IMG/VR virus record: IMGVR_UViG_3300013094_000017
Span: 195,420 to 259,419 of that record
Reading direction: 5' to 3' (one strand)
Length of the DNA stretch: 64,000 bases
The translations under genes were made by a program, and so were the position numbers. The notes below the pieces were generated by a model. It did no database searches. It saw nothing but the letters and a program-made list of their open reading frames with translations, and was not told the origin of the DNA. Below, in pieces: positions 1 through 64,000 of this stretch (positions are counted from its first letter, which is position 1; every line of letters begins with the position of its first letter).

Positions 1-1
1 T

Positions 2-367
2 ATGGCAGGTGCTAGCGATGTATTTGGATCATTAGCCAACATCGGATCAGCAAGTCCATTAGACATATTAAATACCGCTATCAAAGGCGCAAACCTAGTG
101 AGAAATGCTAAGAGTATTTCCAGTGCAGGGATATCACAAGAAGCTAGCGGATTGGTAACAGGAGTGCTAGGTAACATCAGTGCAACTCCAGCAGGAGTAG
201 TAAACTTAGATGGGACTATTTCACAGGTACCTGCTAGTAATAGAATATCTCAAGGTGTATCGCAATCAGCAGCCGGAATACAGCAGGTAATAAGCCCAGC
301 TGGAGTAAATCTACCGTCAATCGGCGGATCTACTAACATAGTGTCTGCTATCGCTAAAATATTATAG
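2..367 (+). CDS. C-terminal part of a probable virion structural protein (5' end may lie outside the window)
   Basis: Gly/Ala/Ser-rich ORF at the window edge, upstream of head completion and terminase genes; no diagnostic motif. Confidence 0.35.
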   Translation: MAGASDVFGSLANIGSASPLDILNTAIKGANLVRNAKSISSAGISQEASGLVTGVLGNISATPAGVVNLDGTISQVPASNRISQGVSQSAAGIQQVISPAGVNLPSIGGSTNIVSAIAKIL

Positions 368-375
368 GATATAAC

Positions 376-759
376 ATGGCTGTAACATATAACAACGTAC
401 CTAAAGCACCTGCATCGTCGGCATCTAGTTCAGACCAAACCGTACAGGCATTTGATCAATATTATCAAACTCCTATCGCATTAAACAATAATGACCTAGT
501 AGCAATGACTGGATTCTTTGAGAAGCGAGGATTTGGAGTAGATTCAGCAGAGTCAACTGCATTGGTAATCCTACAACAGGCCAAGAAAGATGGGTTTAGT
601 GCCATGCAGGTGATGGATACGTTATCTGGGTTGAACCCTGTAGAAATTAGTGCCCTAGTTGCTGAGATCTTAAATTACAATAGATTTAAAACCAGCAGTC
701 TTGGTACATCGCAGAATTATGCACCGTCATCGGAAGTTACAAGAAATATTATAGCATGA
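376..759 (+). CDS. hypothetical phage protein
   Basis: SD-like AGGA before ATG; ATGA overlap with the next gene. Confidence 0.6.
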   Translation: MAVTYNNVPKAPASSASSSDQTVQAFDQYYQTPIALNNNDLVAMTGFFEKRGFGVDSAESTALVILQQAKKDGFSAMQVMDTLSGLNPVEISALVAEILNYNRFKTSSLGTSQNYAPSSEVTRNIIA

Positions 760-1196
760 GTTTAAAGTTTAGCCAAGGTGTTTATAAGGTAAAGAATCCT
801 GAAAAATATGTAGGGTTAGGAAATCCTCGCTATCGCAGTTCGTGGGAAATATCCGTTATGAAGATGTGCGATGAAAATCCTGCCATCGTACAATGGGCCA
901 GTGAAAGTGTTAAGATACCTTATAGAGATCCACTAACAGGCAAGGCAACAGTGTATGTACCAGACTTCCTTGTGGTGTTCGTGGACAACAAGAATAAGAA
1001 ACGTGCTGAACTTTGGGAAGTAAAACCAATCAACCAAACTTTACTCGAGAAGGTAGGAAAGAATAAGTACAATCAAGCACAGTTCGTTAAGAACCAAGTG
1101 AAATGGGCAGCAGCTAAGAACTGGTGCAAACAGAATGGCCTAACATTTAGGATCATTACAGAACACGATTTATATCATCAAGGTAAAAAACTATGA
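756..1196 (+). CDS. gp4: head completion nuclease, T4 gp4-like (TnsA-N / PD-(D/E)xK fold)
   Basis: YRSSWE, WASE-x-x-x-IPY, Y-x-PDF and EVKP motifs; adjacent to terminase. Confidence 0.85.
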   Translation: MSLKFSQGVYKVKNPEKYVGLGNPRYRSSWEISVMKMCDENPAIVQWASESVKIPYRDPLTGKATVYVPDFLVVFVDNKNKKRAELWEVKPINQTLLEKVGKNKYNQAQFVKNQVKWAAAKNWCKQNGLTFRIITEHDLYHQGKKL

Positions 1197-1669
1197 CTAA
1201 GAAATTAGAAGAGATCTTAGATATCAACCAAAAAGAAGAAACAGTAATTCCTTTATCAGAAGCACCAAAGGCACAGCCGATCTTAGATCTACAAGAAAAG
1301 CTAGAAGAATTTGATAAGATTTCAGCAGCCTTGCCTAGAGTTAAAGGCCTCGGCGATATGGCAGATGATGAACTAGATGCTCTGGCTAATAAAGCAGAAC
1401 AAGCATACGATGATCTAATGGATCTAGGCATGAATGTTGATGCACGCTATGGTTCAAAAATGTTTGAAGTAGCGGCAAATATGCTTAATGCGGCTATTAC
1501 AGCAAAGACAAATAAGATTGAAAAGAAACTTAAAATGGTTGATTTGCAGTTAAAGAAATACAATATTGACAAGAAAACTGCACAAGATAACGGTACTGAA
1601 GTGCAGGGCGAAGGGTATATACTTACCGATCGTAACAGCATATTAGAGAAACTTAAGAATCTTAAATAA
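1193..1669 (+). CDS. probable terminase small subunit
   Basis: helical ORF with FEVAA-x-ML-x-x-A and coiled-coil tail, between gp4 and terL; family recall only. Confidence 0.55.
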   Translation: MTKKLEEILDINQKEETVIPLSEAPKAQPILDLQEKLEEFDKISAALPRVKGLGDMADDELDALANKAEQAYDDLMDLGMNVDARYGSKMFEVAANMLNAAITAKTNKIEKKLKMVDLQLKKYNIDKKTAQDNGTEVQGEGYILTDRNSILEKLKNLK

Positions 1670-1692
1670 ATAAAGCATAGGAACAAACAACC

Positions 1693-2307
1693 ATGACTAA
1701 ACAATTTAAAGACTATCTAGCAGAAAGCACACGCAAATACGATTTCCGAATCAAAATTGCAGGTGAAGTATCTGCTGATAAAGAAGCACTTATTAAAGCA
1801 TTGCTTGGAAAATTTCAATTAGCAGAATTTAAGAAAGCAGGAGTTACTCCAATTCAGGAGTTGCCATTAGACTTTCCTAAGATTAAAAATGCTAGTGTGA
1901 ATATCTATGAAGTAACATTAGATTATCCGGCTACACAGTGGGAACTATCAGAATACATTTGCGCCAATGCAAATATTGTTCCAGAATCAATTGTAGTGCG
2001 TCGCCCACACGAAGCATTAGAAGAATATCAACAACCGCAAGAAGCTCGCACAGAAGCACTATTAACAGATAGTGAATATAAAGAATCACCAAATGCTAAC
2101 TTTGATGACTACTATGGCGACAAATACAACACAGGCTTCGTTAAAGAACTTAACGATATCTTAAAATTACAACGCAAAGAACGCGGTGAAGAAATCCCAG
2201 AATCTAAAGCAGACGATGTTATTAAGAATCCAGGCAAAACTTCAAATGAAATTCCACAATACAAAAATAGTCCAATCAAACAAACAGACTATGATCCAAG
2301 GAAATAA
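1693..2307 (+). CDS. probable head-associated protein with capsid-targeting-like N-terminus
   Basis: MTKQFKDYLAE resembles the T4 capsid targeting sequence MKTYQEFIAE; TAAATA upstream. Confidence 0.5.
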   Translation: MTKQFKDYLAESTRKYDFRIKIAGEVSADKEALIKALLGKFQLAEFKKAGVTPIQELPLDFPKIKNASVNIYEVTLDYPATQWELSEYICANANIVPESIVVRRPHEALEEYQQPQEARTEALLTDSEYKESPNANFDDYYGDKYNTGFVKELNDILKLQRKERGEEIPESKADDVIKNPGKTSNEIPQYKNSPIKQTDYDPRK

Positions 2308-2309
2308 TT

Positions 2310-3893
2310 ATGAACATGAACGATTTATTAAAAAAACTAGCCGGCTTAGATACTAAGAAAACTTCAGTATTGAAAGAAAGCGTTAACGAACGCGGTATGT
2401 CTATGAATGTAGATGAATGGGAAACAGATCCTGCTGCACACGATCAAGAGTTAATTGACTCATGGCATGATCAGGTAGTTGATGCTTTAAATCAATACGA
2501 AATTGATGGCCCGCTATCGGATAAAGAATTAGAAGAACTTTGTCGCGCAGTGTCTAGTGATCTAAACGATGAAGTAGATCACAAAACTGTTCATAAAATT
2601 ATTGCAGGTGAATTAGACCAACGTGAACACGATCATGCTAATGATGGGTCATATGACAGCAGTGATGATGCAGCGGCATTGGCATCAGCAGGTCACGGCA
2701 GTGATGAAGATTACGGCACTTATGAAGAAGGTGCAGAGTTTGGCGCATACGATTACGAACAACTAGCACAAGCAGTATACGATAAGATCCCACACTTAGA
2801 TACCAGTGGAAGAGCTGCTGAACTTATCAGCACAGGACACATCTTTGCTAAAAAAATGTTTGGTGATAAAGAAGCCAACTATTTGTTTAGACACGAAGAC
2901 TTCCCTGCAGACTTCGTAAGTTCATATTCATATCTACAAAAACAACACGCAGGAAAAGAAAGCGCAGGTGCTCAAGGTGACGTCGGTGGCGCACACGGTG
3001 AAGAAACAATCAGCCCAGTACATGGAGAAAGTATGGAAAAAGATCTATCAATGGAAAGTTTAAGAGTACTTTCTGGCTTGAACAAAGCAATCAATGAATG
3101 TGGTATCCCATCTGCAATGGGCGCAAGCACACCGGCAAGTATTAATATTACCGCTGCCAATGGTTCAGAACTAACTGGAATGTTAAAAGACATTATGAAT
3201 TTAGCTGGCGTACAACAAGTTACTCCGCAACACATGCCGATTGATGTAATAGCATCTCCGGCAGAAGTTGATCATATGCCAGTAGCACAACACGAACCAG
3301 ATATGGCCACGCTTATCAAAGCAGTCGACCAACCAGAAGCAAATACTGATAGCATGAATGATCATGAAGAAGAAACAGACGAATCAAGTGGCGAGAAAGA
3401 AGAGAATCGTCCTTGGGATTCTAGCCCACACGAAAAGATTCGTCAAGACGGTGTTCGTAAATTTGGTGATTCAAATTCAGGAGATGGTAAAGGACGTATT
3501 GGTACACAACCAAACGCACGTACAACAGAATCAGTTGCAGAACGTTTATACTCTGAATATAAAAAATTCGTAGCAGAAGCCGCAGCAGACGAACCAGCAG
3601 CTCCGGATGCAGATGCTATTGCTAAACGTAAACGTCTACAAGCAATTAAAGATCGTCAAGAAGATGCAGCAGCAGAAAAATCATATAAGAAAGATAGCAA
3701 TGTTCGCGTGCATCATGCTAAACACGATGATGCTGATATGGACGAAGGATACGATAGCCGTGATGCATATCAAAAGTCTGATCCTAAACATCCAGATTTC
3801 AAAAAGAACTTTGAAAAGTATCATGCAGCAAATTCTCATAAATCAAGATCAGATGCACTAGCTGATTTTGTTAAGAAGATGAAATCAAGATAA
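2310..3893 (+). CDS. acidic probable internal head protein
   Basis: very D/E-rich; several L/V-x-E putative prohead protease sites; KLAGL, RVLSGL, MNLAGV motifs. Confidence 0.5.
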   Translation: MNMNDLLKKLAGLDTKKTSVLKESVNERGMSMNVDEWETDPAAHDQELIDSWHDQVVDALNQYEIDGPLSDKELEELCRAVSSDLNDEVDHKTVHKIIAGELDQREHDHANDGSYDSSDDAAALASAGHGSDEDYGTYEEGAEFGAYDYEQLAQAVYDKIPHLDTSGRAAELISTGHIFAKKMFGDKEANYLFRHEDFPADFVSSYSYLQKQHAGKESAGAQGDVGGAHGEETISPVHGESMEKDLSMESLRVLSGLNKAINECGIPSAMGASTPASINITAANGSELTGMLKDIMNLAGVQQVTPQHMPIDVIASPAEVDHMPVAQHEPDMATLIKAVDQPEANTDSMNDHEEETDESSGEKEENRPWDSSPHEKIRQDGVRKFGDSNSGDGKGRIGTQPNARTTESVAERLYSEYKKFVAEAAADEPAAPDADAIAKRKRLQAIKDRQEDAAAEKSYKKDSNVRVHHAKHDDADMDEGYDSRDAYQKSDPKHPDFKKNFEKYHAANSHKSRSDALADFVKKMKSR

Positions 3894-3914
3894 TACCTTA
3901 GACATAGTCAACCA

Positions 3915-3941
3915 AATAGCCTCTACGGAGGCTATTTTTTT
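3915..3941 (+). terminator. rho-independent terminator
   Basis: AATAGCCTC-TACG-GAGGCTATT stem with C(UACG)G loop followed by a T run. Confidence 0.9.
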
Positions 3942-3955
3942 CATTAAATAAACAT

Positions 3956-5545
3956 ATGGCAAGTAAATCATTAGACGGTAACCTAGTAAAGAAAGCACAC
4001 TCTACTCAGAAGTATACCAATCAACAAATTGAAGACCTTCTAAAGTGTAGCGATCCTAGTACGGGTCCGGCATATTTTCTAGCAAACTTTTTCTTTATAC
4101 AGCATCCTACTAAAGGTAAGATCTCGTATAAAGCATTCCAATATCAGGAAGAATTATTAGAAAGCTATCACTCACATAGATTCAGTGTAAACATGCTAGG
4201 TCGTCAGATGGGTAAAACGACCACTGCCGTGGGATATCTCTTATGGTATGCTATGTTTGTTGACAACAGCACTATCTTAATTGCCGCACACAAATACACA
4301 GGTGCTAAAGAAATTATGCAACGCTTACGCTACGCATATGAAACTTGCCCAGATCATATTCGATGCGGTGTTACAAGTTACAATAAAGAATCAATTGAAT
4401 TTGACAACGGTAGCCGCATAGTAGCACAGACAACAACAGAAACAACAGGTCGTGGTATGTCACTATCACTACTATACTGTGATGAGTTTGCGTTCGTTCC
4501 ACCTAACGTAGCTTCTGAGTTTTGGACTTCAATATCTCCTACACTAGCCACAGGTGGTAAGGCTATTATTACAAGTACTCCAAACAGTGATGAAGATCAA
4601 TTTGCACAGATTTGGAATGAAGCTAATAAGCGATTTGACGAATACGGTAACGAAACTGAAGTAGGACGTAACGGCTTTGCTCCTTACATGGCTATTTGGA
4701 ATCAGCATCCAGATCGCGATGAAAAATGGAAAGCAGAAGAAATGTCGCGTGTGGGCGAAGAACGTTTCCGCCGTGAACATAATTGCGAATTCTTAATCTT
4801 CGACGAAACCTTGGTTAACGCTATTAGCCTTTCTGATATGGAAGGCAGAGAACCTATTATGAAAATGGGGCAAGCACGTTGGTACAAGAAAATCAATCCT
4901 GCTAGCACATACATTGTATCATTAGATCCTAGCCTGGGCACAGGTGGAGATTATGCTGCTATTGAGATCTTAGAAGTACCTAGTATGGAACAAGTAGGTG
5001 AGTGGCATCATAATATGACACCCGTACAAGCACAAGCCCGTATACTACGAGACCTATTAAAGTATATCGAAGATCAATGTTCCTTACAGGGTGTTACCCC
5101 GAGCATTTATTATTCTATCGAAAACAATACAGTAGGCGAAGCTGCCTTGGTTGCTATTAATGAATTAGGTGAAGAATCATACCCCGGCATGTTCTTAAGC
5201 GAGCCGATTAAGAAAGGACACGTTCGTCGTTTTCGTAAAGGATTTAACACAACACATTCGGCTAAAATCAATGCCTGTGCCAAACTAAAACAACTAATCG
5301 AATCACGCCAGCTTAAGGTGTACAGTAAGACCTTAATTAGCGAACTCAAAACATTTGTGGCTGCAGGTATTACCTACAAAGCCAAAACAGGACAGCACGA
5401 CGACTTAGTTTCAAGCCTGTTGCTGGCCATGCGTATGATATTAATACTGCAAGATTGGGATCCAAGCATCTATGAAAAGATGCGAGATCATACAGGGTTA
5501 GAGGAACACGATCTTCCTATGCCTATCTATATCAGCTCTTACTAA
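3956..5545 (+). CDS. terL: terminase large subunit (T4 gp17-like)
   Basis: GRQMGKTT Walker A, LLYCDEFAF Walker B, ITSTPN motif, nuclease DPSLG ... HDDLV. Confidence 0.96.
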   Translation: MASKSLDGNLVKKAHSTQKYTNQQIEDLLKCSDPSTGPAYFLANFFFIQHPTKGKISYKAFQYQEELLESYHSHRFSVNMLGRQMGKTTTAVGYLLWYAMFVDNSTILIAAHKYTGAKEIMQRLRYAYETCPDHIRCGVTSYNKESIEFDNGSRIVAQTTTETTGRGMSLSLLYCDEFAFVPPNVASEFWTSISPTLATGGKAIITSTPNSDEDQFAQIWNEANKRFDEYGNETEVGRNGFAPYMAIWNQHPDRDEKWKAEEMSRVGEERFRREHNCEFLIFDETLVNAISLSDMEGREPIMKMGQARWYKKINPASTYIVSLDPSLGTGGDYAAIEILEVPSMEQVGEWHHNMTPVQAQARILRDLLKYIEDQCSLQGVTPSIYYSIENNTVGEAALVAINELGEESYPGMFLSEPIKKGHVRRFRKGFNTTHSAKINACAKLKQLIESRQLKVYSKTLISELKTFVAAGITYKAKTGQHDDLVSSLLLAMRMILILQDWDPSIYEKMRDHTGLEEHDLPMPIYISSY

Positions 5546-5554
5546 ATATACATT

Positions 5555-7525
5555 ATGGACGCTATCAATTTAATATCACAAGATTTATTCGACAAGGTGC
5601 GTAGCCGCTATTCTAACCTAGAAATGGGTGACGAAGATGGCAACGTAACGTCAGATCCTCGCGAAGCACGCTTTTTTGACTTTGATTACACTGTTGAAGG
5701 TAACAATATAGGCCGTGTTAGTATTTCAATCAACGAGCGCGGATCACTTAAAGTATTCTACGGACAAGGTATCTTAGAAGGTACTGATCCAATAACACAA
5801 GAAATGTGGTTTGATTTCTTAAGAGAAATGCGATTATTTGCCAAACGTAGATTAATGCGTTTTGATACACGCGATATTACCAAGTCCAATTTAGATAAAA
5901 ACGATTTTCAATACCTAGCAAACACAGGGTCAAAGGAAGAGAACATGTCAGAAAGCAAAATGTACGGTAGCTCAAAAAGCAGTTACCTCCCACTAGAAAA
6001 AACACGCCTAATTATCCGTCACAACAAAGCAGTTGACGAAGAACAACGTGGATCACGTAGCCGCAACATCAACGCATTATACGTTGAAAATGCCGAAGGC
6101 GAGCGTTTCAAATATCCATATATTCATCTAGCAGGTGCCAAAGCCATGCAACGCCATGTGGCCAACGGCGGTCGTCCGTACGATGAGTGTGGCAATGCTA
6201 TTATTAAAATGAGTGAACAGATTGCTCAGTTAAATGCTTTCAAACGTCACGTTGGTAAACATGATAGCATGCACAATGAAGCAAACGATATCATGGAAAA
6301 AGCCAGCATGAAGCTAGAACACCTACGTGGGCAGATCAATGCTTTATGCAAACAAGGACACTACGAAAGTTGGAAAGAAAGTTATATTCCAGAAGAAGGT
6401 GGCGAGATTGGCAACATTGATCAAGCAACTATGGAAAACTACAAGAGCAAATTTACAGTTAGTACATTTGCTGAAGACCTAGCACAGTACTTCCCACTTA
6501 TACACTCTATTATGCAAGAAGCAGGTACAGTTGATTTAGATGACTATGTAGGCGAAGCTAAAGAAGAATATTGCGATAGTTGCGATAAAGTTATTAGCAA
6601 ATGCACCTGCGATGAAGACGACCTAGACGAGCATGTAGGATTTGATGCATTTGAATCATGGGCTAACGCAGTAACTGAAGGCAAACTAACAGATGACGAA
6701 ATTGCTAATTTGAAAGATTTGATCAGTGGCCAAGACTTTACTCTAGGAGTAGACGGTACTAATGCTATTGAATCATTACAGGATATCGGTATTGATGATC
6801 CTGATCTACTCGCAGCATTGGCAGAATTAGCCAACGTAAATTCAGAAGCAGATCCAAAACCAACTATTGGCGCATGGTTAAGTAAATTCGATCCAGATGC
6901 TGCTCACGCATTAGGATTAGAACATGAACAGTCTGCTGCCCCTGCTCCGGAAGAAGCACCAGCTGAAGAAGAAGGCTATGAAGATCATATGGCCACAAAC
7001 AAATTTGCACATTATAATAAAATGAAAACAGCAGGTGCAAAACCAAAAGAGCCAAATTTAAGTGTGGGTCAAAAACTTAAGAGTATTGTTAAAGGTGCTC
7101 AAGCATGGGTTAACAATAAACCAGATAGCGACAGTGATTTGGATCTTGGTGAAGAAGATGAAATCGGTGGCGAAATGCCACAAGAAGAAGTTACTCTACA
7201 AGATATTGCCGAAATGGTTAAGAGCTTCTATGATAGAGAAACTAAGAAGTTTCCACTAGGCAAAACCGGTGTTGTTACTAAAGTACGTAAAGAGATGGGC
7301 GACAATGCTGCCGAATTAGCAGAACGTTTAGTGGACCATTTAGAAGATACCTGCGATGAAGAGCAACAAAACGATATGGCACTTGAACCAAACGATAGTC
7401 AAAGCCCAATACACGGCGGAGAACCACGCAGCCCAGAAACAGATGACAGAGGTTGGTTTGGTCACGACGAGGTAGAACAAGAAGCATTTGAAGATATTCT
7501 ACGTTTATCAGGCATCAAAAAATAA
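5555..7525 (+). CDS. large hypothetical protein, probably virion-associated
   Basis: 656 aa, acidic C-terminal half ending EDILRLSGIKK; late promoter TAAATA 6 nt before ATG. Confidence 0.55.
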   Translation: MDAINLISQDLFDKVRSRYSNLEMGDEDGNVTSDPREARFFDFDYTVEGNNIGRVSISINERGSLKVFYGQGILEGTDPITQEMWFDFLREMRLFAKRRLMRFDTRDITKSNLDKNDFQYLANTGSKEENMSESKMYGSSKSSYLPLEKTRLIIRHNKAVDEEQRGSRSRNINALYVENAEGERFKYPYIHLAGAKAMQRHVANGGRPYDECGNAIIKMSEQIAQLNAFKRHVGKHDSMHNEANDIMEKASMKLEHLRGQINALCKQGHYESWKESYIPEEGGEIGNIDQATMENYKSKFTVSTFAEDLAQYFPLIHSIMQEAGTVDLDDYVGEAKEEYCDSCDKVISKCTCDEDDLDEHVGFDAFESWANAVTEGKLTDDEIANLKDLISGQDFTLGVDGTNAIESLQDIGIDDPDLLAALAELANVNSEADPKPTIGAWLSKFDPDAAHALGLEHEQSAAPAPEEAPAEEEGYEDHMATNKFAHYNKMKTAGAKPKEPNLSVGQKLKSIVKGAQAWVNNKPDSDSDLDLGEEDEIGGEMPQEEVTLQDIAEMVKSFYDRETKKFPLGKTGVVTKVRKEMGDNAAELAERLVDHLEDTCDEEQQNDMALEPNDSQSPIHGGEPRSPETDDRGWFGHDEVEQEAFEDILRLSGIKK

Positions 7526-7549
7526 CCGAAAATAATTGTCAATTAACCA

Positions 7550-7579
7550 TTGACATGATAAATAAAGCTGTGTTATAGT
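7550..7579 (+). promoter_or_regulatory. nested sigma70-type (TTGACA...TATAGT) and late (TAAATA) promoters for the gp32-uvsX operon
   Basis: TTGACA 7550-7555, TAAATA 7559-7564, TATAGT 7574-7579. Confidence 0.6.
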
Positions 7580-7660
7580 TAACGCTATGCACAGTTTTTT
7601 CTTTTAGTCAGTTGGCTTTAAGAGAATGGCACATTAAATTTTATAATAAGGAAAATCATT

Positions 7661-8683
7661 ATGGCAACACTCGCAGAAATCAGAGCAAAACTTCAAGCAT
7701 CAAGTCAACAAAACGGCGACCGTCAAGGTGGCGGTGACAACGCAATTTACCCACATTGGAATATCGCAGAAGGAACAAACGCAACCGTACGTTTCTTACC
7801 TGACGCAGATCCAAACAACACTTTCTTCTGGATCGAACGAGCAATGATCAAATTGCCTTTCGCAGGAGTTAAAGGTGAAACAAATAGTAAACCAGTAACT
7901 GTACAAGTACCTTGTATGGAAATGTGGGGCGAAACTTGTCCAATCTTAACTGAAGTACGTCCTTGGTTTAAGGATAAGAGTTTAGAAGAACAAGGTCGTA
8001 AGTACTGGAAAAAGAAATCATATCTATTCCAAGGCTTTGTGGTAGATAGTAGCTATCAAGAAACTGGTACACCACCAGCAAATCCAATCCGTCGATTCAT
8101 TATCGGAAGTCAAATCTTTAATATCGTTAAGGCAGCATTGCTTGACCCAGATATGGAAGAATTGCCAACAGATTATGTACGTGGCGTTGATTTCAAAATC
8201 ACTAAGACATCGAAAGGTGGCTATGCAGATTACTCAACTTCAAATTGGGCTCGTCGTGAACGTGCGTTAAGCGAAGAAGAATTGTCAGCAATTAAGACAA
8301 ACAACTTGTTTAATCTCAAGGACTTCTTACCTAAGAAACCAGGTGATGTAGAACTTCAAGTTATGAAAGAAATGTTTGAAGCATCAGTAGATGGTGAAGC
8401 ATATGACGCAGATCGTTGGGGTCAATACTTTAAACCTAGTGGTTACAATGCTCCAGCAGGCTCAGCAGCAGCGGCTCCAGTAGCTGAAAGTGCACCGGCA
8501 GCAGTGGCAGCACCTGTAGTTAAGGCAGCACCAATTCCTGAAATCAATGAAGATGAAGATTTACCATTTGACGCAGATGCTCCAGTAGCAACAGCCAGCG
8601 CACCTACTCCAACAGGTAGTGACAGTGCTAGCTCACGTGCTCAAGACATCTTAGCAGCAATCCGCAATCGCTCACAAGCGTAA
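7661..8683 (+). CDS. gp32: single-stranded DNA-binding protein, T4 gp32-like
   Basis: TVRFLPD, CPI, YWKKKSY, DF-K-I-x-K-T-x-K-G-G-Y-A-D-Y; acidic/Ala-rich tail. Confidence 0.92.
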   Translation: MATLAEIRAKLQASSQQNGDRQGGGDNAIYPHWNIAEGTNATVRFLPDADPNNTFFWIERAMIKLPFAGVKGETNSKPVTVQVPCMEMWGETCPILTEVRPWFKDKSLEEQGRKYWKKKSYLFQGFVVDSSYQETGTPPANPIRRFIIGSQIFNIVKAALLDPDMEELPTDYVRGVDFKITKTSKGGYADYSTSNWARRERALSEEELSAIKTNNLFNLKDFLPKKPGDVELQVMKEMFEASVDGEAYDADRWGQYFKPSGYNAPAGSAAAAPVAESAPAAVAAPVVKAAPIPEINEDEDLPFDADAPVATASAPTPTGSDSASSRAQDILAAIRNRSQA

Positions 8684-8693
8684 GGGGTGCTAA

Positions 8694-9755
8694 ATGAAAT
8701 CATTTGATATCTCAAAATTCCGCAAGGGATTGACTAAAAGTATTGATGGTCTTGGTATTGGATTTAACGATCCAACCGATTGGATTTCAACTGGCAACTA
8801 TGCACTAAACTATCTTATCTCAGGGGACTTCTTTAAGGGAGTTCCCCTTGGTAAGGTAACAGTGTTTGCTGGTGAATCTGGTGCAGGAAAATCATACATC
8901 TGTTCAGGTAACATTATCAAGGCAGCACAAGAGCAAGGCATTTACGTTATCTTAGTTGATAGCGAAAACGCACTTGACGAAGCATGGTTACATGCTTTAG
9001 GTGTTGATACTACAGAAGATAAACTTCTTAAGTTAAACATGGCTATGATTGATGATGTGGCAAAAACTATCAGTGAGTTTATGAAAGAATATAAAGGTAT
9101 GCCTGCAGAAGAGCGTCCAAAAGTATTATTTGTAATTGACTCATTAGGCATGTTATTAACTCCAACTGATGTAAATCAATTTGAAGCAGGTGAAATGAAA
9201 GGTGATATGGGTCGTAAACCTAAAGCACTTACAGCACTTGTACGTAATTGTGTAAATCAGTTTGGTACATATAATGTAGGTATGGTGTGTACTAATCACA
9301 CATACGCAAGTCAAGATATGTTTGATCCAGATGACAAAATTTCCGGCGGTCAGGGCTTTATCTATGCAAGTTCAATTGTAGTAGCAATGCGTAAATTGAA
9401 ACTTAAAGTAGATGCAGACGGTAACAAAACTTCAGAAGTGCATGGCATTCGTTCGGCATGTAAGATCATGAAAACACGTTATGCTAAACCTTTTGAAGCT
9501 GTTCAAGTTGAAATTCCTTACACAACAGGTATGGCACCAACTAGTGGACTAGTTGACCTATTTGAAGCAAAAGGTGTATTAACTAAGAGCGGTAATAAGT
9601 TACAATATGTAAACAAAGCAACAGGTGAAATTACATCAGAGTTTCGTAAGAATTGGTCAGAAGAAAAACTAATGGCCATTATGAAAGAATGGGATGATAC
9701 TGCTACAACTGTTAGTAGCGAAGCATTAGTAGATACAGAAGGCGAGGACGCATAA
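8694..9755 (+). CDS. uvsX: UvsX/RecA-like recombinase
   Basis: GESGAGKS Walker A, VIDSLG Walker B, NHTY, SGGQG. Confidence 0.95.
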   Translation: MKSFDISKFRKGLTKSIDGLGIGFNDPTDWISTGNYALNYLISGDFFKGVPLGKVTVFAGESGAGKSYICSGNIIKAAQEQGIYVILVDSENALDEAWLHALGVDTTEDKLLKLNMAMIDDVAKTISEFMKEYKGMPAEERPKVLFVIDSLGMLLTPTDVNQFEAGEMKGDMGRKPKALTALVRNCVNQFGTYNVGMVCTNHTYASQDMFDPDDKISGGQGFIYASSIVVAMRKLKLKVDADGNKTSEVHGIRSACKIMKTRYAKPFEAVQVEIPYTTGMAPTSGLVDLFEAKGVLTKSGNKLQYVNKATGEITSEFRKNWSEEKLMAIMKEWDDTATTVSSEALVDTEGEDA

Positions 9756-9756
9756 A

Positions 9757-10005
9757 ATGGATGACAGTTTAATTATGGAAATATGGGATACATTCAAAGA
9801 GTATATCCCGGAAAAAAATAAAGACACAGCGGCAAATCATTATGTCGATTATCTGTTAGGTAAGGATGTAGAACCAAGTGTCTTAGAAACTTTCGTAGGT
9901 TACGATTCACATCTTGACGATGCTATTAAGGCAGTAGTTGAAGAAGAAAAAGGCTACGAGGAAGAAGAAAGTGATTGGAGTGATGACTCGGACGAGGATT
10001 ACTAA
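9757..10005 (+). CDS. small acidic hypothetical protein
   Basis: translationally coupled between uvsX and uvsY. Confidence 0.6.
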   Translation: MDDSLIMEIWDTFKEYIPEKNKDTAANHYVDYLLGKDVEPSVLETFVGYDSHLDDAIKAVVEEEKGYEEEESDWSDDSDEDY

Positions 10006-10463
10006 TGGCACACTGGTACGCAAAGGTTAGTAAGGACATTACTCACCTACCAGAGTGTATCGATCACTTCTATAAAGAACTGGAAGATGCTAAACGCGAA
10101 GTTAAGATCTATGGTAACATAGAAAAGGCCAGCGCGGCACTTCCAGGCATTGTAGAGCAACGTTTCAATCAGCTTCAAGAAATTGAAGCTGTATTGGAAT
10201 ACCTAAACATTGAACTACGTCGGGTTAGATCTAAGACATTTAAGAAATATCTTGAGAACTATCAACGTGCGTTAAGTTCGCGTGATGTTGAAAAATATGT
10301 TGATGGAGAAGCAGACGTAGTTGATATGGAAAAGATCATTAACGAGTTTGCCCTACTACGCAACCAATGGATCGGCATTATCAAAGCCGTTGACCAAAAG
10401 CAATGGCAAATTACTAATATTGTTAAACTGCGAGCAGCAGGCCTAGAAGACGCGAGTCTATAA
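10005..10463 (+). CDS. uvsY: UvsY-like recombination mediator
   Basis: helical protein with YLENY-x-R-A-L-S-S-R-D-x-E-K-Y-V-D-G-E; position in the uvsX-uvsW cluster. Confidence 0.8.
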   Translation: MAHWYAKVSKDITHLPECIDHFYKELEDAKREVKIYGNIEKASAALPGIVEQRFNQLQEIEAVLEYLNIELRRVRSKTFKKYLENYQRALSSRDVEKYVDGEADVVDMEKIINEFALLRNQWIGIIKAVDQKQWQITNIVKLRAAGLEDASL

Positions 10464-11662
10464 TGTACATTGAAGATTTGATTGACCGTTTAGCCTGTTA
10501 CGGGAATTACCTATTTCATTCTCCGTTGACTATTGCTTATGTCGATATTACTATCGTAACTAGTTTATCTGACCAGATACAACGAGGCAACGCATACACT
10601 GAGAAGCAGCGTGGTTTGGCCTTACGGATAGTATCAAAGTATGTTGGAGTATTATCTGCCGATCTAGGATTTGATGTTGGCACATTGTTAAAGAATCCAC
10701 AGTTTAGTAATCCCATACGAGTAATATCTGGTATTAAATCTATCAGCATTGTAGACCGCGGGACTGGTCCAGTTCTAGCAGTACAGTTTCCGTATAATCA
10801 AGAGCTAGTTGATAATATTAAGAAATATAAAGACAGCTTAACAAATTTTCAAGCAATTAATATCAATTGGAATTCTGAAGAGAAATATTGGGAATTTGGT
10901 TTCACTGAACCTAATATTCAATTCTTATGTTCATTTATTGACATAGGGTTTGTTGCAGACGAGCAATTTCTAAAATACAGAACTGAAATACAAGAAATAG
11001 AACATCGCATAGATGAATATGTTCCTATCGTAGAATATGTCAATGGACACTTTAGATATCGTAATGTAGTAGATCATATTCCACAACCTACTTCACTGAA
11101 TCTTGTAGAAGTATTATTACATGCAAGGCGGCACGGTATTAATTGTTGGGACGAATCTATAGACATCGCATTAGAATCAGTTGATCCGGTAATATATAAA
11201 TTTCTAAAGAATTCATCAGGTGAAGTTTCATTTCCGCCCGGTGAAACAGAATTAGATCAAATAAGTGATATACTTACCTTCTCAGAGAATGTATTATTTG
11301 TAATACCCGGCGGCACAGAGATAGATCACTTAAAGTATGTACATGAGTATCTAAACTCATCTAAGTATCAAAACGAACAAATGACTGTGATGTTTAGATT
11401 AGACAGTAGCTCAGGTAGAATGTGTAATGAATATATTAAAGAACATAAACTAAACACACCACTGTCTGATAAGATTAAATTTGTTTTTGTTAGTGGTAAG
11501 ATTCCTAAACCACTAATCGAATCGGGCAAGACCTTTGATGTCATTGTTCACTTTGGTACGAACAGTGCTCATTATACATTAAAGAATTTTGTTAAGAATC
11601 ATCACAATGTTATTAGTATGAACCTACCTAACAGAAAAAATAGGGAAATAAATTTTGGCTAG
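10463..11662 (+). CDS. hypothetical protein
   Basis: 399 aa ORF coupled to uvsY and uvsW; no motif recognised. Confidence 0.6.
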   Translation: MYIEDLIDRLACYGNYLFHSPLTIAYVDITIVTSLSDQIQRGNAYTEKQRGLALRIVSKYVGVLSADLGFDVGTLLKNPQFSNPIRVISGIKSISIVDRGTGPVLAVQFPYNQELVDNIKKYKDSLTNFQAININWNSEEKYWEFGFTEPNIQFLCSFIDIGFVADEQFLKYRTEIQEIEHRIDEYVPIVEYVNGHFRYRNVVDHIPQPTSLNLVEVLLHARRHGINCWDESIDIALESVDPVIYKFLKNSSGEVSFPPGETELDQISDILTFSENVLFVIPGGTEIDHLKYVHEYLNSSKYQNEQMTVMFRLDSSSGRMCNEYIKEHKLNTPLSDKIKFVFVSGKIPKPLIESGKTFDVIVHFGTNSAHYTLKNFVKNHHNVISMNLPNRKNREINFG

Positions 11663-13109
11663 TTGTAAAATAGTAATTAAAGACGAAGTGAATATTAAGA
11701 TTGAAAATCTCGATCTTGATACTCGCAAGGCCTTGGTTAGAAAATTCAAGTACGAAGATCCAACTGCACGCTATCGTCCTAGCTATAAATTAGGCAGATG
11801 GGATGGTGCGGTTAGTTTCTTTGGCCTAGGTGGTACAACATATCTGTATATGCTACCACAGGTACTTGAGGAACTTGAGAAACGAAATTACTATATCGAA
11901 GTAGAAGATCTGCGCACTAGTCCGTTACTTGAATTTGATCTAGTAGATGAAGAATATTGGGGTGATTTATGCTGGCCCGAAGGACACAGATTTGCTGGTG
12001 AACCTATTAGACTGCGTGACGATCAGGTTGAAGTTGTAAACAAATTCTTGGAAAATCCGCAGTGTATCCAAGAAATCGCAACGGGCTTTGGTAAGACAAT
12101 TACTACTGCTACACTTGCTAAGATATGCGAAAAGTATGGACGTACTATTACTATTGTTCCAAACAAAAGTTTAGTTGAGCAAACAGAAGAAGACTTTATT
12201 AACTGTAGATTAGATGTAGGAGTGTACTATGGAGATCGTAAAGATTTAAACAAGACACATACTATCTGTACTTGGCAAAGTTTAAACATACTTGATAAGA
12301 AAAATCAAGATGATAACGAACTATTAAGTATTGCAGAATTCCTAGAAGGGGTTAGTACAGTAATGGTCGATGAAGTACATATGGCCAAAGCAGAAGTCCT
12401 AAAGAAATTGTTAACACACAATATTTCTCATGCACCAATACGTTGGGGCCTGACTGGTACTGTGCCTAAAGCAGAAATTGATCAACTAAACATCAAGGTG
12501 TCATTGGGCGAAGTTGTACACGAAGTCAAAGCTCACGAGTTACAAGAGAAGGGCGTGCTAAGTAATTGTCACGTTAACATCGTTCAAACCGCAGAATGGA
12601 AAGAGTTTGGAGGGTACGCTGAGGAACTAAAATACCTCGTAACTAATAAAGAGCGAATGGATTTTGTTACTAGATTAGTACAGTCAATAGGTGATACAGG
12701 TAATACATTAGTTCTGGTTGACAGAATTGAAACAGGACGTATAATAACAGATGCTATCGAAGATTCAGTCTTCATCAGCGGCAACGTGAAAACTACTAAG
12801 AGAAAAGAAGAATATAATGAAGTGGCAATTAATGATAACAAGATTATTGTGGCGACTTACGGTGTGGCCGCTGTGGGTATTAATATCCCTCGTATTTTTA
12901 ATATGGTTCTTTTGGAGCCCGGAAAGAGCTTTGTTCGAGTTATCCAAAGTATTGGACGAGGCATTAGAAAAGCCGACGACAAAGACTTCGTTCAAATATG
13001 GGACATCACTGCTAGCACAAAATACGCTAAACGACATTTAACAGAAAGAAAACGGTTCTATAAAGAAGCAAAGTATCCGTTTACAATTGACAAGGTAAAG
13101 TACCAATAA
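11655..13109 (+). CDS. uvsW: UvsW-like SF2 DNA helicase
   Basis: ATGFGKT, DEVH, GLTGT, QSIGRGIR motifs; TTG start. Confidence 0.93.
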   Translation: MASCKIVIKDEVNIKIENLDLDTRKALVRKFKYEDPTARYRPSYKLGRWDGAVSFFGLGGTTYLYMLPQVLEELEKRNYYIEVEDLRTSPLLEFDLVDEEYWGDLCWPEGHRFAGEPIRLRDDQVEVVNKFLENPQCIQEIATGFGKTITTATLAKICEKYGRTITIVPNKSLVEQTEEDFINCRLDVGVYYGDRKDLNKTHTICTWQSLNILDKKNQDDNELLSIAEFLEGVSTVMVDEVHMAKAEVLKKLLTHNISHAPIRWGLTGTVPKAEIDQLNIKVSLGEVVHEVKAHELQEKGVLSNCHVNIVQTAEWKEFGGYAEELKYLVTNKERMDFVTRLVQSIGDTGNTLVLVDRIETGRIITDAIEDSVFISGNVKTTKRKEEYNEVAINDNKIIVATYGVAAVGINIPRIFNMVLLEPGKSFVRVIQSIGRGIRKADDKDFVQIWDITASTKYAKRHLTERKRFYKEAKYPFTIDKVKYQ

Positions 13110-13826
13110 TTAAGTGGCTCGTTTAGAATCCCAATATGCTTTCCGTGCTGCTGACATTCGTTGTTTAGTTTCGTTAGACATTACTCTGCCTTTCATTTTA
13201 TTAGACATGTCTTTTTTCTGAGCATCTGTTTTAGCAGGCATAGATTTACCCTTGTTACCTTTTGATATTTTTTGTTTAGTTTCTTCAGAGTGTTTATACC
13301 CTTTTCTTGATTCTAATATTTTATCAACTGTTGATTGGGCAACAACCTTTCCTTTATGTGATTCTGATAATTTTAGTTTTTGTTTATCGGACATTGATTT
13401 GCCTTTATTTGGACTAGGTTTGCCTTTACGGGCTGCTGACATTTTTTGTCGTGTTTCTGCTGAAACGATTTTACCTGCGTGACGTATAGACATTGCCTGG
13501 GAAAAGTTTAATTTTGCTATTTCGTAGAATTTACCTTTAGATACATGCCTTATTTGATTGGAATTTTCTACCCGTAGTACCATCCACGCAGCGTACCACA
13601 TCTTGTTAATGTGATCTATATCCTCTAACATTTTTGGCAATAGTATGTGAACTAATCGATGTTCTTGTGCTGTGAGAGAAACTAAATTATTTTTATTATT
13701 CCCTCCACCTAGACATTTTGGAATAATGTGATGAATTTCTTTATATGTTTCTTTTGATAATTCTCTTGATCTTGCTCGATCAATGATGCTATAATAACAC
13801 TTAGTATACTTGTTATCTAAATACAT
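13110..13826 (-). CDS. HNH homing endonuclease with NUMOD3-type repeats
   Basis: EIHHIIPKCLGG...N..NLV.LT..EH..VH; repeated S-x-E-T-R/K-Q-K-M/I-S; own TAAATA at 13859-13864 (minus). Confidence 0.85.
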   Translation of the reverse strand: MYLDNKYTKCYYSIIDRARSRELSKETYKEIHHIIPKCLGGGNNKNNLVSLTAQEHRLVHILLPKMLEDIDHINKMWYAAWMVLRVENSNQIRHVSKGKFYEIAKLNFSQAMSIRHAGKIVSAETRQKMSAARKGKPSPNKGKSMSDKQKLKLSESHKGKVVAQSTVDKILESRKGYKHSEETKQKISKGNKGKSMPAKTDAQKKDMSNKMKGRVMSNETKQRMSAARKAYWDSKRAT

Positions 13827-13876
13827 AGGTAATGTCCTTTTGTAAAATATAGTATACGTATTTACGGAGATTTAAA

Positions 13877-14380
13877 ATTCAAATCCTAACTTTAGAAAAT
13901 AAAACGTACTACCTAAATGATCTACCAGATGAAGTAGATGATGATCTCAGATTTAGTGTATTAGATAATAGTGATTCGAATAATCCAGATTACTTTTTCA
14001 TTCCACTGATCTTCTTAGAATCATTTACCGCGCCGGCAGCAGTATTGAAAGTTGGTCCTTACGAAATTACTATGCCATTAGATTGGTGTACTATTGTAGG
14101 TGATGCAGACGGTCCTGAGATGGAAGTATTACCATTGACCAGTTTAAATGATAGAGGATTCAAAACATTTTGTTTCAATCCATTAGAATCATTTCGCCCG
14201 GAACTACTAGAGATTGATATCATTAATGTCTATCAAGATGTCAAATGGTATTTTCCAAAGATGAAACCCGGACAATTATTATGCACTCCCTTACACAGCG
14301 GTGAGAATCCAACGTGTGCTTATTTTGTTAAAGAAGTAAGTCGTCAGAGTGAAATAGTAGATTACACCAAGTGTTGGTAA
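13877..14380 (+). CDS. conserved hypothetical protein, predicted ATT start (ORF track starts late at TTG 14045)
   Basis: frame open from 13853; SD GGAGA 13866-13870 sits 6 nt before ATT CAA ATC CTA ACT TTA GAA (I/M-QILTLEN). Confidence 0.65.
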   Translation: MQILTLENKTYYLNDLPDEVDDDLRFSVLDNSDSNNPDYFFIPLIFLESFTAPAAVLKVGPYEITMPLDWCTIVGDADGPEMEVLPLTSLNDRGFKTFCFNPLESFRPELLEIDIINVYQDVKWYFPKMKPGQLLCTPLHSGENPTCAYFVKEVSRQSEIVDYTKCW

Positions 14381-14381
14381 T

Positions 14382-14600
14382 ATGATATTTAATAATACAA
14401 CTGGTCACTATAACACAGTAGTCGGAAATCATGCCTTATCTAACAACAACACAGGAAATTATAATGTTGCATTTGGATATCAGGCAATGGGATATGTTAC
14501 TCCTGCAGAACCGTTTACTGAATGGTATAAAGCCGCAGTTAAAGAAAAAGGATTAACTCCACATAAGGTAGATGAAGATGGCAGAACATTTGGATATTAA
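14382..14600 (+). CDS. small protein with N-x-x-x-G-x-x-A adhesin-like repeats
   Basis: NTVVGNHALSNNNTGNYNVAFGYQAM. Confidence 0.4.
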   Translation: MIFNNTTGHYNTVVGNHALSNNNTGNYNVAFGYQAMGYVTPAEPFTEWYKAAVKEKGLTPHKVDEDGRTFGY

Positions 14601-15039
14601 ACGAGAACTAGCAGGGGTAGATCTTAGGAACTACAATTTCTACGACAACCTAACTGAAGGTGAAAAGAAATCATTTAGTCCTTATATCCTGATGCGATAC
14701 GTTAGTAATTCGGACGGGGACAGAGAAATACAAGAATGGTTTATTGAGATGACCAATGAGCTAGTGAATAAAGATCACTGGAATCTTAGTAAGAATCATA
14801 AAGCTCTACTATGGAAACTATTTGCAGGTGTAGGAGTTGGTGCTCATATGCGCCATCAATATCTTAAAGCTGGCGCAAAAGAAAAAGCAAATAAGATTGA
14901 AAAACTACTATGCGAACTCTATCCAGCGATGAAAATGAGTGATATTAAATTGCTTGCTAGTATGATGACCAAAGAAGATAAACAAGAGTTATTTGACAAA
15001 ATGGGCTTTGATAAGAAGCAAAGAAAGGAGTATGAATAA
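14578..15039 (+). CDS. probable clamp loader small subunit (T4 gp62-like)
   Basis: FSPYILMRYVS and H-x-Y-L/I pattern, size and replication-gene context; family recall only. Confidence 0.5.
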   Translation: MAEHLDIKRELAGVDLRNYNFYDNLTEGEKKSFSPYILMRYVSNSDGDREIQEWFIEMTNELVNKDHWNLSKNHKALLWKLFAGVGVGAHMRHQYLKAGAKEKANKIEKLLCELYPAMKMSDIKLLASMMTKEDKQELFDKMGFDKKQRKEYE

Positions 15040-15344
15040 TGGAAAATCCAAATCGTTGGGTTATTGTAGAAATTAAGACACCTAAGGAAACTATCCAAAA
15101 AGTATTTGCTGGATGGAGTGGTGGATACTTAGATGGTGACAGTTGGAAACTTAATAGCGGTATTGTAGAAGCCAAAGAAGATGGCGACTATTGGTTATTC
15201 ACTGGCCACAGTGGCAATGTATATCGCTGTTTCAAATATGGTTACGGCATGACCAATTATATGGGCAGTATTTACAGCAGTTGGATTAACCAACTGCCTG
15301 AAGACACAACTATGACTATATTAGACAATTATCCTGCAGCCTAA
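15039..15344 (+). CDS. hypothetical protein
   Basis: coupled ORF; WSGGYLDGDSWKLNSGI. Confidence 0.6.
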   Translation: MENPNRWVIVEIKTPKETIQKVFAGWSGGYLDGDSWKLNSGIVEAKEDGDYWLFTGHSGNVYRCFKYGYGMTNYMGSIYSSWINQLPEDTTMTILDNYPAA

Positions 15345-16039
15345 TGATTAAACTAGAAGAGCAACCATTCGGATGTGTGCATTGTGGCAAGAGTTTTATG
15401 AAAGAAAAAACTCTGATTGCTCACATGTGCGAGCAAAAAAGACGAGCTCTTCAAAAAGATGAGAAGCGGGTACTAACAGGTATGATTACCTATAACCGAT
15501 TCTATCAATTGACTCAAAATGCCAAGAAGAACAAGACCTATGAAGAATTCTGTAAGAGTTCTTATTACAATGCGTTTGTTAAATTTGGCAGCTTTGTTAA
15601 CAATGTAAATCCATTGTATCCAGATAAGTTTATCGACTTTGTGATCAAAAGCGGAGTTAAACTAGATCACTGGTGTCGTGACGAACTGTACGAAACATAC
15701 TTGTACGAGATGTTGAAAGTAGAACCAGTTGAGGCAGCAGTACAGCGCACACTTACAACCATGATGGAATGGGGTGATATCAGCCAAGCGCAGTTCAATC
15801 ATTACTTTAACTATGTTAATCATAATCGAGCAGTTAGTGATATACGCAATGGCAAGATTAGTCCGTGGGTTATGTTAAATTGTAAGAGTGGCAAAGATAT
15901 GGTCAGTGGGTTTAATGATGAGCAGTTAGAAATGATAGCACCTGCGTTTGATGTACCATTTTGGTTAAAGAAGTTCAAGACAACACCAGCAGACGTTACC
16001 CTAGTTAAAGAGATATGCAAGGAAGCAGGCATAGCATGA
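15344..16039 (+). CDS. hypothetical protein with N-terminal C2H2-like zinc finger
   Basis: CVHCGKSF...HMC; coupled to the DnaE-like gene. Confidence 0.6.
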   Translation: MIKLEEQPFGCVHCGKSFMKEKTLIAHMCEQKRRALQKDEKRVLTGMITYNRFYQLTQNAKKNKTYEEFCKSSYYNAFVKFGSFVNNVNPLYPDKFIDFVIKSGVKLDHWCRDELYETYLYEMLKVEPVEAAVQRTLTTMMEWGDISQAQFNHYFNYVNHNRAVSDIRNGKISPWVMLNCKSGKDMVSGFNDEQLEMIAPAFDVPFWLKKFKTTPADVTLVKEICKEAGIA

Positions 16040-16632
16040 GAGTACAATGCGACATTGATATAGACTTTGCCAATAGAGAAGATATCCTGGCCAAAATACC
16101 TCATGTGATTGCCACTCGCAACGACAAGGGTGAAATTAAGAAACACAACACAGGTGTATATCTACAAAAGATTCCTGTAGATCCCATGACCAATATGGCC
16201 ACTATTGATTACGAGACTGCAGAAGCTCGAGGATACTTTAAGATAGATTTCTTAAATGTTAATGTCTATCAGGGTGTTAAGAACGAAGAGCATATTAACC
16301 AATTGATGAGTGTTGAGCCGCTTTGGGATTTACTATATGAAAAAGAAGTATGTGATCAACTATTTCATGTCAACGGATATGATAGATTACTAGCAGGACT
16401 CAAACCTACAAGTATATTAGAGCTTGCCACAGTGTTGGCACTTATACGTCCAGGTAAGAAACATCTAGTGGTTAAATGTGCGGCTGAAGGATTTGATAGT
16501 ATACAAGATGAGGTATGGGCCAAGACTGATGAAGGGTACAGCTTTAAACGTTCTCACGGAGTAGCCTACGCACATGTGATTGTAATGCAGTTAAATCTTA
16601 TCTGTGAAAGAGTTAGTTACGGTTTTTCTTAA
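16036..16632 (+). CDS. minimal DNA polymerase III alpha (DnaE)-like protein
   Basis: DIDIDF, KHNTGVY, YFKIDFL, ALIRPG, YSFKRSHGVAY; ATG 16036 overlaps the upstream stop. Confidence 0.75.
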   Translation: MRVQCDIDIDFANREDILAKIPHVIATRNDKGEIKKHNTGVYLQKIPVDPMTNMATIDYETAEARGYFKIDFLNVNVYQGVKNEEHINQLMSVEPLWDLLYEKEVCDQLFHVNGYDRLLAGLKPTSILELATVLALIRPGKKHLVVKCAAEGFDSIQDEVWAKTDEGYSFKRSHGVAYAHVIVMQLNLICERVSYGFS

Positions 16633-16996
16633 CGCTACGAATTAACTGAATTGATTTACGTTTAACTCTTTTCTCAGCTAGCTCGCTTAAATTAACAATC
16701 GGCCCAAATACTATTTCAATATCTTTGCTGTTGAATGTTTTGATGTATTCACGATAAGGAATCATATCCTGCTTTAAGAATATGTTAATTGGAATTTTTC
16801 TATTAGACTCCCACCACCATACTTCGCCGGATTCTAAGAATGCTTTCTTTTCTTCTTCAGTTCGTATAATAGCAAAATCGTATATGCTAGTTACATTTGA
16901 ATCGAAGTTGATTAGTATGCCTATGTATTCTAGATCATTTGATCTAACACAGGTCATAAAAGGATAATTGGTTTTGAACTCGTTTCTAGTTGTCAT
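16613..16996 (-). CDS. hypothetical protein
   Basis: likely start at ATG 16996; WWWESNRKIPINIFL. Confidence 0.6.
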   Translation of the reverse strand: MTTRNEFKTNYPFMTCVRSNDLEYIGILINFDSNVTSIYDFAIIRTEEEKKAFLESGEVWWWESNRKIPINIFLKQDMIPYREYIKTFNSKDIEIVFGPIVNLSELAEKRVKRKSIQLIRSVKKNRN

Positions 16997-17016
16997 TGAT
17001 CGCCATAAATACACAT

Positions 17017-17853
17017 ATGAAATTACCAGTCTATTTATATACCAACCTATTCGAAGTAATACTAGATTTGGACAACAACAATAGGATTAACAACGTTATG
17101 TATCAACGCGAGCTAAAATTACAAAAAGGACTGAAGAATACAGTACAGCTCCAGTTCAAAAATAGTGACCAAAAACTGTTAAATATCTCCTCAAATCAAT
17201 TCGTTTTCACTCTATTTGACACCGTAAATCAACGAAATCTGATCGAAAAGGATGTAGAAATTTTAGACGATGGTACTACCCTAGCTTTGCGTGGATTAGG
17301 TCAAGTTACATTAACGGAAAGTGATTTAGAAGGTTGCGAAAGTGTATATTATAGTGCTGCTATTAAAGCATTAGACAGTGACGGAAGTTATGTTCCTACG
17401 TATGCTAACACCTATTACGGCGTTGGTGCTACTGTAGAAGTGCGTCACGATATATTTCCTGTGCTACTACCTAGCCAAGAAGTTAATAACTTCGATGTGT
17501 ATTTCAACGCAGATCAAAATGCACAGCGGTACGAATACTACAGTGGCAACCTAAACGGGCATCCAGAGTTCAAATCAAACGTAGCATTGCACACAGTGGC
17601 CACATACATGACCAAATATAAAGGACAGGTCATTATCGAAGGTACCTTAGAAAACGATCCAGCTACATTTGGTAATTATGCTGTTATCAGCACCAAAACA
17701 TATAATGGCGCTTCGGGTATCGATTACACAAACTTTAACGGATTATTTTCAAAGATACGTATCCGTTACATACCAGCAAAGAATCCAGTAACACAATTAA
17801 ACAATGATACCGTATATGCAGGAACGGTTGACAGAGTGCTCTATAGAAGTTAA
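17017..17853 (+). CDS. late, probably virion structural protein
   Basis: beta-rich ORF; TAAATA-N5-ATG at 17006-17019. Confidence 0.5.
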   Translation: MKLPVYLYTNLFEVILDLDNNNRINNVMYQRELKLQKGLKNTVQLQFKNSDQKLLNISSNQFVFTLFDTVNQRNLIEKDVEILDDGTTLALRGLGQVTLTESDLEGCESVYYSAAIKALDSDGSYVPTYANTYYGVGATVEVRHDIFPVLLPSQEVNNFDVYFNADQNAQRYEYYSGNLNGHPEFKSNVALHTVATYMTKYKGQVIIEGTLENDPATFGNYAVISTKTYNGASGIDYTNFNGLFSKIRIRYIPAKNPVTQLNNDTVYAGTVDRVLYRS

Positions 17854-17879
17854 AATATTTGTTTTAACTGTGAGTTGAC

Positions 17880-17945
17880 TAAATAAGAATGTAGTTCGCG
17901 GGCGTCGGAACCCCAACTACTTTAACATTATTAAGGAATGTCAAC
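17880..17945 (+). promoter_or_regulatory. late promoter plus conserved 5' hairpin (copy 1)
   Basis: TAAATA-N5-GTAGTT-CGC-GGG-loop-CCC-C-AACTAC-TTTAA...AAGGA...GTG. Confidence 0.75.
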
Positions 17946-18704
17946 GTGATTATTTACCCTTCATCAAGAGTATTACCGTATGTTTACATCGGAATACATA
18001 AAATAACTGGTCATATCTATATCGGATCAAGAACTGCAGAGAATTTAAAATTACCGTCTCATTTAGATTTATTTAGATACCGAACTTCTTCTAAAACAGT
18101 TAGACCCGAGTTTGATCAATATAATTGGACGATTGTAGCAGAGTTTTTCAATGGGAACGACGCATATGATTTCGAACAAGAATTAATTTATTGTAATTGG
18201 CACAACCTATTACTTATGAACAAAAATTGTCATTACAATAGCAAAAAAAGATTTAAAGCCGTTAAAGGAATACCTAAACCGGAAGGATTTGGACAAATAG
18301 TTCGTGATAGAATGATAGGTAAATGCAAAGGCCCACAATCTAAAGATCATATAGAGAAAAGAGCAAATTCTCGCAGAGGGAAAACCGCGACCGATGAACA
18401 AAAACAAAAATATAGTTTAGCCCAACAAAAGAGGTACAGTACAACAGCAGATTCTGAAATAACTAGAAAAAGAAAAAGCGATTCACATAACGGGGTCTAT
18501 GAAATAAAATCCCCAGATGGTAGAGTTTGGATAACTGATGTTGGATTAAAAGAGTTTGCTACGATACATCAGGATGAATTAAAGATTTCATATTGGCAGT
18601 TGTTCAATGCTTATAGAAAGTGCTATAATAATACTAGCACCATCCGTAAAAGAAAAGATAACAACAATTGGCAGGTAACTAGAATTGACAAATTTGATAA
18701 CTGA
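17946..18704 (+). CDS. GIY-YIG-like homing endonuclease with NUMOD3 region
   Basis: PYVY...TGHIYIGSR; S-x-D-H-I-E-K-R NUMOD3-like segment; free-standing upstream of primase. Confidence 0.75.
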   Translation: MIIYPSSRVLPYVYIGIHKITGHIYIGSRTAENLKLPSHLDLFRYRTSSKTVRPEFDQYNWTIVAEFFNGNDAYDFEQELIYCNWHNLLLMNKNCHYNSKKRFKAVKGIPKPEGFGQIVRDRMIGKCKGPQSKDHIEKRANSRRGKTATDEQKQKYSLAQQKRYSTTADSEITRKRKSDSHNGVYEIKSPDGRVWITDVGLKEFATIHQDELKISYWQLFNAYRKCYNNTSTIRKRKDNNNWQVTRIDKFDN

Positions 18705-19689
18705 TACAGTACTCCTACTCTGGAAAACAGGAAGAAAAACAAAACAGACTTCTAGCGGATGGATTTCCGGAAATGCTCCTTGTTGTGTACATCGAGGAGA
18801 AAAACCAGATCGAAGAGGTCGTGGCGGAATCTTGACTGCAAGTGGAGGGTTCCAGTGGCACTGTTTCAATTGCGGATTTAAAGCAGGATGGCAACCAGGT
18901 AAGCTACTCAGCAAGAACACTAAAGATTTACTCACATGGATGGGTCTACCCGACACCGAGCTCAACAAACTAAACTTAGAAGCCCTACGTGAAAAAGACG
19001 CAATACCCGCACCTACTAAGACATTTTCATTTGAACTACTAGATGTAGCCTTGCCTGAAGAGTGCAAGCCCATACTTGAGTGGGCTGCCGAGGGGTGTAC
19101 CGAGTCCGACCTAGCAGATGTTATAGAGTACATACTAAGTAGAGGACTAACACTAGAAGACTATACGTGGCATTGGAGTGCGGCTGCTGGCTATCGTGAT
19201 AGGGTCATTATACCCTTCTATGCTGGTAAAGGACAGATAGTAGGCTACACTGGTCGTAAGATTAAAGATGGCAAGCCCAAATACCTTACCCATGCTCAAA
19301 ATGGGTATGTGTTTAATCTAGATGCCCAAACCAACGATAGGAAGTATTGCATAGTAGTAGAAGGTCAATTTGACGCCATAGCTATAAGCGGTGTTGCTAT
19401 TATGCATAACGATCCTAACGACATACAGGTAGCACGCATTAACGCATTAGCACGTGAAGTAATAGTGGTACCAGACAGAGACAGAGCTGGCGCTAAGATG
19501 TTAAATGCCGCAATAGCTAATGGGTGGAGCATGAGTCTACCACCGTGGGGTGATGATGTTAAGGATGTAGCGGACGCAGTGAAGAAATATGGCAAGGTCT
19601 ATACCCTAGCCACAATCTTACACTATCGAGAATCAAATAAGATTAAATTAGAGATACAAAAGAAAAAACTAGAGAGCCTACATGACTAA
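18685..19689 (+). CDS. gp61: DNA primase (gp61/DnaG-like)
   Basis: Zn finger CC-x-H...HCFNC, RVIIPF, TOPRIM VEGQFDA and DRD; exact start uncertain. Confidence 0.9.
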   Translation: MTNLITDTVLLLWKTGRKTKQTSSGWISGNAPCCVHRGEKPDRRGRGGILTASGGFQWHCFNCGFKAGWQPGKLLSKNTKDLLTWMGLPDTELNKLNLEALREKDAIPAPTKTFSFELLDVALPEECKPILEWAAEGCTESDLADVIEYILSRGLTLEDYTWHWSAAAGYRDRVIIPFYAGKGQIVGYTGRKIKDGKPKYLTHAQNGYVFNLDAQTNDRKYCIVVEGQFDAIAISGVAIMHNDPNDIQVARINALAREVIVVPDRDRAGAKMLNAAIANGWSMSLPPWGDDVKDVADAVKKYGKVYTLATILHYRESNKIKLEIQKKKLESLHD

Positions 19690-21136
19690 TACAGATTACA
19701 GCTATGATATACAGAAACTATACTTGGAGATGTTCTTAAGCGACGCAGAAACGTTTGTTCGCTGTCAAAGCATCTTTGAGCCCGAAAACTTTGATCAAAA
19801 GTTACGTGAGACAGCCAAGTTTATGACTGAGTATGTAGATCAATACAAAGTTATGCCAGAGGCAAGTATTATCAATGCTAGCTGTAAGATGACATTAGAA
19901 CCAGCAGTATTACCTAAACAAAACTACGAGTGGTTACTAACAGAGTTTGAAAACTTTAGTCGTCACAAGGGACTTGAGCGTGCTATTCTTAAATCAGCTG
20001 ACCTGCTTGAAAAGGGCGATTACGGTCCTGTAGAAAAGCTAGTTAAGGATGCTATACAGATTAGCCTAACCAAAGACATGGGCACAGACTACTGGCATGA
20101 CCCTAGAGCACGCCTAATGAAGCTCAAAGACAATGCAGGACAGGTCAGTACAGGTTGGCCCACTGTAGATCGTAAACTATACGGCGGCTTTAAACGCGGC
20201 GAATTAAACATTTGGTGTGCAGGTTCAGGGGGTGGTAAGAGTTTATTCCTTGCTAACTTGGGCGTTAACTTTGCACTTGCTGGACTCAATGTCATTTACT
20301 TTACATTCGAGTTGAGCGAAGAACTAGTGGGCATGCGTGTGGACAGTATGGTTACAGGTGTAGCCACACGTGATGTATTCAAGAGCTTAGATGATGTGGA
20401 AATGAAGGTTAAATTGACGGGTCGGAAGGCAGGAGGAATGCAGATAAAATACATGCCTTCTGGGAAGAATTGTAATGATTTGAGGTCGTATTTGAAGGAA
20501 TATGAAGTCAAAACAGGCAAAAAACCTGACATATTATTAGTGGACTACTTAGACCTTATGATGCCTCTATCGGTGAAGGTTAGTCCAAGTGATTTATTTG
20601 TTAAAGACAAGTATGTAAGTGAAGAACTACGTAACCTTGCCATGGAAAGTCAAACAGTGGTTGTAACTGCGGCACAGTTGAATCGTGCGGCTGTAGAAGA
20701 GATTGAGTTTGATCACAGTCATATTAGTGGCGGGTTAAGTAAGATTCAAACAGCAGATAACGTAATTGGTATCTTTACTAGCCGTGCTATGAAAGAACGC
20801 GGTCGCTATCAAATACAGTTTATGAAAACACGTAGTTCAAGCGGTGTTGGACAGAAAGTAGATCTAGAGTTTAATGTAGACAGTCTACGCATCAGCGACC
20901 TAGGTGAAGAAGAAGGTGAGCAATCCTTTAATCAACAACGTACTGGCACTACAGCTAATATTGTAAATCAGTTTAAAAAGACCAGCACAGTAACAGCCAA
21001 CAACGTAGATACCGAAACAGGTGAGATACGCAGTGCTGATCCAGCAGATGGTGTAGCAGTGGGCAAGGTACGAGGATCAGCTGGTAGTAGCAAGATTCGC
21101 GAGATGCTGGCTAATCTAAACTCAGAAAAAGATTAA
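19682..21136 (+). CDS. gp41: replicative DnaB-like helicase (T4 gp41-like)
   Basis: AGSGGGKS, LLVDYLDLM, TAAQLNR, KTR motifs. Confidence 0.94.
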   Translation: MTNTDYSYDIQKLYLEMFLSDAETFVRCQSIFEPENFDQKLRETAKFMTEYVDQYKVMPEASIINASCKMTLEPAVLPKQNYEWLLTEFENFSRHKGLERAILKSADLLEKGDYGPVEKLVKDAIQISLTKDMGTDYWHDPRARLMKLKDNAGQVSTGWPTVDRKLYGGFKRGELNIWCAGSGGGKSLFLANLGVNFALAGLNVIYFTFELSEELVGMRVDSMVTGVATRDVFKSLDDVEMKVKLTGRKAGGMQIKYMPSGKNCNDLRSYLKEYEVKTGKKPDILLVDYLDLMMPLSVKVSPSDLFVKDKYVSEELRNLAMESQTVVVTAAQLNRAAVEEIEFDHSHISGGLSKIQTADNVIGIFTSRAMKERGRYQIQFMKTRSSSGVGQKVDLEFNVDSLRISDLGEEEGEQSFNQQRTGTTANIVNQFKKTSTVTANNVDTETGEIRSADPADGVAVGKVRGSAGSSKIREMLANLNSEKD

Positions 21137-21144
21137 ATAGTCAT

Positions 21145-21828
21145 ATGACTAAGTTTGCCCCACCTATTGAACCACATAAAGAACTAAATCCTGCTCTATG
21201 GGATGGTAACACCATTAAACCCGAAGTACAGGTTGCACTGCTACGCATTGCCAAGGAGTTCTTTAAGTTCCTTGAGATCAATACCAAGATCAACGATATA
21301 GTTATTTCGGGCAGCCAAGCAAACTATAACTACACCAGTCATAGTGATATTGACCTACACTTAATAGTTCCAATGGAAAATATCCAATGTGACGAACCAA
21401 TTGAAGCACTGTTTGATACCAAACGCAAACTATGGAAGGCCAAACATACTATTGATATCTACGGTATTCCAGTAGAGTGTTACGCAGAAGATCGTGCCAA
21501 ACCGGCTGTTAGCTCCAGCTACAGTCTAATACATAATAAGTGGATTAAAGAACCAGACAGCAGTCGTGTAGAATATAACAGATCACAAGTAGAACACTCT
21601 GTCAAGGTGTGGACTACATTGATCGATCACGCAGTTGGTACTCAAGACCTAACAGAGCTACAACGACTAACAGAACTACTAATGACCTATCGTAAAGTTG
21701 GACTGGCCCAGCAGGGTGAGTTTGGTCCAGCTAATCTTACGTTTAAGAGCCTACGTAATGCAGGCACCCTTGAGCGCCTACATACTGCATTGAATCAAAC
21801 TCGAGACAACGACCTTAGCTTGGATTAG
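21145..21828 (+). CDS. nucleotidyltransferase (Pol beta superfamily)
   Basis: GSQANY...SDIDLH signature and third acidic residue in VECY. Confidence 0.8.
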   Translation: MTKFAPPIEPHKELNPALWDGNTIKPEVQVALLRIAKEFFKFLEINTKINDIVISGSQANYNYTSHSDIDLHLIVPMENIQCDEPIEALFDTKRKLWKAKHTIDIYGIPVECYAEDRAKPAVSSSYSLIHNKWIKEPDSSRVEYNRSQVEHSVKVWTTLIDHAVGTQDLTELQRLTELLMTYRKVGLAQQGEFGPANLTFKSLRNAGTLERLHTALNQTRDNDLSLD

Positions 21829-22477
21829 CGGGAACTACCTGCGGGATATATTTCATAGCTAGATTTACACGCATCTGCGGACTTTGTCCGGGCCAGTGCA
21901 TGATCCAATCGCCCGGCTGCCATTGACCACTGGTGCCTAATTTATCCAACTGACTATCAGCATCGGTATGACAGCCATCGGAAAAGCAGGCCGCATTAAG
22001 TGTACGCTGCGGCACAATCTTAACAATATCCTTGTATTCTTCTAGAGTATCAATCATAACCTGCTGTTCTTTCCAATCATGGTGTTGATATTGAGGCATC
22101 TTGCTCATGATCATTTCTAACCAGCCGCGCCCTTGTTCTGTATTACGAACCATGAGCATGCCCGCATTGATACCGTTCCAATAGGTGGCCAGCATCACAT
22201 GATAGTTGTTATCAGCTACATCTTCTATCTTGGTGCTGAAGTTTGTGATCAGTGCATCGCAGTCTTTCCATAGAATCCATTCTACCTCGGGATTCATGCG
22301 ACAAATAGCCAGTAGGCCGTCTATCTTGGCAAAGCCCGGAGGCATGCCGTAGTTGCTGTCCAGCACAGCAAATGGATAGCCATGTGCTTCACAGTACTTT
22401 AATCCATTTTGATCCCAGGTCAAAGGACTGAGATAAGCGTATCCTTGATCGTGCATAGTTGCCACTGCCATTACCAT
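21815..22477 (-). CDS. GT-A glycosyltransferase, GMA12/MNN10 (GT34)-like
   Basis: WILWKDCDALITN (DxD), INAGMLMVRN, WKEQ, WIMHWPG. Confidence 0.75.
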   Translation of the reverse strand: MVMAVATMHDQGYAYLSPLTWDQNGLKYCEAHGYPFAVLDSNYGMPPGFAKIDGLLAICRMNPEVEWILWKDCDALITNFSTKIEDVADNNYHVMLATYWNGINAGMLMVRNTEQGRGWLEMIMSKMPQYQHHDWKEQQVMIDTLEEYKDIVKIVPQRTLNAACFSDGCHTDADSQLDKLGTSGQWQPGDWIMHWPGQSPQMRVNLAMKYIPQVVPANPS

Positions 22478-22487
22478 ATTAGGTTCC

Positions 22488-23264
22488 TTAAAAGTAAAAT
22501 ATATTTGGACGCCATGGATAGTTAACTTCCAAGCGTTCTAGTGTTTCGTTCTTGCGTGTTTCTATCCACATGGTCTTGCCCAGAGCCAGCCCCACAGCGC
22601 AGGGGCTACTCATACTGGTGATCAGCATTTCGCTGCCCTGTATGACCTGTGCCATGTTATAGAATGTGGGCGTAACATGGTGAGGTACAGAAACATTCAT
22701 AGTGGAGCAGAACCAATCGTGATCCTCTTTGAGTCCAATGAACACTGCTTGATCAGCTAGCCCCCAATCCAACCAACTGCGCCATTGAGGGCTTTCCACT
22801 GCATTGCCTTCTTGATAGCGAGGGCCCCGGAAGATCACATAGGGACGGCCGGGAATCTTAATGGGCTCGCGACATTCCATGTAGGGTTCAACCTGTAGGG
22901 GTATGCGATACTGATCTAGGTCCATGCCCAGAGCTCGAGCATATTGATTGGCAAAGTTACGGGGAAATACACCAGTTTCATGATGTCGAGCCGCTTCGTC
23001 TAGATCATAGTCCACTGGTTCACCCTGCCAGACGGTAAAGCCCGAGATATAAGGTTGATGCAGAATAAAATCCCGCATGCTGTCAAAGTCCTCAATACGC
23101 ATGCGACCTCGATGCACACCAACATCACCCCAACCTAGTTTTTCTCGCACCATCTGCTCTAGATTGTGTAGTTTAAGATATAAGTGTCCCCCACCTAGAG
23201 CTCGCACCACGCTCAGAGAGTTGAACACATCCCCTGTAGTACCTGAATGGCTGAATGTTTTCAT
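22488..23264 (-). CDS. GT-B glycosyltransferase, GT9/heptosyltransferase-like
   Basis: HSGTTGDVFNSL N-terminal loop; AQVIQGSEMLITSMSSP..VGLALG C-terminal pattern. Confidence 0.55.
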   Translation of the reverse strand: MKTFSHSGTTGDVFNSLSVVRALGGGHLYLKLHNLEQMVREKLGWGDVGVHRGRMRIEDFDSMRDFILHQPYISGFTVWQGEPVDYDLDEAARHHETGVFPRNFANQYARALGMDLDQYRIPLQVEPYMECREPIKIPGRPYVIFRGPRYQEGNAVESPQWRSWLDWGLADQAVFIGLKEDHDWFCSTMNVSVPHHVTPTFYNMAQVIQGSEMLITSMSSPCAVGLALGKTMWIETRKNETLERLEVNYPWRPNIFYF

Positions 23265-23377
23265 ATAGACTATTTAAACGGGGGTCAGGACAGGCTGCCA
23301 AGATCCGAGCGCGAAGCGCCTAGCGCGAAAAAATTCTAGGTCTTTAACTGCGCAGTTAACTCCAGCTGGATCAGTCT

Positions 23378-23590
23378 CTAGCCCAGGTCCTGTCCCTGGT
23401 TTAACAGCTCTATAGCATCAACTACCTGATCGTGGTCCACATAGTAACGTATATGCTGCTGTCCTCGGGGATCCTGCCAACGTAAGAGCCACGTGGTGCC
23501 AATCTCAGCCACAGCAAATACATAGCCTAATTGATTACGTATGGGTCCTATACGCCAGTGTGTGACAGCGTGAAAATCGTGATCGAACAT
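23378..23590 (-). CDS. hypothetical protein
   Basis: ORF track; TAAATA a few nt upstream on the minus strand. Confidence 0.45.
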   Translation of the reverse strand: MFDHDFHAVTHWRIGPIRNQLGYVFAVAEIGTTWLLRWQDPRGQQHIRYYVDHDQVVDAIELLNQGQDLG

Positions 23591-23667
23591 ATGGTTATTT
23601 AACTCGAGTTGACAGCAGGACTAAGATAGTGTATAATATAAGCTCACAATCTGATATAAGGTGTTAT

Positions 23668-23856
23668 ATGAGCAATCCCTGTCAACACTGCCGTAAGGAC
23701 ATGCCATTCGGAGCCATGATATGTCCATGGTGTAGAAGTAGAGTAGATACATTAGATACTGGTATCATTGGATGGTTTCTATTGGTCATAGCCTTGGCTT
23801 GGATTTGGGTCAACTGGTTACTGCCCTTATGGCATTGGCTCACACACATATTCTGA
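23668..23856 (+). CDS. small zinc-ribbon membrane protein
   Basis: CxxC...CxxC plus a TM helix; TTGACA-17-TATAAT at about 23610-23638. Confidence 0.6.
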   Translation: MSNPCQHCRKDMPFGAMICPWCRSRVDTLDTGIIGWFLLVIALAWIWVNWLLPLWHWLTHIF

Positions 23857-23927
23857 TCTATATATAGACCAAAAAAAATTGTGCAAAAAAATTTTAAACC
23901 ATGAAATCTATTCCTTAAGGACTAATC

Positions 23928-24170
23928 TTGTACATACAACTGACCAACAGTCATCCAGACTACCTAAATGAACCTATTATAATTAACACACATAACATAG
24001 TGACTGTCTACACACAAGAAGTGGCACCTAACCTTAGAGTAACATGTATACACTGTCCTCCCTACGGTACTTGGAATGTGCAGGAAAGCATAAGTGAAGT
24101 AAGAGCCAGGTTAGACCGGGTAACGCCTAGTGAAAGGCAAAAGGCTGTACCTGAGGTTAAGAGTGCATAA
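23928..24170 (+). CDS. hypothetical protein
   Basis: AAGGA SD before TTG. Confidence 0.55.
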   Translation: MYIQLTNSHPDYLNEPIIINTHNIVTVYTQEVAPNLRVTCIHCPPYGTWNVQESISEVRARLDRVTPSERQKAVPEVKSA

Positions 24171-24465
24171 GCATAGAGTCACCCTGTATAGTGAGAACAT
24201 ATACGTATGGGATGCTTTGAGCCTATACGATACTTACTCGAATATGCCTACTCCTAGAGCTAACCTGCCCGTAGATGATCTAACTGTGATCGAATACTTT
24301 AGTCATACCCGAGAAGCAGCATGGGCAGAGCAGCAGGCTGATATTCAGCTAATACTGGTCAAAGATGAAGTCAAGCATGCTTATACTTGTGAAGTTAGTA
24401 TATGTGCGGACCTAACTGATAGACAGTATGCGGACTATATACTCCGAGGCCTACGTATAGAGTAA
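24130..24465 (+). CDS. hypothetical protein
   Basis: ORF track; overlaps the upstream gene, true start uncertain. Confidence 0.45.
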   Translation: MKGKRLYLRLRVHKHRVTLYSENIYVWDALSLYDTYSNMPTPRANLPVDDLTVIEYFSHTREAAWAEQQADIQLILVKDEVKHAYTCEVSICADLTDRQYADYILRGLRIE

Positions 24466-24587
24466 AAAAATTGCCGCGCAAAAATTTAAATGGTTGGAGA
24501 ACCATGGCCATGGTGATTGCGCTCCACTGATGGAAGATTTGGCAAGCTAGCTGCTGCTGCAAGCATGCTTGTAGCATGTATACCGGT

Positions 24588-24630
24588 CCACCCCACCTGG
24601 CCCCACCATCCCCCACCACCCCCCACCTGG
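24588..24630 (-). other. G-quadruplex-forming motif
   Basis: minus strand GGTGGGGGGTGGTGGGGGATGGTGGGGCCAGGTGGGGTGG: four runs of at least 4 G. Confidence 0.7.
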
Positions 24631-24641
24631 TGCCTCAAGCC

Positions 24642-24665
24642 AAAAAAAAGGGCACCTAAGTGCCC
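24642..24665 (-). terminator. rho-independent terminator ending the early array
   Basis: minus strand GGGCAC-TTAG-GTGCCC followed by a T run. Confidence 0.85.
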
Positions 24666-24681
24666 CCTAATGACCTCAGCT

Positions 24682-25032
24682 CTAATCTAATCTACTGCCA
24701 CCATAGGCCTTCAAGCCTAGCTCGTTAACTAATACTTCAGCGTAGGCATACGCACCCGCTTCCTTAACGCTAACGCTCTGCGTAGGATAGCCTGCTGGAT
24801 CCCACAACTGTAAGCCTCCATTGTATGCTTTACGGAAGCCTACACTGGCTAACCACTTGCCCAACTTGCTGTTCGTGCGCACATCGTATACAGTGACCCA
24901 ACCAAAGCCACATGCATCACGCTCGCCTACCTTGCTGTACATGTCAGCAGCCGCTAGCTTGCTTACTGCTAGAGCCTTGGCTAATACTTGTTCTACGAAG
25001 TCTTGCTTTAGTTCAGTTGCTTTTAGTTCCAT
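24682..25032 (-). CDS. early hypothetical protein
   Basis: own promoter-leader cassette; CGFGWV motif. Confidence 0.7.
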   Translation of the reverse strand: MELKATELKQDFVEQVLAKALAVSKLAAADMYSKVGERDACGFGWVTVYDVRTNSKLGKWLASVGFRKAYNGGLQLWDPAGYPTQSVSVKEAGAYAYAEVLVNELGLKAYGGSRLD

Positions 25033-25096
25033 TTTGTTTCTCCGTTGTGTTAGTGTATACGTAGTATAATATCAAACCTGCCAGCTGTCAACTACT

Positions 25097-25411
25097 TTAT
25101 GCCAACTCCTTAAGCTCACGCTGTAGCTTCTTCAATTGCTTCTGTAAGTCCTTAAGCTTCACAGCCGCGCTAATATCAATCGCATGCTTAAACTTCTTAT
25201 TCTCCCAATCTCTGTCACTAACAATAGCATCCACATACATGTCAACAATAGTCTTTAGTGTAGCGTTCCACTTAGCACCGTCTAAGCACGTGTCCCAACA
25301 TTCAATCTCATACTTGTCTGCAATGTAGTCATCAAGCTCACTTAAGCGTTCAATCACTTCTGTTTCAATGTCGTTAGCTACATCGTCAATTGTTTTAATT
25401 TTCTTAGCCAT
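25097..25411 (-). CDS. early hypothetical protein
   Basis: cassette upstream; coiled-coil tail. Confidence 0.65.
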   Translation of the reverse strand: MAKKIKTIDDVANDIETEVIERLSELDDYIADKYEIECWDTCLDGAKWNATLKTIVDMYVDAIVSDRDWENKKFKHAIDISAAVKLKDLQKQLKKLQRELKELA

Positions 25412-25472
25412 TTTGTTTACCTCGTTGCGTTAGTGTCTGTGTAGTATACTATCGATTAAACCCTAAGTCAAC

Positions 25473-25667
25473 CTATTTCTTTACTCGAACAGTGAATAGA
25501 CTGCCTAGTAGGGCTGTGGCTAACCAAGTGTTGAATGTGTAGGGAATAGCCAATGCGGGGAATAAAGTATCCAATGACCATATGGTTAAGATAGGTCCTA
25601 GAATGACTGCTAAGATACCTAATACTACTAGGCCTAGTACGCCAAAGGCTTTGGTGGATGATTTCAT
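25473..25667 (-). CDS. small membrane protein
   Basis: two hydrophobic segments. Confidence 0.55.
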   Translation of the reverse strand: MKSSTKAFGVLGLVVLGILAVILGPILTIWSLDTLFPALAIPYTFNTWLATALLGSLFTVRVKK

Positions 25668-25966
25668 TAGTTTAGATCCTTATGATAGAATTGGTCCATT
25701 TGGTATAGGCTCACACAGGTTAGTACGAGGATACCTAATAGTCCCAATGTTGAGGGTGTGTTAACTTCATATGCTATAAGAGCAAGTAGCAAGGCCTTGC
25801 TGGTATATATCTTAATCATTTAATTTCTCCTAGTGTTGTAATGCATGAGTGCATTATATAGTCTAAGCGGCCTTATGTCAACTTCGGATGGCACGGATGC
25901 CTAGGGTGAGGATGAGGCCAAACACTAGGATCACTGCTATAGGTATTAGGGCTACTAGGTTGTACA

Positions 25967-26230
25967 TTATAATACTCCTTCTGATTCTAGTTCAGCTACT
26001 GCTTCGTTGAATAGGCTTTCTAGGTCGCGGACTTGGTTGGCCACTCTAATGTCTTTCCGACGCTTACGGAGTGCTGTGCCTTTCTGATACATTAAAGGGT
26101 GATGCAGTTTACAGTATACTGCACCATCCACTAGGTCCTTTGATCCACACTCGGTTGGATTATCGCCAAGCCATTGACATCCGAGTGCTCTAACCAGGGC
26201 TAGATCAAGTACCGGATTATTTGTTTTCAT
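25967..26230 (-). CDS. small Cys/His zinc-binding protein
   Basis: CQW...C...YCKLH (GcrA C-terminus-like pattern). Confidence 0.55.
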   Translation of the reverse strand: MKTNNPVLDLALVRALGCQWLGDNPTECGSKDLVDGAVYCKLHHPLMYQKGTALRKRRKDIRVANQVRDLESLFNEAVAELESEGVL

Positions 26231-26453
26231 TGTTAACCATCTTCTTTACTAGTTTTTCAGTATCGATGCCCATATCTTTTAATATGATCAGCATGACTGT
26301 TGATGTTTCTACTCGGCCGGCAGTGCGTTCCTGGTGTGCAATGATCACCAAGAGGGCAATCAAACTCCACCACTGCCAACCCCAACCTAAGTTGAGGGTG
26401 GCCAGTACTAGACCGTAGGTTAGATATAATGCTACGTTTAATATCTTATCCAT
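26217..26453 (-). CDS. small membrane protein
   Basis: hydrophobic N-half; coupled to the ATPase. Confidence 0.55.
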   Translation of the reverse strand: MDKILNVALYLTYGLVLATLNLGWGWQWWSLIALLVIIAHQERTAGRVETSTVMLIILKDMGIDTEKLVKKMVNNENK

Positions 26454-27313
26454 TAGGCACGACGCATACAGGTTGTTGAAGCCATAGCCTGCCAGTTGCT
26501 GGGAAAGCTCTTGCGCAGGTCAGCTACCTTAAGTACCATGCGTAGGCTTAGCTCTCTGAGCTTGGCCGCGTTCACAGTGATGAAGTTAACGATCTCATCT
26601 TTGGTCACCTGTTCAAACTCATAGTCATCTAACATACCTTCATTAACAATCTGCTTGATGCGCAGGATCTTCTCGCGGTCTGTGTCCATCTCTAAGTCGA
26701 TGTAATGGCAACGACTTTCGAGCGCATCTAAGTGGTCCTTCAATCGTTTGCTTTTCACATGATGGAATTTAATATTAGTGATAAAGATCGCCGCACCTTT
26801 GAACTCAAACCTGTCTGGAATGCCTTCACTGCGTAGCATACGGCTGTCAGTGTTCCAAGCAATGTATCGCTTCTTGCTACTATCTAATGCGCCCTTGAGG
26901 ATGTTAAGGCTAAGGTCTTCCATAAGAATACTGTCGCAGTCATCGAACACTATAACGTTGCCTTCGTCTGCGAATTCGTATAACTTAGCATATAGTCCGA
27001 GGCTACTCATCGCACCTTTGACCACTTCGTATTTAGGTTTCTTATTACCTAACGTGTTGAATAGATCGTCCTTGCTGAGTACTGCCTCAACACCAAAGCT
27101 CTTACCTACACCTGGGGGACCACTTACGATCATAGCACGTACATCGCCATGCTTGACTGCTTTGGTCATGTCAGTTAAGATACTGAAGCGAGCACTTAGG
27201 CGTTCAATGATCTCTTCGTCAGTCTCTAAAGCCACTGATAGTTCTAAGGCCTTAATCGCATCGGTATCAAACTCTAGTACTGATACGCCACCACTCTTAT
27301 TTGCTTTTGCCAT
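26453..27313 (-). CDS. AAA+ family ATPase
   Basis: GPPGVGKS Walker A, VIVFDDCD Walker B, ITN sensor, SR finger; early cassette. Confidence 0.88.
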   Translation of the reverse strand: MAKANKSGGVSVLEFDTDAIKALELSVALETDEEIIERLSARFSILTDMTKAVKHGDVRAMIVSGPPGVGKSFGVEAVLSKDDLFNTLGNKKPKYEVVKGAMSSLGLYAKLYEFADEGNVIVFDDCDSILMEDLSLNILKGALDSSKKRYIAWNTDSRMLRSEGIPDRFEFKGAAIFITNIKFHHVKSKRLKDHLDALESRCHYIDLEMDTDREKILRIKQIVNEGMLDDYEFEQVTKDEIVNFITVNAAKLRELSLRMVLKVADLRKSFPSNWQAMASTTCMRRA

Positions 27314-27575
27314 TTGCTTTCCTTGTTTTGTTAGTGTAAGTGTGTATTATAACACCTAGCCTAGGCCTTGTCAACCACTTCTTTTTCAACAGTGGCGCCT
27401 GTATACTTCTGGCCTGCCTTGTGAATCAATCCCCAAGGATAGTATGTAATAGTTCCGCCCGAAGCAGAAGTTTTTGTAGTGCCTGGTGTGTTCATGTTAT
27501 ACTCCGAATACCAATTTGCCTAATAAGAACCCTGCAAAAAACAGGGCCACCCAACCTACTAAACGATCTCCCCAG

Positions 27576-27782
27576 TTAGGCTCCATAGTATTCTGCTCCT
27601 TCATCATACTCGTCGGCAGTGTCTTCGTCTTCTTCAAAGAAGCCTTCCAACTCAGTAGCGCAGAAGTCCTCGACAGCCGCTTCGCTCATTGTGGTCATTA
27701 AGCTGGTTGCCAACCACATTGGGTCAACGATGCCTTCTACCATTAGATCATAAAGCCTGTTAGTGTATTTGCGTGTTGCCAT
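27576..27782 (-). CDS. early acidic hypothetical protein
   Basis: cassette upstream. Confidence 0.65.
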   Translation of the reverse strand: MATRKYTNRLYDLMVEGIVDPMWLATSLMTTMSEAAVEDFCATELEGFFEEDEDTADEYDEGAEYYGA

Positions 27783-27999
27783 TTTGTTTCTCCGTTGTGT
27801 TAGTGTAAGTGCATTATAGCAGGAGTTAGCCCAAATGTCAACCTATGTTCTTGCTATGATAGCCTGTGAGTAGATGATAGATCCCAGAACCTCTGCGGAG
27901 GAGGTCACTCCACCTTGTAGCTCCCAACCATTGGCCAAGGCTGCACGTATTTCCTTTTCAACCTCTGCTAAGGTACCTGTGACAATCTTGTATCGCATA

Positions 28000-28257
28000 T
28001 TAACCTTTCTCTGCTAGTTCCTGACACCAGACGCATCGTGTGCAGCCTAGGATGGCCTGTCTGCGAGGTTCCGGAATGGCCTCACCACAGTCCTCACACT
28101 CGGTTAGACTTGGTTGTGCCGCTTGCTCTGCTAGTCGACGCTGAACATCAGCTACCGCGTTCATGTTTAGGTGGATGGCGTGAATCTGGCCTAACTCTTC
28201 TTCGGCTCTGTTATCCATGAAGTTATCTTCTTGGTGCAATACATCTTTAGTTGTCAT
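28000..28257 (-). CDS. TraR/DksA C4-zinc-finger transcription factor
   Basis: CEDCGEAIPEPRRQAILGCTRCVWCQ after an N-terminal helix; 85 aa is TraR size. Confidence 0.88.
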   Translation of the reverse strand: MTTKDVLHQEDNFMDNRAEEELGQIHAIHLNMNAVADVQRRLAEQAAQPSLTECEDCGEAIPEPRRQAILGCTRCVWCQELAEKG

Positions 28258-28369
28258 TAGATTTGCCTTTGTGTTTGGTCTTGCGGGTGAACTTGGTACG
28301 GTCCTTCTCTACCTTTGCTTTGAAAGGAAGATCCTTGTTGAATAGTGCATAGTGTCTGCGTACTGTCAT
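28247..28369 (-). CDS. 40-aa basic peptide resembling ArfA (not in the ORF track)
   Basis: MTVRRHYALFNKDLPFKAKVEKDRTKFTRKTKHKGKSNDN; own early cassette. Confidence 0.5.
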   Translation of the reverse strand: MTVRRHYALFNKDLPFKAKVEKDRTKFTRKTKHKGKSNDN

Positions 28370-28577
28370 TTTAATCTTTCTGCTCGTTTTCATAGTGTAA
28401 GTATTATACTACCTTAAACCTCTGATGTCAACCCCTAAATGAGGTCAAGAGAAAGCCCGCAACATGCAGGCTTTTTCTTAGGTCTAGCTATATGTTAGGT
28501 TTAGTAACTTTACATACCATGCCCTTTCTTCAAAATTGATTTAAGTGTTATCTCTTACTAAACTACATTATACTATC

Positions 28578-29021
28578 TTAAACGAATCCTGTCAATGCTC
28601 GTTGGTATCGTTCCTCTTGGTGTCGTGCCCAACTCATCTCTAGGCCATGCTGTATACGCTCCCTATCAAACCATTCAGCTAGGGCAGGAAACTCGATTAA
28701 CGGTAGTTCTATACCATAGTCATCTTCGAACCAATCTGTTCTGATCTTCCAGGTCTCTGGTACCAAGTTTCGATGCACACCGATGTTGGTTTCGATCATT
28801 AATCGTTTCCATTTGCGAACCAATGTGTTTATGGTATTGGTCCAATAGGTATTGGCCCATGTGTTTGGTTGTGTCCTGGACAATGCTTCTCGAGCTTGGT
28901 CTAATCGAATGCCCAAGGCATCCAACTCATACTCAGTGGGGAATAGGTTCTTAGGTTCCCAATCGCCTAGATCTAAGGGCAATACCACTGCCTCTGGCTC
29001 TTTAGGTTTAAACCAACGCAT
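28578..29021 (-). CDS. hypothetical protein
   Basis: ORF track; coupled to the upstream gene. Confidence 0.55.
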   Translation of the reverse strand: MRWFKPKEPEAVVLPLDLGDWEPKNLFPTEYELDALGIRLDQAREALSRTQPNTWANTYWTNTINTLVRKWKRLMIETNIGVHRNLVPETWKIRTDWFEDDYGIELPLIEFPALAEWFDRERIQHGLEMSWARHQEERYQRALTGFV

Positions 29022-29292
29022 CTTCTAACTCCTCGGGAATGTCATTTAGGACCTTGCGCTTCTTAGTCTCTGCTATCAAGCAGGCCTGCACTTCTGCATT
29101 GCCGTTGGCAAAGCCTATGGCGAATAGGAATGCCAGTGCATCCTCTTTGGTGCTGGGATACTTAAGTTCCACTAGGTCGATGTCCTTGTGTCCGCATTTG
29201 ATTAGGATCTTTACTCGGTGATAACTGTTGGCATATCGAACTTTGAGTTTACCGTCGAGTCTACTAACGCCTGCGTGTGTGTATGATTTCAT
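29008..29292 (-). CDS. early hypothetical protein
   Basis: cassette upstream. Confidence 0.65.
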   Translation of the reverse strand: MKSYTHAGVSRLDGKLKVRYANSYHRVKILIKCGHKDIDLVELKYPSTKEDALAFLFAIGFANGNAEVQACLIAETKKRKVLNDIPEELEDALV

Positions 29293-29522
29293 AGGTCTTT
29301 CCTGTTCTATCAGTGTATAGCTAGTATACTACCATTAGCCCAAAATGTCAATAGACTTCTTTGGTGATATAGAATACTTCCGCGGGATACTTCTCTTTGA
29401 ACTCATCCGTGCCTGTGAACTTGTTCAGTTCAGTAGCATTGAAGAATACCTTATGCAATGCTGTCTTATGTGTCTTACGATCACTGACCGTTAGATAAAC
29501 TGATGTGGCGCGTCCTGCCATG

Positions 29523-29720
29523 TTAGACCTCTTCTATTGAATGTGGAGGAAAGCTGAACTTCAAACTGTTCCTGCCTGTGTTGGCTGCCTCTGCACGTTT
29601 GAATGCTTCAAGTGCGCCTTCTTTAGTATCTGCTTCTACGACGATGTGATCAGTCTCAGTGTGGTTAAATTCATCCCATCCCGGCATCTCATATTCGTAG
29701 CGTACAATGTATCTTGCCAT
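29523..29720 (-). CDS. early hypothetical protein
   Basis: cassette places the start at 29720 (MARYIV). Confidence 0.65.
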   Translation of the reverse strand: MARYIVRYEYEMPGWDEFNHTETDHIVVEADTKEGALEAFKRAEAANTGRNSLKFSFPPHSIEEV

Positions 29721-29780
29721 TTTGTTTCTCCGTTGCGCTAGTGTATGTGTTATTATAGCATACACTAGCCCAAAAGTCAA

Positions 29781-30038
29781 CTAGTATTGCACCACACGCA
29801 CAATCTGCGTTAAGTAAGCCCAACGCGGCTCACCTTTAGTGTCTGTGTAGTCACAACCTGCACGTCCATTCTTAATGTCTGCTTCTACGTTTTCTAACGT
29901 AACAGTTTCTGCAGGCTCACTGCCAAACCCACTGCGTATAACTACCACGCTACCTGCACGTACATCATCAATGTCAACGCCAGTGCCAGCAATGCCACTG
30001 CGTCTAATTGCGCTAATTAAATCTAATGTGTTGCTCAT
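29781..30038 (-). CDS. early hypothetical protein
   Basis: cassette places the start at 30038 (MSNTLD). Confidence 0.65.
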   Translation of the reverse strand: MSNTLDLISAIRRSGIAGTGVDIDDVRAGSVVVIRSGFGSEPAETVTLENVEADIKNGRAGCDYTDTKGEPRWAYLTQIVRVVQY

Positions 30039-30100
30039 TTTGTTTCTCCGTTTTGTTAGTGTAAGTGCATTATAGCGCATTTCTGCGCTATTGTCAACCA

Positions 30101-30310
30101 TTATTTTTCTTGCATTACAATGTTGTTAGTGCGTAATTGTTCTGCAGCCTGCGCAAATGCACGCACAACATCTTCTTCGTTGTTATAATCGCTACTAATA
30201 AAGCTAGCGTTACGTTGTGTTAGCGTGTCGTATGTAAAGCCTACAATAAGTCTAAACAGACCCTTGTTTGTTTTTAATACTTTTGCGTGTGCTAGTGTGT
30301 TTGTTTGCAT
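30101..30310 (-). CDS. early hypothetical protein
   Basis: cassette upstream. Confidence 0.65.
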   Translation of the reverse strand: MQTNTLAHAKVLKTNKGLFRLIVGFTYDTLTQRNASFISSDYNNEEDVVRAFAQAAEQLRTNNIVMQEK

Positions 30311-30375
30311 TTGTGTTGCTCCGTTTTGTTAGTGTAAGTGCATTATAGCACCCACACTAACATTTGTCAACCTCT

Positions 30376-30645
30376 TTATGCCTGTACGCAGGTACCTCTG
30401 ACCATGTGAAGGCTTCTGCGCCCAGTGCGTGTGCTGGCAGTTAACCCATGTGCATTTAACAATGCTTCCGTCCTTCCTGCTACCTTCTCGCCTAGCCCGT
30501 GATATACCACCATGCCCACATAGCGTTTACTTTCCCAGGTGCGGTGGTTTGCGCTGTCAGTCCATGCCATGCCTAGCTCTGCGCCCAATTGTTTGGCCGC
30601 GGTTCTTACTGCATTACGGAATTCTAATGTGTTTGCTGTTTGCAT
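30376..30645 (-). CDS. early hypothetical protein
   Basis: cassette places the start at 30645 (MQTANT). Confidence 0.65.
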   Translation of the reverse strand: MQTANTLEFRNAVRTAAKQLGAELGMAWTDSANHRTWESKRYVGMVVYHGLGEKVAGRTEALLNAHGLTASTRTGRRSLHMVRGTCVQA

Positions 30646-30703
30646 TTGTTTCTCCATTTGTTTAGTGTAAGTGTATTATAACACAGGTATTACCAAAAGT
30701 CAA

Positions 30704-30958
30704 CTATCTTTTGGGCCATATGGCGTCTAGAGTCTCTACCTTCTGGCGATTCATTTCCTGGGTGATCTGTTCGTCCTTACCATATACTCGTTCGCGGTAC
30801 ATGCGTTCGAAGCAACGACCCAGACCTTCTGCACTCTTATTACCCCAGGAGGTTTCGTAGCGACCATCGTCATTGGTCTTTAGATCTAACATCTGGGCTA
30901 TCTCTAGCCCAAATGCTTCTGCTTCTGCGGATGTAGAAAATTTACTTACGATCATCAC
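30704..30958 (-). CDS. hypothetical protein
   Basis: GGAG SD; second gene of a cassette. Confidence 0.55.
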   Translation of the reverse strand: MMIVSKFSTSAEAEAFGLEIAQMLDLKTNDDGRYETSWGNKSAEGLGRCFERMYRERVYGKDEQITQEMNRQKVETLDAIWPKR

Positions 30959-30963
30959 TGCTC

Positions 30964-31287
30964 CTATGCTAGGTTATAACGATAGATGATGCCCTGTGGA
31001 GTAACCTTCTTAACAAAGCCCAGCTCTGTCCAGTCCTCTTCCAACCAAGCCAATGTCTTAGGATTCTTAAGCCATCCTCCATCAATCTTAATGCTCACAC
31101 CCTTCTTACCATATGCTTCATAAATTTTGCCAGTGGTAATCTCGCCTAATGCCACCATCATCGCATCAACTTGACGGCGTAGAGAAAATGGATAGTGACT
31201 CTTGTTGTTTAGATTGCGTTGACGAGCGTCTTGTGATGCCCACCATTTGTTTGGTGCTTCTTCAGTGTTGAGTAATAGTGTTTTCAT
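30964..31287 (-). CDS. early hypothetical protein
   Basis: cassette upstream. Confidence 0.65.
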   Translation of the reverse strand: MKTLLLNTEEAPNKWWASQDARQRNLNNKSHYPFSLRRQVDAMMVALGEITTGKIYEAYGKKGVSIKIDGGWLKNPKTLAWLEEDWTELGFVKKVTPQGIIYRYNLA

Positions 31288-31459
31288 TTTGTTGCTCCGT
31301 TGTGTTAGTGTAAGTGCATTATAGCATAGGTATTACCTGTTGTCAACCCCTATCTTATGCCAAGAGAAAGGGCTGTGAACAACATTATGTCCACAGCCCT
31401 TATGATAGGGTGGGCTTACCGTAAGCCACTACCTCACAAACCACACCCCACGGAGCAAC

Positions 31460-31900
31460 CTATGCAAAGTCTTTGTTATATTGATTACGCTTTGCCTCAC
31501 ACTTGTCTTTAAACTCTGCCCAAGTGCCTGAAAAAATTACGTTGTCGTTGTTAGTGCCAACAGTGACAACCTCAACCTTGTTCTTGTAAACATGGTACTC
31601 ATATTCCTGCCAATTGTCCACACCTGGCTTAGGTGGATACAAGTAGAACTGCCCTGGACCATCTTTAAAGTGTGCTACCAACTGCGCGGCCAAACATCCC
31701 ATACCATTGGCAACCTTTTCTGTCTTAGCACCCAAACCATTTACAATTGCAATTGGGCTAAGGAATTCAGCAAGCTCTAAACCATGTCCTTCCATGTAGC
31801 CATCATATTGGCGATATAACTTAATGATTGGCGTGTGCTTCTCTTTGCCATTCTTTTGAGTGTAAGTGTCATAAACCCATGTTAAACTGCGTGTACCCAT
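31460..31900 (-). CDS. early phage protein (MGTR...YRQYDGY family)
   Basis: cassette upstream; motif I recall as common in phage early genes. Confidence 0.7.
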   Translation of the reverse strand: MGTRSLTWVYDTYTQKNGKEKHTPIIKLYRQYDGYMEGHGLELAEFLSPIAIVNGLGAKTEKVANGMGCLAAQLVAHFKDGPGQFYLYPPKPGVDNWQEYEYHVYKNKVEVVTVGTNNDNVIFSGTWAEFKDKCEAKRNQYNKDFA

Positions 31901-31981
31901 TTTGCTTCTCCGTGTTGTTAGTGTAAGTGCATTATAGCACCCCCTAGGGGTTTTGTCAACCCCTTTAAGCGGGGTCTTACT

Positions 31982-32416
31982 CTAGGAGTCTTGTTCTTCT
32001 TCCTCGTACTCAGGTTCATCGTACGGTGGGTCAGTGTCAATAACAACCTTACCGAATGTAAGCTCAGCACCATCACTGCCTACTGCAAACTGCTCTTCGA
32101 AGTCTACTACGTTGCCACCTTCCATCCATAGGCTGTCCGAAGTATCGTTGATGTCACTAAGTAGGATACACCCAATGCCACCTGCATCCACAGGATACTC
32201 ACGGCCTTGCTCATCCTCATAGTTACCATCACCGTGGGCGGTACTGAAGTAAGCAAAGCGAACACCATTGGCTAATTTGAATACACCTTGTGCACCGCGC
32301 CAGTTGTCTTGTCCCTTAGGAAAGAACAGCTCACACGCTTCTTGCCACTGTGGGTGCATTACATAGCACAAGTCACCGATCCAATACTTTCCTGCTGGCA
32401 TAGTTCCGTAATTCAT
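31982..32416 (-). CDS. early hypothetical protein
   Basis: YWIGDLCYVM, STAHGDG, VDAGGIG; cassette upstream. Confidence 0.7.
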   Translation of the reverse strand: MNYGTMPAGKYWIGDLCYVMHPQWQEACELFFPKGQDNWRGAQGVFKLANGVRFAYFSTAHGDGNYEDEQGREYPVDAGGIGCILLSDINDTSDSLWMEGGNVVDFEEQFAVGSDGAELTFGKVVIDTDPPYDEPEYEEEEQDS

Positions 32417-32478
32417 TTTGTTTCTCCGTTGTGTTAGTGTAAGTACATTATAACATCGGTATTACCACTTGTCAACCC

Positions 32479-32694
32479 CTAGATAGCATCAGCCTCTTCA
32501 ACGTTATACTGCGTGATGTCGTCCTCAAGGATCTCAATAGCCGTCACACGCACTTCGTTATCAGTGGTCATACCGCCGAGGACATTCTTGTAGTCCAAGA
32601 GTTCTTGTGCATACTCAAGAGCCTGGTCTCGGTTATCGAACGGTTCGTCGTGTGTGATCTCAGCACGCACTGTGGTGTAGATGACTGTCTTCAT
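32479..32694 (-). CDS. hypothetical protein
   Basis: coupled second gene of a cassette. Confidence 0.55.
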   Translation of the reverse strand: MKTVIYTTVRAEITHDEPFDNRDQALEYAQELLDYKNVLGGMTTDNEVRVTAIEILEDDITQYNVEEADAI

Positions 32695-32897
32695 TCTGCT
32701 GTCTCCATTGACATCTCTTGCAAGCGGTCATACGCATTAACAAAGTCCTCGCAAAGCAGACGCATACGATGCATAGCCTGCTCTTCGCTGTCGCTTAGGC
32801 CAATGTCTTCAAAGTCGTAACCGTCTTCTAGAACATTAACGCAATCGCGCAAATCACCTAAGGTGTTTTCGAACCTGCAATAACTCATATTAGCCAT
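32691..32897 (-). CDS. early hypothetical protein (MSYCRFENT family)
   Basis: cassette upstream. Confidence 0.7.
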   Translation of the reverse strand: MANMSYCRFENTLGDLRDCVNVLEDGYDFEDIGLSDSEEQAMHRMRLLCEDFVNAYDRLQEMSMETAE

Positions 32898-32959
32898 TTT
32901 GTTTCTCCGTTGTGTTAGTGTAAGTGCATTATAGCAGGTAAAACCTGCTATGTCAACCC

Positions 32960-33160
32960 CTAATTAGCAAACTCTTCTATGCAATCTAATACTTCTTCTA
33001 ACTGCATAATAACATCTTCGATGTTGTTGTGGATAGTGTAGCAGACATCCTCGTCTTCAGGAAGTGCATCTTTGTAGACTGCAAATGCTTTCTGTTGCAA
33101 GCGGTTTGCAGTGTGAAGTGCTTCGATAGCGGCTTCTAGGTGTTGTTTGGCTAGTGACAT
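32960..33160 (-). CDS. early helical hypothetical protein
   Basis: cassette upstream. Confidence 0.65.
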   Translation of the reverse strand: MSLAKQHLEAAIEALHTANRLQQKAFAVYKDALPEDEDVCYTIHNNIEDVIMQLEEVLDCIEEFAN

Positions 33161-33215
33161 AATGTTTCTCCGTTGTGTTAGTGTAAAGCTATTATAGCAC
33201 CAATGGTAAAACCTG

Positions 33216-33437
33216 TCAACCGATATAGTGAACTATTAATCCAACTACGCCTGTGAGCAGCATCACACCGTTCACAACGATTAAGCTGGCCTTGCGCCAT
33301 TCTATAGCTATAGCAAACCATATAGCACCGCCTACGCACAGCAACAGGGGCCCTTGTGGGTAGTATCCTAAGCTGTTAACTGCTGTGCCAACGATTAAGA
33401 TCGTTGTAGCTATCCATTCTAATATTAAGATTCTCAT
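33216..33437 (-). CDS. small multi-pass membrane protein
   Basis: three hydrophobic helices; ATG at 33437 overlaps the upstream stop. Confidence 0.6.
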   Translation of the reverse strand: MRILILEWIATTILIVGTAVNSLGYYPQGPLLLCVGGAIWFAIAIEWRKASLIVVNGVMLLTGVVGLIVHYIG

Positions 33438-34018
33438 ATGTCTAAAGTACTTCCTAATCCTTTGTGATAGAACAAATGTTGTCCCACCTTGGTTATATAC
33501 TGCGTACGGTCTGCCCAAGCCGGCGATACATATGATGCATGATACATTAAAGCCTGCTGTAGGGGTCTTACACGTACCTTATCCACCAGCACGCTATGCG
33601 CAATCATTTGACTCTCAGCCCACAACACACCCTTGGGCTTGTCCAACTTCTTCTTAAGTGTCCACGAGAACTGTGCCTTTGCGTGGACTACCTTGCACAC
33701 ACTGTTACCCCAATGGCCCGTCTTGAGTCTGTTTAAGGTTACCTGTGCAACTGCGTATTTGCCCTGCACCGGCTCCACCCCAGCTTCGTAGTATACATTC
33801 TCTGCTAGACAAGTCAAGTCATTTTTTGTGTAATGGACATTCTCATCTGTCTGCACAAGAAAAGCCTTGATCTCACGGACCTCATTGTGGACCTCAGTGA
33901 TCTCACGTTGCTGGAACGACAGCAATGCTACCACTGCCGTTCCAGTTGCCGCTATGAGTAAATTACTCTTCGTCAACACTGTCTGCTTCCCACATCTCTT
34001 GGTTTTCGGAGATGGCAA
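33434..34018 (-). CDS. SleB-like cell wall hydrolase (Hydrolase_2)
   Basis: CLAENVYYEAG, AVAQVTLNR, QFSW, YHASYVSPAW, VGQHLFY; N-terminal anchor; start may be internal. Confidence 0.88.
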   Translation of the reverse strand: MPSPKTKRCGKQTVLTKSNLLIAATGTAVVALLSFQQREITEVHNEVREIKAFLVQTDENVHYTKNDLTCLAENVYYEAGVEPVQGKYAVAQVTLNRLKTGHWGNSVCKVVHAKAQFSWTLKKKLDKPKGVLWAESQMIAHSVLVDKVRVRPLQQALMYHASYVSPAWADRTQYITKVGQHLFYHKGLGSTLDI

Positions 34019-34535
34019 AAGTATCGTCTAACTCTTGCGGTAGTTGATCACGAGCGCCTTGTGCATCACCCCAGTCTTGGTAGTAGTCATCATTGCCGTC
34101 TTGATAGATGCCAGCGAACTGCATACCACCTTCATAGTAGTAGCCAAGCACATCAAAGCCCGCTTCTTCCAAGAACGCATAAGCGCCTACTGGCGGAGCC
34201 CAAGCACTGTCAAAGTGCAGGGTGATGCTGTGGAAGCCGTCAATGGTCTCATTGATCTCGTAGTATTCATCCTCACTGCCAACATCCCACTTGGTTCCCC
34301 AATTGCTCACGCACCAGTCATACCAAGTGCTGTAGCCATATTTCTCAAGGTTGGCTTCATATAGGGCCTGTAGTTCAGCATCATCAGTACCTGGAGCACT
34401 GGTGATCATCAAAGCCTCGGGCACAGGAGCGAACTCCTGTAGCAATACCCCACGCTTAAAGGCCTCTTCGACACGCTGGATCTGACCAGCATCTTTGTGA
34501 GTAAGTGTTACGATATTCTGGCACCAGTTTGGAAT
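33963..34535 (-). CDS. DUF1281/YubB-like phage protein, predicted ATT start
   Basis: ATT-CCA-AAC-TGG-TGC (PNWC) just after the cassette SD; WCVSNWGTKWD and FDSAWAPP motifs. Confidence 0.75.
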   Translation of the reverse strand: MPNWCQNIVTLTHKDAGQIQRVEEAFKRGVLLQEFAPVPEALMITSAPGTDDAELQALYEANLEKYGYSTWYDWCVSNWGTKWDVGSEDEYYEINETIDGFHSITLHFDSAWAPPVGAYAFLEEAGFDVLGYYYEGGMQFAGIYQDGNDDYYQDWGDAQGARDQLPQELDDTFAISENQEMWEADSVDEE

Positions 34536-34603
34536 TTTGGGTTCCTACCTTTCTTAATTTGTTAGTGTAAGTGCATTATAGCACCTTTCGGTGCTATGGT
34601 CAA

Positions 34604-34858
34604 CTAGCATTCGTAAAGTTTAACTCCAGGATCTAACTGCTTCAACTCATTCGCCGCCTGTGTTAGAAACTTAAAATTCCTACGAACAGTGGCCGCATCT
34701 AGCTCGCCATCACAGGTCAAGTTCTCTGGTGATAGTTTGCCATCGATGATATCTGCAATGTGTTGTCGGTCTTGGGCAGTGGCCAACGACAGAGGTTTAT
34801 TCCCCCATATGGCACGCCATTGGTTTTCTGCTTGGATAAAGGACTTTAGTGTTTTCAT
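34604..34858 (-). CDS. early hypothetical protein
   Basis: cassette upstream; LSPENLTCDGE. Confidence 0.7.
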   Translation of the reverse strand: MKTLKSFIQAENQWRAIWGNKPLSLATAQDRQHIADIIDGKLSPENLTCDGELDAATVRRNFKFLTQAANELKQLDPGVKLYEC

Positions 34859-34924
34859 TACGTTTCTCCGTGTTGTTAGTGTAAGTGCATTATAGCACCT
34901 ACACTAATCTCTGTCAACCTCTAT

Positions 34925-35197
34925 CTAGGCCATCTCTACCATGTTAGCAGGCACACGCCAAGCACCTTGTGGTGTATCGATAACGATGTTCTTAATAGCG
35001 ATCTTCTTAACGGTGCCTCGAATGGTTTGACGGCTACGGCTTGAAGTAAACTGGACAGCGTCACCTACACGGAATGTTCTTAGGTTCAATCGAGCGTTAC
35101 GGCTTCGGACATACTTGATTGACTCTACGATTGAGTTGATATCCGCATCAGTCAATTCTGAAGTTAGGATTAGTTCATTGATTTTGGCTACTGACAT
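34925..35197 (-). CDS. early SH3/KOW-like small protein
   Basis: FRVGDAVQF...GTVKKI...WRVPANMV. Confidence 0.6.
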   Translation of the reverse strand: MSVAKINELILTSELTDADINSIVESIKYVRSRNARLNLRTFRVGDAVQFTSSRSRQTIRGTVKKIAIKNIVIDTPQGAWRVPANMVEMA

Positions 35198-35250
35198 AGT
35201 CTGCTCCTTAAGTGTTTAAGTGTGTAGTATAACATCGGTATTACCAAATG

Positions 35251-35532
35251 TCAACCTAAAAAGAATTCAATCTCTTTAATAAGATCTTCCTTCACTGGCT
35301 TGTCTTCGTCGCCATGCACATACGCGGCGAACTCCTCTTCATGCCAGCGTTCAAATGTGCTAGTCATTAGCCAATTGAATATCTTTTCTGCTGACTCCTG
35401 CTTAACCTTAGCGCGGAACGCTTCCAATGCCTTAGCACTGTCGCCTTCTGTCCAGTAGGTAAGTCCGTCTTGCTCAACTAGCAGGCCTGCTTCGATTGCT
35501 AGTTGTTCTGTTGCGGAAAAGGTTGTGCTCAT
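35251..35532 (-). CDS. hypothetical protein
   Basis: ORF track. Confidence 0.5.
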   Translation of the reverse strand: MSTTFSATEQLAIEAGLLVEQDGLTYWTEGDSAKALEAFRAKVKQESAEKIFNWLMTSTFERWHEEEFAAYVHGDEDKPVKEDLIKEIEFFLG

Positions 35533-35656
35533 GCCATTACTCCTTGTTTAACCTTGCGCCAATCCCAACGTGCCTGTGTGTATGCACGACGGCTAAGTGT
35601 AAAGCCTGGGCAGTTCTTGCAGGCCCAAGCTACGAAGTGAACTTGCTCTACGTTAC

Positions 35657-35812
35657 TCATAAGCCACAAGCCTCGTAGAAGCGTCCATAGTCAAAGCGAC
35701 TGTTCATTGCCTTAGCAACATCTGCAAAAGCCTTAGCCGCTTGCTTGCGTGCATCCAAGTCTGCGATACCTGCTAGTTCTTTTGCCATTGCAATAAAGTG
35801 TTTACGTGACAT
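35657..35812 (-). CDS. 51-aa early protein (not in the ORF track)
   Basis: cassette-driven MSRKHFIAMAKELA...NSRFDYGRFYEACGL. Confidence 0.6.
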   Translation of the reverse strand: MSRKHFIAMAKELAGIADLDARKQAAKAFADVAKAMNSRFDYGRFYEACGL

Positions 35813-35865
35813 CTTGTGTTTCTCCGTTTTGTTAGTGTGTAGCTATTATAACACCGGTTTTACCT

Positions 35866-36111
35866 TTAGTCAACCTCAATTAACTTTAATTCGTAGAACA
35901 TATCCTGCGCCAAGTCTACGCTGACAAAGTCAATAGCATACTCTTCGCCACTCTCTTCACCTGTACCGTAGAAGCGACCTGTACTGAGATCCTCTCCCAG
36001 ATCTAATAAGTCCTGGTCAGTATCCCAATAGTCAATGCGGATGCCCTCGCAATTGAATGGAACATACACTGCGGCACGGCCTACGATCTCTTTAACCTTA
36101 TCTAAGCTCAT
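35866..36111 (-). CDS. hypothetical protein
   Basis: coupled second gene of a cassette. Confidence 0.55.
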   Translation of the reverse strand: MSLDKVKEIVGRAAVYVPFNCEGIRIDYWDTDQDLLDLGEDLSTGRFYGTGEESGEEYAIDFVSVDLAQDMFYELKLIEVD

Positions 36112-36494
36112 ACCTTCTCCTTTGCAACAATCTTAGGTTCACGTCCACTGCCATCGCTGATGTAGCCTAACACTAAGGTCTCCATAGCCCGCTTAGCCTC
36201 TTGCACGGCTTCCCAAGCAAGGTCTTCTGCGGTGCCGTCTTTGAATACTTCCATGGCATCCTCGTACAAGAAGCCACCTACATAAGCATCACCTAGCTCG
36301 ATGTCCTTGTAGTAGGCCACAGCGCGAAGCATGAACCAATCTAATTCATACGCATCAATCTTGCGACAAAGGTCTTCAACGTCTGTTACAGTGTCATCAA
36401 AGCAGTCTCTGGGGCTAATATCTTCCCAGGACTTTTCGATCTTAACAGTAAAGCCATCCATTTCAAGCTGGCCTAGTGTTTCCCAATGGCGCAT
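36108..36494 (-). CDS. early hypothetical protein
   Basis: cassette upstream. Confidence 0.65.
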   Translation of the reverse strand: MRHWETLGQLEMDGFTVKIEKSWEDISPRDCFDDTVTDVEDLCRKIDAYELDWFMLRAVAYYKDIELGDAYVGGFLYEDAMEVFKDGTAEDLAWEAVQEAKRAMETLVLGYISDGSGREPKIVAKEKV

Positions 36495-36548
36495 ATCATT
36501 CTCCGTTTGTTTAGTTTAAGTGCATTATAGCACAGGTATTACCAAAGG

Positions 36549-36710
36549 TCAATCCCAAAATTTATTAATAATCTCTTCTGCTTCCCTCATAGCACCATCA
36601 AAGTCACCAGCACCTAAGCAGAAGATCTCTCCGCTGTAGTGTAAGCACCAGCAGTTCAAGTGTAGATCAAATTCTACATCGTAACCAGTTTCTAATACAT
36701 GTACAGCCAT
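36549..36710 (-). CDS. small hypothetical protein
   Basis: GGAG SD before ATG 36710. Confidence 0.5.
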   Translation of the reverse strand: MAVHVLETGYDVEFDLHLNCWCLHYSGEIFCLGAGDFDGAMREAEEIINKFWD

Positions 36711-37028
36711 AATATTCTCCTTATAAACTTGCGGTATCAATTTCTACGTCCGCTAGGACAATAGTAACATCCCACGGCTTCTTAGCACCTAGTAGGCCTG
36801 CTGCGAGTCTTTGTGCGGCAAAGCTAGACTCTGCTTTCACTTCAATCTTCTTGCTCTTGTAGAACGCTATATACATATATGTTCGCATAGTGTACTCCTT
36901 GTTGTTAGTGTGTAAACATTATAGCGTAGGTTTTTCCATTTGTCAAGCATTATATTGGTAATATTTTGGTTGACAGGTATTACCAGCGATGCTATACTAC
37001 GTATACACTAACAACACGGAGAACTAAA

Positions 37029-37223
37029 ATGGGTACACCACTAATTGGAATGACGCTTGCAGATGCCTGCAGTATTGTTAAGGCCTATGCTGATCTACAA
37101 GGCTTACCGTTCTTAGAAGGTTTGATGGAAATGGATGCAGGCTATGATGACTTGGACCTTGAGGATCAAAGGGCCTGCAACATGGTATTGAAAGCTGGTC
37201 GAGAGATGTTTGCCCCAGTGTAG
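37029..37223 (+). CDS. early hypothetical protein on the divergent cassette
   Basis: plus-strand cassette 36970-37031. Confidence 0.65.
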   Translation: MGTPLIGMTLADACSIVKAYADLQGLPFLEGLMEMDAGYDDLDLEDQRACNMVLKAGREMFAPV

Positions 37224-37437
37224 TATAGTGGGAGTAGGTACGCAGGACACATCCTACTCCCCCGTCCTGCTTGTTTTGGGCTAACATAGGCCACTACCTA
37301 ACCACTGATCAGAACGTGGTCGCAGGTTAACACAGGCGCGGCATCACTATGTATAGCCTCATAGGGTTTCCTATAGGAGCAATCGATCAGCATCCTCCTA
37401 ACTCTCTCCCTCTTTATGCCTGACGTTCACGGTTTAC

Positions 37438-37514
37438 TGGTGCTCCGTCAGGGATTCGAACCCTGCCTCCCACGTTATGAGCATGGTACTCTCTACCTAG
37501 TGAGTTACCAGAGC
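37438..37514 (-). tRNA. tRNA with CAT anticodon (elongator Met or Ile2), CCA encoded
   Basis: cloverleaf GCTCTGG/ACGGAGC (G7-A66 mismatch), ACTC/GAGT D stem, CCATG-CTCATAA-CGTGG, CAGGG-TTCGAAT-CCCTG; lacks initiator features. Confidence 0.88.
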
Positions 37515-37566
37515 AAAAACTTATACATTAATAATACTATATCTATTCAGTTTTGTCAACTGTTAG

Positions 37567-38287
37567 TGGGCCTACCTTGACTCGAACTAAATACTATTAT
37601 GAAACTAGAACTTACTCCGCAGCGTATTGCAGCTAACAAAAAGAACTGCCTACTAGGAGGAGCAGCATTTGCCGCTAAAATGTCATCAGCATATAATGCT
37701 AATCCCAGCTATTGTAATCAATGCAGCACTATATTACCTCAGAGCAAGAAAAACAATAAATTCTGTAATTCCTCTTGTTCTGCAAAATATAGCAATGCAC
37801 GCAAGGACTATTCAAAGTTCACACCAGGACCTGTTCCTAAACCTAAAGATCCTACAGCGGGGTCAGCACCCTATAGTACATTATTCCGTTGTGAGTGTAA
37901 ACATTGCGGAGTAATTAAGCTGTATCGATCTCAAACCAAGTATTGTCCTGAACACAGGGATCTTTATAGCCACGCAGGCCGAGCTAAGTATTGGTTCACA
38001 TTTAACGTGTTTCATTACCCTGATCTGTTTGATCTAAACTGGGTTAACTCTGTGGGATTTCGAAGCTCTTCTAATCCCAATGGAGTTACTAGGGATCATA
38101 AAGTAAGTGTCAATGACGCCATTCGAAACAACTATGATCCCTATTACATAAAGCACGTACTCAACTGTGAGCTAATGCTATTCGCTGAAAATAATAAAAA
38201 GAAAACCAAGTCCTCTATCACCTATGCAGAGCTAGTCATACAAGTTAACCTGTATGATCAGTCTCTGACCAACTGAGCTACAGGCCC
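37567..38287 (-). pseudogene. tRNA gene (Ile-like acceptor) split by an HNH gene
   Basis: 5' piece 38287-38263 GGGCCTGTAGCTCAGTTGGTCAGAG; 3' piece 37587-37567 GTTCGAGTCAAGGTAGGCCCA; acceptor halves GGGCCTG/TAGGCCC pair. Confidence 0.8.
37599..38276 (+). CDS. HNH-type homing endonuclease with zinc-binding repeats
   Basis: CNQC...FCNSSC, CKHC, RDHKVS...HVLNCELM..ENNKK; TAAATA-N5-ATG. Confidence 0.75.
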   Translation: MKLELTPQRIAANKKNCLLGGAAFAAKMSSAYNANPSYCNQCSTILPQSKKNNKFCNSSCSAKYSNARKDYSKFTPGPVPKPKDPTAGSAPYSTLFRCECKHCGVIKLYRSQTKYCPEHRDLYSHAGRAKYWFTFNVFHYPDLFDLNWVNSVGFRSSSNPNGVTRDHKVSVNDAIRNNYDPYYIKHVLNCELMLFAENNKKKTKSSITYAELVIQVNLYDQSLTN

Positions 38288-38297
38288 TAAAACTACA

Positions 38298-38375
38298 GTG
38301 TGAGATCCCAAAGTATCCTTATGGGACGATTTATCTATCCGCTGCGCAGTACTATGTACATCGCCAATCTCACAC
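38298..38375 (-). ncRNA. candidate 78-nt structured late ncRNA upstream of the split tRNA
   Basis: TATAAATA (38381-38388, minus) then 5 nt to GTGTGAGA, which pairs with terminal TCTCACAC; internal CGAT/ATCG and TCCCA/TGGGA stems. Confidence 0.45.
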
Positions 38376-38427
38376 TTCTTTATTTATAACTCAAATGATG
38401 TTATACTACACTATATGACTTATAGTA

Positions 38428-38706
38428 TTACCTAGAATAAGTTAACTTGTTCAACAGTTCCTGCCCACAGACTCCCTCAGCAATGTCCATGAGTGCAGCC
38501 ACAGTAGGTTGATGAGCATGTACTTGAGTGGGATCATTTCGCCCAGAGATTAATCTAGCAGTCTGAATCTCACGAGCTCGAACACTGGCACCTAGAATCA
38601 AATAGAATGATTCATTGGCGAACCGCTCCATGGCAGGAGTATTATCATATACCTGCTGAACTTTTCTCACTATCTTCTTTGGTTTATATACTTTAACTTC
38701 ACTCAT
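38428..38706 (-). CDS. rpoZ: RNA polymerase omega subunit homologue
   Basis: ERFANESFYLILGASVRAREI and PTVAALMDIAEG match omega motifs (NRFDLVLVAARRARQ / TTVIALREIEEG). Confidence 0.8.
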   Translation of the reverse strand: MSEVKVYKPKKIVRKVQQVYDNTPAMERFANESFYLILGASVRAREIQTARLISGRNDPTQVHAHQPTVAALMDIAEGVCGQELLNKLTYSR

Positions 38707-38719
38707 ATCATTTCCTTAA

Positions 38720-39790
38720 GGTTATGCAGCGGGGTCACTACATATATAGTGTTATACTATAAGATACATTATACACTATATACACTAGTAAGTCAATGTA
38801 TACTGTATATAGTATAGAATATAAGCTATTAAGATATAGTGAGTATAGTATATAGTATAAGAGATCTATATATACTATACAGCGGGGTCACTACATATAC
38901 AGTAATATAGTATACAGTAATACAGTATACTGTATATACGGTGGGACCTATCGATATATAAGAGGGTATTAGGCAAGGTCAGAACCGCTAGGCCAAGGTC
39001 TAAATATGGTCAAGAATGGTGGCCAAATGGTGGATTCATGGGAGGTTTTTCTGTGAGATTATGGTAAAATCACTATAGAAACTGTGGGAAAATTGCTGCA
39101 AAATTTTTTGAAGGTGGGTGGGGAGAGAGGCTATGCTAGAATACTTCCCCAATGGTTCACCTATTTTCTCATACCTTGTTCACCTATTTTCTCATACCTT
39201 GTTCACCTATTTTCTCATACCCTGTTCTTACTATTCTCACAGTTCTCATGCAGCGGGGTCATACTGTATATAGTATATATAGTAATAAGTTCCCACTATA
39301 GCAAAAGCTCTTTAACTAGGTGTATAGTTCTAGCATACTCTCTTATACTGTATATAGTGTGTATACACTGCATGTATTAGATATACTGCATATAAGGTTA
39401 TATGTATTAGATATAGTGTATATAGTGTATAGTATTGACTTCTAGTAGTATATAGTGTATACTGACTGTATGTATAGATTATGAGTAGCAGAGTATATAT
39501 AGATACCAGCACTTATACATAGTCTATTAATATTGTCCTCACCCACTCAAGGATCTACTATGTTTGCCATATGGTCAGCTATTATACTATTATTGCTTAA
39601 TGGTTCTATACTCAGTGCAGTATTTGTTTTAACCATATACATGATCAAGTGCGGTTAATGAACCTATTAGATTTCGTATAGTTTAATTTATTCACTGTAT
39701 ATAAACTCATAGTTTAGTTATACGTATATATTTAAACTCTCAAGATCTTCCTCTAACTCCTAGAGTATCTAGTAAATATCCATTTGGATC
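38720..39790. other. TA-rich non-coding region with repeats; candidate origin or genome terminus
   Basis: dense TATA/TATAG/TATAC tracts; CAGCGGGGTCA at 38727, 38880, 39251; gene polarity switches here. Confidence 0.5.
39155..39223 (+). repeat. 23-bp tandem repeat x3
   Basis: GTTCACCTATTTTCTCATACCTT x2 plus a 1-nt variant, then a degenerate fourth unit. Confidence 0.92.
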
Positions 39791-39796
39791 CTGCCT

Positions 39797-40006
39797 ATGT
39801 TATTATTCTTTAGTTTATACATTATCTTTGGTCTAGCCCTGGCTGCTCTTGCACACTACCTACTGGATCAGGACCTGATCACTGAACAGCATATGGTTCT
39901 GCACTTTGGTCTAATTGTTCTAGTCAGTTTGATCTTTAGTCTTCCATTTATAGTCTATGTGTTGGTCAATGCGTTATGGAACTGCTTTAGTGAGTCTAAG
40001 CTCTAG
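39797..40006 (+). CDS. small membrane protein
   Basis: two TM helices. Confidence 0.5.
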   Translation: MLLFFSLYIIFGLALAALAHYLLDQDLITEQHMVLHFGLIVLVSLIFSLPFIVYVLVNALWNCFSESKL

Positions 40007-40225
40007 CCTCTTGACCCCGTGAGTCATTTAGTCTATACTATAAGTGACTTCACTTAAGGAAAATTCTCATGCGCCCATGTCCCCACTGCACCCGAAGGGT
40101 TGATGACTCAGCTAATCGGTGTCCCTACTGCACCAGTTGGATCACTCCCGTACCCAATACTGAGGTCAGGGATCTAATTGGTCTGGTCATAGTCATATGG
40201 CTCATATATAAGTTTTGGGGCTAAC

Positions 40226-40474
40226 ATGACTTGGCGTAGGGATCTTGATGTACTGCAAAAGAACTTCACCAATTGGATCTTCACCAATTGGATGCTGATA
40301 CCTCTTGTTAATAAGGCCAGTGGACTAGCTGATGTTAATCAAAGGATGCAGGCCCTGTACCCTGGTCCCTATAGTGTAATAGAAAAATTTGATCCCCGTC
40401 GAGGGTTGTTTGTTCTAGACCTAGAGTTTGCTAGCCCTCAAGCTCGTACTTTATGGCTACTCAAGTGGAGTTAA
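40226..40474 (+). CDS. [KR]W-tail family small protein
   Basis: ends LEFASPQARTLWLLKWS. Confidence 0.65.
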   Translation: MTWRRDLDVLQKNFTNWIFTNWMLIPLVNKASGLADVNQRMQALYPGPYSVIEKFDPRRGLFVLDLEFASPQARTLWLLKWS

Positions 40475-40475
40475 T

Positions 40476-40718
40476 ATGAAATACTTTTGGCCCGGACCCG
40501 GTGCAGATCCTGTACTCACCCACAGATTTAAAGTTAGCCTAGTCACTGATGAAATGTGGCTGTGGTGCGAACAATATGATAGTGGTCTGAGTGTAGACCG
40601 TGACTTTAGACGTTGGAATATTGAGTTTGGCCAGAACCGAGGCCGTGACCATGATGTCATACAGTTTGAATGGGAGCAGGCGGCAATTATGTTTGCTCTA
40701 AAGTTTGAGACCCTATAA
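40476..40718 (+). CDS. [KR]W-tail family small protein
   Basis: ends IQFEWEQAAIMFALKFETL; start 40476. Confidence 0.65.
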   Translation: MKYFWPGPGADPVLTHRFKVSLVTDEMWLWCEQYDSGLSVDRDFRRWNIEFGQNRGRDHDVIQFEWEQAAIMFALKFETL

Positions 40719-41104
40719 TGTGGGATAAGATTCAGGACTGGTATCTAACCTGGCGCACTGGCCGACCTCGCCAGGTACGTGAGTTTGAAGCATGGGCAGA
40801 AGTTACAATAGTCAAGCGTGCTAACACAGCCGAGGCTATGTTTAGGAACTTCAAGTATGTGTTTACAGTTGACTACAACAAGTTCTTTTTTGATGCTGGC
40901 ATGTTTATGGAGTTAGACCCAGGAACTAAACCATATATGTTTCCACAGCGTGAGTTAGGTGATAACTTAGTCTATGCTCACCTGCGTGGAGAGGAAATGC
41001 CAATTGGCCTGTTTCTTATAACTGACTTAGGTGATGAAGATAGACTTTATGTTGCCACAAACAACGGCAAGGATGCTACTATGATAGCACTATTATACGG
41101 TTGA
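40718..41104 (+). CDS. [KR]W-tail family-like protein
   Basis: ends YVATNNGKDATMIALLYG. Confidence 0.6.
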   Translation: MWDKIQDWYLTWRTGRPRQVREFEAWAEVTIVKRANTAEAMFRNFKYVFTVDYNKFFFDAGMFMELDPGTKPYMFPQRELGDNLVYAHLRGEEMPIGLFLITDLGDEDRLYVATNNGKDATMIALLYG

Positions 41105-41396
41105 CTTTTTTGGTAATACCGTGTATACTTAATTTTTGTTAATAGAAAGCTCTATATGAAAAAGATCTCTCGACTAAGTGATTTCCCTTATTCGATTCTT
41201 AAAACGAGAAAAGGACCTAACATGGTTCAGATTATGGCAAGGAAACTAACATGCGAGAAATATTTGCACTAACAGTATTGTTTATGGTGTTTATTGGAAT
41301 TCCATTGATCTTATACTGGCACTACATTACCCTAGCCTCTAAAGCAGAATCCGATATTGAACAGTTTACTCGTCAACTACGTGAAGAAAGAAACAA

Positions 41397-41582
41397 ATGA
41401 AAATCTACTTTGAAAAATTAAATTGGGCCCGTGCGATTGCAATCGCATTTACTATTTGGGGCAGTGTATGCAACTATCCAGAACGCGGCCTATGGGGCAT
41501 TGTTGATGCTGTAGTTCTTGTTTGGCTATTATACGCTTTAGGCTATTGGGCCGCGGAGACCGATCGTGCGTCACAAGATTAA
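41397..41582 (+). CDS. small membrane protein
   Basis: two hydrophobic segments. Confidence 0.5.
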   Translation: MKIYFEKLNWARAIAIAFTIWGSVCNYPERGLWGIVDAVVLVWLLYALGYWAAETDRASQD

Positions 41583-41719
41583 CACACCAACTGTGTACAC
41601 TTTACCTTCGGCGGGCGAAGCACATGCTTTCGTTAAAGGAGTTAACGTTGGATCAAAAAGTAAGGATAAAACTATAGTTGTTTACCCTTGGGGTCGAGAG
41701 GAAGTTGAGGTAATAGTAT

Positions 41720-41977
41720 ATGCGTCATAGAACTAAAACCTTACGCGAAGGCCGTTGGTACAAACTATTCAAAAGTACTAATCCTAAAACTGGTCGATCC
41801 AGCTATACCATACAGGTTGATGTGTATAATTTACGAGCGTGGGATAATGATGTGATACGCAAGCATTTTGACCCAGCAGGCAATCGTGGTAGTAAACACG
41901 GCACACGTTGGAAGTACGGTAATAAAGAAACGGCAGAAAAAGTATTGCTAATGGCAATGATAAAATTTGGAGAATAA
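41720..41977 (+). CDS. hypothetical protein with a family-like tail
   Basis: ends AEKVLLMAMIKFGE. Confidence 0.55.
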   Translation: MRHRTKTLREGRWYKLFKSTNPKTGRSSYTIQVDVYNLRAWDNDVIRKHFDPAGNRGSKHGTRWKYGNKETAEKVLLMAMIKFGE

Positions 41978-43855
41978 TATGGATTACAAAAGATTTCGAT
42001 TTTGGTTTATGCTGTCATTCTGTGTAAATTTTCTAATAGGATTCTCCCAACTGATCTTTGGCTACAATCATTACATTGATCACAAATGGTTACTGTTAAG
42101 AGTTAGTCTAATTCTTAGTACCTGTAATTTTGTCTGTGCCAAAGTAATGTACACTAGATATAAGCAGGTCATCCAAGATGAAAAGGATGAAGTGTGGAGA
42201 ATCTTATCAACTAACTATGAACATCAAATGGAGACCTTCTAATGGAAATGTTTTTTGGATTTGCCATGGGCCTGGGAACAGGGGTATGGGCAATGAATTA
42301 TCTTTGGGAAGAAAAAATCCGAGAGATTATTCGTACAGGCGAGTATACCAGTCTGGTCAACCCTCCAGTTGACAAACCCTAACATCTAGTATATACTATA
42401 CAATATGAATGTACAAAGATTAAGCGAATTAATTAATAACGCACATATTCTAGCTCGGGTATGCGTGGCCAACCCTCGATTGACCAAAGATGAACAGGAT
42501 ATATGTGAGAGTAATCTACGCACCTTAATTGCAGGGCTGTATGCAGAACTAAACGAATCAGCCCCGAATCATGAACGGCTACCGGACTCTATAAAGAGTG
42601 ATTACTAATATGCATGAACTATCTCCTTGGATTGCTAGCCTACTTGCTGCCGTGGTAGCAGTGAATATATTTGCTTTGGTATTCCTTATCATATATGGGC
42701 TAGCACACCTATGGGAACGTAAATACAAGGAAGAGGATCAATGAGATATAAGAAAATCTACATAGCGGTTATGGCCGCACTTCACGGGCATAAGCGTGAT
42801 CCACTTGCGTCCTCACACTGGTACTAATATCATGCTAGATCCTATTCGTCAACAAGTATTAACTATTGCTAATAATAACTCGATGATGTATGTTCACGAA
42901 ACATATCTTGTTCGTTACACCCGTGATATTGTATTAGCCACTATTGCAGATTTAGAGCTCAACGGCTATGACGATGCAGCCAATCAACTCAGAGTTACAT
43001 GGAAAGGACTCCTAGATGACCCCCAATAAACTTCATGCATTAAAGGGTATTGCTTTTCTTTTGGTAGTAGTAATATCAGTACTGATCCTAGTATGTCACC
43101 TAGGAGTAACACCTAGACTGTCAGATGATCAGCGGGCTAAGAATGCCGCAGAAGATCTGGGCTGTGAGTACCTGGGTCGCACCCATGATGTACCTCGTGT
43201 GGGCTTTATGGACTGCGGTGACGGTGACATTCAAATGATGAGGGTATACTAATGAAACCTGTAATTAAACAAATGTGGCAGGATGCATTTGATTATGCAT
43301 TTGATGTCAGTGAACGAGGTCCTAACCTCAGCATGGCCCATATGAATGAAGTGGCATTAGAAAAGTTTGCTGAACTGGTTGTTCGAGATTGTGCTGATCA
43401 TATACTCAACTGTACTGATAGATATCGTAAAGAGTATTTTGCACACTTAATTTTAGACCAATATGGGATTAAAGAATAATGGAATGTGTATATAGTTTAG
43501 GGCCTTTTTGTTGGCATACTGCTCTCAAGTTTTATATTTGGTTGGCTGGTATTATAATGATTTGGACCATGGTGGGTGTTAACTGGTATGTGAGTTACAA
43601 AAATAATCAACGCATTAAAGAACTACGTGCTCGTATTAGAGCTCGTGAAGGAAAGGATAGCATATGAATCGTAGCGCATGGTGGTTGTATTGGGTATCGA
43701 TGATTTATCTAACAGTGGGTATGTTTGATATATTCATCTACAGGTTTTGTCGTACAGGGTATATCCAAGCAGTATGGGTAGTGGTATTAAGTTTGCCATT
43801 ATGGATTAGACCATTGGCACGCAAGTTAAACATGAAATGTGTCTGGGAGGCATGA
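41967..43855 (+). other. run of coupled small hypothetical and membrane genes (41967, 42405, 42796, 43016, 43252, 43479, 43664)
   Basis: ORF track; start/stop overlaps; TTGACA promoter at about 42370. Confidence 0.55.
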
Positions 43856-44245
43856 TGAGTCATTTTAGAGATTGGTATCAAGAAAACGATGTAGAGATTA
43901 CTTGGGCCTTAATTGGTTCTTTAACTGCATTTGGTATTACAGAACTAGGTCAAGGTGATTACCTGTGGGCTACTTTTGATTTTGCCTTTGCCTGTATTAA
44001 TTTTATGTTTAGAAAGGCATAATATGGCTTATGTTGACGTTGAAGTAGAAGTAGAGTTAGATATGTTCAGTGATAAGGAACTTATCGAAGAATGTAAATT
44101 ACGTGGAATGTCTGTTGATGGGGGTGTAGAACATTACTCTGCTCATGATGTCATCCGTGACATCTATAATGCCAAGGCCCGTGGACAAGACTACGAGCCT
44201 TTGTTACGTGATCTATTCTATCGCACACTTGGACGGGTATGCTAA
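43837..44245 (+). other. two small hypothetical genes (about 43855-44022 and 44024-44245)
   Basis: ORF track with likely internal starts MSHF and MAYVD. Confidence 0.5.
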
Positions 44246-45846
44246 CTGATATAGAAATTAATCAAGGGTACAAGCCCTTAAAGCTCTCAAAGCTGGCCTC
44301 TGGGCTAGGCATTGGGGGTAGCGTACAAGAGTGGGGGCCAAATAAGGCCAAGATAGCATTTGATGAAGTTAAGAGCCTTACCCAGGGTAAATTGATCTTA
44401 GTCACAGCCATCACCCCCACCCCCGCAGGTGAGGGTAAGACCACAACCACCATAGGCCTAGCTGATGGGCTACGCAAATTAAACTACTCAAGCATAGTAT
44501 GCCTACGTGAGCCAGCCCTGGGCCCGGTGTTTGGTATGAAGGGTGGGGCTACCGGGGGTGGTCATGCCCAGGTCTACCCTATGGAGGATATCAACTTACA
44601 CTTTACAGGTGACTTCCACGCAGTTGCCTGCGCACACAACTTACTCAGCAGTATGATTGATAATCACTTACATTGGGGCAATGCGCTACGGTTAGACACT
44701 AGCAAGATCACATGGCGCAGAGTCAGCGAAATGAATGACCGTAGCTTACGCAGTACAGTAGTAGGGTTAGGAGCTCATAACAGCATCACCCGTGAAGAGG
44801 GCTTTGATATAGTAGTAGCCTCTGAGGTAATGGCTATATTGTGTCTAGCTGAAGATTTCAAAGACCTAAAGAAACGTCTGGGTAAGATCACAGTTGGGTA
44901 TACCTTAGATGGTAAGCCCGTTACAGCTAAACAGTTAAAGGCGCATGGGGCTATGGCAGCCTTACTTAAAGATGCTGTCAACCCTAACCTAGTACAGACT
45001 TTAGAAGGTACCCCAGCACTAGTTCATGGCGGCCCATTTGCTAACATAGCACACGGATGTAATAGTGTTATTGCTACCAAGTTAGGTTTGAAACTTGCTG
45101 ACTATGTGGTAACAGAAGCAGGCTTTGGTGCTGACCTAGGTGCTGAGAAGTTTATTAATATTAAGTGTCGTAAGAGTGGATTACGGCCAGATGCAGTAGT
45201 CCTTGTGGCCACTGTTAGAGCAATTAAGTACTGGGGTAATTATGATAATTTGGACAAACATATGGCTAACATCAAAGGTTGGTATAACTTACCTTGTATC
45301 GTGGCTATTAATCGTTTTGCAGACGATTCTGATGAAGATATTGCTGAACTAATAGAACATTGTCGAGAAAGAGATGTTGAAGCAGTAGAGTGTACACATT
45401 TTGCAGATGGCGGGGTAGGTGCTCAAGAACTAGCACACGAAGTTGTCTTGGCCATTGACCAATCAAGCAAGCAGATGGAATTGACCTATGCTGATGAAGA
45501 TACATTATGGACTAAGATAAATCATATTGCCAAGAGAATATACGGTGCCGAAGGTGTTCATATGGATGCTAAAGTATCAGCACAGTTAGATCTACTACAG
45601 AAACATTATGGAAAGTATCCAATCTGTATTGCCAAAACACAGAGCAGTTTCAGTGATGATCCTACAGATAAGAACTCAGCAACAGACATACACACACTAA
45701 CTGTGCGTGAGCTACGCCTGTGTACCGGAGCAGAGTTTATTGTGGCAGTATGCGGTAACATCATGACCATGCCAGGACTACCAGAACGGCCAAACGCTGA
45801 ACGTATTGGTATTGACCGACAAGGGCGTATTGAGGGATTAGACTAA
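44239..45846 (+). CDS. fhs: formate--tetrahydrofolate ligase (auxiliary metabolic gene)
   Basis: TPTPAGEGKTTT, GGATGGG, INLHFTGDFHA, HGGPFANIAHG, VTEAGFGADLGAEKF, CIAKTQ, MTMPGL. Confidence 0.97.
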   Translation: MLTDIEINQGYKPLKLSKLASGLGIGGSVQEWGPNKAKIAFDEVKSLTQGKLILVTAITPTPAGEGKTTTTIGLADGLRKLNYSSIVCLREPALGPVFGMKGGATGGGHAQVYPMEDINLHFTGDFHAVACAHNLLSSMIDNHLHWGNALRLDTSKITWRRVSEMNDRSLRSTVVGLGAHNSITREEGFDIVVASEVMAILCLAEDFKDLKKRLGKITVGYTLDGKPVTAKQLKAHGAMAALLKDAVNPNLVQTLEGTPALVHGGPFANIAHGCNSVIATKLGLKLADYVVTEAGFGADLGAEKFINIKCRKSGLRPDAVVLVATVRAIKYWGNYDNLDKHMANIKGWYNLPCIVAINRFADDSDEDIAELIEHCRERDVEAVECTHFADGGVGAQELAHEVVLAIDQSSKQMELTYADEDTLWTKINHIAKRIYGAEGVHMDAKVSAQLDLLQKHYGKYPICIAKTQSSFSDDPTDKNSATDIHTLTVRELRLCTGAEFIVAVCGNIMTMPGLPERPNAERIGIDRQGRIEGLD

Positions 45847-48800
45847 TGGCAGTTGTTTGGGAAAATAGAGAAAAGAGTAGATTCTTAGTATCAGGACCTT
45901 TCGATGAAAGTATGCCTAATCTATATGTTATTATTGCTGATTTTGGTTGGTATATCGAGCATACTGACGAAATAGAATATTGGATGGATCAGCATTTGCC
46001 TCAAGGAAGACATCATCGAGAGGGGATGGTTATATCGTTTGATAATCCCAAAGACTGTTCGCATTTCTTATTAAGGTGGATGGTTTGAGTCATTCTGCCT
46101 ATAGAGAAATTACAAAACCTTATTGGGATCATCATGACGATGTATATGCCGATGAAGTAGAAAATGGTTGGGAGCCAAAGTTTACATCTTGGTATCAACA
46201 CACTATTGTAAACGACATTGCCCGTGGTGGATTTGATTGGCATTTTGATACCTACGAACAGATTGCCAAATGGATTCCTGAGAACGTGGAAGATTGGGCT
46301 AACAATGCACAATGGCTCAAGGTCAGTGATTGCATCTATGTTAGATTTAAGCGTGAAAAAGATTATGTTTGGTTTATGTTGAAGTGGGGCTAATATGCCA
46401 AGAAACGGCGAATACGAATTGTTTACCTATAAAGGTACAATTGTCTGCATGGATGACCCGGATATCCCGAGAATAGAATTCTCTGAAGAAATTGCCGAGT
46501 GGATACGTGAGCAAGACCATTTAATGTGGCGTTCATTATCACCGCCCAATCAAGATATATTCTACCTAAAACCTAAACTATATATGATGTGGAAGTTAAA
46601 GTGGGTATGAATGGTTTCCAACAATCAGTACAATCAATAAAGGAAAATTTTGCTTGGTCTACAATCTGTAGCAGCCGAGACTTTAGACATCAAGCTCAAT
46701 GGGTTATTGATAATCTAGGCCCGCAAGGTATTAGATGGGAATATTCTCAAACAAAATACTACTTAAAAACAGAACAAGACAAATTATTATTTCTATTGAG
46801 GTGGAGTTAATGCTAATACCTGTTGAAACTGTACATAAGGCTGTTAGGGATCTCGAATCTCACGGGGATATAACCCAAACTATGTTTGAAGATCGTTATC
46901 GCTGTAGTCTTTGTCCCAGCGATAGTCTAGAGCATTATGATGTTATTTTTGATACACCTCAAGCTGCTATTATGTTTATAATGAAATGGTCATGAGATGA
47001 AAACAATTTGGTTAAAGAGTCCTATTGCAGAACTATGGTGGAAGTTCTGGCCTGGGAAGATCATTGACCTACCGATGCCAGATGGCTTTATGTCTGAAAT
47101 TGTATGGGGTGTTGTAACAGTAGGAACAAATATGTCTGAGCAGTATTACAATATGCTGGTCTGGATGGAAGAACATGTAGGAGTAAAAGGACGTGATTGG
47201 AATTGGCAAATTCATACAACTACTGAATTATTACACTATAAATCTGAAACTAGATTAGCTATTAAACTTCGACGTGGTAAAGAAAAACAAGCAAGTATAA
47301 TAGCATTAAAATTCTCATGATATTAAATCGTACACAATTTGCCATACACTTTAACAATCTGCAACCTGGACTAGGTAATCGCAGTAGTGCCTTATGGAGT
47401 CCCGAAGAATATCTTAGAGTAAACAAATCTGTGGCATTTGTTTGTGTTAAACCTATTAACGTATCGGCGATAGGAAAAATAGTATATTGGAACTGGTGCA
47501 AGAAACACTTACAAGGAAAAGTAGCCTGCTACAGCAGCGATGATATTAACGAAGAAGAATGGTGGGGATTTACTAATCCCGATGATATTGTATTTTGGAT
47601 GCTAAGATGGGCGAACTAATAAACTCAAATACATTCGCTGATAATACAGAGAACTCTAAAGACAGAGAAGATTGGTTACTTAGACGTAACAGATACTGGA
47701 TGAGATTGCGTGCAGTCCATCGTGAGTTTAATGCTCTTAAAGGTGGGAATTACTCAGCAGGTGACGAACTTTTTGTCAAATACCTGCAAGATACCTACGG
47801 AGTTCAAATGCATGTTGAAAACACCCATATTACTGCCCTCTACAATGTAGTAGACAAATCAAAATATCTGTTATTCTTAATGAAATTTGATGTATGAGTT
47901 TTGGCGGCTTTTCGTTACCGTTTATAGGCACTAAAGAGGAATATCAAGAGCTAATGGCCAAACAAGAAATAGCAAAACGTACACTCAATCTGTATAAGAA
48001 TCTATTATGGCGGTATCGTCTTAGGACTGAGATCTCTATCAAGTGGCCCATTGGGTGGACACCACAGGATCATTTGGGCAATAGTGCTGAAAGCTCAGAC
48101 CCTAATGTTTGGTACCGTGATTGGTTTGAACAGCATGCTGGTCGTCAAGGATGGGCATGGGATTGGCGTATTGGTCAAACGCATACTTACGAACTTGATC
48201 CATTAGTTGAGGTGCATGATACATTACGCATTAAGTTTCGTGACCCAAAAATAGCAACCTTGTTTATATTAACTTGGGTAAGATAAATGGCAAAAAGTAG
48301 TTTTGAAGAGAGTCTTGAGGATATGATAATTCAGGAATGGTCTGAAAGTTGGGATCATGCCGTCTTAGATGAGCTATGGGGAAATACACCTAAGACCTAC
48401 AGCATAAAAAAATCTTGGCGTGATCGCAGAGGCAGACAGATGCATCGCATTTCGGTCAGCGGTCGTGTGCTGGAATGGTTAGAAACTACACAGTCACAAT
48501 ACGGTAAATCAAATCCAGAATGGTGGAAGTTCCAAAATGAGATCAACATCACAGATAAGATGTTAAGTATGTTGATACTAAGATGGGGTAAGGAATGATG
48601 TATAAAGTAACAAAATTAGATGGTAGATTTGCTGGATCAGATCGATACAAGTATTACATCAGCCCTAAGGGAAGAACTCCGTTTAATATAGTTAAACCTT
48701 TGTTCAACGATTGGCGCACATGGTGTTGGGCCACATGGGGACCAGCTAGCGAACGTGATTGGTATGCAAATGTTGACTGGGCATGGGATACTGAACACAA

Positions 48801-48864
48801 TCATCTACGCATCTATCTGCGCAGTGATAAACAATTATCTATGTTCCACCTCAAGTGGGGTTAA
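45846..48864 (+). other. tandem run of eleven [KR]W-tail family genes (45846, 46076, 46395, 46589, 46810, 46997, 47317, 47595, 47894, 48287, 48595)
   Basis: ends: FLLRWMV, FMLKWG, WKLKWV, FLLRWS, FIMKWS, IALKFS, WMLRWAN, FLMKFDV, FILTWVR, LILRWGKE, FHLKWG. Confidence 0.75.
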
Positions 48865-48872
48865 ATAGTCGT

Positions 48873-49061
48873 ATGAGCAACTACAACAAAGTACAGAATC
48901 AGATCAAACTGTTAGAAATCAAATTGAATAAATTTAGATTATACGAGCAAGAGATAAGATCAACAGATCAATGGAATACGAGACGTATTGATGATTGTGT
49001 TAAATCTCAGGAGAAATTAGTTGAGATGATCAAGTACTGGCGTGGTAAATTGCCTAGCTAG
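48873..49061 (+). CDS. late coiled-coil small protein
   Basis: TAAATA-N5-ATG at 48862-48875. Confidence 0.55.
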   Translation: MSNYNKVQNQIKLLEIKLNKFRLYEQEIRSTDQWNTRRIDDCVKSQEKLVEMIKYWRGKLPS

Positions 49062-49815
49062 CAGCAAATATTACCTGTGCCGCGCCACTACCTGCTGGCG
49101 CATCTAAGATAGTCCAATCCATGCCCAAGACTGGTGTTTGGTGTATATGGCTACGTGGTATCCAATACTTATCTACATCAATCTTAAGTTGATCAACGAT
49201 ATTGCTAAACACACTGTCCAAACAGATAACTGCCTGAGCGCCTTCGATTACCTTAAGCCAATCAAACACACAATCAGTAATACCTTCTGTGATATTAATC
49301 ACTTGCCAGTCAGCGGGAACATTACTTAGATCTGGTTCACATTTAAACGAACTACCTTCTGTATGAGTTACAATGTAGTTTTTGTTCTTAACTACTCGAT
49401 CATATAGAGCTGTTTCACGTGCAGGATTGCGGGTAATACATTCATCTAATTTCCATTTGTTTAGGAATGGAACACCTGCTTTGGTATATTTGAATTCATC
49501 AAAGTGTTGTATTTGAAAATAAGGAACTTGAGCAAGTTCCGGAACTGCATTAAGACTTTGGTACAAGCAAATAGTTTCTGTTACGCCCAATGCTTTGAGT
49601 CGTTTCATTGGTTCAGAATAAAAGAAATCACCTCGACTATCGACTGGGATTGGAATCCAGTTGACCCAGGGCGCCACATCGCGCACACTGGACCAAAAGG
49701 GTTCACAAATTGGCCAATAAATTTCATTTCCTTGATCTGCATAGTATTTGGCAATAGGAAGACCTATAACTAAATCCCCCAGCCCTCTCGATTGTAGTAT
49801 TCCTAATTTACTCAT
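49054..49815 (-). CDS. GT-B glycosyltransferase, GT9-like
   Basis: SRGLGDLVIGLPIA; VIEGAQAVICLDSVFSNI. Confidence 0.65.
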   Translation of the reverse strand: MSKLGILQSRGLGDLVIGLPIAKYYADQGNEIYWPICEPFWSSVRDVAPWVNWIPIPVDSRGDFFYSEPMKRLKALGVTETICLYQSLNAVPELAQVPYFQIQHFDEFKYTKAGVPFLNKWKLDECITRNPARETALYDRVVKNKNYIVTHTEGSSFKCEPDLSNVPADWQVINITEGITDCVFDWLKVIEGAQAVICLDSVFSNIVDQLKIDVDKYWIPRSHIHQTPVLGMDWTILDAPAGSGAAQVIFAAS

Positions 49816-50028
49816 TAATAATTGTCCATCCATACTGATAAAACATTAGCCTGTCCGTATATAGCATAGGCTTGTTGTGTTGCTTCGTAATTGTTACGGG
49901 CTGAAACTACAGTCTCACCCCAACCACCATTTGGAAAACGATAACGTACCTTAAAGCTAAACATAATATGCCCTTTCTAAGTTAACAGCATAAACATATT
50001 ATAGTATCTATTACCGGTTTTGTCAACC

Positions 50029-50814
50029 TTAAAAGTAGTGTAATCCCGGGTGTTCTTTGAAGTAACATTCATTTCTAGTTATCTCTAAATCTCTACGTGC
50101 TTCACACCAAATTTCCTGATGTCCTAGTCCAATTGCCACGCTGAGCGCCACGCTTTGATTGCCTATAAATGCATCAGCACCTGCGATGTATTCAGCTACT
50201 TCAAGTAGAGAGCCTGTAGGTTGATAAGGAATTTCCCAACCTGTTGCAGATTTAAATGCTTCGTACTCTTCTGGCAAGCCCAAAAAGAATGCTCGATCTT
50301 CAAAACCCTGTAAGGCCCAATCATTCCAAATAGGACTTAACTGAGGTGGTAACCATCGTGCAGTACGATTGATAGCAATGTTACGTCCTTCAACAGTCTT
50401 AATATCTGGTACTGTGAGCCAAGCATTATTTCGTAGTTCTGTTAACACTTCCGGATCTACAATACCAAACGCAGCCCCATATACATCTACATAATTGCCC
50501 GGATGACGAATAAACAGTGGACGAAACTTATCTAGGTTATGTGTGATTTCGTCTACTGAAGGATTTAATTTAGCAAACTTTGTGATATAAGGTTGTGCTT
50601 CTAACAGACCTTTGATGAATTCGTAGTCCGTGTCGTTCATACGCCCTGCATGGAATGAGGGACTTTCTACACCATAATAATGTCGACTAAGAAAGTCAAT
50701 TTGGTCCATGTGTAGATAAAACGCACCACCACCAAAATGTTGTACTATGGGCAAACTGTAGATTAAGTCACCTGTTGTACCGCTATGGACGAAAGAGTTT
50801 GAAGTAATAATCAT
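50029..50814 (-). CDS. GT-B glycosyltransferase, GT9-like (paralogue of 22488-23264)
   Basis: HSGTTGDLIYSLPIV; LLEVAEYIAGADAFIGNQS..LSVAIGLG; AAGGA SD. Confidence 0.65.
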   Translation of the reverse strand: MIITSNSFVHSGTTGDLIYSLPIVQHFGGGAFYLHMDQIDFLSRHYYGVESPSFHAGRMNDTDYEFIKGLLEAQPYITKFAKLNPSVDEITHNLDKFRPLFIRHPGNYVDVYGAAFGIVDPEVLTELRNNAWLTVPDIKTVEGRNIAINRTARWLPPQLSPIWNDWALQGFEDRAFFLGLPEEYEAFKSATGWEIPYQPTGSLLEVAEYIAGADAFIGNQSVALSVAIGLGHQEIWCEARRDLEITRNECYFKEHPGLHYF

Positions 50815-50828
50815 AATATTCCTTAATA

Positions 50829-50897
50829 TATAAATATGTGTAGTTCGCGGGATTGGCGTCCCCAACTACTCTAACAGTTTACAAGGAACTATCAGCA
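50829..50897 (+). promoter_or_regulatory. late promoter plus conserved 5' hairpin (copy 2)
   Basis: TATAAATA-N3-GTAGTT-CGC-GGGA-TTGGCG-TCCC-C-AACTAC-TCTAA...AAGGA...TCAGC-A-ATG. Confidence 0.78.
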
Positions 50898-51689
50898 ATG
50901 ACTATTTACTACCTATATATCAAGACCCACAAAATAACTGGACTTAAATATCTCGGGCAAACATCTGCATCTGATCCGCATAAGTATCCTGGCTCAGGAG
51001 TTGATTGGAAAAATCATCTTAAAGAACACGGATATAACTATACTACTGAAATTCTAAGAGAATGTCAATCAAAAGACGAACGTAGAGAATGGGGATTATA
51101 TTATAGTAATTTATGGAATGTAGTAGAAAGTGAAGAATGGGCTAATCGTATTCCAGAAACTGGCGGCGGTGGCAATATCACCCCAGAAGGTTGTGCAAAA
51201 GCAGTTAATACTAGAAAACAAAAAGGAAGTTATAAACGAAATGAATCTGCTATTGCAAAAGGATTAGAAACAAGATTACTAAAATACGGAACAACAAATA
51301 CCTCAACTCCTGCTGGTATAGTCAAAGGACTTGAAACTAAAAAACGAAATGGAACATCTGGTAATAATTTAACTCCTGAACGTATTGCTAAATGTTTAGA
51401 GACTAAGAAGAAAAATGGTACAATGAATAGCAATACCCCTGAGTCAATTGCTAAAGGACTTAATACTAAAACAATTAACAGAAATACACCAAATTCACCC
51501 ACGGTAATATCTAAGGCACTTGAAACTCGCCGTCGAAATGGCACCATGAATACATCAACTCCTGAATCGATTGCAAAACGAACAGAAACTCGCAAAAAAC
51601 GCATACAAGAAGGTACAGACGGAGTAATAATGAAGGTAGTTTGTCCACATTGTAATAAAGAAGGCGGGCAATCGATTATGGCACTTTGA
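50898..51689 (+). CDS. GIY-YIG-like endonuclease with tandem repeats; C-terminal zinc finger apparently frameshifted
   Basis: YLYIKTH..TGLKYLGQT...YPGSG; seven TPE-x-IAK-x-LET-K/R repeats; WHFDNCK in another frame 51679-51714. Confidence 0.8.
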   Translation: MTIYYLYIKTHKITGLKYLGQTSASDPHKYPGSGVDWKNHLKEHGYNYTTEILRECQSKDERREWGLYYSNLWNVVESEEWANRIPETGGGGNITPEGCAKAVNTRKQKGSYKRNESAIAKGLETRLLKYGTTNTSTPAGIVKGLETKKRNGTSGNNLTPERIAKCLETKKKNGTMNSNTPESIAKGLNTKTINRNTPNSPTVISKALETRRRNGTMNTSTPESIAKRTETRKKRIQEGTDGVIMKVVCPHCNKEGGQSIMAL

Positions 51690-51827
51690 TAATTGCAAAA
51701 ATCGCAATACTTGACAGATCTTGAGCAAGGTGTTATTATATATAAAGTTATCTCAGGGAGGTAAATGGGATAACTAAACTTGCGTCACCAAAATATCGGT
51801 GGTGCTAAACAAAGGGAGGTGCAAAGT

Positions 51828-52349
51828 ATGAGAGTATTTTTCTCAAAGATAGCGGCCTTGGTCGTAGCTCTAACAATATGTATGACAGCTAGAGCGAATG
51901 AAGTAACCGACGTGCAGTTAACACGTCAGCTAACATGTTTAGCACAAAACATTTACCATGAAGCAGGCAGTGAAAGTATTCAAGGTAAAGTGGCTGTAGC
52001 ACAAGTGACAATTAACCGTGCCAACAGTGGTAGATTTCCTAGTACCATATGTGGTGTAGTAAATCAAAAGACAGTCGTAGCAGATAAAACAATCTGCCAG
52101 TTCGATTGGGCCTGTGACCCTATTGCTCTAAACCGCAGAATATATAATGCGGCCTATCAAGAGAGTTACAGGGTAGCAGAGTTAGTTCTACTAGGTGGTA
52201 AGAGAGTAGAAGAGCTAGGCGAAAAGACCATGTATTTTCATAATACACAATCTAATCCACACTGGCCATTGCAACGTATTGCCCGCATAGGCAACCACGT
52301 ATTCTATACCAGTGATACAGAAACAAGAAAGGTAGCATATAATAAATAA
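51828..52349 (+). CDS. SleB-like cell wall hydrolase
   Basis: CLAQNIYHEAG, AVAQVTINR, CQFDW, YFHN, IGNHVFY; signal peptide; GGGAGG SD. Confidence 0.9.
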   Translation: MRVFFSKIAALVVALTICMTARANEVTDVQLTRQLTCLAQNIYHEAGSESIQGKVAVAQVTINRANSGRFPSTICGVVNQKTVVADKTICQFDWACDPIALNRRIYNAAYQESYRVAELVLLGGKRVEELGEKTMYFHNTQSNPHWPLQRIARIGNHVFYTSDTETRKVAYNK

Positions 52350-52353
52350 GACT

Positions 52354-53034
52354 ATGAGAGCTAGAGAATTTATTATTGAAAACAAGCGAGGTACACCAGA
52401 GGTTTTCCTAGATATGGATGGTGTCCTTGCTGACTTTTTTGCAGAGTATGCTAACCTAGCAGGAGTGAAAAGCGGTAGCTATCGTGACATTCCTCCAGCT
52501 AAAGCAGATCCAACGCTACAAAAAATGGTGGGCACTGATTTCTTTGCCCGCCTTCCTAAATTTCCAAGTACTGACAGTCTAGTCAGTATGACAGTAAAGA
52601 TGTTTGGACACTATCATATTTGCAGTAGCCCATTACGTGGCGACTTTGAAGGTAGTGAAAAATACAAAAAGATTTGGATCAAACAACATTTGAATCCACA
52701 ACCAGTAGACATCCTTATTACACCAAACAAAGCCAAATATGCAGTACAAGCAGATGGTACTCCAAACATCTTAATTGATGACCGTGGTAGTAACATCAGT
52801 GCTTGGGAAGCCGCAGGCGGAGTTGGTATTAAATATCAAGCAGATGAAGATGGTCTTGATGTAGTATTAGCAGGCTTCAAGCGTGCAGTAGATATCGTCA
52901 AAGGTCGTATGAAACACGAGCCACAGCAACTGACCAGCAAAGATAGATCAAGTGGCAAACTAATTGCCAAGAGTGGCGATGAAGAAGAACATCCAAGTTC
53001 GCCAGCAGATCTAAAGAATAAAGAAGTAGCATAA
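52354..53034 (+). CDS. HAD-family 5'(3')-deoxyribonucleotidase with head-targeting-like leader
   Basis: FLDMDGVLADF, CSSP, K..W, NILIDDR; N-terminus MRAREFIIE. Confidence 0.85.
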   Translation: MRAREFIIENKRGTPEVFLDMDGVLADFFAEYANLAGVKSGSYRDIPPAKADPTLQKMVGTDFFARLPKFPSTDSLVSMTVKMFGHYHICSSPLRGDFEGSEKYKKIWIKQHLNPQPVDILITPNKAKYAVQADGTPNILIDDRGSNISAWEAAGGVGIKYQADEDGLDVVLAGFKRAVDIVKGRMKHEPQQLTSKDRSSGKLIAKSGDEEEHPSSPADLKNKEVA

Positions 53035-53047
53035 GGTAAATACTTGT

Positions 53048-53755
53048 ATGAGAGCAAATGAATTAATATCAGAAATGGGTTGGGGCGCAGACAGCCAAAA
53101 AGCAGGCACTGAACAAAATGCCCGTGATTGGGAACATGTTATGGCCAAACATACTAACAGTAGCCCAGAGGTCAAAACAATCTTAAAGATGCTACGCCAA
53201 GGCAATTGGAAAGCAGCCTACGCTGAGAAAGAAGCCCTAGGTAACGGTGGCAAGAGTGTTGACTTTTGGCTAGCACATGCCAAGAAACAAGGCTATACAG
53301 AATCACTTGAAAAACGTCTTGCAGAAGAAATCGATCAAGACGAGTATACCAACGAAGCAGACATGGTGCAGAGTAATTTACACACTATTATCCGTATGGC
53401 AGAAGAATTAAGCAAGATCCTAGAAGTTAACGAAGATATGGCAGAATGGGCTCAAGAAAAGATTGCCGTGGTTAAATCTATGATTGTTACTGTTGGAGAT
53501 TATATCATCAGCCAACATGAACAGGGTAATGTACAACATACAGACGAAGAATTTGAACTAGATGAAAAGACATCACCTAAACTATGCCGCAGTGGTAAAC
53601 GTCTAGGACGTAGCGACTATTCAAGTTGCGTATCACAAGGGTTAAGAGCCCACACATCAAAAGGTAAAGGCCATACAGATGGACATGGCAACTATCTAAA
53701 AGGTAAGAAAGCCAAAAGTACTAGATACGGTGGCGATGTACCTGACTACAGCTAA
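53048..53755 (+). CDS. probable internal head protein
   Basis: MRANELISE leader; several x-x-E cleavage-like sites; TAAATA-N5-ATG. Confidence 0.55.
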   Translation: MRANELISEMGWGADSQKAGTEQNARDWEHVMAKHTNSSPEVKTILKMLRQGNWKAAYAEKEALGNGGKSVDFWLAHAKKQGYTESLEKRLAEEIDQDEYTNEADMVQSNLHTIIRMAEELSKILEVNEDMAEWAQEKIAVVKSMIVTVGDYIISQHEQGNVQHTDEEFELDEKTSPKLCRSGKRLGRSDYSSCVSQGLRAHTSKGKGHTDGHGNYLKGKKAKSTRYGGDVPDYS

Positions 53756-53854
53756 CACAAATAATCAAGCCCATTTAGGGCTTGACTTATATCTGCATCT
53801 ATGCTACTATTATGTTATAAATATCTTTAGTAAACCTTTTCAAGGAGTAAGATA

Positions 53855-54193
53855 ATGAAAAAACTATTAGTAGCTCTAGTATTAACAATGTTCGCAACAT
53901 CAGCAATGGCACATGGATACGGTCGCGGAGGATATTATGGCGGGTACCACGGTGGATACGGTGGCGGTTATGGTTGGGTCGCACCATTAGCAATCGGCGG
54001 GTTGATTGGATATGAATTATCACAACCACGAACAGTCGTAGTTACACCTCCTCCTGTGGTATATCAACAACAACCTATTATCGTACAACAAGCCCCTAGT
54101 GTGTTGCCTCCAGCACCGTACGGTTATCACTACGAAAATATGTTAGATGCTAATTGTAACTGCTATAAAACTGTGTTAGTAGTCAATCAATAA
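53855..54193 (+). CDS. secreted Gly/Tyr/Pro-rich protein
   Basis: signal peptide, [11 protein letters not shown], glycine-zipper, PPPVVYQQ. Confidence 0.65.
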
Positions 54194-54525
54194 TGGTACC
54201 TACAATAACAGTAACTGAATCAGCAGTTAATAAAGTAAGCAAACTATTAGCCGACGAAGGTAATCCCAATCTTAAACTACGCATCTTTGTCGAAGGTGGC
54301 GGATGCACAGGATTCCAATATGGATTTACCTTTGAAGAAAATCAAAACGATGATGACTTTGTTATCACTCAAAATGAAGTTACATTCTTAGTTGATACTA
54401 TGAGCTATCAGTATATGGTTGGTTCGGAAATAGATTATACAGAAAGTCTAATGGGTAGCCAATTCCAAATACGTAATCCTAATAGTATCGGAACTTGCGG
54501 TTGCGGAAGTAGTTTCGCAGTATAA
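54193..54525 (+). CDS. erpA: A-type Fe-S cluster carrier (ErpA/IscA/HesB)
   Basis: [19 protein letters not shown] ... CGCGSSF. Confidence 0.92.
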
Positions 54526-54770
54526 TGCTATATCAAGCACTGAAACCATATTCTATCCTATTGCAACATGACGAAACTCGCGACCTAGATGCGGGCCTCG
54601 GAATGATGTTGCTTCCCGAAGACAATTCTAAAGTATTTCTACATTGGATGAATGGAGATAAACTCCGTGCCAGCTACACAATGAGCAAGGCCACTAAGGT
54701 CTATGAAACTGTACGTTTAATCAACGCATCGAAACGTGTAATTGAGATTAAAATATTTGATCTTGGTTGA
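54525..54770 (+). CDS. hypothetical protein
   Basis: coupled to erpA. Confidence 0.5.
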   Translation: MLYQALKPYSILLQHDETRDLDAGLGMMLLPEDNSKVFLHWMNGDKLRASYTMSKATKVYETVRLINASKRVIEIKIFDLG

Positions 54771-55452
54771 CACGTTTGAGTTTACAGTTTTCAAAATGCC
54801 AGCGTTTCATATTACATCTGCTACCCGTTTTGTTACAGTAAGGACAAGTAACCTTTATCTGGGAAGGATGAGTTCCGTTCTCCAATTGCTTACGTACAAC
54901 ATCGCCGCCTAATAGATTATGCGTCCCATTTGCTACTCTTTTCAAATTATTTTGTAGCTTATAGTCGCCATTAAGAAATAGATGAGTCCCGTCTGCAATT
55001 CTTTTTTGATTAGTTTTAGATTGCAGTTCTCCGCCAAGGAACGGATGTGTTCCGTTTTCTATTCTTTTCTGATTTGACTTACGTGCTACTTCGCCACCTA
55101 CCCAGGGATGGGTTCCAGATTCTACCCGTCTAAGATTTTCTCTTGTCGCTGATATTGAGTCTACTCCGTCTCCGGTTTCGGGTTTAAGATTAGCCCACAG
55201 TTTCTTTCCTAACTCATCTCTTGCCTCAACAATATCCCATAGATTGCTATAGTAGGTACCTAAGCGTTTTATTTCTTTCTTTGAGTCACATTCGTGTAGT
55301 ATATCGGTGGTGTAATCATTGCCGTGTACCTTGAGATGATCTAACCAATATGATCCGCTCCCTTTATATCTGTGAGGATCCTTTGATTTTGTTTGTCCGA
55401 GATATTTCAATCCGGTTTTATTATGTGTCTTTATGTATAGATAAATAGGCAA
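54748..55452 (-). CDS. GIY-YIG-like endonuclease with GTH repeats and C-terminal zinc finger
   Basis: YLYIKTHNKTGLKYLGQT...YKGSG; five GTH repeats; CPYC...KRWHFENCK. Confidence 0.8.
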   Translation of the reverse strand: MPIYLYIKTHNKTGLKYLGQTKSKDPHRYKGSGSYWLDHLKVHGNDYTTDILHECDSKKEIKRLGTYYSNLWDIVEARDELGKKLWANLKPETGDGVDSISATRENLRRVESGTHPWVGGEVARKSNQKRIENGTHPFLGGELQSKTNQKRIADGTHLFLNGDYKLQNNLKRVANGTHNLLGGDVVRKQLENGTHPSQIKVTCPYCNKTGSRCNMKRWHFENCKLKRVNQDQIF

Positions 55453-55517
55453 GCTGATTGCTCCTTTATAGCATTAGAGTAGTTGGATATCCCCATATCG
55501 CGAACTACATTTATTTA
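55453..55517 (-). promoter_or_regulatory. late promoter plus conserved 5' hairpin (copy 3)
   Basis: minus: TAAATA-AAT-GTAGTT-CGC-GATAT-GGGG-ATATC-C-AACTAC-TCTAA...AAGGAG-CAATCAGC-TTG. Confidence 0.78.
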
Positions 55518-55582
55518 TCTCTTGACAGCACAGCCATCTTAGTGTATAATAAGTTATTGATCAATTAGAAAAAGGAAAGATT

Positions 55583-56905
55583 ATGGCTGACCCGTGTGAT
55601 AGTATTATTCGCATATTAAGAGATCACAATTCTCGACTTGATAAAGAATCTATTATCGAAGTGCAAGCACTAGAAAAAAATTCTGAATTTTTTGAAGGTT
55701 GCAAACTTGCCTATGACAAGATGATTACATTCGGAGTTAAGAAAATCCCAAGTCATAGTGGGCCAGATGGACAGGGACTGCCGTGGGCGGCTTTCTTAGA
55801 ATTAACGCATTTACTTTATACTCGTCAACTTACAGGTAATGACGCAATTTCTGCAATTGAACTAGCCTTGTCGGCCTCAACAGGATCTCAATGGAATGAT
55901 TGGTATAAATTGATCTTGCAGAAAGATCTAAGATGTGGCATCAGCGAAGTTACTATAAACAAAATAGCCAATAAAATTAATAAAGATTATACCATTAATA
56001 CATTTTCTTGTATGCTAGCACACGATGGCGCTAATCACGAGAAGAAGATTGCAGGTAAGAAATTACTTGAGCCTAAACTAGATGGCGTTCGTGTTCTAAC
56101 TATTGTTAATATGGATAATCGTACTGTTACCCAATACACTCGCAATGGTAAGTTACTAGAAAACTTTAGCCATATTACTCAAGCACTTGAAGCTAACATT
56201 GATGACTTTGAACGCAGTTTTGTTCTAGATGGTGAAATGATTAGTACCAGCTTCCAAGCACTTATGAAACAGGTACATCGCAAAGATGATGTTAAGGCAG
56301 ATGATGCTGTGTTAATGCTATTTGATATTATTCCTCTAAGTGAATTCCAAGCAGGCAAAAGCACACTTGGTCAGCGCCGCCGTTCAGCAATGTTAAAAGG
56401 ATTTAATCCTACGTTTGCCAAATGTGGCAACATTGGTGTTGTGCCACAAGAAGAAGTAGACCTAGATGGCTATGTGGGAGAACTGCAATTCTTAGAATAC
56501 AACAAAAACGCTATCGATGCCGGATATGAAGGCATTATGATTAAAGATGTAGATGCTAAGTATGAGTGCAAACGCAGTGTTAGTTGGTTGAAACAAAAAC
56601 CGTTCATTGAAGTATCATTAACTGTAACCGCAGTTGAAGAAGGTACTGGCAAGAACGAAGGTAAACTTGGTGCATTGGTTTGTGAGGGTGTAGATGATGG
56701 GAAACGTATTGTGGTCAATGTTGGCAGTGGGTTTACTGATATTGATCGCGAAGAGTATTGGGCCGGCAAGGAGGCTATGGTTGGGCAAGTTGTGGAAGTC
56801 CGAGCAGATGCAGCGACTCGGAGCCAGGATAGTGAGGATATTTACTCTCTACGGTTTCCGCGCTTCTTGCGATTCCGAGGATTTGCAGCAGGTGAAAAAA
56901 TCTAA
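55583..56905 (+). CDS. ATP-dependent DNA ligase
   Basis: EPKLDGVR (KxDG), LDGEM, FDI, EGIMIK, WLKQK, GSGF, LRFPRF; TTGACA-TATAAT upstream. Confidence 0.95.
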   Translation: MADPCDSIIRILRDHNSRLDKESIIEVQALEKNSEFFEGCKLAYDKMITFGVKKIPSHSGPDGQGLPWAAFLELTHLLYTRQLTGNDAISAIELALSASTGSQWNDWYKLILQKDLRCGISEVTINKIANKINKDYTINTFSCMLAHDGANHEKKIAGKKLLEPKLDGVRVLTIVNMDNRTVTQYTRNGKLLENFSHITQALEANIDDFERSFVLDGEMISTSFQALMKQVHRKDDVKADDAVLMLFDIIPLSEFQAGKSTLGQRRRSAMLKGFNPTFAKCGNIGVVPQEEVDLDGYVGELQFLEYNKNAIDAGYEGIMIKDVDAKYECKRSVSWLKQKPFIEVSLTVTAVEEGTGKNEGKLGALVCEGVDDGKRIVVNVGSGFTDIDREEYWAGKEAMVGQVVEVRADAATRSQDSEDIYSLRFPRFLRFRGFAAGEKI

Positions 56906-56906
56906 G

Positions 56907-57149
56907 ATGGATAAAGATGCTGTTAAAGATGTTACCTTTGGCGGGCTAGTAGAGATAGTTAAATCTAAAAGATACTATCGCTACAGTTCAGTAGGTCCAG
57001 AGTATAGCTATCTAACCGAAGATGGTGAGAAGATGATAGTTGAATACATCAATCTAATGGCATACAAAATACACCAAGCCGAAGAAGAAGAGCTCAACAA
57101 GCGAGCAAAGGAACTAACTATGAAAGCATTAAAGGGAGAGTCAGTTTAG
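56907..57149 (+). CDS. hypothetical protein
   Basis: start after the ligase stop (MDKDAV). Confidence 0.55.
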
Positions 57150-57367
57150 TGGCCAAAGAGGATTTAATCGAACTCGAGGGAGTTATAGAAGAGTTACTAC
57201 CTAACGCTACGTTCAAGGTTAGGATCAATGAAAAGCACACAGTATTAGCCACCATCTCTGGTAAGATGCGTCAGTTTAAAATACGTATTCTTGCTGGAGA
57301 TCGAGTCCGAGTTGAAGTCTCAACATACGATTTATCACGCGGTAGAGTTACCTACAGAGAAAAATAA
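57149..57367 (+). CDS. infA: translation initiation factor IF-1
   Basis: [23 protein letters not shown]...[35 protein letters not shown]; GTG start. Confidence 0.96.
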
Positions 57368-57389
57368 ACAGGAGCCTTAGCTCCTGTTA
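57368..57389. terminator. hairpin between convergent infA and HNH genes
   Basis: AACAGGAGC-CTTA-GCTCCTGTT. Confidence 0.7.
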
Positions 57390-57391
57390 TG

Positions 57392-57913
57392 TTATACCTC
57401 AAGGCCTAAATACATTGGCCAACTTGGGTGCCGATGATCAAACGGTAATTTCTTACGTTGTTCTACTAATTGGTAGTAGTTTGGTTTGAACGGCACTTTC
57501 TTAGGGTTGATTCGATAATCATTACCTTTATCACTGTTACAATCACCACAGGCACAGGTACAGTTTTCAAACGTACTCTTACCACCTAGGCTTGTAGGCA
57601 GCACGTGATCTAATGTAGCAGTTTTTTGAGTAACATTGATACCGCAGTATTGACAAATAAATCCATCACGTAAGAATACGTTGGCTTTACTAAAGCGAAC
57701 GATGTTCTTCTTTTTCATATATTCTTTCATCATAATAACCGCAGGTACTCGGGTACTCCAGTTTGCACTGTGTACAATCCAATCCTCGTGCCATTCCATT
57801 ACATGAGCTTTATCCAAGACCATATAACGAACAGCTTCCTGCCATGTGATAACACTCAATGGCAGCATTGAAATTGGTGTGCCGTCTGTGTTTAATACTA
57901 ATGTTGATTGCAT
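57392..57913 (-). CDS. HNH endonuclease (McrA/HNH_5-like)
   Basis: VFLRDGFICQYCG...TLDHVLP..GG...NCTCAC..CN..KGN. Confidence 0.9.
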   Translation of the reverse strand: MQSTLVLNTDGTPISMLPLSVITWQEAVRYMVLDKAHVMEWHEDWIVHSANWSTRVPAVIMMKEYMKKKNIVRFSKANVFLRDGFICQYCGINVTQKTATLDHVLPTSLGGKSTFENCTCACGDCNSDKGNDYRINPKKVPFKPNYYQLVEQRKKLPFDHRHPSWPMYLGLEV

Positions 57914-57975
57914 AATATATGTATTTATTTGTTTATAACGCTACTAGTATAACATAGAGTTGGGATTAGAACAAG

Positions 57976-58254
57976 TTAAATTTTGATATCACTATTGACA
58001 GATGTATTCCACATGCGTCTACGTTCTACACCTTTAGACTGTGCAAACTGTTTAGGATTGCAGTTAGAGCATACATGATAGTAGTCATTGCTGACCCTGC
58101 GAGGATCTATCTCTCCTCTAGTTCTTTCAAACCTAGCATTACAATTATCGCAGGTAAAGATCAGCATAGTTAAGGTGCGAGTATAATTGTGTACTACACC
58201 TTGTTTACTGGTGCGTTGGTATTGTTTAACAATCTTCCTAGAGTCGATATACAT
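57976..58254 (-). CDS. small zinc-binding hypothetical protein
   Basis: CDNC...HVCSNC; TAAATA-N5-ATG gives start 58254. Confidence 0.6.
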   Translation of the reverse strand: MYIDSRKIVKQYQRTSKQGVVHNYTRTLTMLIFTCDNCNARFERTRGEIDPRRVSNDYYHVCSNCNPKQFAQSKGVERRRMWNTSVNSDIKI

Positions 58255-58326
58255 AGAATTATTTACATTCGGATTATAAAATATACCGCTAAATATGTAC
58301 AAGAACACCATAGTAGGAATTATACA

Positions 58327-61300
58327 ATGTCAATACAATACATCAACACAGGTACCGCGGCCAACAAAGGTAACGGTGACACCCTTAGATTAGCATTCAC
58401 TAAGATCAATCAAAACTTTGCGGAGATTGCCGGTAGCAATAATGTTAAAGGATCAGTTGGTGAAGTTATATCTAATCCATCACTACAACGCGGTATTTCA
58501 GTAACATACAATACTGTAACACAATATGCCAGCTTCCTAGTTAACATAGCCAATACCAGCACCTTAGGCGGAGTTAAAGTTGGTAATGGTATTAGTGTAG
58601 ATGGCACTGGAGTAATTAGTGCGTTCGATGGCAACTACAATAACCTAGCAAATATTCCGCAGGCCTTGGGCACTACTGATAGCCCAACATTTAATAATGT
58701 ACACATCACTGGCAATGTTGACATTGCTGGACAAACTACTATTGTTAATTCAACTGTGGTAACCACAGACGACCTAACATTAACTCTAGCCCACAATTCA
58801 GCAAATGCTGCGGCCAGCAATGGCGCCGGTATTATTGTTAACGGTCCTGTAACTCCTGCTAGTATTACCTATAACAGCGACAATGATTCTTGGGTGGCTA
58901 ATAAACCATTTATCGCAACCAACATATCCATCGGTGGAAACAATGTTGTTACTGCAAACCAATTAGGCGATATCACATTCTCAACTAATGTAATTGGTAC
59001 CAGTAACGCAGGTGAAGATCTAGTACTTACTCCTAATAGTACTGGTACATTGGTCTTAAACAAAATCAGTACATTGAAGGCCTCTGGTACTATCTATCAA
59101 GGTACTGCCTACGATAATATAGAATATACCGATACTTCAATTCGTGTTGATGCCGACACCAACAGTTACGCACAAATGATTATGAAGAATCACAATGCTG
59201 GCGATAATGCCAGTACTGATTTGGTCATACTAAATGACAGTGGTAATGACTTTACTAATCTAATCGACCTTGGTATTAACAGCTCAGGATATAATCAAAG
59301 TGCCTACAGTGTAACACAACCAGGTGACGGATACTTGTTCACAGATGGTGGCAATTTGGTATTAGGTACCCAGAGCCCAGGTAAAGCGATTATATTCCAT
59401 GCAGGCGGAACCACTACAGATGATGCAGGCGGTTCACTAACACAGTACGCTTGGACATTTAACAGACGAGTAACAACCATAGTCAACCAACCTGCTCGCT
59501 TAGATTTCTTAGTACAAAACACCAGTAATAATGTAGAAGCAAGCTCTTATTATCAAGCACAAAACGATTTAAACGATTACATACGAATGGGTGTAAACTC
59601 TAGTCAACGAGTTGATGGCAACATCTTACAAGGTGAGGCATTCTTATATCCAAGTAGTTCTGGTGGTACATTCCACATCGGTAATCACTCTAATATAAAT
59701 TTCTATACCGATCCAGATGCTGGATATACAGGCACTCCTACATTGGTATTGAACTATGACCAAGGTGCTGCTATATTAGATGCTGATTGGATCCCAAATA
59801 AAGATAACACATATAACCTAGGTAATTCAACCAGCACATGGCAGGCATTGTATCTAAACTCTACATCAACTGTGGCATTTGGCACCAACCAATTAGCACT
59901 TGATAATTCAGGCAATGTTCTAGTTAACAGTACACCAATCTTAGGCAGTATCGAAATAACCGGCGCAACAATAACATCAAAAGATACCTACGGTCCTTTA
60001 ATTTTATTAGGCAATGGTGTTACTAGAAATGCTTCTATCCAATTTACTCCAGAATCTACTGAGATTGATGTATATGGTAGTTTTATGTCTGGACCTCCAA
60101 ACACTTATGATTTAGGTGGACCTTTCAATCATTGGCGCGGTGTATGGGTAGGCACCGACGGTATACAATTCCTTGATGGCAGCTCATTAACATCAGCTAA
60201 CAGTGTAGGAGCTCAGGTTGTAGTTAACTCTACAGGTACAGTGGCCAATACAGGTACATTATGGTATAGTACAATTGATGGTAGACTATACGTTGGGTAT
60301 GACGGTACATTTGTTGATACAAATCCTTCTCCTGTACTTGACCTATCAACTGTTACACAAAATATTATTCCAGGCGTAGATTTAACCTATGATTTAGGTA
60401 GTCCAACTAACCAATGGCGTAGCCTATATGTAGGCACATCAACTATCTATTTTGGAGGAGTTCCTCTTACAGTTGACACCTTAACAAATACACTGTTATT
60501 AAATGGCTCGCAAATAACAGGTGGTTCTGCAACAACCTCAACTTTGGTCAATGGTGGTCCTAGTGTCACAGTAGACAGTAATGGGGTCCTTTCAACACCA
60601 AATAATGTAATATCTAGCGGTACAGTATTTGCTACCGGATTAAACACTACTGGACAAATTGTTATACCTAATAATGGGGTTGCTGGCGGACTTGTTTCGC
60701 AAAATGGTCAAGGAAACATTTATTTCAATACTGACAACAGTCTTAATTTCATTGTCGATGGAACTTATCAACATATATTCAATGCCGACGGCACTATAAT
60801 ATTTGGCGGTGGATACATATTCCCTAATACTCAAGGAACTCAAGGTCAAATTTTAGTATACGATCCATCTGGTTCTGGAGATTATACTCTGCGTTGGCAA
60901 AATCCACCAACTGCGGTTTCATCACTGACCAACGATATCGGATACATCACAGCCAATTACCCAGGTACTTTTGAATCAACCGGCCTACAGGTAAATGGTA
61001 ACGCACACGTTACAGGTAATTTACAAGTAGATGGAGTGTTTACTTTCACTGGCACAGCCACAGTTATCAGCGTAAGTTCTGCTACATTCTTTGGTAATGC
61101 CAACGGTTTTGGTGCGTTCTACGCAGGGGTAGTTGGTTATACTCCACTACCTTATACAGTAGCACAGTTTACAGCCAACTACGGCGACTACAGCCAGATT
61201 AACTTCCAAAACTTAAACAATAGTGCCACAGCGTCAACTGATTGGGTGGCCACAGCAGACAATGGCAGTGACTCTACTAACTTTATCGACCTAGGTATCG

Positions 61301-63120
61301 CAGGCAGTAATTGGAACGGCACACAGGCCAACAGTCTTGGCACAGCCTTAGGTGCTAATGATGCTTATCTATATGCTCAAGGTGGTACAGGTGGCGGTAA
61401 CCTAGTATTAGGTACAACCAGCATAGGCAAGGCAGTTAAGATCTTAGCAGGGCAATCAGGTGCCGCAGGAGTTGTGGCACAGTTTAATGCTAATGGGTTG
61501 ACACTAAGCACAGGAACAGGCATTACATTCCCTGACGGTACACAACAAACTAGTGCTGTTAGTTCTACAGGTACAGTGGTACTGAGCACACTTAATGTTA
61601 CTAATCTAAGTGCAACTAACATTACAATCAATGGACAAACTGTTACAGCTGGAATCAGTACTGCCACAGTTAATGCTTTAATCGCAAATAGTCTAACAAA
61701 CTATGCAACACAAAGTTATGTAACAGGTCAAGGATACTTAACGTCAAGCACAGTTAATCAATATGTAACCAGTGGAATTAGTACAGCTTCTGTTAATGCA
61801 TTAATTGCAAATAGTTTAACCAACTATGTTAAGATAGGTACAACTGCTAATTTTATAGGCACAGGTACAGCAAGTTCAACTAATACAGGTATCTTACAGG
61901 TACAAGGCGGCGCTGGTATTAGCGGCAATCTATATGCTAATACAATTTACAGTGGTGATGGATATTTCAGAGGACCAGCAGGATACGGAAATATATCTCT
62001 TGCTTCGGGCGGCAGTGTTTATCTAAGTGAAGTTGTTATAAACGGCACTGGATTAATTAAAGGTCCAGGTGGAAGTACACACATCGCATTGCTTTCAGGT
62101 ACAGGTGGTAGTGTTAAGTTTTATAATACTGCTAGTATTGCAGGTACAACATCTGCTACTTCAACTACAACTGGTGCTTTAGTAGTAAGTGGAGGAATTG
62201 GTGTAGGCGGCGATGTTTATGTTGGCGGCACCGTTACAGCTAACAAGTTTGTCGGTGATGGTTCAAGCCTAACTAATGTTACAGTAACACAACAGGCTAA
62301 CATTGTTGGTGTACAGCCTAATGTAACTTTAGTAGCAGGCAGTTACAGTTATGTGTTTGATAACACCAGTAACTTTACAATGCCTACTAATGGTGATATC
62401 ATAGTACCAGGCGCCAGTGGTAATATTAATGTAGGTAATACTGTATCTGCCGCCCAGACTGGTACTTCAGGTGGCTATGCTTTCATAGCAGGACCCGGCG
62501 CCACAAGTCAAGTAGCGTTGGGATTACAAGGTACAACTGGCACAGCGGCCAACATGGCCATTCGTGATAACTCTACTGTAGCAAGTAGCATCTATTACGA
62601 TGTAAGTATCGGTGGTGCAAGTCACGGTATGCATCAGTTTAGAGGAACAAGCGGTTATACACAGTATGCTCAAATTGATCGTTATGGCATTAACTTGCCA
62701 ACTCGTCCTGCGTTCCGTGTATATGGTGCAGGCACAACAAATAATTTGTCAACAACAGTTAACACTAATGGAATATTAAACGGCAATAACTACGCAGTTG
62801 ATTATCAACAGAGTACAGCATTGAATACATCAACAGGCGTGTTTACGGCTCCAGTCGCAGGTTTATACAGCATCCATCTTAACGCCCGTGTTTACAACAA
62901 TACTGCACCGTTAGCACAGGTCATTGTCATAAAGAACTACAATACTAGTACTAGCGCAAATATGGTCATGTGGGAATCAGGGGCTAATCCTTCAATCAAC
63001 CATTTTGGTGTCAGCACCATAGCCAAACTAGCAGTAGGCGACACGCTAGTAGCCAAGGTAACAGTAGGATCAATCAACTTTGATGCCAACGACAGTTGGG
63101 CAGTGGCCTACATAGGATAA
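58327..63120 (+). CDS. long tail fibre/spike-like protein with C-terminal C1q-like domain
   Basis: INTGTAANKGNGDTLRLAFTKINQNF N-terminus; G/T/N/S-rich repeats; GVFTAPVAGLY C1q motif; SD AGGA before ATG 58327. Confidence 0.8.
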   Translation: MSIQYINTGTAANKGNGDTLRLAFTKINQNFAEIAGSNNVKGSVGEVISNPSLQRGISVTYNTVTQYASFLVNIANTSTLGGVKVGNGISVDGTGVISAFDGNYNNLANIPQALGTTDSPTFNNVHITGNVDIAGQTTIVNSTVVTTDDLTLTLAHNSANAAASNGAGIIVNGPVTPASITYNSDNDSWVANKPFIATNISIGGNNVVTANQLGDITFSTNVIGTSNAGEDLVLTPNSTGTLVLNKISTLKASGTIYQGTAYDNIEYTDTSIRVDADTNSYAQMIMKNHNAGDNASTDLVILNDSGNDFTNLIDLGINSSGYNQSAYSVTQPGDGYLFTDGGNLVLGTQSPGKAIIFHAGGTTTDDAGGSLTQYAWTFNRRVTTIVNQPARLDFLVQNTSNNVEASSYYQAQNDLNDYIRMGVNSSQRVDGNILQGEAFLYPSSSGGTFHIGNHSNINFYTDPDAGYTGTPTLVLNYDQGAAILDADWIPNKDNTYNLGNSTSTWQALYLNSTSTVAFGTNQLALDNSGNVLVNSTPILGSIEITGATITSKDTYGPLILLGNGVTRNASIQFTPESTEIDVYGSFMSGPPNTYDLGGPFNHWRGVWVGTDGIQFLDGSSLTSANSVGAQVVVNSTGTVANTGTLWYSTIDGRLYVGYDGTFVDTNPSPVLDLSTVTQNIIPGVDLTYDLGSPTNQWRSLYVGTSTIYFGGVPLTVDTLTNTLLLNGSQITGGSATTSTLVNGGPSVTVDSNGVLSTPNNVISSGTVFATGLNTTGQIVIPNNGVAGGLVSQNGQGNIYFNTDNSLNFIVDGTYQHIFNADGTIIFGGGYIFPNTQGTQGQILVYDPSGSGDYTLRWQNPPTAVSSLTNDIGYITANYPGTFESTGLQVNGNAHVTGNLQVDGVFTFTGTATVISVSSATFFGNANGFGAFYAGVVGYTPLPYTVAQFTANYGDYSQINFQNLNNSATASTDWVATADNGSDSTNFIDLGIAGSNWNGTQANSLGTALGANDAYLYAQGGTGGGNLVLGTTSIGKAVKILAGQSGAAGVVAQFNANGLTLSTGTGITFPDGTQQTSAVSSTGTVVLSTLNVTNLSATNITINGQTVTAGISTATVNALIANSLTNYATQSYVTGQGYLTSSTVNQYVTSGISTASVNALIANSLTNYVKIGTTANFIGTGTASSTNTGILQVQGGAGISGNLYANTIYSGDGYFRGPAGYGNISLASGGSVYLSEVVINGTGLIKGPGGSTHIALLSGTGGSVKFYNTASIAGTTSATSTTTGALVVSGGIGVGGDVYVGGTVTANKFVGDGSSLTNVTVTQQANIVGVQPNVTLVAGSYSYVFDNTSNFTMPTNGDIIVPGASGNINVGNTVSAAQTGTSGGYAFIAGPGATSQVALGLQGTTGTAANMAIRDNSTVASSIYYDVSIGGASHGMHQFRGTSGYTQYAQIDRYGINLPTRPAFRVYGAGTTNNLSTTVNTNGILNGNNYAVDYQQSTALNTSTGVFTAPVAGLYSIHLNARVYNNTAPLAQVIVIKNYNTSTSANMVMWESGANPSINHFGVSTIAKLAVGDTLVAKVTVGSINFDANDSWAVAYIG

Positions 63121-63123
63121 ACG

Positions 63124-63831
63124 ATGATCATCCAAGGTGTGACTATTAAAAATACTACTGTGGCTGATCCCTACATCACCACCAGTAATCTTGCCATATG
63201 GCTTGATGCCAATAACTCATCAAGTTATCCCGGTACGGGCACGGCTATTACAGACTTATCAGGCAATAGTCGTACTCATACACTTAGCAACAGTAATCTC
63301 TATACTACACTTGGTGGAGTGAAATGTTTCAACTGCTCGTCTGTAGGGCAGGTCATCCTGGCTATGTCCCAATCCACTATACCGATAGCCACAAACTTTA
63401 CCTATATTACATGGACTAGAGTGCGAGCCAGTACCTCAGGGTTTAGAACCCTGTTCAGATCCGGCGGCACAGGCGGACATGCTATCATTATCAACAACGG
63501 AACTAACACCCTAGGCATGTGGGATAATCTTCCTGACAACACTGGATTTAACAGTTCAGGCTACGATATGTCGGCTTATAATGATGTTTGGGCTCAATGG
63601 GCCGTAGTAGGTGATGCTTCAGGGCAAACATTCTACATCAACGGACAACAGGTAGGATCCTCAACAGCTAAATCAGTTGCTGGCCAATATCACTATGCCT
63701 GGGGCAATATTCAATCAGCTAACGACCAGCCCTGGGGCTATGTAGCCAACATGTGTTTATACAATACCAAACTTACCCAGGTACAGATACAACAGAACTA
63801 CGGATACTATAAAACGCAGTTCGGAGTTTAA
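63124..63831 (+). CDS. LamG/concanavalin A-like lectin-fold virion protein
   Basis: WLDANNSSSYPGTG..ITDLSGN; FYING; LYNTKLT..QIQQNY. Confidence 0.8.
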   Translation: MIIQGVTIKNTTVADPYITTSNLAIWLDANNSSSYPGTGTAITDLSGNSRTHTLSNSNLYTTLGGVKCFNCSSVGQVILAMSQSTIPIATNFTYITWTRVRASTSGFRTLFRSGGTGGHAIIINNGTNTLGMWDNLPDNTGFNSSGYDMSAYNDVWAQWAVVGDASGQTFYINGQQVGSSTAKSVAGQYHYAWGNIQSANDQPWGYVANMCLYNTKLTQVQIQQNYGYYKTQFGV

Positions 63832-63869
63832 CAAATTTACAATAAATATGACAAACAGGATCAAATAAG

Positions 63870-64000
63870 ATGGCAATATTAAACTTTCCAAACACTAGAC
63901 AAGATGGTAGCCCGTTACAGGCAAATGATCAGTATACAGGCGATAATGGAGTTACTTATATCTATGACGGAGCCAAGTGGATAGGACATGCTGTCGCACA
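63870..64000 (+). CDS. start of another fibre-type protein (truncated by the window end)
   Basis: MAILNFP...NGVTYIYDGAKW; TAAATA and AGGA upstream. Confidence 0.6.
   Translation, partial: MAILNFPNTRQDGSPLQANDQYTGDNGVTYIYDGAKWIGHAVA

What the first reader, a model, noticed from the sequence alone, without database searches (positions are those of the whole stretch)
3945..58265. Late promoters placed so that +1 is the A of ATG: systematic leaderless mRNAs
Seen: TAAATA sits exactly 5 nt before ATG at 3945 (terL), 17006, 21134, 37588, 48862, 52343, 53037 and 58260-58265 (minus). It sits 6 nt before at 5543 and 23271-23276 (minus), and 8 nt before at 57922-57927 (minus). None of these has a Shine-Dalgarno between box and ATG. 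Known: the T4 gp55 promoter TATAAATA spans about -13 to -6, so N5 puts +1 on the ATG. The same N5 spacing lands on the first paired base of the hairpins at 17891 and 38375. Inference: this phage expresses many late genes, including terL, as leaderless mRNA, while its early genes all carry a strong SD.
Basis: partly seen in the sequence, partly recalled or inferred. Interest (0 to 1): 0.82.

Follow-up and report, generated by a model that had tools for sequence, protein, structure and literature searches.

The report
Late promoter boxes fused to start codons
In this uncultured jumbo phage and its relatives, the short late-promoter box TAAATA sits 4-7 bases (mostly 5) before the ATG of many late genes with no ribosome-binding site, so these genes are most likely made from messenger RNAs that begin at the start codon itself.

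Summary
TAAATA-N5-ATG occurs 9 times in the window (1.5 expected; 0 of 100 shuffles reach 9). There are two more at N6 and one at N8.

The window is the last 64 kb of a 259-kb IMG/VR contig. The phage is a T4-related jumbo phage whose closest cultured relative is Pseudomonas phage PA5oct.

In 950 kb of related contigs the box-to-ATG distance spikes at 4-7 nt. The box and the spacing are kept at orthologous genes (terL, a virion protein, a gene after DnaB) down to 36% protein identity, while the spacer sequence drifts. These starts use ATG only (69 ATG, 0 GTG, 1 TTG). They have a pyrimidine at -1, no Shine-Dalgarno, and weakly structured 5' coding ends. terL's box directly follows an intrinsic terminator.

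Best reading: gp55-type late promoters fused to start codons, giving leaderless or 0-2-nt-leader late mRNAs. No RNA 5' ends were available. The gp55-like sigma was found in relatives but not retrieved for this contig. "All early genes carry a strong SD" is overstated. This is a new variant of two known things: T4-type late promoters and phage leaderless mRNAs.

The parts
3914..3937 (+). Intrinsic terminator (10-bp stem, then a T-run) ending 7 nt before the terL box.
   Evidence: Top terminator hit. The same hairpin + T-run + box arrangement occurs in about 20 relatives.
3945..3958 (+). TAAATA-N5-ATG of terL (gene 3956-5545).
   Evidence: It is the only start candidate in the first 80 codons. 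terL identified by PHROG. Conserved in relatives at 59-95% aa identity.
5543..5557 (+). TAAATA-N6-ATG of a 656-aa virion structural protein (5555-7525). The TAA of the box is the terL stop codon.
   Evidence: Orthologs have the box at N4-N6.
17006..17019 (+). TAAATA-N5-ATG of a virion structural protein (17017-17853; ortholog of PA5oct gp262). It lies in a roughly 20-nt gap to a divergent gene.
   Evidence: All 39 orthologs checked (36-100% aa identity) have the box at N4-N6. PA5oct has TAAATA-N5-ATG at record position 144985.
21134..21147 (+). TAAATA-N5-ATG of gene 21145-21828 (phrog_36119). The TAA of the box is the stop codon of the DnaB-like helicase.
   Evidence: 37 orthologs have the box at N5-N7, one at N9.
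23262..23276 (-). TAAATA-N6-ATG of gene 22488-23264 (258 aa, function unknown).
23588..23601 (-). TAAATA-N5-ATG of gene 23378-23590 (70 aa).
37588..37601 (+). TAAATA-N5-ATG of gene 37599-38276 (phrog_23051).
48862..48875 (+). TAAATA-N5-ATG of a 62-aa ORF (48873-49061). The TAA of the box is the stop of the upstream ORF.
   Evidence: This small ORF is the weakest case: a GGGG run lies upstream of the box.
52343..52356 (+). TAAATA-N5-ATG of gene 52354-53034 (deoxyribonucleotidase-like).
53037..53050 (+). TAAATA-N5-ATG of gene 53048-53755 (235 aa).
57911..57927 (-). TAAATA-N8-ATG of an HNH endonuclease gene (57392-57913). A leader of at most 3 nt is expected.
58252..58265 (-). TAAATA-N5-ATG of gene 57976-58254 (92 aa). 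It lies back to back with the plus-strand box at 58290.
58290..58329 (+). Leadered late-promoter-like box, for contrast. TAAATA lies 31 nt before the ATG at 58327 of a 1597-aa protein, with AGGAA in the leader.
53818..53857 (+). Leadered late-promoter-like box. TAAATA lies 31 nt before the ATG at 53855, with AAGGAG in the leader.
1667..1695 (+). Leadered late-promoter-like box. TAAATA lies 20 nt before the ATG at 1693.
17880..17948 (+). TAAATA, N5, a 5' hairpin (GTAGTT...AACTAC), AAGGA, then the GTG start of a homing endonuclease gene (17946-18704).
50831..50900 (+). Sister cassette of the one at 17880. TAAATA, the same hairpin starting 3 nt after the box, AAGGA, then the ATG at 50898.
55450..55517 (-). 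Sister cassette. TAAATA, hairpin, AAGGAG, then the TTG start of an intron-type endonuclease gene (54748-55452).
38298..38386 (-). TAAATA, N5, then a structured RNA of about 78 nt closed by a 9-bp stem (GTGTGAGAT / ATCTCACAC). No Rfam match.

Best explanation
TAAATA is the core of a T4-type late promoter. That kind of promoter is recognised by a gp55-like phage sigma on the host RNA polymerase core. It has no -35 element, and the box occupies -11 to -6.

In this phage clade the box has been fused to the start codon of about half of the late transcription units. Initiation, 6 nt after the box with about 1 nt of slack, then falls on the A of ATG or 1-2 nt before it. The resulting mRNA has a 5'-terminal AUG and no Shine-Dalgarno. 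It would be translated by the leaderless route, in which a 70S ribosome, or a 30S subunit with IF2 and fMet-tRNA, binds a 5'-terminal AUG.

A likely consequence follows. The same ORF inside a read-through transcript from an upstream early or middle gene has no ribosome-binding site. Translation of these genes would therefore be tied to initiation at the late promoter. The arrangement also saves space: in several cases the TAA of the box is the stop codon of the upstream gene.

Shown: the motif, its spacing, its conservation, ATG-only starts, absence of SD, and the terminator context.
Inferred: that the box is a promoter, the exact +1, the sigma that reads it, and the mode of translation.
For: (1) There is a spike at gap 5 in the window: 9 matches against 1.5 expected.

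(2) The same spike appears in two independent sets of related IMG/VR loci. In 383 kb around terL, 60 N5 sites open ORFs of at least 60 aa, against 0-10 at other gaps. In 567 kb around the gene-17017 orthologs, unique sites number N4=8, N5=34, N6=35, N7=14, against 0-2 elsewhere.

(3) Orthologous conservation of box and spacing with a drifting spacer. This holds for terL in about 20 relatives at 59-95% identity. It holds for gene 17017 in 39 of 39 orthologs down to 36% identity, including cultured PA5oct. It holds for gene 21145 in 37 orthologs.

(4) At N5 the start codon is ATG 69 times, GTG 0 and TTG 1. SD-led genes of the clade do use GTG, for example the sigma gene itself. A requirement for AUG is a known property of leaderless mRNAs.

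(5) Position -1 is T 43, C 10, A 4, G 0, followed by A at +1. This is the pyrimidine/purine start-site signature. The spacer is G-poor.

(6) terL's box follows an intrinsic terminator by 7 nt, so little read-through mRNA can feed terL. Gene 17017 sits about 20 nt from a divergent gene, which leaves no room for a leader.

(7) The same hexamer also occurs 18-35 nt upstream of SD-led starts and in front of non-coding 5' hairpins. It is about 4-fold depleted inside genes on both strands. That pattern fits a DNA-level signal.

(8) The phage is T4-related: UvsX, UvsY, gp32-like SSB, primase and DnaB-type helicase. PA5oct encodes a 'sigma factor for late transcription' next to gp47/gp46 homologs. Hundreds of IMG/VR relatives do too.

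(9) T4 numbering puts TATAAATA at -13 to -6 (PMC2988020).

(10) The first 45 nt of the 12 ORFs fold weakly: median -1.7 against -4.15 kcal/mol, p=0.007.
Against: No transcript 5' ends were available, so the promoter function and the +1 position are inferred.

The gp55-like sigma gene of this particular contig was not retrieved. The searches were capped at the 80 best loci, and the sigma gene is not in the window.

Only 6 of the 8 T4 consensus positions are conserved; -13 and -12 are free.

The gap varies from 4 to 7 nt among orthologs, and is 8 at one window site. Some transcripts would therefore carry 1-3 extra nucleotides, or the start site must be flexible.

In E. coli-type hosts leaderless translation is usually inefficient, and the host here is unknown.

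Three of the ORFs are small (62-92 aa) and their coding status is unverified.
Confidence: 0.75

Rival explanations
1. Stop-start coupling. TAAATA matters because it contains a TAA stop. Ribosomes ending the upstream ORF re-initiate at the ATG a few nt downstream on a polycistronic mRNA, with no SD and no promoter involved.
For: In 3 of 12 window sites the TAA of the box is the in-frame stop of the upstream gene (5543, 21134, 48862). Two more boxes lie within a few nt of an upstream stop (52343, 53037).
Against: terL's box follows a terminator, not an ORF. Gene 17017, gene 58254 and many orthologs of 21145 face a divergent gene, so there is no upstream ORF on that strand. Coupling needs neither a fixed hexamer beyond TAA nor the 4-7-nt spacing. 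The same hexamer also precedes non-coding hairpins and SD-led leaders.
Confidence: 0.06
2. An AU-rich translational enhancer. TAAATA at -11 to -6 acts in the RNA as a non-SD ribosome-binding element (for example S1-dependent) on ordinary leadered or polycistronic mRNAs.
For: The box occupies the position where an SD would normally lie. AU-rich non-SD initiation regions are known in some bacteria (GeneMarkS-2 group B, PMC6028130).
Against: An RNA element would not be depleted on the antisense strand of genes: 11 antisense and 7 sense copies were found where about 70 were expected. It would not sit 18-60 nt upstream of starts that have their own SD. It would not demand ATG to the exclusion of GTG/TTG, nor a pyrimidine at -1. 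The hexamer is not complementary to the 16S 3' tail (anti-SD duplex energies about 0).
Confidence: 0.06
3. The boxes are real late promoters but serve genes further downstream. They sit next to an ATG only because intergenic space is tiny. The adjacent ORF is translated from other transcripts.
For: The genome is about 88% coding with very short intergenic gaps. Late promoters inside operons are common in T4-like phages (general knowledge).
Against: Simple crowding would give a broad distance distribution, not a 4-7-nt spike held over deep divergence. It would not give ATG-only starts or the -1 pyrimidine. With a terminator upstream, terL has no other evident transcript.
Confidence: 0.08
4. Chance or base-composition artefact.
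For: TAAATA is a short AT-rich word, and ATG is common.
Against: 0 of 100 and 0 of 300 dinucleotide shuffles reach the observed count. The spike recurs in about 950 kb of related contigs, and 60 of 63 pooled N5 sites open ORFs of at least 60 aa. AT-rich PA5oct has many TAAATA copies but no spike.
Confidence: 0.01

Closest known systems
T4-type (gp55/gp33/gp45-dependent) late promoters, TATAAATA at -13 to -6
   Same: The core TAAATA is the same and there is no -35 element. The boxes sit in front of virion and packaging genes on either strand. The phage has T4-like replication and recombination genes. A gp55-like sigma lies next to gp47/gp46 homologs in relatives.
   Different: Only the 6-bp core is conserved; -13 and -12 are free. 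By general knowledge, T4 late mRNAs carry leaders with an SD. Here about half of the boxes abut the start codon. The broader clade around the sigma gene shows the classical 16-23-nt spacing, with only a minor N5 class.
Leaderless middle/late mRNAs of Thermus phages phiYS40 and P23-45
   Same: These phages make most middle/late transcripts without a leader, so late translation uses the leaderless route (summarised in PMC3594737).
   Different: They use host sigma-A-type (extended -10) promoters in a host phylum where leaderless mRNAs are the norm (PMC12340547). Here a phage-specific gp55-type box is used. The phage's own early genes rely on GGAG/AAGGA Shine-Dalgarno sites, which implies an SD-using host.
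'-10 box adjacent to the ORF' architecture of leaderless genes in Actinobacteria and Deinococcus-Thermus (GeneMarkS-2 group C)
   Same: A promoter -10 element is localised 6-8 nt before the start codon, it replaces the RBS, and SD-led genes coexist in the same genome (PMC6028130; PMC12340547).
   Different: Those are cellular housekeeping-sigma promoters. Here the arrangement is restricted to the late class of a virus, with a different hexamer and a slightly shorter spacer (mode 5-6).
Lambda cI mRNA from PRM (the classic leaderless mRNA in E. coli)
   Same: The mRNA has a 5'-terminal AUG and is translated without an SD in an SD-using host (general knowledge; cited within).
   Different: It is a single regulatory gene from a sigma-70 promoter, not a genome-wide late-gene strategy.
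T4 late-only translation through hairpins that hide the RBS on early read-through transcripts (gene e, soc, I-TevI)
   Same: The proposed outcome is the same: the protein is made only from the transcript that starts at the late promoter (general knowledge; T4 reviews PMC3014915 and PMC2988022 were listed but not read in detail).
   Different: The means differ. Here there is no RBS at all rather than a masked one.

Membership tests
T4-type late promoter (gp55-dependent) | An A/T-rich box matching TATAAATA about one helical turn upstream of the start site, with no -35 element. | tested here: met
   TAAATA is invariant by construction of the search. There is no conserved -35-like signal in 57 unique sites, and -13/-12 are not conserved. 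Variation at -13/-12 is known in Aeh1 (PMC2988020).
T4-type late promoter (gp55-dependent) | Located upstream of late (virion, packaging) genes. | tested here: met
   The boxes precede terL, two virion structural proteins, tail tube 2, tail sheath and a 1597-aa protein. PA5oct gp262 was detected in virions by MS according to its annotation.
T4-type late promoter (gp55-dependent) | The genome encodes a gp55-like sigma (plus gp33 and a gp45 clamp). | tested here: inconclusive
   Not found in the window. Present in PA5oct (gp346), in more than 574 IMG/VR loci, and in 54 of 79 gp46-anchored loci. The window's own contig did not appear in the capped hit lists. gp33 and gp45 were not searched.
T4-type late promoter (gp55-dependent) | Transcription starts about 6 nt downstream of the box, late, and depends on replication. 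| not testable with these tools
   Needs RNA 5'-end mapping or in vitro transcription.
Leaderless mRNA | The promoter -10-type element lies a few nt (about 5-8) upstream of the start codon. | tested here: met
   The gap mode is 5 in the window, and gaps run 4-7 in relatives.
Leaderless mRNA | No Shine-Dalgarno upstream of the start. | tested here: met
   Median anti-SD duplex energy is +0.1 kcal/mol for the 12 sites, against -6.1, -3.1 and -4.0 in the other gene classes. The spacer is G-poor.
Leaderless mRNA | AUG start codon required. | tested here: met
   ATG 69, GTG 0, TTG 1 at N5.
Leaderless mRNA | The mapped primary 5' end coincides with the start codon, and translation starts from that end. 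| not testable with these tools
   No transcriptome or ribosome-profiling data were accessible. The PA5oct paper reports only sigma-70-like promoters.
Translational coupling (stop-start) | An upstream ORF on the same strand ends at or within a few nt of the start. | tested here: not met
   True for about 5 of 12 sites. False for terL (terminator upstream) and for the divergent pairs at 17006 and 58260.

The most novel reading that the evidence does not exclude
The leaderless late mRNAs are one half of a translational takeover. Late in infection the phage disables Shine-Dalgarno-dependent initiation, so that only 5'-AUG late mRNAs are translated well.

Possible means include a RegB-like cut in the GGAG of its own early leaders and of host mRNAs, or a change to the ribosome or the initiation factors. 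phiYS40 is reported to shift IF2 and IF3 in this way, and PA5oct carries a ribosomal protein S21 gene.

The contrast in the window is compatible with this but does not show it. GGAG Shine-Dalgarno sites occur in 19 of 37 genes of the early block, against 5 of 49 elsewhere, and the late starts have no SD at all. No RegB, S21 or IF homolog was found in the window.
Probability: 0.12. Interest if true: 0.85.

Novelty: new variant of a known kind. Interest (0 to 1): 0.58.

Why it matters
T4-type late transcription is a textbook system in which promoters are followed by ordinary leaders. A whole clade of T4-related jumbo phages that fuses this promoter to the start codon would matter in four ways.

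(1) It would show that leaderless translation can be a deliberate, class-specific viral strategy in hosts that otherwise use Shine-Dalgarno sites.

(2) It would give a simple mechanism for tying translation to late transcription.

(3) It would explain why gene callers that expect an RBS mis-start or miss such genes in jumbo-phage metagenomes.

(4) It would give a compact 14-nt late expression signal that can be tested directly. One site (gp262) is present in the cultured phage PA5oct, for which RNA-seq data already exist.

Tried and rejected
- No DNA-level match of the terL region to any of 50,697 phage records. Only 40-nt chance-like hits inside the SSB gene.
- T4 gp55 and PA5oct S21 were searched by tblastn against the window and the loci. 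Nothing real was found. A weak gp55 hit (E 0.85) turned out to lie in a tail tube gene.
- Three attempts to fetch the gp55-like sigma gene of the window's own contig returned hundreds of relatives but not this contig, because only the 80 best loci are kept. The queries were the PA5oct sigma, an alignment of 13 sigmas, and the PA5oct gp46 homolog.
- The PA5oct 'IF-2-like' gp139 is a low-complexity protein with no homolog in the window.
- A Pfam scan of 10 early ORFs for RegB or translation-related domains found nothing above threshold.
- Rfam and ARAGORN found only tRNA-Met. The hairpin RNAs match no family.
- A search for relatives of gene 21145 by its own peptides found only itself. Its orthologs were instead recovered from the flanks of the gene-17017 loci.
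- Gene 53048 has only its C-terminal 67 aa conserved elsewhere, so its start could not be compared.
- Literature searches linking T4-type late promoters or PA5oct with leaderless mRNAs found nothing.
- The primary phiYS40 paper is not held.
- A T4 whole-genome control histogram was not run. The broad-clade loci and 200 kb of PA5oct served as controls.

Full report
WHAT THE WINDOW IS. The window is the terminal 64 kb of IMG/VR contig IMGVR_UViG_3300013094_000017 (259,419 bp). terL at window position 3956 corresponds to contig position 199,375. The DNA is 41% G+C. It has no DNA-level relative among 50,697 deposited phage genomes. By protein, terL is 55% identical to that of Pseudomonas jumbo phage PA5oct (Arenbergviridae). 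More distant matches are Atu_ph07/Phosso and the Rak2-like jumbo phages.

Gene order around terL is the same as in PA5oct: structural protein, terL, virion proteins, gp32-like SSB, UvsX, UvsY, helicase, a virion protein, primase, DnaB-type helicase, structural proteins. It is therefore a T4-related jumbo phage. Two blocks of small genes (minus strand 24.6-37.4 kb, plus strand 39.7-48.7 kb) look like early regions.

THE OBSERVATION. TAAATA-N5-ATG occurs nine times against 1.54 +/- 1.23 in dinucleotide shuffles (largest 6). Over all gaps from 0 to 30, only gap 5 stands out. N6 sites lie at 5543 and 23271 (minus), and an N8 site at 57922 (minus).

TAAATA itself is rare: 42 copies against about 80 expected. 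It is concentrated in intergenic DNA: 24 of 42 copies lie in about 12% of the sequence. Of the roughly 23 intergenic boxes with a plausible target:
- 12 abut a start codon (N5-N8);
- 6 lie 18-35 nt upstream of a start;
- 3 lie about 60 nt upstream of homing-endonuclease genes, behind a conserved 5' hairpin.

For terL and gene 21145 the N5 ATG is the only possible start in the first 80 codons. The 12 starts have essentially no anti-SD complementarity. Their median duplex energy is +0.1 kcal/mol, against -6.1 in the minus-strand early block, -3.1 in the plus-strand block and -4.0 elsewhere.

COMPARATIVE EVIDENCE. This is what turns a motif count into a case.

(a) terL. In about 20 IMG/VR relatives with 59-95% terL identity, terL is preceded by a terminator hairpin, a T-run, TAAATA, five variable bases and ATG. 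The spacers differ: aacat, ctcat, taatt, atcat, ttcac, aaatt, taggt, ctatt, ctaat. Two lineages (L005/6/25 and L018) and PA5oct have an SD-led terL instead, so the state can switch.

(b) Pooled terL-region loci. In 383 kb, 60 N5 sites open ORFs of at least 60 aa, against 0-10 at neighbouring gaps. Secondary peaks occur at 19-22 and 31 nt, the leadered class.

(c) The virion protein at 17017. All 39 orthologs examined, down to 36% identity, have TAAATA 4-6 nt before the ATG. The box lies in a roughly 20-nt gap to a divergently transcribed gene. PA5oct gp262 has TAAATA-cgtgt-ATG.

(d) The gene after DnaB (21145). 37 orthologs have the box at N5-N7 (one at N9). It often lies back to back with a second box that serves the divergent gene at N5.

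(e) A second pooled set. In 567 kb, counting unique contexts only, the gaps are N4=8, N5=34, N6=35, N7=14 and N8=4, against 0-2 elsewhere. That is 91 of 437 boxes at N4-N7.

(f) Controls. 200 kb of PA5oct shows no spike and only the gp262 site. 1.25 Mb of broader-clade loci around the sigma gene shows the classical 16-23-nt spacing with a small N5 class. The systematic use is therefore a trait of the window's sub-clade.

SIGNATURES THAT DISCRIMINATE BETWEEN MECHANISMS.
- Among window plus relatives, the N5 start codon is ATG 69 times, GTG 0 and TTG 1. SD-led genes of the clade do use GTG: the sigma gene itself has TAAATA, an AGGAG leader and a GTG start.
- In 57 unique N5 sites, -1 is T 43, C 10, A 4 and G 0. 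The spacer is G-poor. Positions -13/-12 are unconserved, and -15 to -23 is T-rich, often because of a terminator tail.
- The first 45 nt of the 12 ORFs fold weakly: median -1.7 against -4.15 kcal/mol, one-sided Mann-Whitney p=0.007.
- terL's box begins 7 nt after the best-scoring intrinsic terminator of the first 20 kb.
- TAAATA is avoided inside genes on both strands.

AUG-only starts, a pyrimidine at -1 with a purine at +1, an unstructured 5' end, strand-symmetric avoidance, and reuse of the same hexamer before SD-led leaders and non-coding hairpins all fit a promoter whose start site is the start codon. They do not fit a translational element or stop-start coupling.

MECHANISM PROPOSED. The T4 late promoter TATAAATA is numbered -13 to -6 (PMC2988020). 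TAAATA then spans -11 to -6, and N5 puts +1 on the A of ATG. PA5oct encodes a 'sigma factor for late transcription' beside gp47/gp46 homologs, as T4 does. More than 574 IMG/VR loci encode relatives of it, and 54 of 79 gp46-anchored loci have it adjacent.

I infer that this sigma directs the host RNA polymerase core to TAAATA, that transcription starts at or 1-2 nt before the ATG, and that the 5'-AUG mRNA is translated by the leaderless pathway. Read-through transcripts would carry the same ORF without any ribosome-binding site. This would restrict translation to late-promoter transcripts. It would also allow very tight packing, since in three cases the TAA of the box is the upstream gene's stop codon. 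These steps are inference; no RNA data could be consulted.

NOT EVERY LATE GENE IS LEADERLESS. The tail sheath gene, just upstream of the window in the same contig, has a 39-nt leader containing AAGGAG. The neighbouring tail-tube-2 gene has a terminator followed by TAAATA-N5-ATG.

WHAT IS KNOWN. The following are established.
- T4-type late promoters.
- Leaderless mRNAs in phages: lambda cI, and most middle/late transcripts of Thermus phage phiYS40, with reported shifts in IF2 and IF3 (PMC3594737).
- The '-10 box adjacent to the ORF' architecture, in Deinococcus-Thermus (PMC12340547) and in GeneMarkS-2 group C genomes, where the box lies 6-8 nt from the start (PMC6028130).

I found no paper connecting gp55-type late promoters, PA5oct or other jumbo phages with systematic leaderless late mRNAs. 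The PA5oct omics paper lists only sigma-70-like promoters. I therefore rate this as a new variant of a known kind: known parts in a combination and on a scale not described.

LIMITS. No 5'-end data. The sigma gene of this very contig was not retrieved. The host is unknown. Three of the twelve ORFs are short and unverified. The gap spread of 4-7 nt means some mRNAs may carry 1-2 extra nucleotides. The early-gene SD claim is only partly true. Start coordinates for the comparison classes come from a simple ORF and codon-usage caller.

Noticed in passing
window 17880-17948 (+), 50831-50900 (+), 55450-55517 (-): Three copies of a cassette: TAAATA, a conserved 5' hairpin (GTAGTTCGCG...AACTAC), an AAGGA(G) SD, then a homing-endonuclease-type ORF. 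It looks like a mobile promoter, leader and HEG unit. The hairpin starts 3 or 5 nt after the box.
   Followed up: partly
window 38298-38386 (-): TAAATA-N5 followed by a structured RNA of about 78 nt closed by a 9-bp stem. It has no Rfam match and lies antisense-downstream of gene 37599-38276. It could be a small RNA or a bidirectional terminator.
   Followed up: partly
window minus strand; copies begin at 25055, 25435, 27805, 31310, 32439, 32920, 33183: A conserved leader, CACTAAC(A/G)CAAC followed by GGAGAAACAAA-ATG, is repeated in front of at least 7 early-block genes. GGAG Shine-Dalgarno sites occur in 19 of 37 genes of this block, against 5 of 49 elsewhere. This is reminiscent of the GGAG targets of T4 RegB, but no RegB homolog was found.
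   Followed up: partly
whole window: TAAATA is about two-fold depleted overall (42 copies against about 80) and about four-fold depleted inside genes, on both strands. This would be expected if stray late promoters are selected against.
   Followed up: partly
loci L264, L286, L297, L319 and others (upstream of the sigma gene, near locus position 5000-6000): In many relatives the gp55-like sigma gene itself is preceded by TAAATA, a leader with AGGAG, and a GTG start. This suggests late-promoter (auto-)transcription of the late sigma.
   Followed up: no
loci L212-L221, about 45 nt upstream of the gene-21145 orthologs: Back-to-back divergent boxes (CAT-N5-TATTTA, 6 nt, TAAATA-N6-ATG). Two leaderless-type starts share an intergenic region of about 30 nt.
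   Followed up: partly
window 7550-7579 (+): A near-consensus sigma-70-type promoter (TTGACA, 18 nt, TG-n-TATAGT) lies upstream of the gp32-like SSB gene. A TAAATA box (7559) sits inside its spacer, 96 nt before the ATG.
   Followed up: no
window 37438-37514 (-): A single tRNA-Met (CAT) gene lies between the early block and gene 37599.
   Followed up: no
PA5oct record 170955-171161 (L033) and 241368-241670 (L034): PA5oct encodes a ribosomal protein S21 and a protein annotated 'IF-2-like'. The latter is low-complexity. Neither has a homolog in the window.
   Followed up: yes
window 58327-63120 (+): A 1597-aa protein with no PHROG match is driven by a leadered TAAATA box. Its function is unknown; it is probably a virion protein.
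   Followed up: no
window 13110-13826 (-), 17946-18704 (+), 54748-55452 (-), 57392-57913 (-): Four homing/HNH endonuclease genes lie in 64 kb, all with a TAAATA box upstream. This parallels the late-promoter control of homing endonucleases in T4.
   Followed up: partly

What the first reader, a model, noticed from the sequence alone, without database searches (positions are those of the whole stretch)
17880..55517. Covarying RNA hairpin heads three unrelated GIY-YIG genes
Seen at 17880-17945 (+), 50831-50897 (+) and 55453-55517 (-): TAAATA, then GTAGTT-CGC-[inner stem]-C-AACTAC-T[CT]TAA-N-AAGGA-N-TCA[AG]C-start. The outer stem and the CGC/C internal loop are invariant. The inner stem changes sequence but keeps pairing (GGG/CCC, GGGA/TCCC, GATAT/ATATC). 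It precedes only GIY-YIG-type genes here, not the HNH genes, and those proteins otherwise differ in their repeat domains. Known: T4 homing endonuclease hairpins sequester the SD; this one does not cover the SD. Inference: a structured RNA that travels with the nuclease, acting as an autoregulatory site, a stabiliser or an RNA cofactor for mobility. This is a candidate undescribed RNA-nuclease module.
Basis: partly seen in the sequence, partly recalled or inferred. Interest (0 to 1): 0.82.

Follow-up and report, generated by a model that had tools for sequence, protein, structure and literature searches.

The report
Two-strand control module of phage homing endonucleases
The hairpin is real: it belongs to a widespread ~90-bp control cassette in front of selfish nuclease genes of uncultivated T4-like phages, and its base-pairing pattern suggests the folded RNA is an antisense transcript, not the nuclease mRNA.

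Summary
All three copies exist exactly as described (0 expected by chance) and are the only ones in the window. Public viral contigs hold at least 171 distinct relatives. No Rfam family matches, and blastn finds nothing in GenBank phages.

The element is larger than reported. That inverted box is conserved in all three reading frames. Both hairpins covary strongly, with 44 distinct outer stems.

It precedes GIY-YIG, two HNH types and a Vsr/TnsA-like nuclease, so a nuclease-specific cofactor or autoregulatory site is unlikely.

Non-Watson-Crick cells are A.C about ten times more often than G.U, and the opposite strand folds better in 159 of 171 leaders. Selection therefore maintains the structure on the strand antisense to the nuclease gene.

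Best reading: two inward-facing late-type promoters. One makes the nuclease mRNA. The other makes a ~66-nt antisense RNA covering its ribosome-binding site, as in IS10 RNA-OUT or SymR. No transcript data exist.

Hairpins with TATAAATA before free-standing endonuclease genes were noted in 2009 (Dassa et al.).

The parts
17879..17885 (+). Copy 1: late-promoter-type box CTAAATA, 5 nt before hairpin P2
   Evidence: The box is present in all 103 set-1 leaders that passed my filter, which itself required AAATA upstream; the two real leaders it rejected are L016 (box present) and L102 (AGAATA instead).
17891..17920 (+).
17922..17944 (+). Copy 1: hairpin P3, with the SD AAGGA in its loop and 3' arm. 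Here the closing pair is U-A instead of C-G, a compensatory change.
17951..17957 (-). Copy 1: inverted box (GTAAATA on the minus strand) inside codons 2-4 of the nuclease gene. Predicted promoter of the antisense RNA.
17880..17945 (-). Copy 1: predicted ~66-nt antisense RNA: P3' (8 bp, anti-SD in loop), P2', then a U-rich tail
   Evidence: -15.6 kcal/mol, z -2.28. The sense strand gives -10.9, z -0.56.
17946..18704 (+). Copy 1: Seg-like GIY-YIG homing endonuclease gene (252 aa, GTG start). Its last 20 nt overlap the primase ORF.
50830..50836 (+). Copy 2: box ATAAATA, 3 nt before P2
50840..50869 (+). Copy 2: hairpin P2
50871..50895 (+). Copy 2: hairpin P3 with the SD
50903..50909 (-). Copy 2: inverted box (GTAAATA on the minus strand) in codons 2-4
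50831..50897 (-). Copy 2: predicted antisense RNA. A minus-strand gene starts about 15 nt beyond it, so here the transcript could also serve as that gene's leader.
   Evidence: -19.2 kcal/mol, z -2.38; sense -14.4, z -1.19
50898..51689 (+). Copy 2: GIY-YIG-like homing endonuclease gene (263 aa) with a C-terminal repeat domain
55512..55518 (-). Copy 3: box ATAAATA, 3 nt before P2
55479..55508 (-). Copy 3: hairpin P2
55454..55477 (-). Copy 3: hairpin P3 with the SD AAGGAG
55441..55447 (+). Copy 3: inverted box (ATAAATA on the plus strand) in codons 2-4 of the minus-strand nuclease gene
55453..55517 (+). Copy 3: predicted antisense RNA with tail AUUUAUUUA. It ends 4 nt before the resident sigma-70 promoter of the ligase gene.
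   Evidence: -13.0 kcal/mol, z -2.22; sense -11.9, z -1.41
54748..55452 (-). Copy 3: GIY-YIG-like homing endonuclease gene (234 aa, TTG start), inserted opposite to both neighbours

Best explanation
This is a portable 85-95-bp control module at the 5' end of free-standing homing-endonuclease genes. The hosts are uncultivated T4-like phages; this window comes from a 259-kb contig.

The module is bounded by two inward-facing copies of the phage's late-promoter-type box, NATAAATA.

Left box (inferred): it starts the nuclease mRNA at the first base of hairpin P2. The leader then carries P2 and P3. The Shine-Dalgarno lies in the P3 loop and 3' arm, and the start codon follows P3 by 1-2 nt.

Right box (inferred): it lies on the other strand, inside codons 2-4 of the nuclease gene. 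It starts a ~66-nt antisense RNA made of the complements of P3 (anti-SD in the loop) and P2, ending in a U-rich tail.

Shown: selection keeps the hairpins intact on this antisense strand.

Inferred: the antisense RNA pairs with the mRNA leader across the SD and up to the base before the start codon, and so holds nuclease translation down. This would work like IS10 RNA-OUT/RNA-IN, SymR/symE or P22 sar. Because the leader is shared, it can serve any nuclease ORF recombined behind it.
For: Family and structure:
- At least 171 distinct leaders exist.
- Covariation score is 0.424 against 0.139 in shuffles (0 of 500 reach it). Of the 19 P2/P3 pairs counted, 17 show changes on both sides. There are 44 distinct outer stems.

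Strand:
- Non-Watson-Crick cells are A.C 125 against G.U 13, or 230 against 15 when the invariant A-C position is included.
- Among distinct helices, 35 (P2) and 28 (P3) carry an A.C; 4 and 5 carry a G.U.
- The antisense fold is more stable in 159 of 171 leaders, mean -18.0 against -13.6 kcal/mol.
- Against dinucleotide shuffles, z is -2.21 (antisense) and -1.09 (sense), lower in 147 of 171, p 1e-23.
- The advantage persists where neighbours share the nuclease strand (11 of 12).

Boxes:
- TATTTA lies 4-6 nt after CAGC whatever the reading frame (62, 16 and 10 leaders in the three frames). It is conserved as DNA, not as protein.
- Conservation begins and ends exactly at the two boxes.
- The box behaves as a promoter. 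ATAAATA is depleted in the window (12 against 23.5 expected). 12 of 30 boxes lie within 45 nt upstream of an ORF ATG, against 4.8% background (p 6e-9).
- In 540 kb of related DNA there is a sharp box-N5-ATG peak (62 cases), which suggests a start site at the 6th nt after the box. By my own position arithmetic, the same rule puts +1 on the first base of P2 and one base before P3'.

Cassette ownership:
- Ligase relatives without the nuclease gene go from the upstream gene's stop straight to TTGACA-17-TATAAT, with no hairpin. The hairpins and tail therefore arrived with the cassette.

Precedent:
- In cyanophage S-PM2 the annotated antisense RNA CfrI starts inside the 5' coding region of the endonuclease gene F-CphI.
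Against: - There is no transcript evidence of any kind.
- The tail is only moderately U-rich (0.60 over 10 nt; usually 1-3 U in the first 5). The simple terminator scan did not call it.
- Both promoters are of the same late type, so the timing logic is unclear.
- No gp55-type late sigma factor turned up among the 20 window ORFs checked against PHROGs.
- The inverted box could instead be conserved because it pairs with the left box. That helix, P1, has mean pair probability 0.52 in read-through RNA.
- Some A.C mismatches in P3 may be kept to leave the SD accessible on the mRNA.
- At copy 2 the antisense transcript would have to read on into a neighbouring gene, which argues against efficient termination there.
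Confidence: 0.5

Rival explanations
1. Sense-only translational control of the known T4 kind (I-TevI, segB, Aeh1 mobE). The left box is the late promoter and also the 5' arm of a closing helix, P1, that pairs with TATTTA in codons 2-4. Read-through early or middle transcripts would fold a three-way junction burying the start region. Late transcripts start inside it and are translated.
For: - The mechanism is established for phage endonuclease genes (PMC2988022) and was proposed for metagenomic ones (PMC2677866).
- P1 forms with mean pair probability 0.52, and above 0.5 in 55% of leaders.
- It explains the frame-independent conservation of TATTTA.
- P3 includes part of the SD.
Against: - The folds are systematically better on the other strand. 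P3 on the mRNA carries one invariant and often two further A.C mismatches.
- Most of these genes lie opposite to the upstream neighbour (82 against 38). In those cases there is no read-through RNA on the nuclease strand to silence.
- The position flanking P1 shows no covariation (A:T 50, A:C 13, C:T 9, C:C 6).
Confidence: 0.2
2. A terminator or insulator for the flanking operon. The nuclease gene usually sits antisense within a transcription unit. P3'-P2' plus the U tail would stop operon transcripts that have run antisense through it, just before the next gene's own promoter.
For: - Orientation bias: both neighbours opposite in 41 loci, both co-oriented in 12.
- The hairpin plus U-rich tail is on the operon strand.
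- A sigma-70-like promoter (>=10 of 12) follows on that strand in 35 of 169 loci, against 9 on the nuclease strand. Copy 3 has a perfect one at 55522-55550.
Against: - Alleles without the nuclease gene have no terminator at this position, so the host locus does not need one.
- This reading does not explain an exact promoter-type box at a fixed 5-6 nt before P3'.
- The antisense-strand advantage persists in co-oriented cassettes (11 of 12).
- The tail is an imperfect U tract.
Confidence: 0.12
3. A recombination module (PeSL-like). The conserved leader mainly provides homology that lets different nuclease ORFs be swapped behind one expression signal. The hairpins would be incidental or secondary.
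For: - One leader precedes at least four nuclease families, joined in all three reading frames at the inverted box.
- PeSL promoter/stem-loop cassettes mediate such shuffling in T4-type phages (PMC2839356, PMC4122927).
Against: - Homology-driven shuffling favours sequence identity. Here the stems diverge by compensatory changes (44 outer stems), which indicates selection on pairing.
- PeSLs carry sigma-70 early promoters, not this box.
- This reading is compatible with the best explanation rather than opposed to it.
Confidence: 0.08
4. One reading: an RNA bound by its own nuclease, as an autoregulatory operator or as a cofactor for mobility.
For: - The element always travels with a nuclease gene.
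- I-TevI is known to repress its own late promoter at the DNA level (PMC2988022).
Against: - The same leader, with the same conserved bulge and linker, serves GIY-YIG, HNH, HNH_3 and DUF7487 enzymes with different DNA-binding modules.
- The parts that differ between copies are stems that merely covary.
- The fold is better on the non-coding strand.
Confidence: 0.03

Closest known systems
Hairpins upstream of free-standing endonuclease genes in metagenomic 'fractured genes' (Dassa et al. 2009, PMC2677866)
   Same: - Environmental phage-like loci, including a freshwater lake.
- GIY-YIG and Vsr-like free-standing endonucleases with NUMOD3.
- An RNA hairpin in 15 of 16 5' UTRs, a TATAAATA element in ten, and two conserved motifs that pair in the stem.
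- The endonuclease 3' end overlaps the next gene, as at 18685-18704 here.
- Very probably the same element or a close relative.
   Different: - The motif sequences are in a figure and a supplement that are not held, so identity could not be checked.
- That paper treated a single sense-strand hairpin as a translational attenuator.
- It did not report a second hairpin, family-wide covariation, the inverted box, antisense-strand optimisation, HNH association or orientation bias.
- Its loci are co-oriented split-intein genes. None of the three loci here was identified as one: copy 1 was checked and is not, and no split gene is evident at copies 2 and 3.
Late promoter embedded in an RBS-sequestering hairpin (T4 I-TevI/II/III, segB; Aeh1 mobE; also T4 e, soc, 49) (PMC2988022)
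   Same: - T4-type late box immediately upstream of an endonuclease gene.
- RNA structure around the RBS.
- Expression presumably restricted to late times.
   Different: - No sequence homology.
- Here the box would pair with codons 2-4, not with the SD.
- The SD hairpin is weak on the mRNA strand.
- The structure is optimised on the opposite strand, and most genes lack upstream co-oriented transcription.
Cis-antisense RNAs whose promoter lies in the 5' end of the target gene: IS10 RNA-OUT/RNA-IN, SymR/symE, P22 sar/ant (my own knowledge, not checked in a paper here)
   Same: - Convergent promoters a few tens of bp apart.
- A short (~70 nt) stable stem-loop RNA complementary to the target's SD and start codon.
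- A selfish or toxic nuclease or transposase as target.
- Bulged stems, typical of antisense RNAs.
   Different: - No homology.
- Both promoters here are of the phage late type.
- There are two hairpins rather than one.
- Nothing has been shown experimentally.
CfrI antisense RNA of cyanophage S-PM2 (Millard et al. 2010, cited in PMC2984593)
   Same: - T4-like phage.
- Experimentally detected antisense RNA whose 5' end lies inside the 5' coding region of a free-standing endonuclease gene (F-CphI) and which covers its leader.
- A TATAAATA box precedes F-CphI.
   Different: - About 200-225 nt long, and it extends into psbA.
- No TATTTA box precedes its start, and there are no P2/P3 hairpins.
- The covariance model finds nothing at that locus (best hit elsewhere, 18.9 bits, E 0.26).
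- It is analogous, not homologous.
PeSL promoter-terminator cassettes of T4-type phages (PMC2839356, PMC4122927)
   Same: - A short conserved promoter plus stem-loop motif.
- Repeated through the genome.
- Flanks mobile or variable ORFs.
   Different: - PeSLs carry a sigma-70 early promoter and one stem-loop, and flank many kinds of ORF.
- This element has late-type boxes on both strands and two hairpins, and is nearly confined to endonuclease genes.

Membership tests
Any Rfam 15 family | Covariance-model match at or near the gathering score | tested here: not met
   The window at gathering score gives only tRNA-Met. Two leader-bearing loci at E<=1 give no hit on the leader.
T4-type late promoter | TATAAATA-like box without a -35 element | tested here: met
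   NATAAATA is present in all 103 set-1 leaders that passed my filter, which itself required AAATA upstream; of the two it rejected, L016 has the box and L102 reads AGAATA. No conserved upstream motif. The box is depleted genome-wide and enriched before ORFs.
T4-type late promoter | Transcription starts about 6 nt downstream of the box | tested here: inconclusive
   Indirect only: a sharp box-N5-ATG peak in 62 genes of related phages, consistent with leaderless mRNAs. No mapped 5' ends.
T4-type late promoter | The phage encodes gp55/gp33-type late transcription factors | tested here: inconclusive
   None among the 20 window ORFs scanned against PHROGs. The window covers 64 of 259 kb. Terminase, gp32-like SSB, UvsX and helicase are T4-like.
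RBS-sequestering hairpin with embedded late promoter (I-TevI / mobE type) | A stable structure pairs the SD in read-through RNA but cannot form in the late transcript | tested here: inconclusive
   P1 (box with codons 2-4) forms at probability 0.52 and would be lost in late RNA. It does not pair the SD. P3 touches the SD but is weak on the mRNA and is present in late RNA too.
Cis-encoded antisense RNA (RNA-OUT / SymR / sar type) | Promoter on the opposite strand within the target's 5' coding region | tested here: met
   Met at sequence level only. An exact promoter-type box lies in codons 2-4, in all three frames, at a fixed 5-6 nt from P3'.
Cis-encoded antisense RNA (RNA-OUT / SymR / sar type) | Stable fold and intrinsic terminator on the antisense strand | tested here: inconclusive
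   The fold is clearly better on the antisense strand. The tail is 60% U, but the consensus terminator scan did not call it.
Cis-encoded antisense RNA (RNA-OUT / SymR / sar type) | The antisense transcript exists and represses the target | not testable with these tools
   No transcriptome data and no cultured phage. blastn finds no copy in GenBank phages.
Dassa et al. 2009 endonuclease 5'-UTR hairpins | Hairpin plus TATAAATA plus two complementary conserved motifs upstream of free-standing GIY-YIG or Vsr-like genes | tested here: inconclusive
   All described features are present (searches compared).
CfrI (S-PM2) | Sequence and structure homology to the CfrI / F-CphI leader | tested here: not met
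   The covariance model with filters off gives no hit at the F-CphI locus. The sequence shows a different layout.
PeSL | Sigma-70 early promoter joined to a stem-loop terminator | tested here: not met
   The boxes are late-type. Sigma-70 promoters next to the leader belong to the resident gene and are also present in alleles without the nuclease gene.
GIY-YIG nuclease (the three window genes) | Match to the GIY-YIG catalytic domain | tested here: inconclusive
   Copy 1: Pfam E 0.027, below cut-off; its subfamily relatives pass (L009, E 1.6e-5). Copies 2 and 3: no Pfam or PDB sequence hit, but hhalign to the Pfam-positive group gives 91%, E 1e-6. Catalytic residues were not examined.

The most novel reading that the evidence does not exclude
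Free-standing homing-endonuclease cassettes of a large clade of uncultivated T4-like phages carry a self-contained ~66-nt antisense RNA gene. Its promoter is hidden in codons 2-4 of the nuclease ORF. It has two bulged hairpins and its own terminator. It acts like IS10 RNA-OUT: a portable brake, possibly also acting in trans between copies, on whichever nuclease is recombined behind the shared leader. This would be the first conserved antisense-RNA family tied to homing endonucleases.
Probability: 0.4. Interest if true: 0.75.

Novelty: new variant of a known kind. Interest (0 to 1): 0.62.

Why it matters
How selfish nuclease genes are kept harmless to their phage hosts is known for only a few T4 and Aeh1 genes, each with its own hairpin. 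Here a single leader serves at least four nuclease families in at least 171 distinct loci. That makes it a candidate new RNA family with unusually clear covariation.

If the antisense reading holds, homing endonucleases would join transposases (IS10) and type I toxins in using a built-in antisense brake. It would also explain why these cassettes tolerate insertion against the direction of neighbouring genes.

There are two practical uses. The covariance model marks endonuclease cassettes in metagenomic phage contigs. The box-N5-start rule gives a testable late-promoter and leaderless-mRNA model for a clade with no cultured member.

Tried and rejected
- Rfam at gathering score, and at E<=1 on two leader-bearing loci: nothing.
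- blastn of the leader against 50,697 GenBank phages: nothing.
- megablast and tblastn of other window segments: nothing.
- Genome-contig scan: 98 stretches, but only 6 are true copies, all on short MAG contigs and probably binned phage DNA.
- Literal search of papers for the stem sequence: only unrelated hits.
- Covariation at the position flanking helix P1: none.
- A conserved -35-like or other motif outside the two boxes: none. GTCAA upstream turned out to be the reverse of resident sigma-70 -35 boxes.
- The consensus terminator scan does not call P2'.
- Fractured gene or split intein at copy 1: rejected. The downstream ORF is a complete primase with its zinc finger, and the upstream protein is unrelated.
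- PDB sequence search with the profile of the domain of copies 2 and 3: no hit.
- gp55-type sigma factor among 20 window ORFs: not found.
- Homology to the S-PM2 CfrI locus: none.
- Single-linkage clustering of whole downstream proteins was useless because the C-terminal DNA-binding modules are shared. I reclustered on the N-terminal 95 aa.
- The control heptamer overlaps the box, so it is not an independent control.

Full report
**Observation**

GTAGTTCGC-N14-CAACTAC matches at 17891-17920(+), 50840-50869(+) and 55479-55508(-), and none is expected in shuffles. A covariance model built later, run with filters off, finds these three (76.7-78.1 bits) and nothing else above 17 bits.

The genes behind them are 17946-18704(+), 50898-51689(+) and 54748-55452(-). 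PHROGs calls them homing or intron-like endonucleases. Pfam GIY-YIG is below cut-off for copy 1 and absent for copies 2 and 3. A profile of the N-terminal domain of copies 2 and 3 aligns to a Pfam-positive GIY-YIG group that includes copy 1 at 91% probability, E 1e-6. The three proteins are therefore related, not unrelated.

**A large family**

About 105 of those hits are real leaders. They share a [ACG]TAAATA box, 5 nt (77 cases) or 3 nt (10 cases) of spacer, the hairpin, UCUAA, a second hairpin, CAGC and a start codon.

A second scan specified only the box and CAGCATGANTATTTA, leaving the hairpin free.

In total I hold 171 distinct leaders. None is in Rfam and blastn finds none in GenBank phages. 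Only six sit in prokaryote assemblies, all on short MAG contigs.

In 0.93 Mb of leader-selected loci the model finds 118 copies. In 0.47 Mb chosen only for encoding a ligase relative, it finds none apart from the window's own contig.

**Anatomy and covariation**

On a 110-sequence alignment, 91% of cells pair. Cells changed on both sides number 470, against 134 in shuffles. The covariation score is 0.424 against 0.139, and 0 of 500 shuffles reach it. Slid registers collapse to 31-45% paired.

- P2 has a 6-bp outer stem in which every pair shows compensatory changes. For example, one pair reads UA 46, GC 36, AU 13, CG 5. There are 44 distinct outer stems.
- P2 also has a conserved C-R-C-S bulged segment opposite CC, and a 3-5-bp inner stem.
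- P3 is 8 bp (CUAAYRNN / NNYRUCAG). The SD AAGGAG lies in its loop and 3' arm, and the start codon follows 1-2 nt after it.

**What it precedes**

The 188 distinct downstream proteins break down as follows:

| Class | Count |
|---|---|
| GIY-YIG types (at least 6 subfamilies) | 124 |
| HNH with NUMOD3 | 23 |
| HNH_3 | 7 |
| DUF7487 / TnsA-like | 2 |
| C2H2 zinc finger | 1 |
| Unassigned (several look GIY-YIG-like) | 19 |
| Truncated | 12 |

In one further locus (L059, outside this tally because it lacks the inverted box) the leader directly precedes a terminase gene.

In this window the two HNH genes lack the hairpins. One of them, 13110-13826(-), still has both boxes around its start. A leader shared by unrelated nucleases argues against a cognate-protein operator or an RNA cofactor.

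**The inverted box**

TATTTA lies 4-6 nt after CAGC in 83 of 88 leaders that were not selected for it. It falls in all three reading frames (62, 16 and 10 leaders), giving N-termini such as M-x-I-Y, M-I-F-I and M-Y-L. It is therefore conserved as DNA. It is the reverse complement of the upstream box, and conservation begins and ends exactly at the two boxes.

**The box as a promoter**

- The terminase is T4-like, closest to jumbo phage PA5oct at 55%. The SSB, UvsX and helicases are T4-like too.
- ATAAATA is depleted in the window: 12 against 23.5 expected.
- 12 of 30 boxes lie within 45 nt upstream of an ORF ATG, against 4.8% background, p 6e-9.
- In 540 kb of related DNA, 55% of 352 boxes precede an ORF ATG within 40 nt, with a sharp peak at exactly 5 nt (62 cases; 11 at 4 nt, 16 at 6 nt).

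I read this as leaderless late mRNAs with the start site at the 6th base after the box. By my own position arithmetic, the same rule puts +1 on the first base of P2 on the nuclease strand, and one base before the complement of P3 on the other strand.

**Which strand folds**

- Non-Watson-Crick cells in the helices are A.C or C.A 125 times and G.U 13 times. Including the invariant A-C position in P3, the counts are 230 against 15. A.C on one strand is G.U on the other.
- Counted as distinct helices, P2 has 35 with an A.C and 4 with a G.U; P3 has 28 and 5.
- The antisense strand folds more stably in 159 of 171 leaders, -18.0 against -13.6 kcal/mol.
- Relative to its own dinucleotide shuffles, z is -2.21 for the antisense strand and -1.09 for the sense strand. 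It is lower in 147 of 171, p 1e-23.
- The three window copies behave the same way: z -2.2 to -2.4 antisense, -0.6 to -1.4 sense.

On the antisense strand P3' is an uninterrupted 8-9-bp helix with the anti-SD CCUU in a 7-nt loop. P2' follows after one base, then a 9-11-nt tail that is 60% U. From the predicted start to the end of the tail is 62-81 nt, median 66.

**Context**

These genes mostly lie opposite to their neighbours. Upstream neighbours are opposite in 82 loci and co-oriented in 38. Downstream the counts are 72 and 24. Both are opposite in 41 loci and both co-oriented in 12. In the window, copy 3 is opposite to both, copy 2 sits at a divergence point, and copy 1 is co-oriented.

The antisense-fold advantage holds in co-oriented cassettes too (11 of 12).

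A sigma-70-like promoter follows the tail on the opposite strand in 35 of 169 loci, against 9 on the nuclease strand. Copy 3 has a perfect one at 55522-55550.

Ligase relatives without the nuclease gene go from the upstream gene's stop straight to that TTGACA-17-TATAAT, with no hairpin. The promoter is resident. The hairpins and tail came with the cassette.

**Mechanism**

Shown:
- the family and its covariation;
- the two boxes and their spacing;
- the SD and start codon inside the element;
- the strand asymmetry;
- the orientation bias;
- that the hairpins belong to the cassette.

Inferred:
- The left box is the nuclease's own late promoter.
- The right box drives a ~66-nt antisense RNA that terminates at P2' plus the tail and pairs with the mRNA leader across the SD, up to the base before the start codon.
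- This limits translation, as in IS10 RNA-OUT/RNA-IN, SymR/symE or P22 sar (comparison from my own knowledge).
- The conserved bulges fit what is known of antisense RNA stems (also from my own knowledge).

Rivals:
- A sense-only three-way junction of the I-TevI/mobE kind, in which P1 has pair probability 0.52 (PMC2988022).
- An operon-strand terminator or insulator.
- A PeSL-like recombination module.

**Prior work**

Dassa et al. 2009 (PMC2677866) described hairpins in 15 of 16 5' UTRs of free-standing GIY-YIG and Vsr-like genes from ocean and lake metagenomes. Ten had TATAAATA, and there were two complementary conserved motifs. They read these as translational attenuators. This is very likely the same element, but the motif sequences are not held as text.

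An antisense RNA to an endonuclease gene is known in cyanophage S-PM2: CfrI (PMC2984593). Its annotated 5' end lies 57 nt inside F-CphI. The locus has neither the hairpins nor an inverted box, and the model does not match it.

**Verdict**

The feature is real, widespread and under strong structural selection.

The kind of feature (late promoter plus RNA structure before a phage endonuclease gene) is known. New here are the family-wide conservation across nuclease types, the double-box symmetry and the antisense-strand optimisation.

Nothing has been shown experimentally.

Noticed in passing
window 17005-17019, 37587-37601, 52342-52356, 53036-53050, 5542-5557; L306-L383: Many genes have the late-type box exactly 5 nt (here once 6) before their ATG, with no room for an SD. 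In 540 kb of related phage DNA this spacing is a sharp peak (62 cases). It suggests widespread leaderless late mRNAs in this clade.
   Followed up: partly
window 13780-13870 (minus strand): The HNH+NUMOD3 endonuclease gene 13110-13826(-) belongs to a family that carries the full leader elsewhere. Here it keeps both boxes (GTAAATA, 33 nt, ATG-TATTTAG) but has no hairpins. It looks like a deleted version of the module.
   Followed up: partly
window 55522-55550 (+); L306-L321 about 60-100 nt before the ligase start: A perfect sigma-70 consensus promoter (TTGACA-17-TATAAT) precedes the ATP-dependent DNA ligase gene and is conserved in most relatives. The endonuclease cassette was inserted immediately upstream of its -35 box.
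   Followed up: yes
window 18685-18704 and 54748-54770: The 3' end of nuclease gene 1 overlaps the start of the primase ORF by 20 nt. The 3' end of nuclease gene 3 overlaps the convergent ORF 54525-54770 by 23 nt. No terminator separates them.
   Followed up: no
L059:143-170 and 227-1900; also L015, L035, L057: These leader copies lack a normal endonuclease gene behind them. In L059 the leader sits 56 nt before a T4-type terminase large-subunit gene, possibly after loss of the nuclease ORF.
   Followed up: no
L152, L169, L179, L207, L217, L218 (genome contigs): Six true leaders sit on MAG contigs, four of them under 3 kb (L207 and L217 come from 8.0- and 6.1-kb stretches). Three are binned as Haliscomenobacter, Mucilaginibacter and Bacteroidetes. 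This is probably phage DNA in the bins. The canonical sigma-70 promoters and strong SDs argue against a Bacteroidota host.
   Followed up: no
window 53763-53787: A symmetric GC-rich hairpin with T-rich flanks on both strands was called terminator-like in both directions, just before the box at 53817.
   Followed up: no
window 58189-63120 and 44239-45846: ORFs of 1643 aa and 535 aa have no PHROG match at E<=0.001.
   Followed up: no
window 37438-37514 (-): A tRNA-Met (CAU) gene. It is the only Rfam or ARAGORN hit in the window.
   Followed up: no
L031, L259, L297, L223, L233, L240, L242, L276, L291: Contigs with two or three leader copies often have different outer stems in each copy. The identical outer stems of the three window copies are therefore not a general rule.
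   Followed up: partly

Follow-up and report, generated by a model that had tools for sequence, protein, structure and literature searches.

Can a phage gene genuinely begin with the codon ATT, and if so, where does such a start come from? The question is raised by a locus on the minus strand of a 64,000-nt stretch (hereafter, the window) that forms the last 64 kb (positions 195,420 to 259,419) of the 259,419-bp virus record IMGVR_UViG_3300013094_000017. The record derives from lake water, is estimated to be 73% complete, and includes a terminase, a gp32-type SSB, a DnaB-like helicase, a ligase and 22 tRNA genes. A first-pass annotation, made from the sequence alone, had proposed that an early gene at 34533-34603 starts with ATT where every other early cassette has ATG, that its family begins MPNWC, and that a second, independent ATT start in the same window makes a sequencing error less likely. 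The observation itself is confirmed: the sequence is exactly as described, and the ATT lies where relatives of the gene have their ATG. The interpretation is supported only in part, since the leader in front of the ATT does not belong to the early cassette, and the two ATT starts are not fully independent in origin.

Reading along the minus strand, an upstream 84-aa gene (34858-34604) stops at a TAG (34606-34604) and is followed by a standard early sigma-70-type promoter of this phage (34603-34561 including its leader), with a −35 element TTGACC at 34603-34598, a 17-nt spacer and a −10 element TATAAT at 34580-34575. The leader shared by the early cassettes (34574-34561) ends in CACTAAC; a different 25-nt leader (34560-34536) then leads to the ATT (34535-34533), which is followed by CCA AAC TGG TGC. 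The frame opened by the ATT runs for 190 codons to a TAA at 33965-33963 (gene at 33963-34535) and reads IPNWCQN. No in-frame start is possible upstream, because in-frame stops lie at 34556-34554 (TAA) and 34547-34545 (TAG), the latter four codons upstream with only GAA CCC AAA between it and the ATT. The first ATG, GTG or TTG is a TTG at 34445-34443, 30 codons further on.

The ATT is the homologue of the start codon in relatives. A word search found 1061 homologues, the closest of which (85-70% identity) are 189-193 aa long and begin MPNWC; the closest of all is 85% identical and 190 aa long, with M at position 1. The 13 that were aligned begin MPNWC, apart from one that was called short. In an unbiased tblastn sample of 79 IMG/VR loci, 78 have ATG at this codon. 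Distant homologues from Roseobacter phage CRP-207, Puniceispirillum phage HMO-2011 and cyanophage MED4-213 align from MPNW/MPNH at the same column. With regard to family membership, several database homologues carry PF18406 (Api92-like; PF06924, DUF1281, was also considered), and phrog_20518 matches the window protein at 1.7e-18; the window protein itself has no Pfam hit at E 0.01, and its relatives L019 and L032, two diverged Api92-like loci, score 20.7-21 bits against a cut-off of 22.8. The gene is referred to here as Api92-like.

It is conceivable that the ATT is a sequencing or assembly error, or a private mutation of one contig, as it differs by a single base from the ATG of 78 of 79 relatives. 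This was named beforehand as a point that could overturn the proposal, and it is now all but excluded. Three other assemblies also show ATT; among other assemblies of the same phage, two are identical, namely L012 (over 6,570 bp) and L023. Logan contigs (contigs, not raw reads) of four lake runs from separate studies, two from 2016 and two from 2020, cover 34533-34535 without any difference. The strain in one of these runs (X7) carries four substitutions, at 34511, 34512, 34514 and 34527, and still keeps the ATT and the whole leader. In addition, the same ATT is present in the diverged relatives L014, L019 and L032, and ATA is found in a further one, L022.

A second alternative is that the gene is no longer translated from its ancestral N-terminus, being either in decay or translated as a truncated product from the TTG at 34445. 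Gene callers do truncate such genes in practice; the protein of L014, a relative that is 74% identical in protein, is called as a 154-aa product (P0008) from an internal GTG on 23 contigs, and AUU is a weak start (PMC3592434). However, the 30 N-terminal codons stay open and conserved in ATT-bearing lineages, and a start at the TTG would remove P2, N3, W4, C5, N7, H13 and D15, which are nearly invariant. In codons 2-30, the differences between the window and L014 are 8 synonymous and 8 non-synonymous; L014 compared with L231, which is nearly identical to it in this gene, gives 2 and 0. The TTG has only a GGGG run 3 nt upstream. This alternative is regarded as very unlikely.

The leader is not the cassette's own. 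Between 25448 and 36529 (minus strand), the window contains about 14 near-identical early cassettes, each composed of TTGACA, a 17-nt spacer, TATAAT, the 14-nt shared leader, GGAG and ATG, and each followed by a small ORF. Eleven copies lie within 3 mismatches, against 0.02 expected by chance (11-16 copies in the window and genome). The first-pass annotation was right that the other 13-14 cassettes have ATG, but in these the ATG comes 16-17 nt after CACTAAC, behind a GGAG leader, whereas the ATT lies 25 nt after CACTAAC behind an unrelated sequence; it is therefore not the same slot. L014 has exactly the same leader and ATT as the window, with 0 differences in the 35 nt before the start against 26 in the first 111 coding nt.

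Relatives at 78-85% identity (L017, L018 and L233), as well as L231, have no promoter and no such leader. In these, the gene is coupled directly to the upstream 86-aa gene, as GGAGG-N6-ATG. L231 and L014 thus provide a natural indel pair: they are collinear at 89% identity except for a 684-bp insert in L014 that ends at the start codon. The insert holds a 192-aa ORF on the opposite strand with an HNH endonuclease motif (P0122), a promoter, the leader, and ATT in place of ATG. The wider block, consisting of the 86-aa gene, the Api92-like gene, a hydrolase gene and a DUF6552 gene, is conserved across these jumbo phages; the gene after the Api92-like gene (window 33434-33962, minus strand) is a Hydrolase_2 (SleB-type cell-wall hydrolase) in all relatives and overlaps the Api92-like stop.

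The 18 nt preceding the ATT (34553-34536), of the form GAAAGGTAGG-N8, comprise an extended Shine-Dalgarno (SD) sequence interrupted by one bulged T (GAAAGG-T-AGG) and an 8-nt A-rich spacer. Exact scans of IMG/VR show that this module core is widespread. The window's 18-mer, ending CCCAAA, was found in at least 10 stretches, a one-base variant (CCTAAA) in at least 34, and a second variant (GACGGAAR in the last eight positions) in at least 29, giving at least 73 in total. Over all viral and metagenome loci, a tally that includes extra assemblies of the same loci, the next codon is ATT 74 times, ATA twice, ATC twice and TTG once (the last not followed by a gene); it is never ATG in these 79 cases. 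A looser pattern (the first 13 bases, any 5, then AT) gave, among ORFs of 50 codons or more, at least 43 ATT, 15 ATG, 4 ATA and 3 ATC, the ATG cases having other spacers. In 596 Gb of bacterial and archaeal genomes the 18-mer occurs 5 times, which is chance level, and in none of these is it followed by ATH. No other copy lies within 4 mismatches in this phage genome. Among GenBank phage isolates, megablast with the locus found nothing, and short-query blastn with either module variant gave only chance 17-18-nt hits, so that no cultured carrier is known.

The genes behind the module are unrelated to one another and fall into at least ten families. They encode Api92-like proteins (five diverged versions), T4-type neck protein gp14, class-II glutamine amidotransferases (four diverged versions, with Cys directly after the start), Pyr_excise/DenV, a major head protein, a tape measure protein, an SSB, tail-fibre-like proteins, a 65-aa CxxC protein, and others of unknown function. 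Where profiles exist, they support true N-termini behind the module: Pyr_excise aligns from residues 2-82 to profile 2-76, the major head protein from 2-156 to profile 2-161, and gp14 from residue 1. The catalytic Cys of the amidotransferases must follow the initiator residue, which also argues against a start further inside the gene. Cultured relatives of gp14 and of the CxxC protein start with ATG. The many copies are not phylogenetically independent; they represent about ten gene families and a few dozen lineages.

A further possibility is that the ATT is an ordinary Ile codon reached from upstream, by stop-codon readthrough, by frameshifting on CCCAAAA, or by re-initiation after an upstream ORF, so that no de novo initiation on AUU occurs. 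ATT, ATC and ATA are indeed all Ile codons, CCCAAAA has the form of a slippery heptamer, and in many loci an endonuclease ORF stops 1-9 nt before the ATT, or overlaps it. In the window, L014, L019 and L022, however, a promoter lies directly upstream and no ORF enters the module; the CCTAAA and GACGGAAR variants are not slippery; and fusion to an endonuclease would bury the N-terminal catalytic Cys of the amidotransferases. Frameshifting and UAG readthrough were rejected on these grounds, and this reading as a whole is highly improbable.

The upstream ORFs that do run into the module elsewhere point to its association with homing endonucleases. They belong to three classes, namely GIY-YIG with NUMOD3, HNH (PF01844), and HNH_3 with a helix-turn-helix. 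They end inside the module in different frames: at its TAG (ER-stop), at the TAA of the CCTAAA variant 1 nt before the ATT (RKVGT-stop), or at a stop that overlaps the last T of the ATT. Many are truncated remnants of 29-94 codons, which is the expected decay of such genes with the 3' end retained. The tail is not confined to recognisable endonuclease genes; in L225, a 714-aa ORF with a YqaJ-like recombinase domain (842-2983, minus strand) also ends in the module-encoded tail, here RKVGTKN, in front of an ATT-started SSB gene. In the window, the sequence from 34563 to 34536 (frame N K L R K V G T Q) matches the tail of the GIY-YIG gene in L188, at 2988-3015 (N R I R K V G T stop), in 24 of 28 nt. 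The window reads AAC AAA TTA AGA AAG GTA GGA ACC CAA here, and L188 reads AAC AGA ATA AGA AAG GTA GGA ACC TAA. No endonuclease gene lies between 34536 and 34858 in the window itself, so that the interpretation of these approximately 28 nt as an endonuclease remnant rests on this similarity and on relatives. That endonuclease genes of unrelated classes share the same tail is explained only by assumed cassette replacement at fixed junctions.

An endonuclease next door is not in itself sufficient for ATT, as shown by 79 close gp14 loci retrieved by tblastn. Of these, 63 have ATG and no module, 16 have ATT and the module, and none are mixed. Most ATG loci have gp13 directly upstream, with TAA-N-ATG coupling, but 13 have an endonuclease gene upstream whose tail (QKVTN, QKLGH, RKLKN or RKLGI) is homologous to the module-encoded RKVGT but lacks the SD-like bases. 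Predicted pairing with the 16S 3' tail, calculated for a generic CCUCCUUA tail and a generic CCUCCUUUCU tail respectively in the absence of known hosts, is −8.1/−12.8 kcal/mol for the module with ATT, −3.0/−6.0 kcal/mol for endonuclease tails followed by ATG, and −4.8/−5.3 kcal/mol for gp13-coupled ATG. Thus, ATT goes with a strong predicted SD, not with an endonuclease gene as such. At the window locus, the predicted duplex is −9.0/−13.7 kcal/mol, against −6.6 kcal/mol for the phage's own cassette leader. The 5' untranslated region is unstructured, folding less well than shuffled sequences (z = +1.05), and has no credible match in Rfam; two small hairpins that were considered (GGU/ACC and GGAA/UUCC) are not kept in the second module variant or with ATA.

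The second ATT start noted in the first-pass annotation exists as well. At window 13877-14380 (plus strand), a highly conserved 167-codon frame opens with ATT behind GGAG-N7. Phrog_11279 aligns residues 2-156 to profile 2-155, and 6494 homologues were found, the 120 best listed being almost all 167 aa at 100% coverage. Relatives without an insert (L257-L259) have a helicase gene followed directly by ATG, whereas in the window a 238-aa HNH endonuclease gene with NUMOD3-like repeats lies divergently 50 nt upstream (13110-13826, minus strand). This gene belongs to the same family as the one in L014. Both ATT starts of this phage thus lie at endonuclease insertion sites, although three more members of the family in the phage record (at 58677-59567, 67190-67870 and 132491-133267) have ATG-started neighbours.

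Taken together, the most probable explanation, held with reasonable though not full confidence, is that the Api92-like gene is translated from AUU at 34535, with initiator tRNA placing fMet there as at any near-cognate start, and that the AUU belongs to a self-contained translation-initiation module of about 21-28 nt. What the analysis demonstrates is the anatomy of the sequence, its conservation and distribution, the linkage to endonuclease genes, and the covariation of SD and start codon; initiation at the AUU, the level of expression and the direction of the evolutionary steps are inferred from sequence alone, no RNA run being found to hold the locus. In this view, the module forms the 3' end of free-standing homing endonuclease genes in many uncultivated phages, and would serve as ribosome-binding site and start for whatever gene lies downstream. 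The window locus would then be the footprint of an endonuclease-cassette invasion between the 84-aa gene and the Api92-like gene, with the endonuclease body gone and the remnant fused to a standard early promoter at CACTAAC. Either an L014-like cassette lost its endonuclease gene, or the promoter-module unit came first and L014 gained the endonuclease gene later. In a distant Api92-like locus, L019 (6740-6860, minus strand), the module and ATT-CCA-AAC-TGG-TGC are preceded by a promoter, and before that promoter lies a second, ATG-led copy of the first five codons (ATG CCT AAC TGG TGT) in the same frame, which looks like the resident gene start left behind when a promoter-module-gene segment was recombined in.

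Mechanistically, 30S subunits would bind the strong, bulged SD on an open leader, and initiator tRNA would read AUU as a near-cognate codon; the strong SD pairing and the open, unstructured leader may thus compensate for the weak start and give moderate expression that does not depend on coupling to the upstream gene. This contrasts with the translational coupling of adjacent phage genes (stop and start overlapping or 1-3 nt apart) seen for the Api92-like gene and gp14 in relatives without the insert; many endonuclease ORFs likewise stop 1 nt before the ATT, but in the window the module stands behind a promoter with no upstream ORF, so that it must work by de novo initiation. AUU was 6-8 times weaker than AUG in E. 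coli reporters (PMC3592434), yet the module also precedes genes expected to need high expression (major head, neck and tape measure proteins), so its strength in the natural hosts is uncertain. A dedicated initiator is not in evidence: of the 22 tRNA genes, two have anticodon CAT, and both lack the initiator hallmarks (three G-C pairs in the anticodon stem, and unpaired 1-72).

The persistence of AUU may reflect hitch-hiking with a co-adapted SD. Alternatively, and more tentatively, AUU may be actively selected. This could occur in three ways: the non-G third base may make the endonuclease-bearing allele immune to cleavage at a target that includes the invariant ATG; a weak start may make the downstream gene depend on the cassette's strong SD or promoter, favouring retention of the cassette; or AUU may give IF3-sensitive, infection-stage-dependent translation, an idea also raised in the first-pass annotation and which remains a hypothesis. 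Consistent with selection, ATG never follows the three canonical 18-mers whereas T, C and A all occur in the third position; ATT is kept in gp14 lineages only 66% identical in protein, and in 29 of 29 IRC-family loci; both ATT starts of this phage lie at endonuclease insertion sites; T4 endonuclease genes embed promoters of downstream genes, which favours their retention (PMC2988022); and IF3 discriminates against AUU in infC (PMC3592434). On the other hand, the 13 gp14 loci with an endonuclease gene and ATG show that ATT is not needed for immunity or for carrying such a gene, three other copies of the HNH family in this genome have ATG neighbours, only about four independent third-base changes are seen, so that the absence of G is not statistically decisive, and the remnant persists here without any endonuclease gene. 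No IF3 (IF3_C) or RegA match was found in the 73%-complete record, although the negative for RegA is weak, as the RegA control gave no signal in any of 14 control genomes.

In its furthest form, which is doubtful but not excluded, this idea describes a horizontally spreading translation-start unit that obligately uses AUH codons. Endonuclease cassettes of several nuclease classes would carry a fixed SD-spacer-AUU module that overwrites the native ribosome-binding site and ATG of whatever gene they land in front of, the non-AUG codon being kept by selection for self-immunity of the junction or for dependence of the host gene on the cassette. Start-codon identity would then be part of a selfish element's strategy, and AUU would support expression of essential, abundant virion proteins in some hosts.

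AUU starts and endonuclease-embedded expression signals are each known; the fixed, widely spread SD-plus-AUH unit is what is new, and literature searches for AUU/ATT starts in phages or next to homing endonucleases, and for the motif itself, found nothing relevant. The AUU starts of E. coli infC and pcnB (PMC3592434) are likewise near-cognate codons at true starts behind an SD, with lower intrinsic efficiency than AUG, but those are single host genes, and in infC the AUU serves IF3 autoregulation. Here, a fixed unit of about 21 nt recurs before at least ten unrelated phage gene families and is tied to homing endonuclease genes; the product is Api92-like rather than IF3, and no link to IF3 is shown. 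In T4, free-standing endonuclease genes inserted between two phage genes (segG/gene 32, segA, segE, mobB and mobC) carry signals for the downstream gene inside their own coding region, which is argued to favour their retention (PMC2988022). Those signals are promoters, whereas here they are the ribosome-binding site plus a non-AUG start codon, and the same short sequence is shared by GIY-YIG, HNH and HNH_3 genes at different loci. The promoter-early stem-loop (PeSL) cassettes of T4-type phages, reportedly short repeated units that flank small early genes and appear to move or recombine as modules (Arbiol, Comeau and Krisch 2010), resemble the window's 14 or so promoter-leader cassettes; the present module is instead a translation unit, not a promoter or terminator, occurs once in this genome, and carries a non-canonical start.

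The finding matters for annotation, because standard gene callers allow only ATG, GTG and TTG, and every gene behind this module is therefore missed or truncated, as for the P0008 cluster and for gp14, amidotransferase, DenV and capsid genes in dozens of IMG/VR contigs. The module provides a simple search key for such footprints. If the inferred initiation is correct, a reusable SD-plus-AUU unit works across phages of 35-60% G+C, in front of essential structural genes, which is at odds with the view of AUU as a rare oddity of infC and pcnB. It would also extend the habit of homing endonuclease genes of embedding their neighbour's expression signals from promoters to the translation start itself, and gives a concrete, testable case for how selfish endonuclease cassettes reshape, and leave footprints in, the start regions of host genes.

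The tRNA complement of the record has some features of its own. One of the two CAT-anticodon genes (window 37438-37514, minus strand) sits alone among the early cassettes, far from the 21-gene tRNA cluster at the start of the record; it is not initiator-like and could be an elongator Met or an Ile2 (lysidine) tRNA. In addition, at positions 3245-3336 and 11895-11989 of the record, ARAGORN calls a 92-nt tRNA-Ile(TAT) with a long insert and a tRNA-like gene with a two-base anticodon, which are possibly intron-containing or degenerate tRNAs.

Follow-up and report, generated by a model that had tools for sequence, protein, structure and literature searches.

A phage-encoded homologue of the RNA polymerase omega subunit with an altered N-terminus in a freshwater jumbo-phage lineage

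Why does a tailed phage carry a gene for omega, the smallest core subunit of bacterial RNA polymerase, and what would such a protein do to the polymerase of its host? This question is raised by a short gene in the window, i.e., the whole 64,000-nucleotide stretch analyzed here, which is the final 64 kb of a 259,419-bp IMG/VR record (IMGVR_UViG_3300013094_000017) estimated to be 73% complete. The record is that of a tailed phage with genes for a large terminase subunit, a UvsX-like recombinase, helicases, a primase, a DnaB-like helicase, a ligase, and an endolysin, and in its large terminase subunit it shares 55% identity with the Pseudomonas jumbo phage PA5oct, the nearest cultured relative. 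DNA of this phage recurs in lake and freshwater metagenomes (24 studies, 2016-2020); a search for RNA runs with this DNA stretch found none. The gene and its ribosome-binding sequence are located as follows.

38428..38706, minus strand: viral omega (RpoZ/Rpb6-like) gene of 92 codons plus stop, recognized by ORF, profiles, alignment, and predicted fold
38711..38717, minus strand: Shine-Dalgarno sequence AAGGAAA, 4 nt 5′ of the omega ATG, read from the sequence

An ATG-start ORF spans these gene coordinates exactly, and its peptide begins MSEVKVYKPKKIVRK. The protein is divided into a basic arm (residues 1-17), a segment standing in place of MARVTVxD (residues 18-24), and the omega core (residues 25-92), with helices at residues 23-28, 33-57, 67-77, and 82-89. 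An earlier note on this DNA had proposed a phage-encoded omega with both core motifs, and both were found in the alignments: the first, NESFYLILGASVRAREI, fits NRFxLVLxAAxRARx / NRFxLVxxAAxRARxL, and the second, QPTVAALMDIAEG, fits KPxVxALREIxxG. Searched alone, the protein matches PF01192 (RNA_pol_Rpb6) with an E-value of 2.5e-4 and TIGR00690 (rpoZ, NCBIfam) with an E-value of 3.8e-4, and no other family was matched in the Pfam/NCBIfam search. The corresponding scores, 21.4 and 20.5 bits, lie under the cut-offs of 26 and 23.6 bits; the profile search suggested in the earlier note thus gave a match by E-value and fell short by score, although PF01192 is matched by all nine close relatives (best E 9.6e-8) and by 29 of 36 wider relatives (best E 5.3e-15). 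The sub-cut-off score is not disqualifying, since the omega-family matches of two Verrucomicrobiota genomes reached merely 22-23.5 bits in the identical test.

Homology is also evident from comparisons with known omegas. The best 16 matches of the viral protein in a PDB sequence search are all omega chains, a profile of the relatives likewise retrieves omega chains (best E 2.2e-4), and hhalign aligned the viral group with 14 named proteobacterial omegas over 54 columns (probability 96.6%, E 5.1e-10). An AlphaFold2 model built from a 36-sequence alignment has a pLDDT of 90.6, and all 50 structural matches listed for it are omega chains with Z-scores of 6.0-7.8, the best (Z 7.8) superposing 69 residues at an rmsd of 2.7 Å, where a Z below 8 is by itself not decisive for a helical protein. 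This model supersedes an earlier one from nine sequences, which had a pLDDT of 73.7 and weak Foldseek E-values. A word search identified eight close relatives and one more that is 44% identical; their contigs reach 346 kb, and dN/dS of 0.11-0.19 among close orthologues indicates purifying selection. The minus-strand ORF at 38428..38706 is a real gene for a homologue of RNA polymerase omega, as the earlier note had held; the protein is conserved and under selection, and possesses the omega fold and core motifs.

The main departure from cellular omegas lies at the N-terminus. All 14 named proteobacterial omegas start with MAR[VI]T, whereas viral omega lacks this start and, as the earlier note had recognized, has a basic extension in its place; this extension is conserved in the close relatives, whose N-terminus reads MSExKVFKPKKIVRKxRPVYDNTPA. 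The basic arm comprises the 17 residues that precede the omega-equivalent segment, six or seven of which are lysine or arginine. Both the sequence alignment and the structural superposition pair viral residue 19 with residue 3 of Escherichia coli omega, and the equivalents of omega residues 2-5 (A-R-V-T) are Q18-V19-Y20-D21. Hence, viral omega falls outside the class of proteobacterial site-1 omegas, which have M-A-R-(V/I)-T and a free N-terminus at residue 2. Among the 14 columns invariant in proteobacterial omegas, F17, R26, R28, V46, L49, and E51 (as D) are retained, whereas all five N-terminal invariants are gone, A2 to Q18, R3 to V19, T5 to D21, and D8 to P24 among them. Within the core motifs, F, R-A-R, V, and A-L are retained. 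In addition, K43 is changed to Q, R50 of ALREI is changed to M, and an insertion of 5-7 residues extends helix 2. Across the viral clade described below, the cellular invariant R50 is M, I, or another residue, and a lysine is retained at the R3-equivalent position in some subclades.

A profile search of 1.8 billion representative proteins returned 71 at E < 1e-3, most of which are omega-like proteins of 70-100 aa without a MAR start; the short betaproteobacterial omega is the only MAR-starting type recognized among the 71. In a maximum-likelihood tree, 52 non-MAR rows are separated from all 24 MAR-type omegas (alpha-, beta-, and gammaproteobacteria) by a branch with support of 99/87, and this viral clade falls within none of the cellular groups sampled. 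The viral omega of the window belongs to a subclade (99/95) in which the basic N-terminal arm is common to the members. Most proteins of the viral clade have neither the long arm nor MAR, and a MAR start was found in none of the 52 rows and in none of the six phage-context lineages. The tree is unrooted and based on an alignment with few columns, with the 52 representatives taken at 50% identity, and no donor lineage is therefore claimed; the viral clade forms an old, distinct group and not a set of recent host copies.

The genomic context was phage-like in all six lineages checked. The window's own group resides on phage-like contigs; in a second lineage (P0082), the omega-like gene stands at a divergent junction of small genes; a third (P0012) is represented by a 106-kb contig on which the genes from terminase to UvsX follow one another as they do at window positions 3956-9755; the contexts of a fourth (P0013) and a fifth (P0088, longest contig 287 kb) are phage-like; and a contig gene of the sixth (P0106) matches PF18454 (Mtd_N), a domain of phage receptor-binding proteins. 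Among cultured phages in INPHARED, no copy of viral omega was detectable: neither megablast with 6 kb nor tblastn with viral omega found a match in 50,697 phage records. A tblastn search with the distant representative P0009 reached two 240-kb records named 'Acinetobacter phage MD-2021a' and annotated rpoZ (E 0.1), which are probably host DNA. PF01192 has no match in PA5oct, PHROGs contains no family for viral omega, and a pattern scan of IMG/VR matched the source phage alone, the patterns being too specific.

The setting of the gene differs from that of a cellular rpoZ, and the elements concerned are the following.

38768..38796, minus strand: omega promoter TTGACT-17-TATAAT, near-consensus sigma-70 (11/12), about 60 nt upstream of the ATG
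38723..38761: leader box CAGCGGGGTCAC (plus-strand letters), 39 nt in the 5′ leader of omega, conserved in relatives
39435..39463, plus strand: mirror-image promoter TTGACT-17-TATACT, an inverted repeat of the omega promoter, serving the rightward arm
25063..38796, minus strand: leftward arm of small genes with 23 TTGACA/T-N16-18-TATAAT-like promoters, about one per small gene
37438..37514, minus strand: tRNA-Met gene with its own promoter, conserved downstream neighbor of omega in relatives
37599..38276, plus strand: inserted 225-aa ORF (phrog_23051), separating omega from tRNA-Met here

Omega is the first gene of the leftward arm, and its position at the divergent junction, followed by the tRNA-Met gene, is conserved in relatives. 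In cells, rpoZ often stands in the order gmk-rpoZ-spoT. This context has been noted for Acidithiobacillia (PMC6416229), and the viral locus, with omega heading a phage arm and then tRNA-Met, is not of this cellular kind. In three related loci, the -10 hexamer of the omega promoter is identical (TATAAT) and the -35 hexamer is TTGACA instead of TTGACT. Between the two outward arms of small genes (23-49 kb) lies an AT-rich, repeat-laden control region (38707-39530), which could serve as an operator array or as an origin; the 39-nt box, a possible operator, occurs in three copies in this region (at 38723, 38876, and 39247). Three tandem 23-nt repeats are also observed there, at 39155-39227. Many of the leftward promoters have the form TGnTATAAT, and judging from these elements the arm looks like an early region read by the sigma-70 polymerase of the host.

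Several minor structures flank the gene. The 3′ end of the inserted 225-aa ORF overlaps a tRNA-like remnant (about 38200-38290, minus strand), which is called by neither ARAGORN nor Rfam. Right after the omega stop codon, a branched 80-nt hairpin with a U run is found at 38297-38376 (minus strand); the 231-nt region containing it folds with a z-score of -3.0 relative to shuffles, and the hairpin could act as a terminator or represent a small RNA. The tRNA-Met gene is the sole Rfam match in the omega region.

The host of the phage is probably a proteobacterium, as suggested by several sequence comparisons. Scored against named omegas, the phage profile gave 56-57 bits for betaproteobacteria, 48-55 for gammaproteobacteria, 32-44 for alphaproteobacteria, and 20-29 for actinobacteria, and it gave no score against omegas of Bacteroidota and Verrucomicrobiota. 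Furthermore, the 23 promoters on one strand (25063-38796) point to a host whose sigma-70 promoters are canonical, and away from Bacteroidota. The formate-tetrahydrofolate ligase (FTHFS) gene at 44239..45846 is uninformative on this point, since its product is about 55% identical to those of many Proteobacteria and other phyla; pmoC, for which a search was made to infer the host, is absent. The FTHFS (535 aa, plus strand) belongs to the rightward arm and is conserved in relatives.

Searches of the 259-kb record for transcription proteins gave no match at E <= 1 to Rpb1_2 or Rpb2_6, nor to the T7-type RNA_pol model, the latter search being one without a positive control in the control panel. The sigma factor models Sigma70_r2 and Sigma70_r4 likewise had no match at E <= 1, and Sigma70_r4_2 gave two weak matches far under its cut-off (best E 0.0175, 13.4 bits); these models would miss a sigma factor of the T4 gp55 type, and about a quarter of the genome lies outside the record. 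Since the record yielded no sigma factor, the idea of the earlier note that this omega favors a late sigma factor of the phage is unsupported.

The earlier note had called for a structure prediction with β′, and complexes were predicted with E. coli β′ residues 340-942 and 1131-1407. The model scored 0.77 in three runs, and the best of three controls scored 0.00; among reference pairs, 51 of 78 solved complexes attain this mark, as do 2 of 108 mismatched pairs. The runs have at least 65% of their contacts in common, and the partner pLDDT is at least 69. The modeled interface comprises viral residues 18-23, 26, 31-48, 62-72, and 85-90 and β′ residues 362-364, 414, 417-419, 474-488, 613-618, 905-912, and 1360-1372, of which 474-488 (region D), 905-912 (region G), and 1360-1372 (C-terminal tail) are parts of the canonical omega interface. 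The prediction thus came out in favor of the canonical site at the level of likeness in a model. Such a pass indicates likeness, not binding, since omega-β′ complexes have been solved many times, and it may reflect memory of these structures. According to the model, viral omega would dock on host β′ at the canonical omega site, and it would then replace host omega in newly made or omega-free polymerase.

The predicted position bears directly on the starvation signal ppGpp. Site 1 of the polymerase consists of omega residues 2-5 together with β′ R362, R417, K615, I619, and D622, and in E. coli it is omega residues 2-5, together with β′ R417 and K615, that bind the phosphates of ppGpp (PMC7676912). 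Omega without residues 2-5 abolishes ppGpp binding (Kd > 100 uM; PMC7676912), and the MAR motif serves as a marker of site-1 ppGpp binding (PMC6416229). In the complex model, viral residues 18-23 are placed against the β′ stretches that contain R362, R417, and K615, while residues 1-17 are left without placement. Furthermore, the same leftward arm as omega includes a second gene of interest.

28000..28257, minus strand: TraR/DksA-type zinc-finger gene (PF01258), 85 aa

Its product is a member of the PF01258 family (E 4e-10, 40 bits, cut-off 24.9), has YbiI (E 6.9e-7) and TraR (E 7.8e-5) as best PDB matches, and combines an acidic N-terminal helix (DNRAEEELGQ) with a C4 finger; it probably binds the secondary channel of the polymerase. 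TraR itself occupies this channel and, without binding ppGpp, acts as a mimic of DksA plus ppGpp (PMC7676912). The presence of such a gene in the arm of omega strengthens the reading based on ppGpp. A related arrangement is found in another lake jumbo-phage lineage (L117), where positions 7459-8473 encode a TraR-like protein of 84 aa, an 80-aa protein, an omega-like protein of 86 aa (P0088), and a SutA-type protein of 70 aa whose RNA polymerase-binding domain scores 29.4 bits against a cut-off of 29.3. The TraR-like gene, two genes upstream of the omega-like gene, is homologous to that at 28000..28257 (phmmer E 1.7e-19); the local search for TraR-like genes in relatives covered 20-kb pieces of contigs. 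Three polymerase-binding modules within four consecutive genes argue for placing the omega-like gene in a polymerase-takeover kit, although adjacency is not proof of joint function.

On these grounds, the following mechanism is proposed. Viral omega would be made from a strong host-type promoter, probably early, and would take the omega site on host β′. There, the A-R-V-T of omega would give way to Q-V-Y-D behind a 17-residue lysine-rich arm, and with omega residues 2-5 replaced, a polymerase carrying viral omega should bind ppGpp at site 1 poorly or not at all. The TraR/DksA-type protein would sit in the secondary channel, the place of action of DksA and ppGpp site 2, and the two proteins together would uncouple the captured polymerase from the host alarmone; the basic arm could block site 1 or contact nucleic acid or another factor. 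This combination, i.e., an early viral omega on β′, an incomplete site 1, a TraR-like protein acting at site 2 and the DksA position, and transcription uncoupled from the alarmone, is preferred here as a tentative reading whose probability we put slightly below even. The proposal of the earlier note, that viral omega could blind the polymerase to ppGpp, is a plausible hypothesis. A broader reading, in which an old and diversified clade of viral omegas together with TraR-like proteins (and SutA-like proteins in other lineages) strips the captured polymerase of both ppGpp control points, a two-part 'alarmone-blind' conversion by subunit exchange, and in which the arm adds a function found in no cellular omega, is possible and rather doubtful.

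Several considerations weigh on the ppGpp-based reading. Site 1 has been documented for proteobacteria with MAR-type omega, and the argument fails if the polymerase of the host has no site 1. In E. coli, the effects of site 1 are much smaller than those of site 2 and loss of rpoZ has a mild phenotype (PMC7676912), so it is doubtful whether blinding of site 1 by itself would be of selective value. Viral omega would also have to displace host omega already on the polymerase, and the lysine retained at the R3-equivalent position in some viral subclades counts against the reading as well.

Among the other explanations, the one that survives best places the function in the arm: bound to β′, viral omega would use its basic arm to tether nucleic acid or a phage factor, or would shift the competition among sigma factors, the loss of ppGpp binding being incidental. 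Loss of omega is known to change sigma usage in E. coli and cyanobacteria. The arm residues K5, K8, K10, K11, R14, and K15 are conserved across the 99/95 subclade under purifying selection, the arm has a pLDDT of 80-86 without a helix in the deeper model, and other phage lineages cluster omega-like genes with TraR-like and SutA-RBD modules. The trait common to the clade, however, is the loss of MAR and not the arm, which most members lack in its long form; moreover, the sigma search of the record yielded no sigma factor or partner, and the complex model left the arm unplaced. We consider this explanation unlikely.

A second possibility is that an extra omega acts as a helper that keeps β′ folded and polymerase assembly running after host shut-off, with the N-terminal change being drift. 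Omega is described as a promoter of polymerase assembly (Minakhin et al. 2001 via PMC7598289; PMC5811629), and viral omega keeps the core residues and the predicted contacts with β′. The N-terminal change, in which five invariants are lost and the replacing segment is itself conserved, is not drift; no β, β′, or α to be assembled with was detected in the phage record, and the viral clade forms an old, distinct group and not a set of recent host copies. Hence, a role in assembly or stability alone seems quite improbable.

Viral omega could alternatively be a subunit of a divergent multisubunit polymerase of the phage itself, either encoded outside the recovered part of the genome or beyond the reach of Pfam. 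Phage multisubunit polymerases are not known to include an omega, and against such an enzyme stand also the lack of Rpb1_2 and Rpb2_6 matches in 259 kb, the host-type sigma-70 promoters of the promoter-dense arm, and the confident predicted docking on E. coli β′. The nearest cultured relative, PA5oct, depends on the host polymerase (PMC7318152). This explanation is very unlikely, even though the record is estimated to be only 73% complete, several giant ORFs (1112-4270 aa) have no annotation, and the polymerase subunits of jumbo phages are highly divergent (PMC7598289). Least credible of all is a decoy or inhibitor that occupies the omega site to harm the host polymerase or to mask it against a host factor or a defence system: canonical docking is predicted and R50 of ALREI has become M, I, or another residue in the viral clade, but the phage appears to need the host polymerase throughout infection, and omega is dispensable in E. 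coli (PMC7676912), which makes blocking of its site a weak route to inhibition.

Compared with bacterial RpoZ (PF01192, TIGR00690), the nearest form of which is the short betaproteobacterial type (GKVGLEMLKKVPG), viral omega is alike in size class, helical fold, and core motifs; F17, R26, R28, V46, L49, and the C-terminal G-x-E-L-L-x-K/R-V are common to both, as are the contacts predicted with β′ region D, region G, and the C-terminal tail. It differs by the absence of MAR, R3, T5, and D8, by the 17-residue arm, the helix 2 insertion, and the change at R50, and by belonging to a phage arm of small genes and to a clade of its own (99/87). In the preferred reading based on ppGpp, the closest functional parallel would be TraR of the F plasmid and TraR-like proteins of phages, which, as viral omega would, bind host polymerase as small mobile-element proteins and act at the ppGpp/DksA control point without a need for ppGpp (PMC7676912). 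TraR, however, is an accessory factor in the secondary channel, whereas viral omega would replace a core subunit about 60 Å away; a TraR-type gene is co-encoded with viral omega here, and stands two genes upstream of the omega-like gene in L117.

Phages re-program host RNA polymerase via sigma factors, inhibitors, and covalent modification, and T4 gp55, AsiA, and T7 Gp2 are small phage proteins of this kind. These are specificity factors or inhibitors without homology to core subunits, whereas viral omega is a core-subunit homologue. Giant eukaryotic viruses have Rpb6/RpoK homologues inside complete virus-encoded polymerases. These belong to the same Rpb6/omega superfamily, and differ from the present case in that no other polymerase subunit was found in the phage record. 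Re-programming of host RNA polymerase by phages is treated in PMC7318152. Literature searches for a phage-encoded omega or rpoZ found nothing relevant, the literature searched gave no description of a core subunit being replaced by a viral paralogue, and a 2026 review of jumbo phages has no mention of omega, TraR, DksA, or ppGpp. The homology to omega is already visible in databases, since some metagenome pipelines label relatives 'RNA polymerase subunit omega'. What we rate as new is the apparently virus-specific clade of a known core subunit, with an altered functional end and in a takeover context; this suggests, without amounting to proof, that rewiring of the host polymerase by viral omega is a new route.

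If viral omega enters the host polymerase, it would constitute a natural 'site 1 mutant' with which the roles of the two ppGpp sites could be separated, and its gene would mark a broad lineage of uncultured freshwater jumbo phages. It would also be a new counter-measure against restriction by the stringent response, which restricts phages and is countered by them (PMC13483052). Quick biochemical tests are feasible with a protein of this small size, and the 52 non-MAR representatives at 50% identity are sufficient for comparative work.

Other genes of the window merit brief mention. The loci 13110-13826 (minus strand), 17946-18704 (plus), 50853-51689 (plus), 54748-55452 (minus), and 16015-16632 (plus) comprise several homing-endonuclease genes interspersed among the replication genes and a 205-aa 'DNA polymerase' fragment, which suggests a split polymerase gene. 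Two cell-wall hydrolase genes are present, one within the leftward arm (33434..34018, minus strand; Pfam Hydrolase_2) and one at 51780..52349 (plus strand; PHROG endolysin families). Finally, a 1643-aa ORF at 58189..63120 (plus strand) has no PHROG match, and its N-terminal approximately 95 residues alone are 38% identical to a 1626-aa ORF at positions 28872-33752 of the genome.
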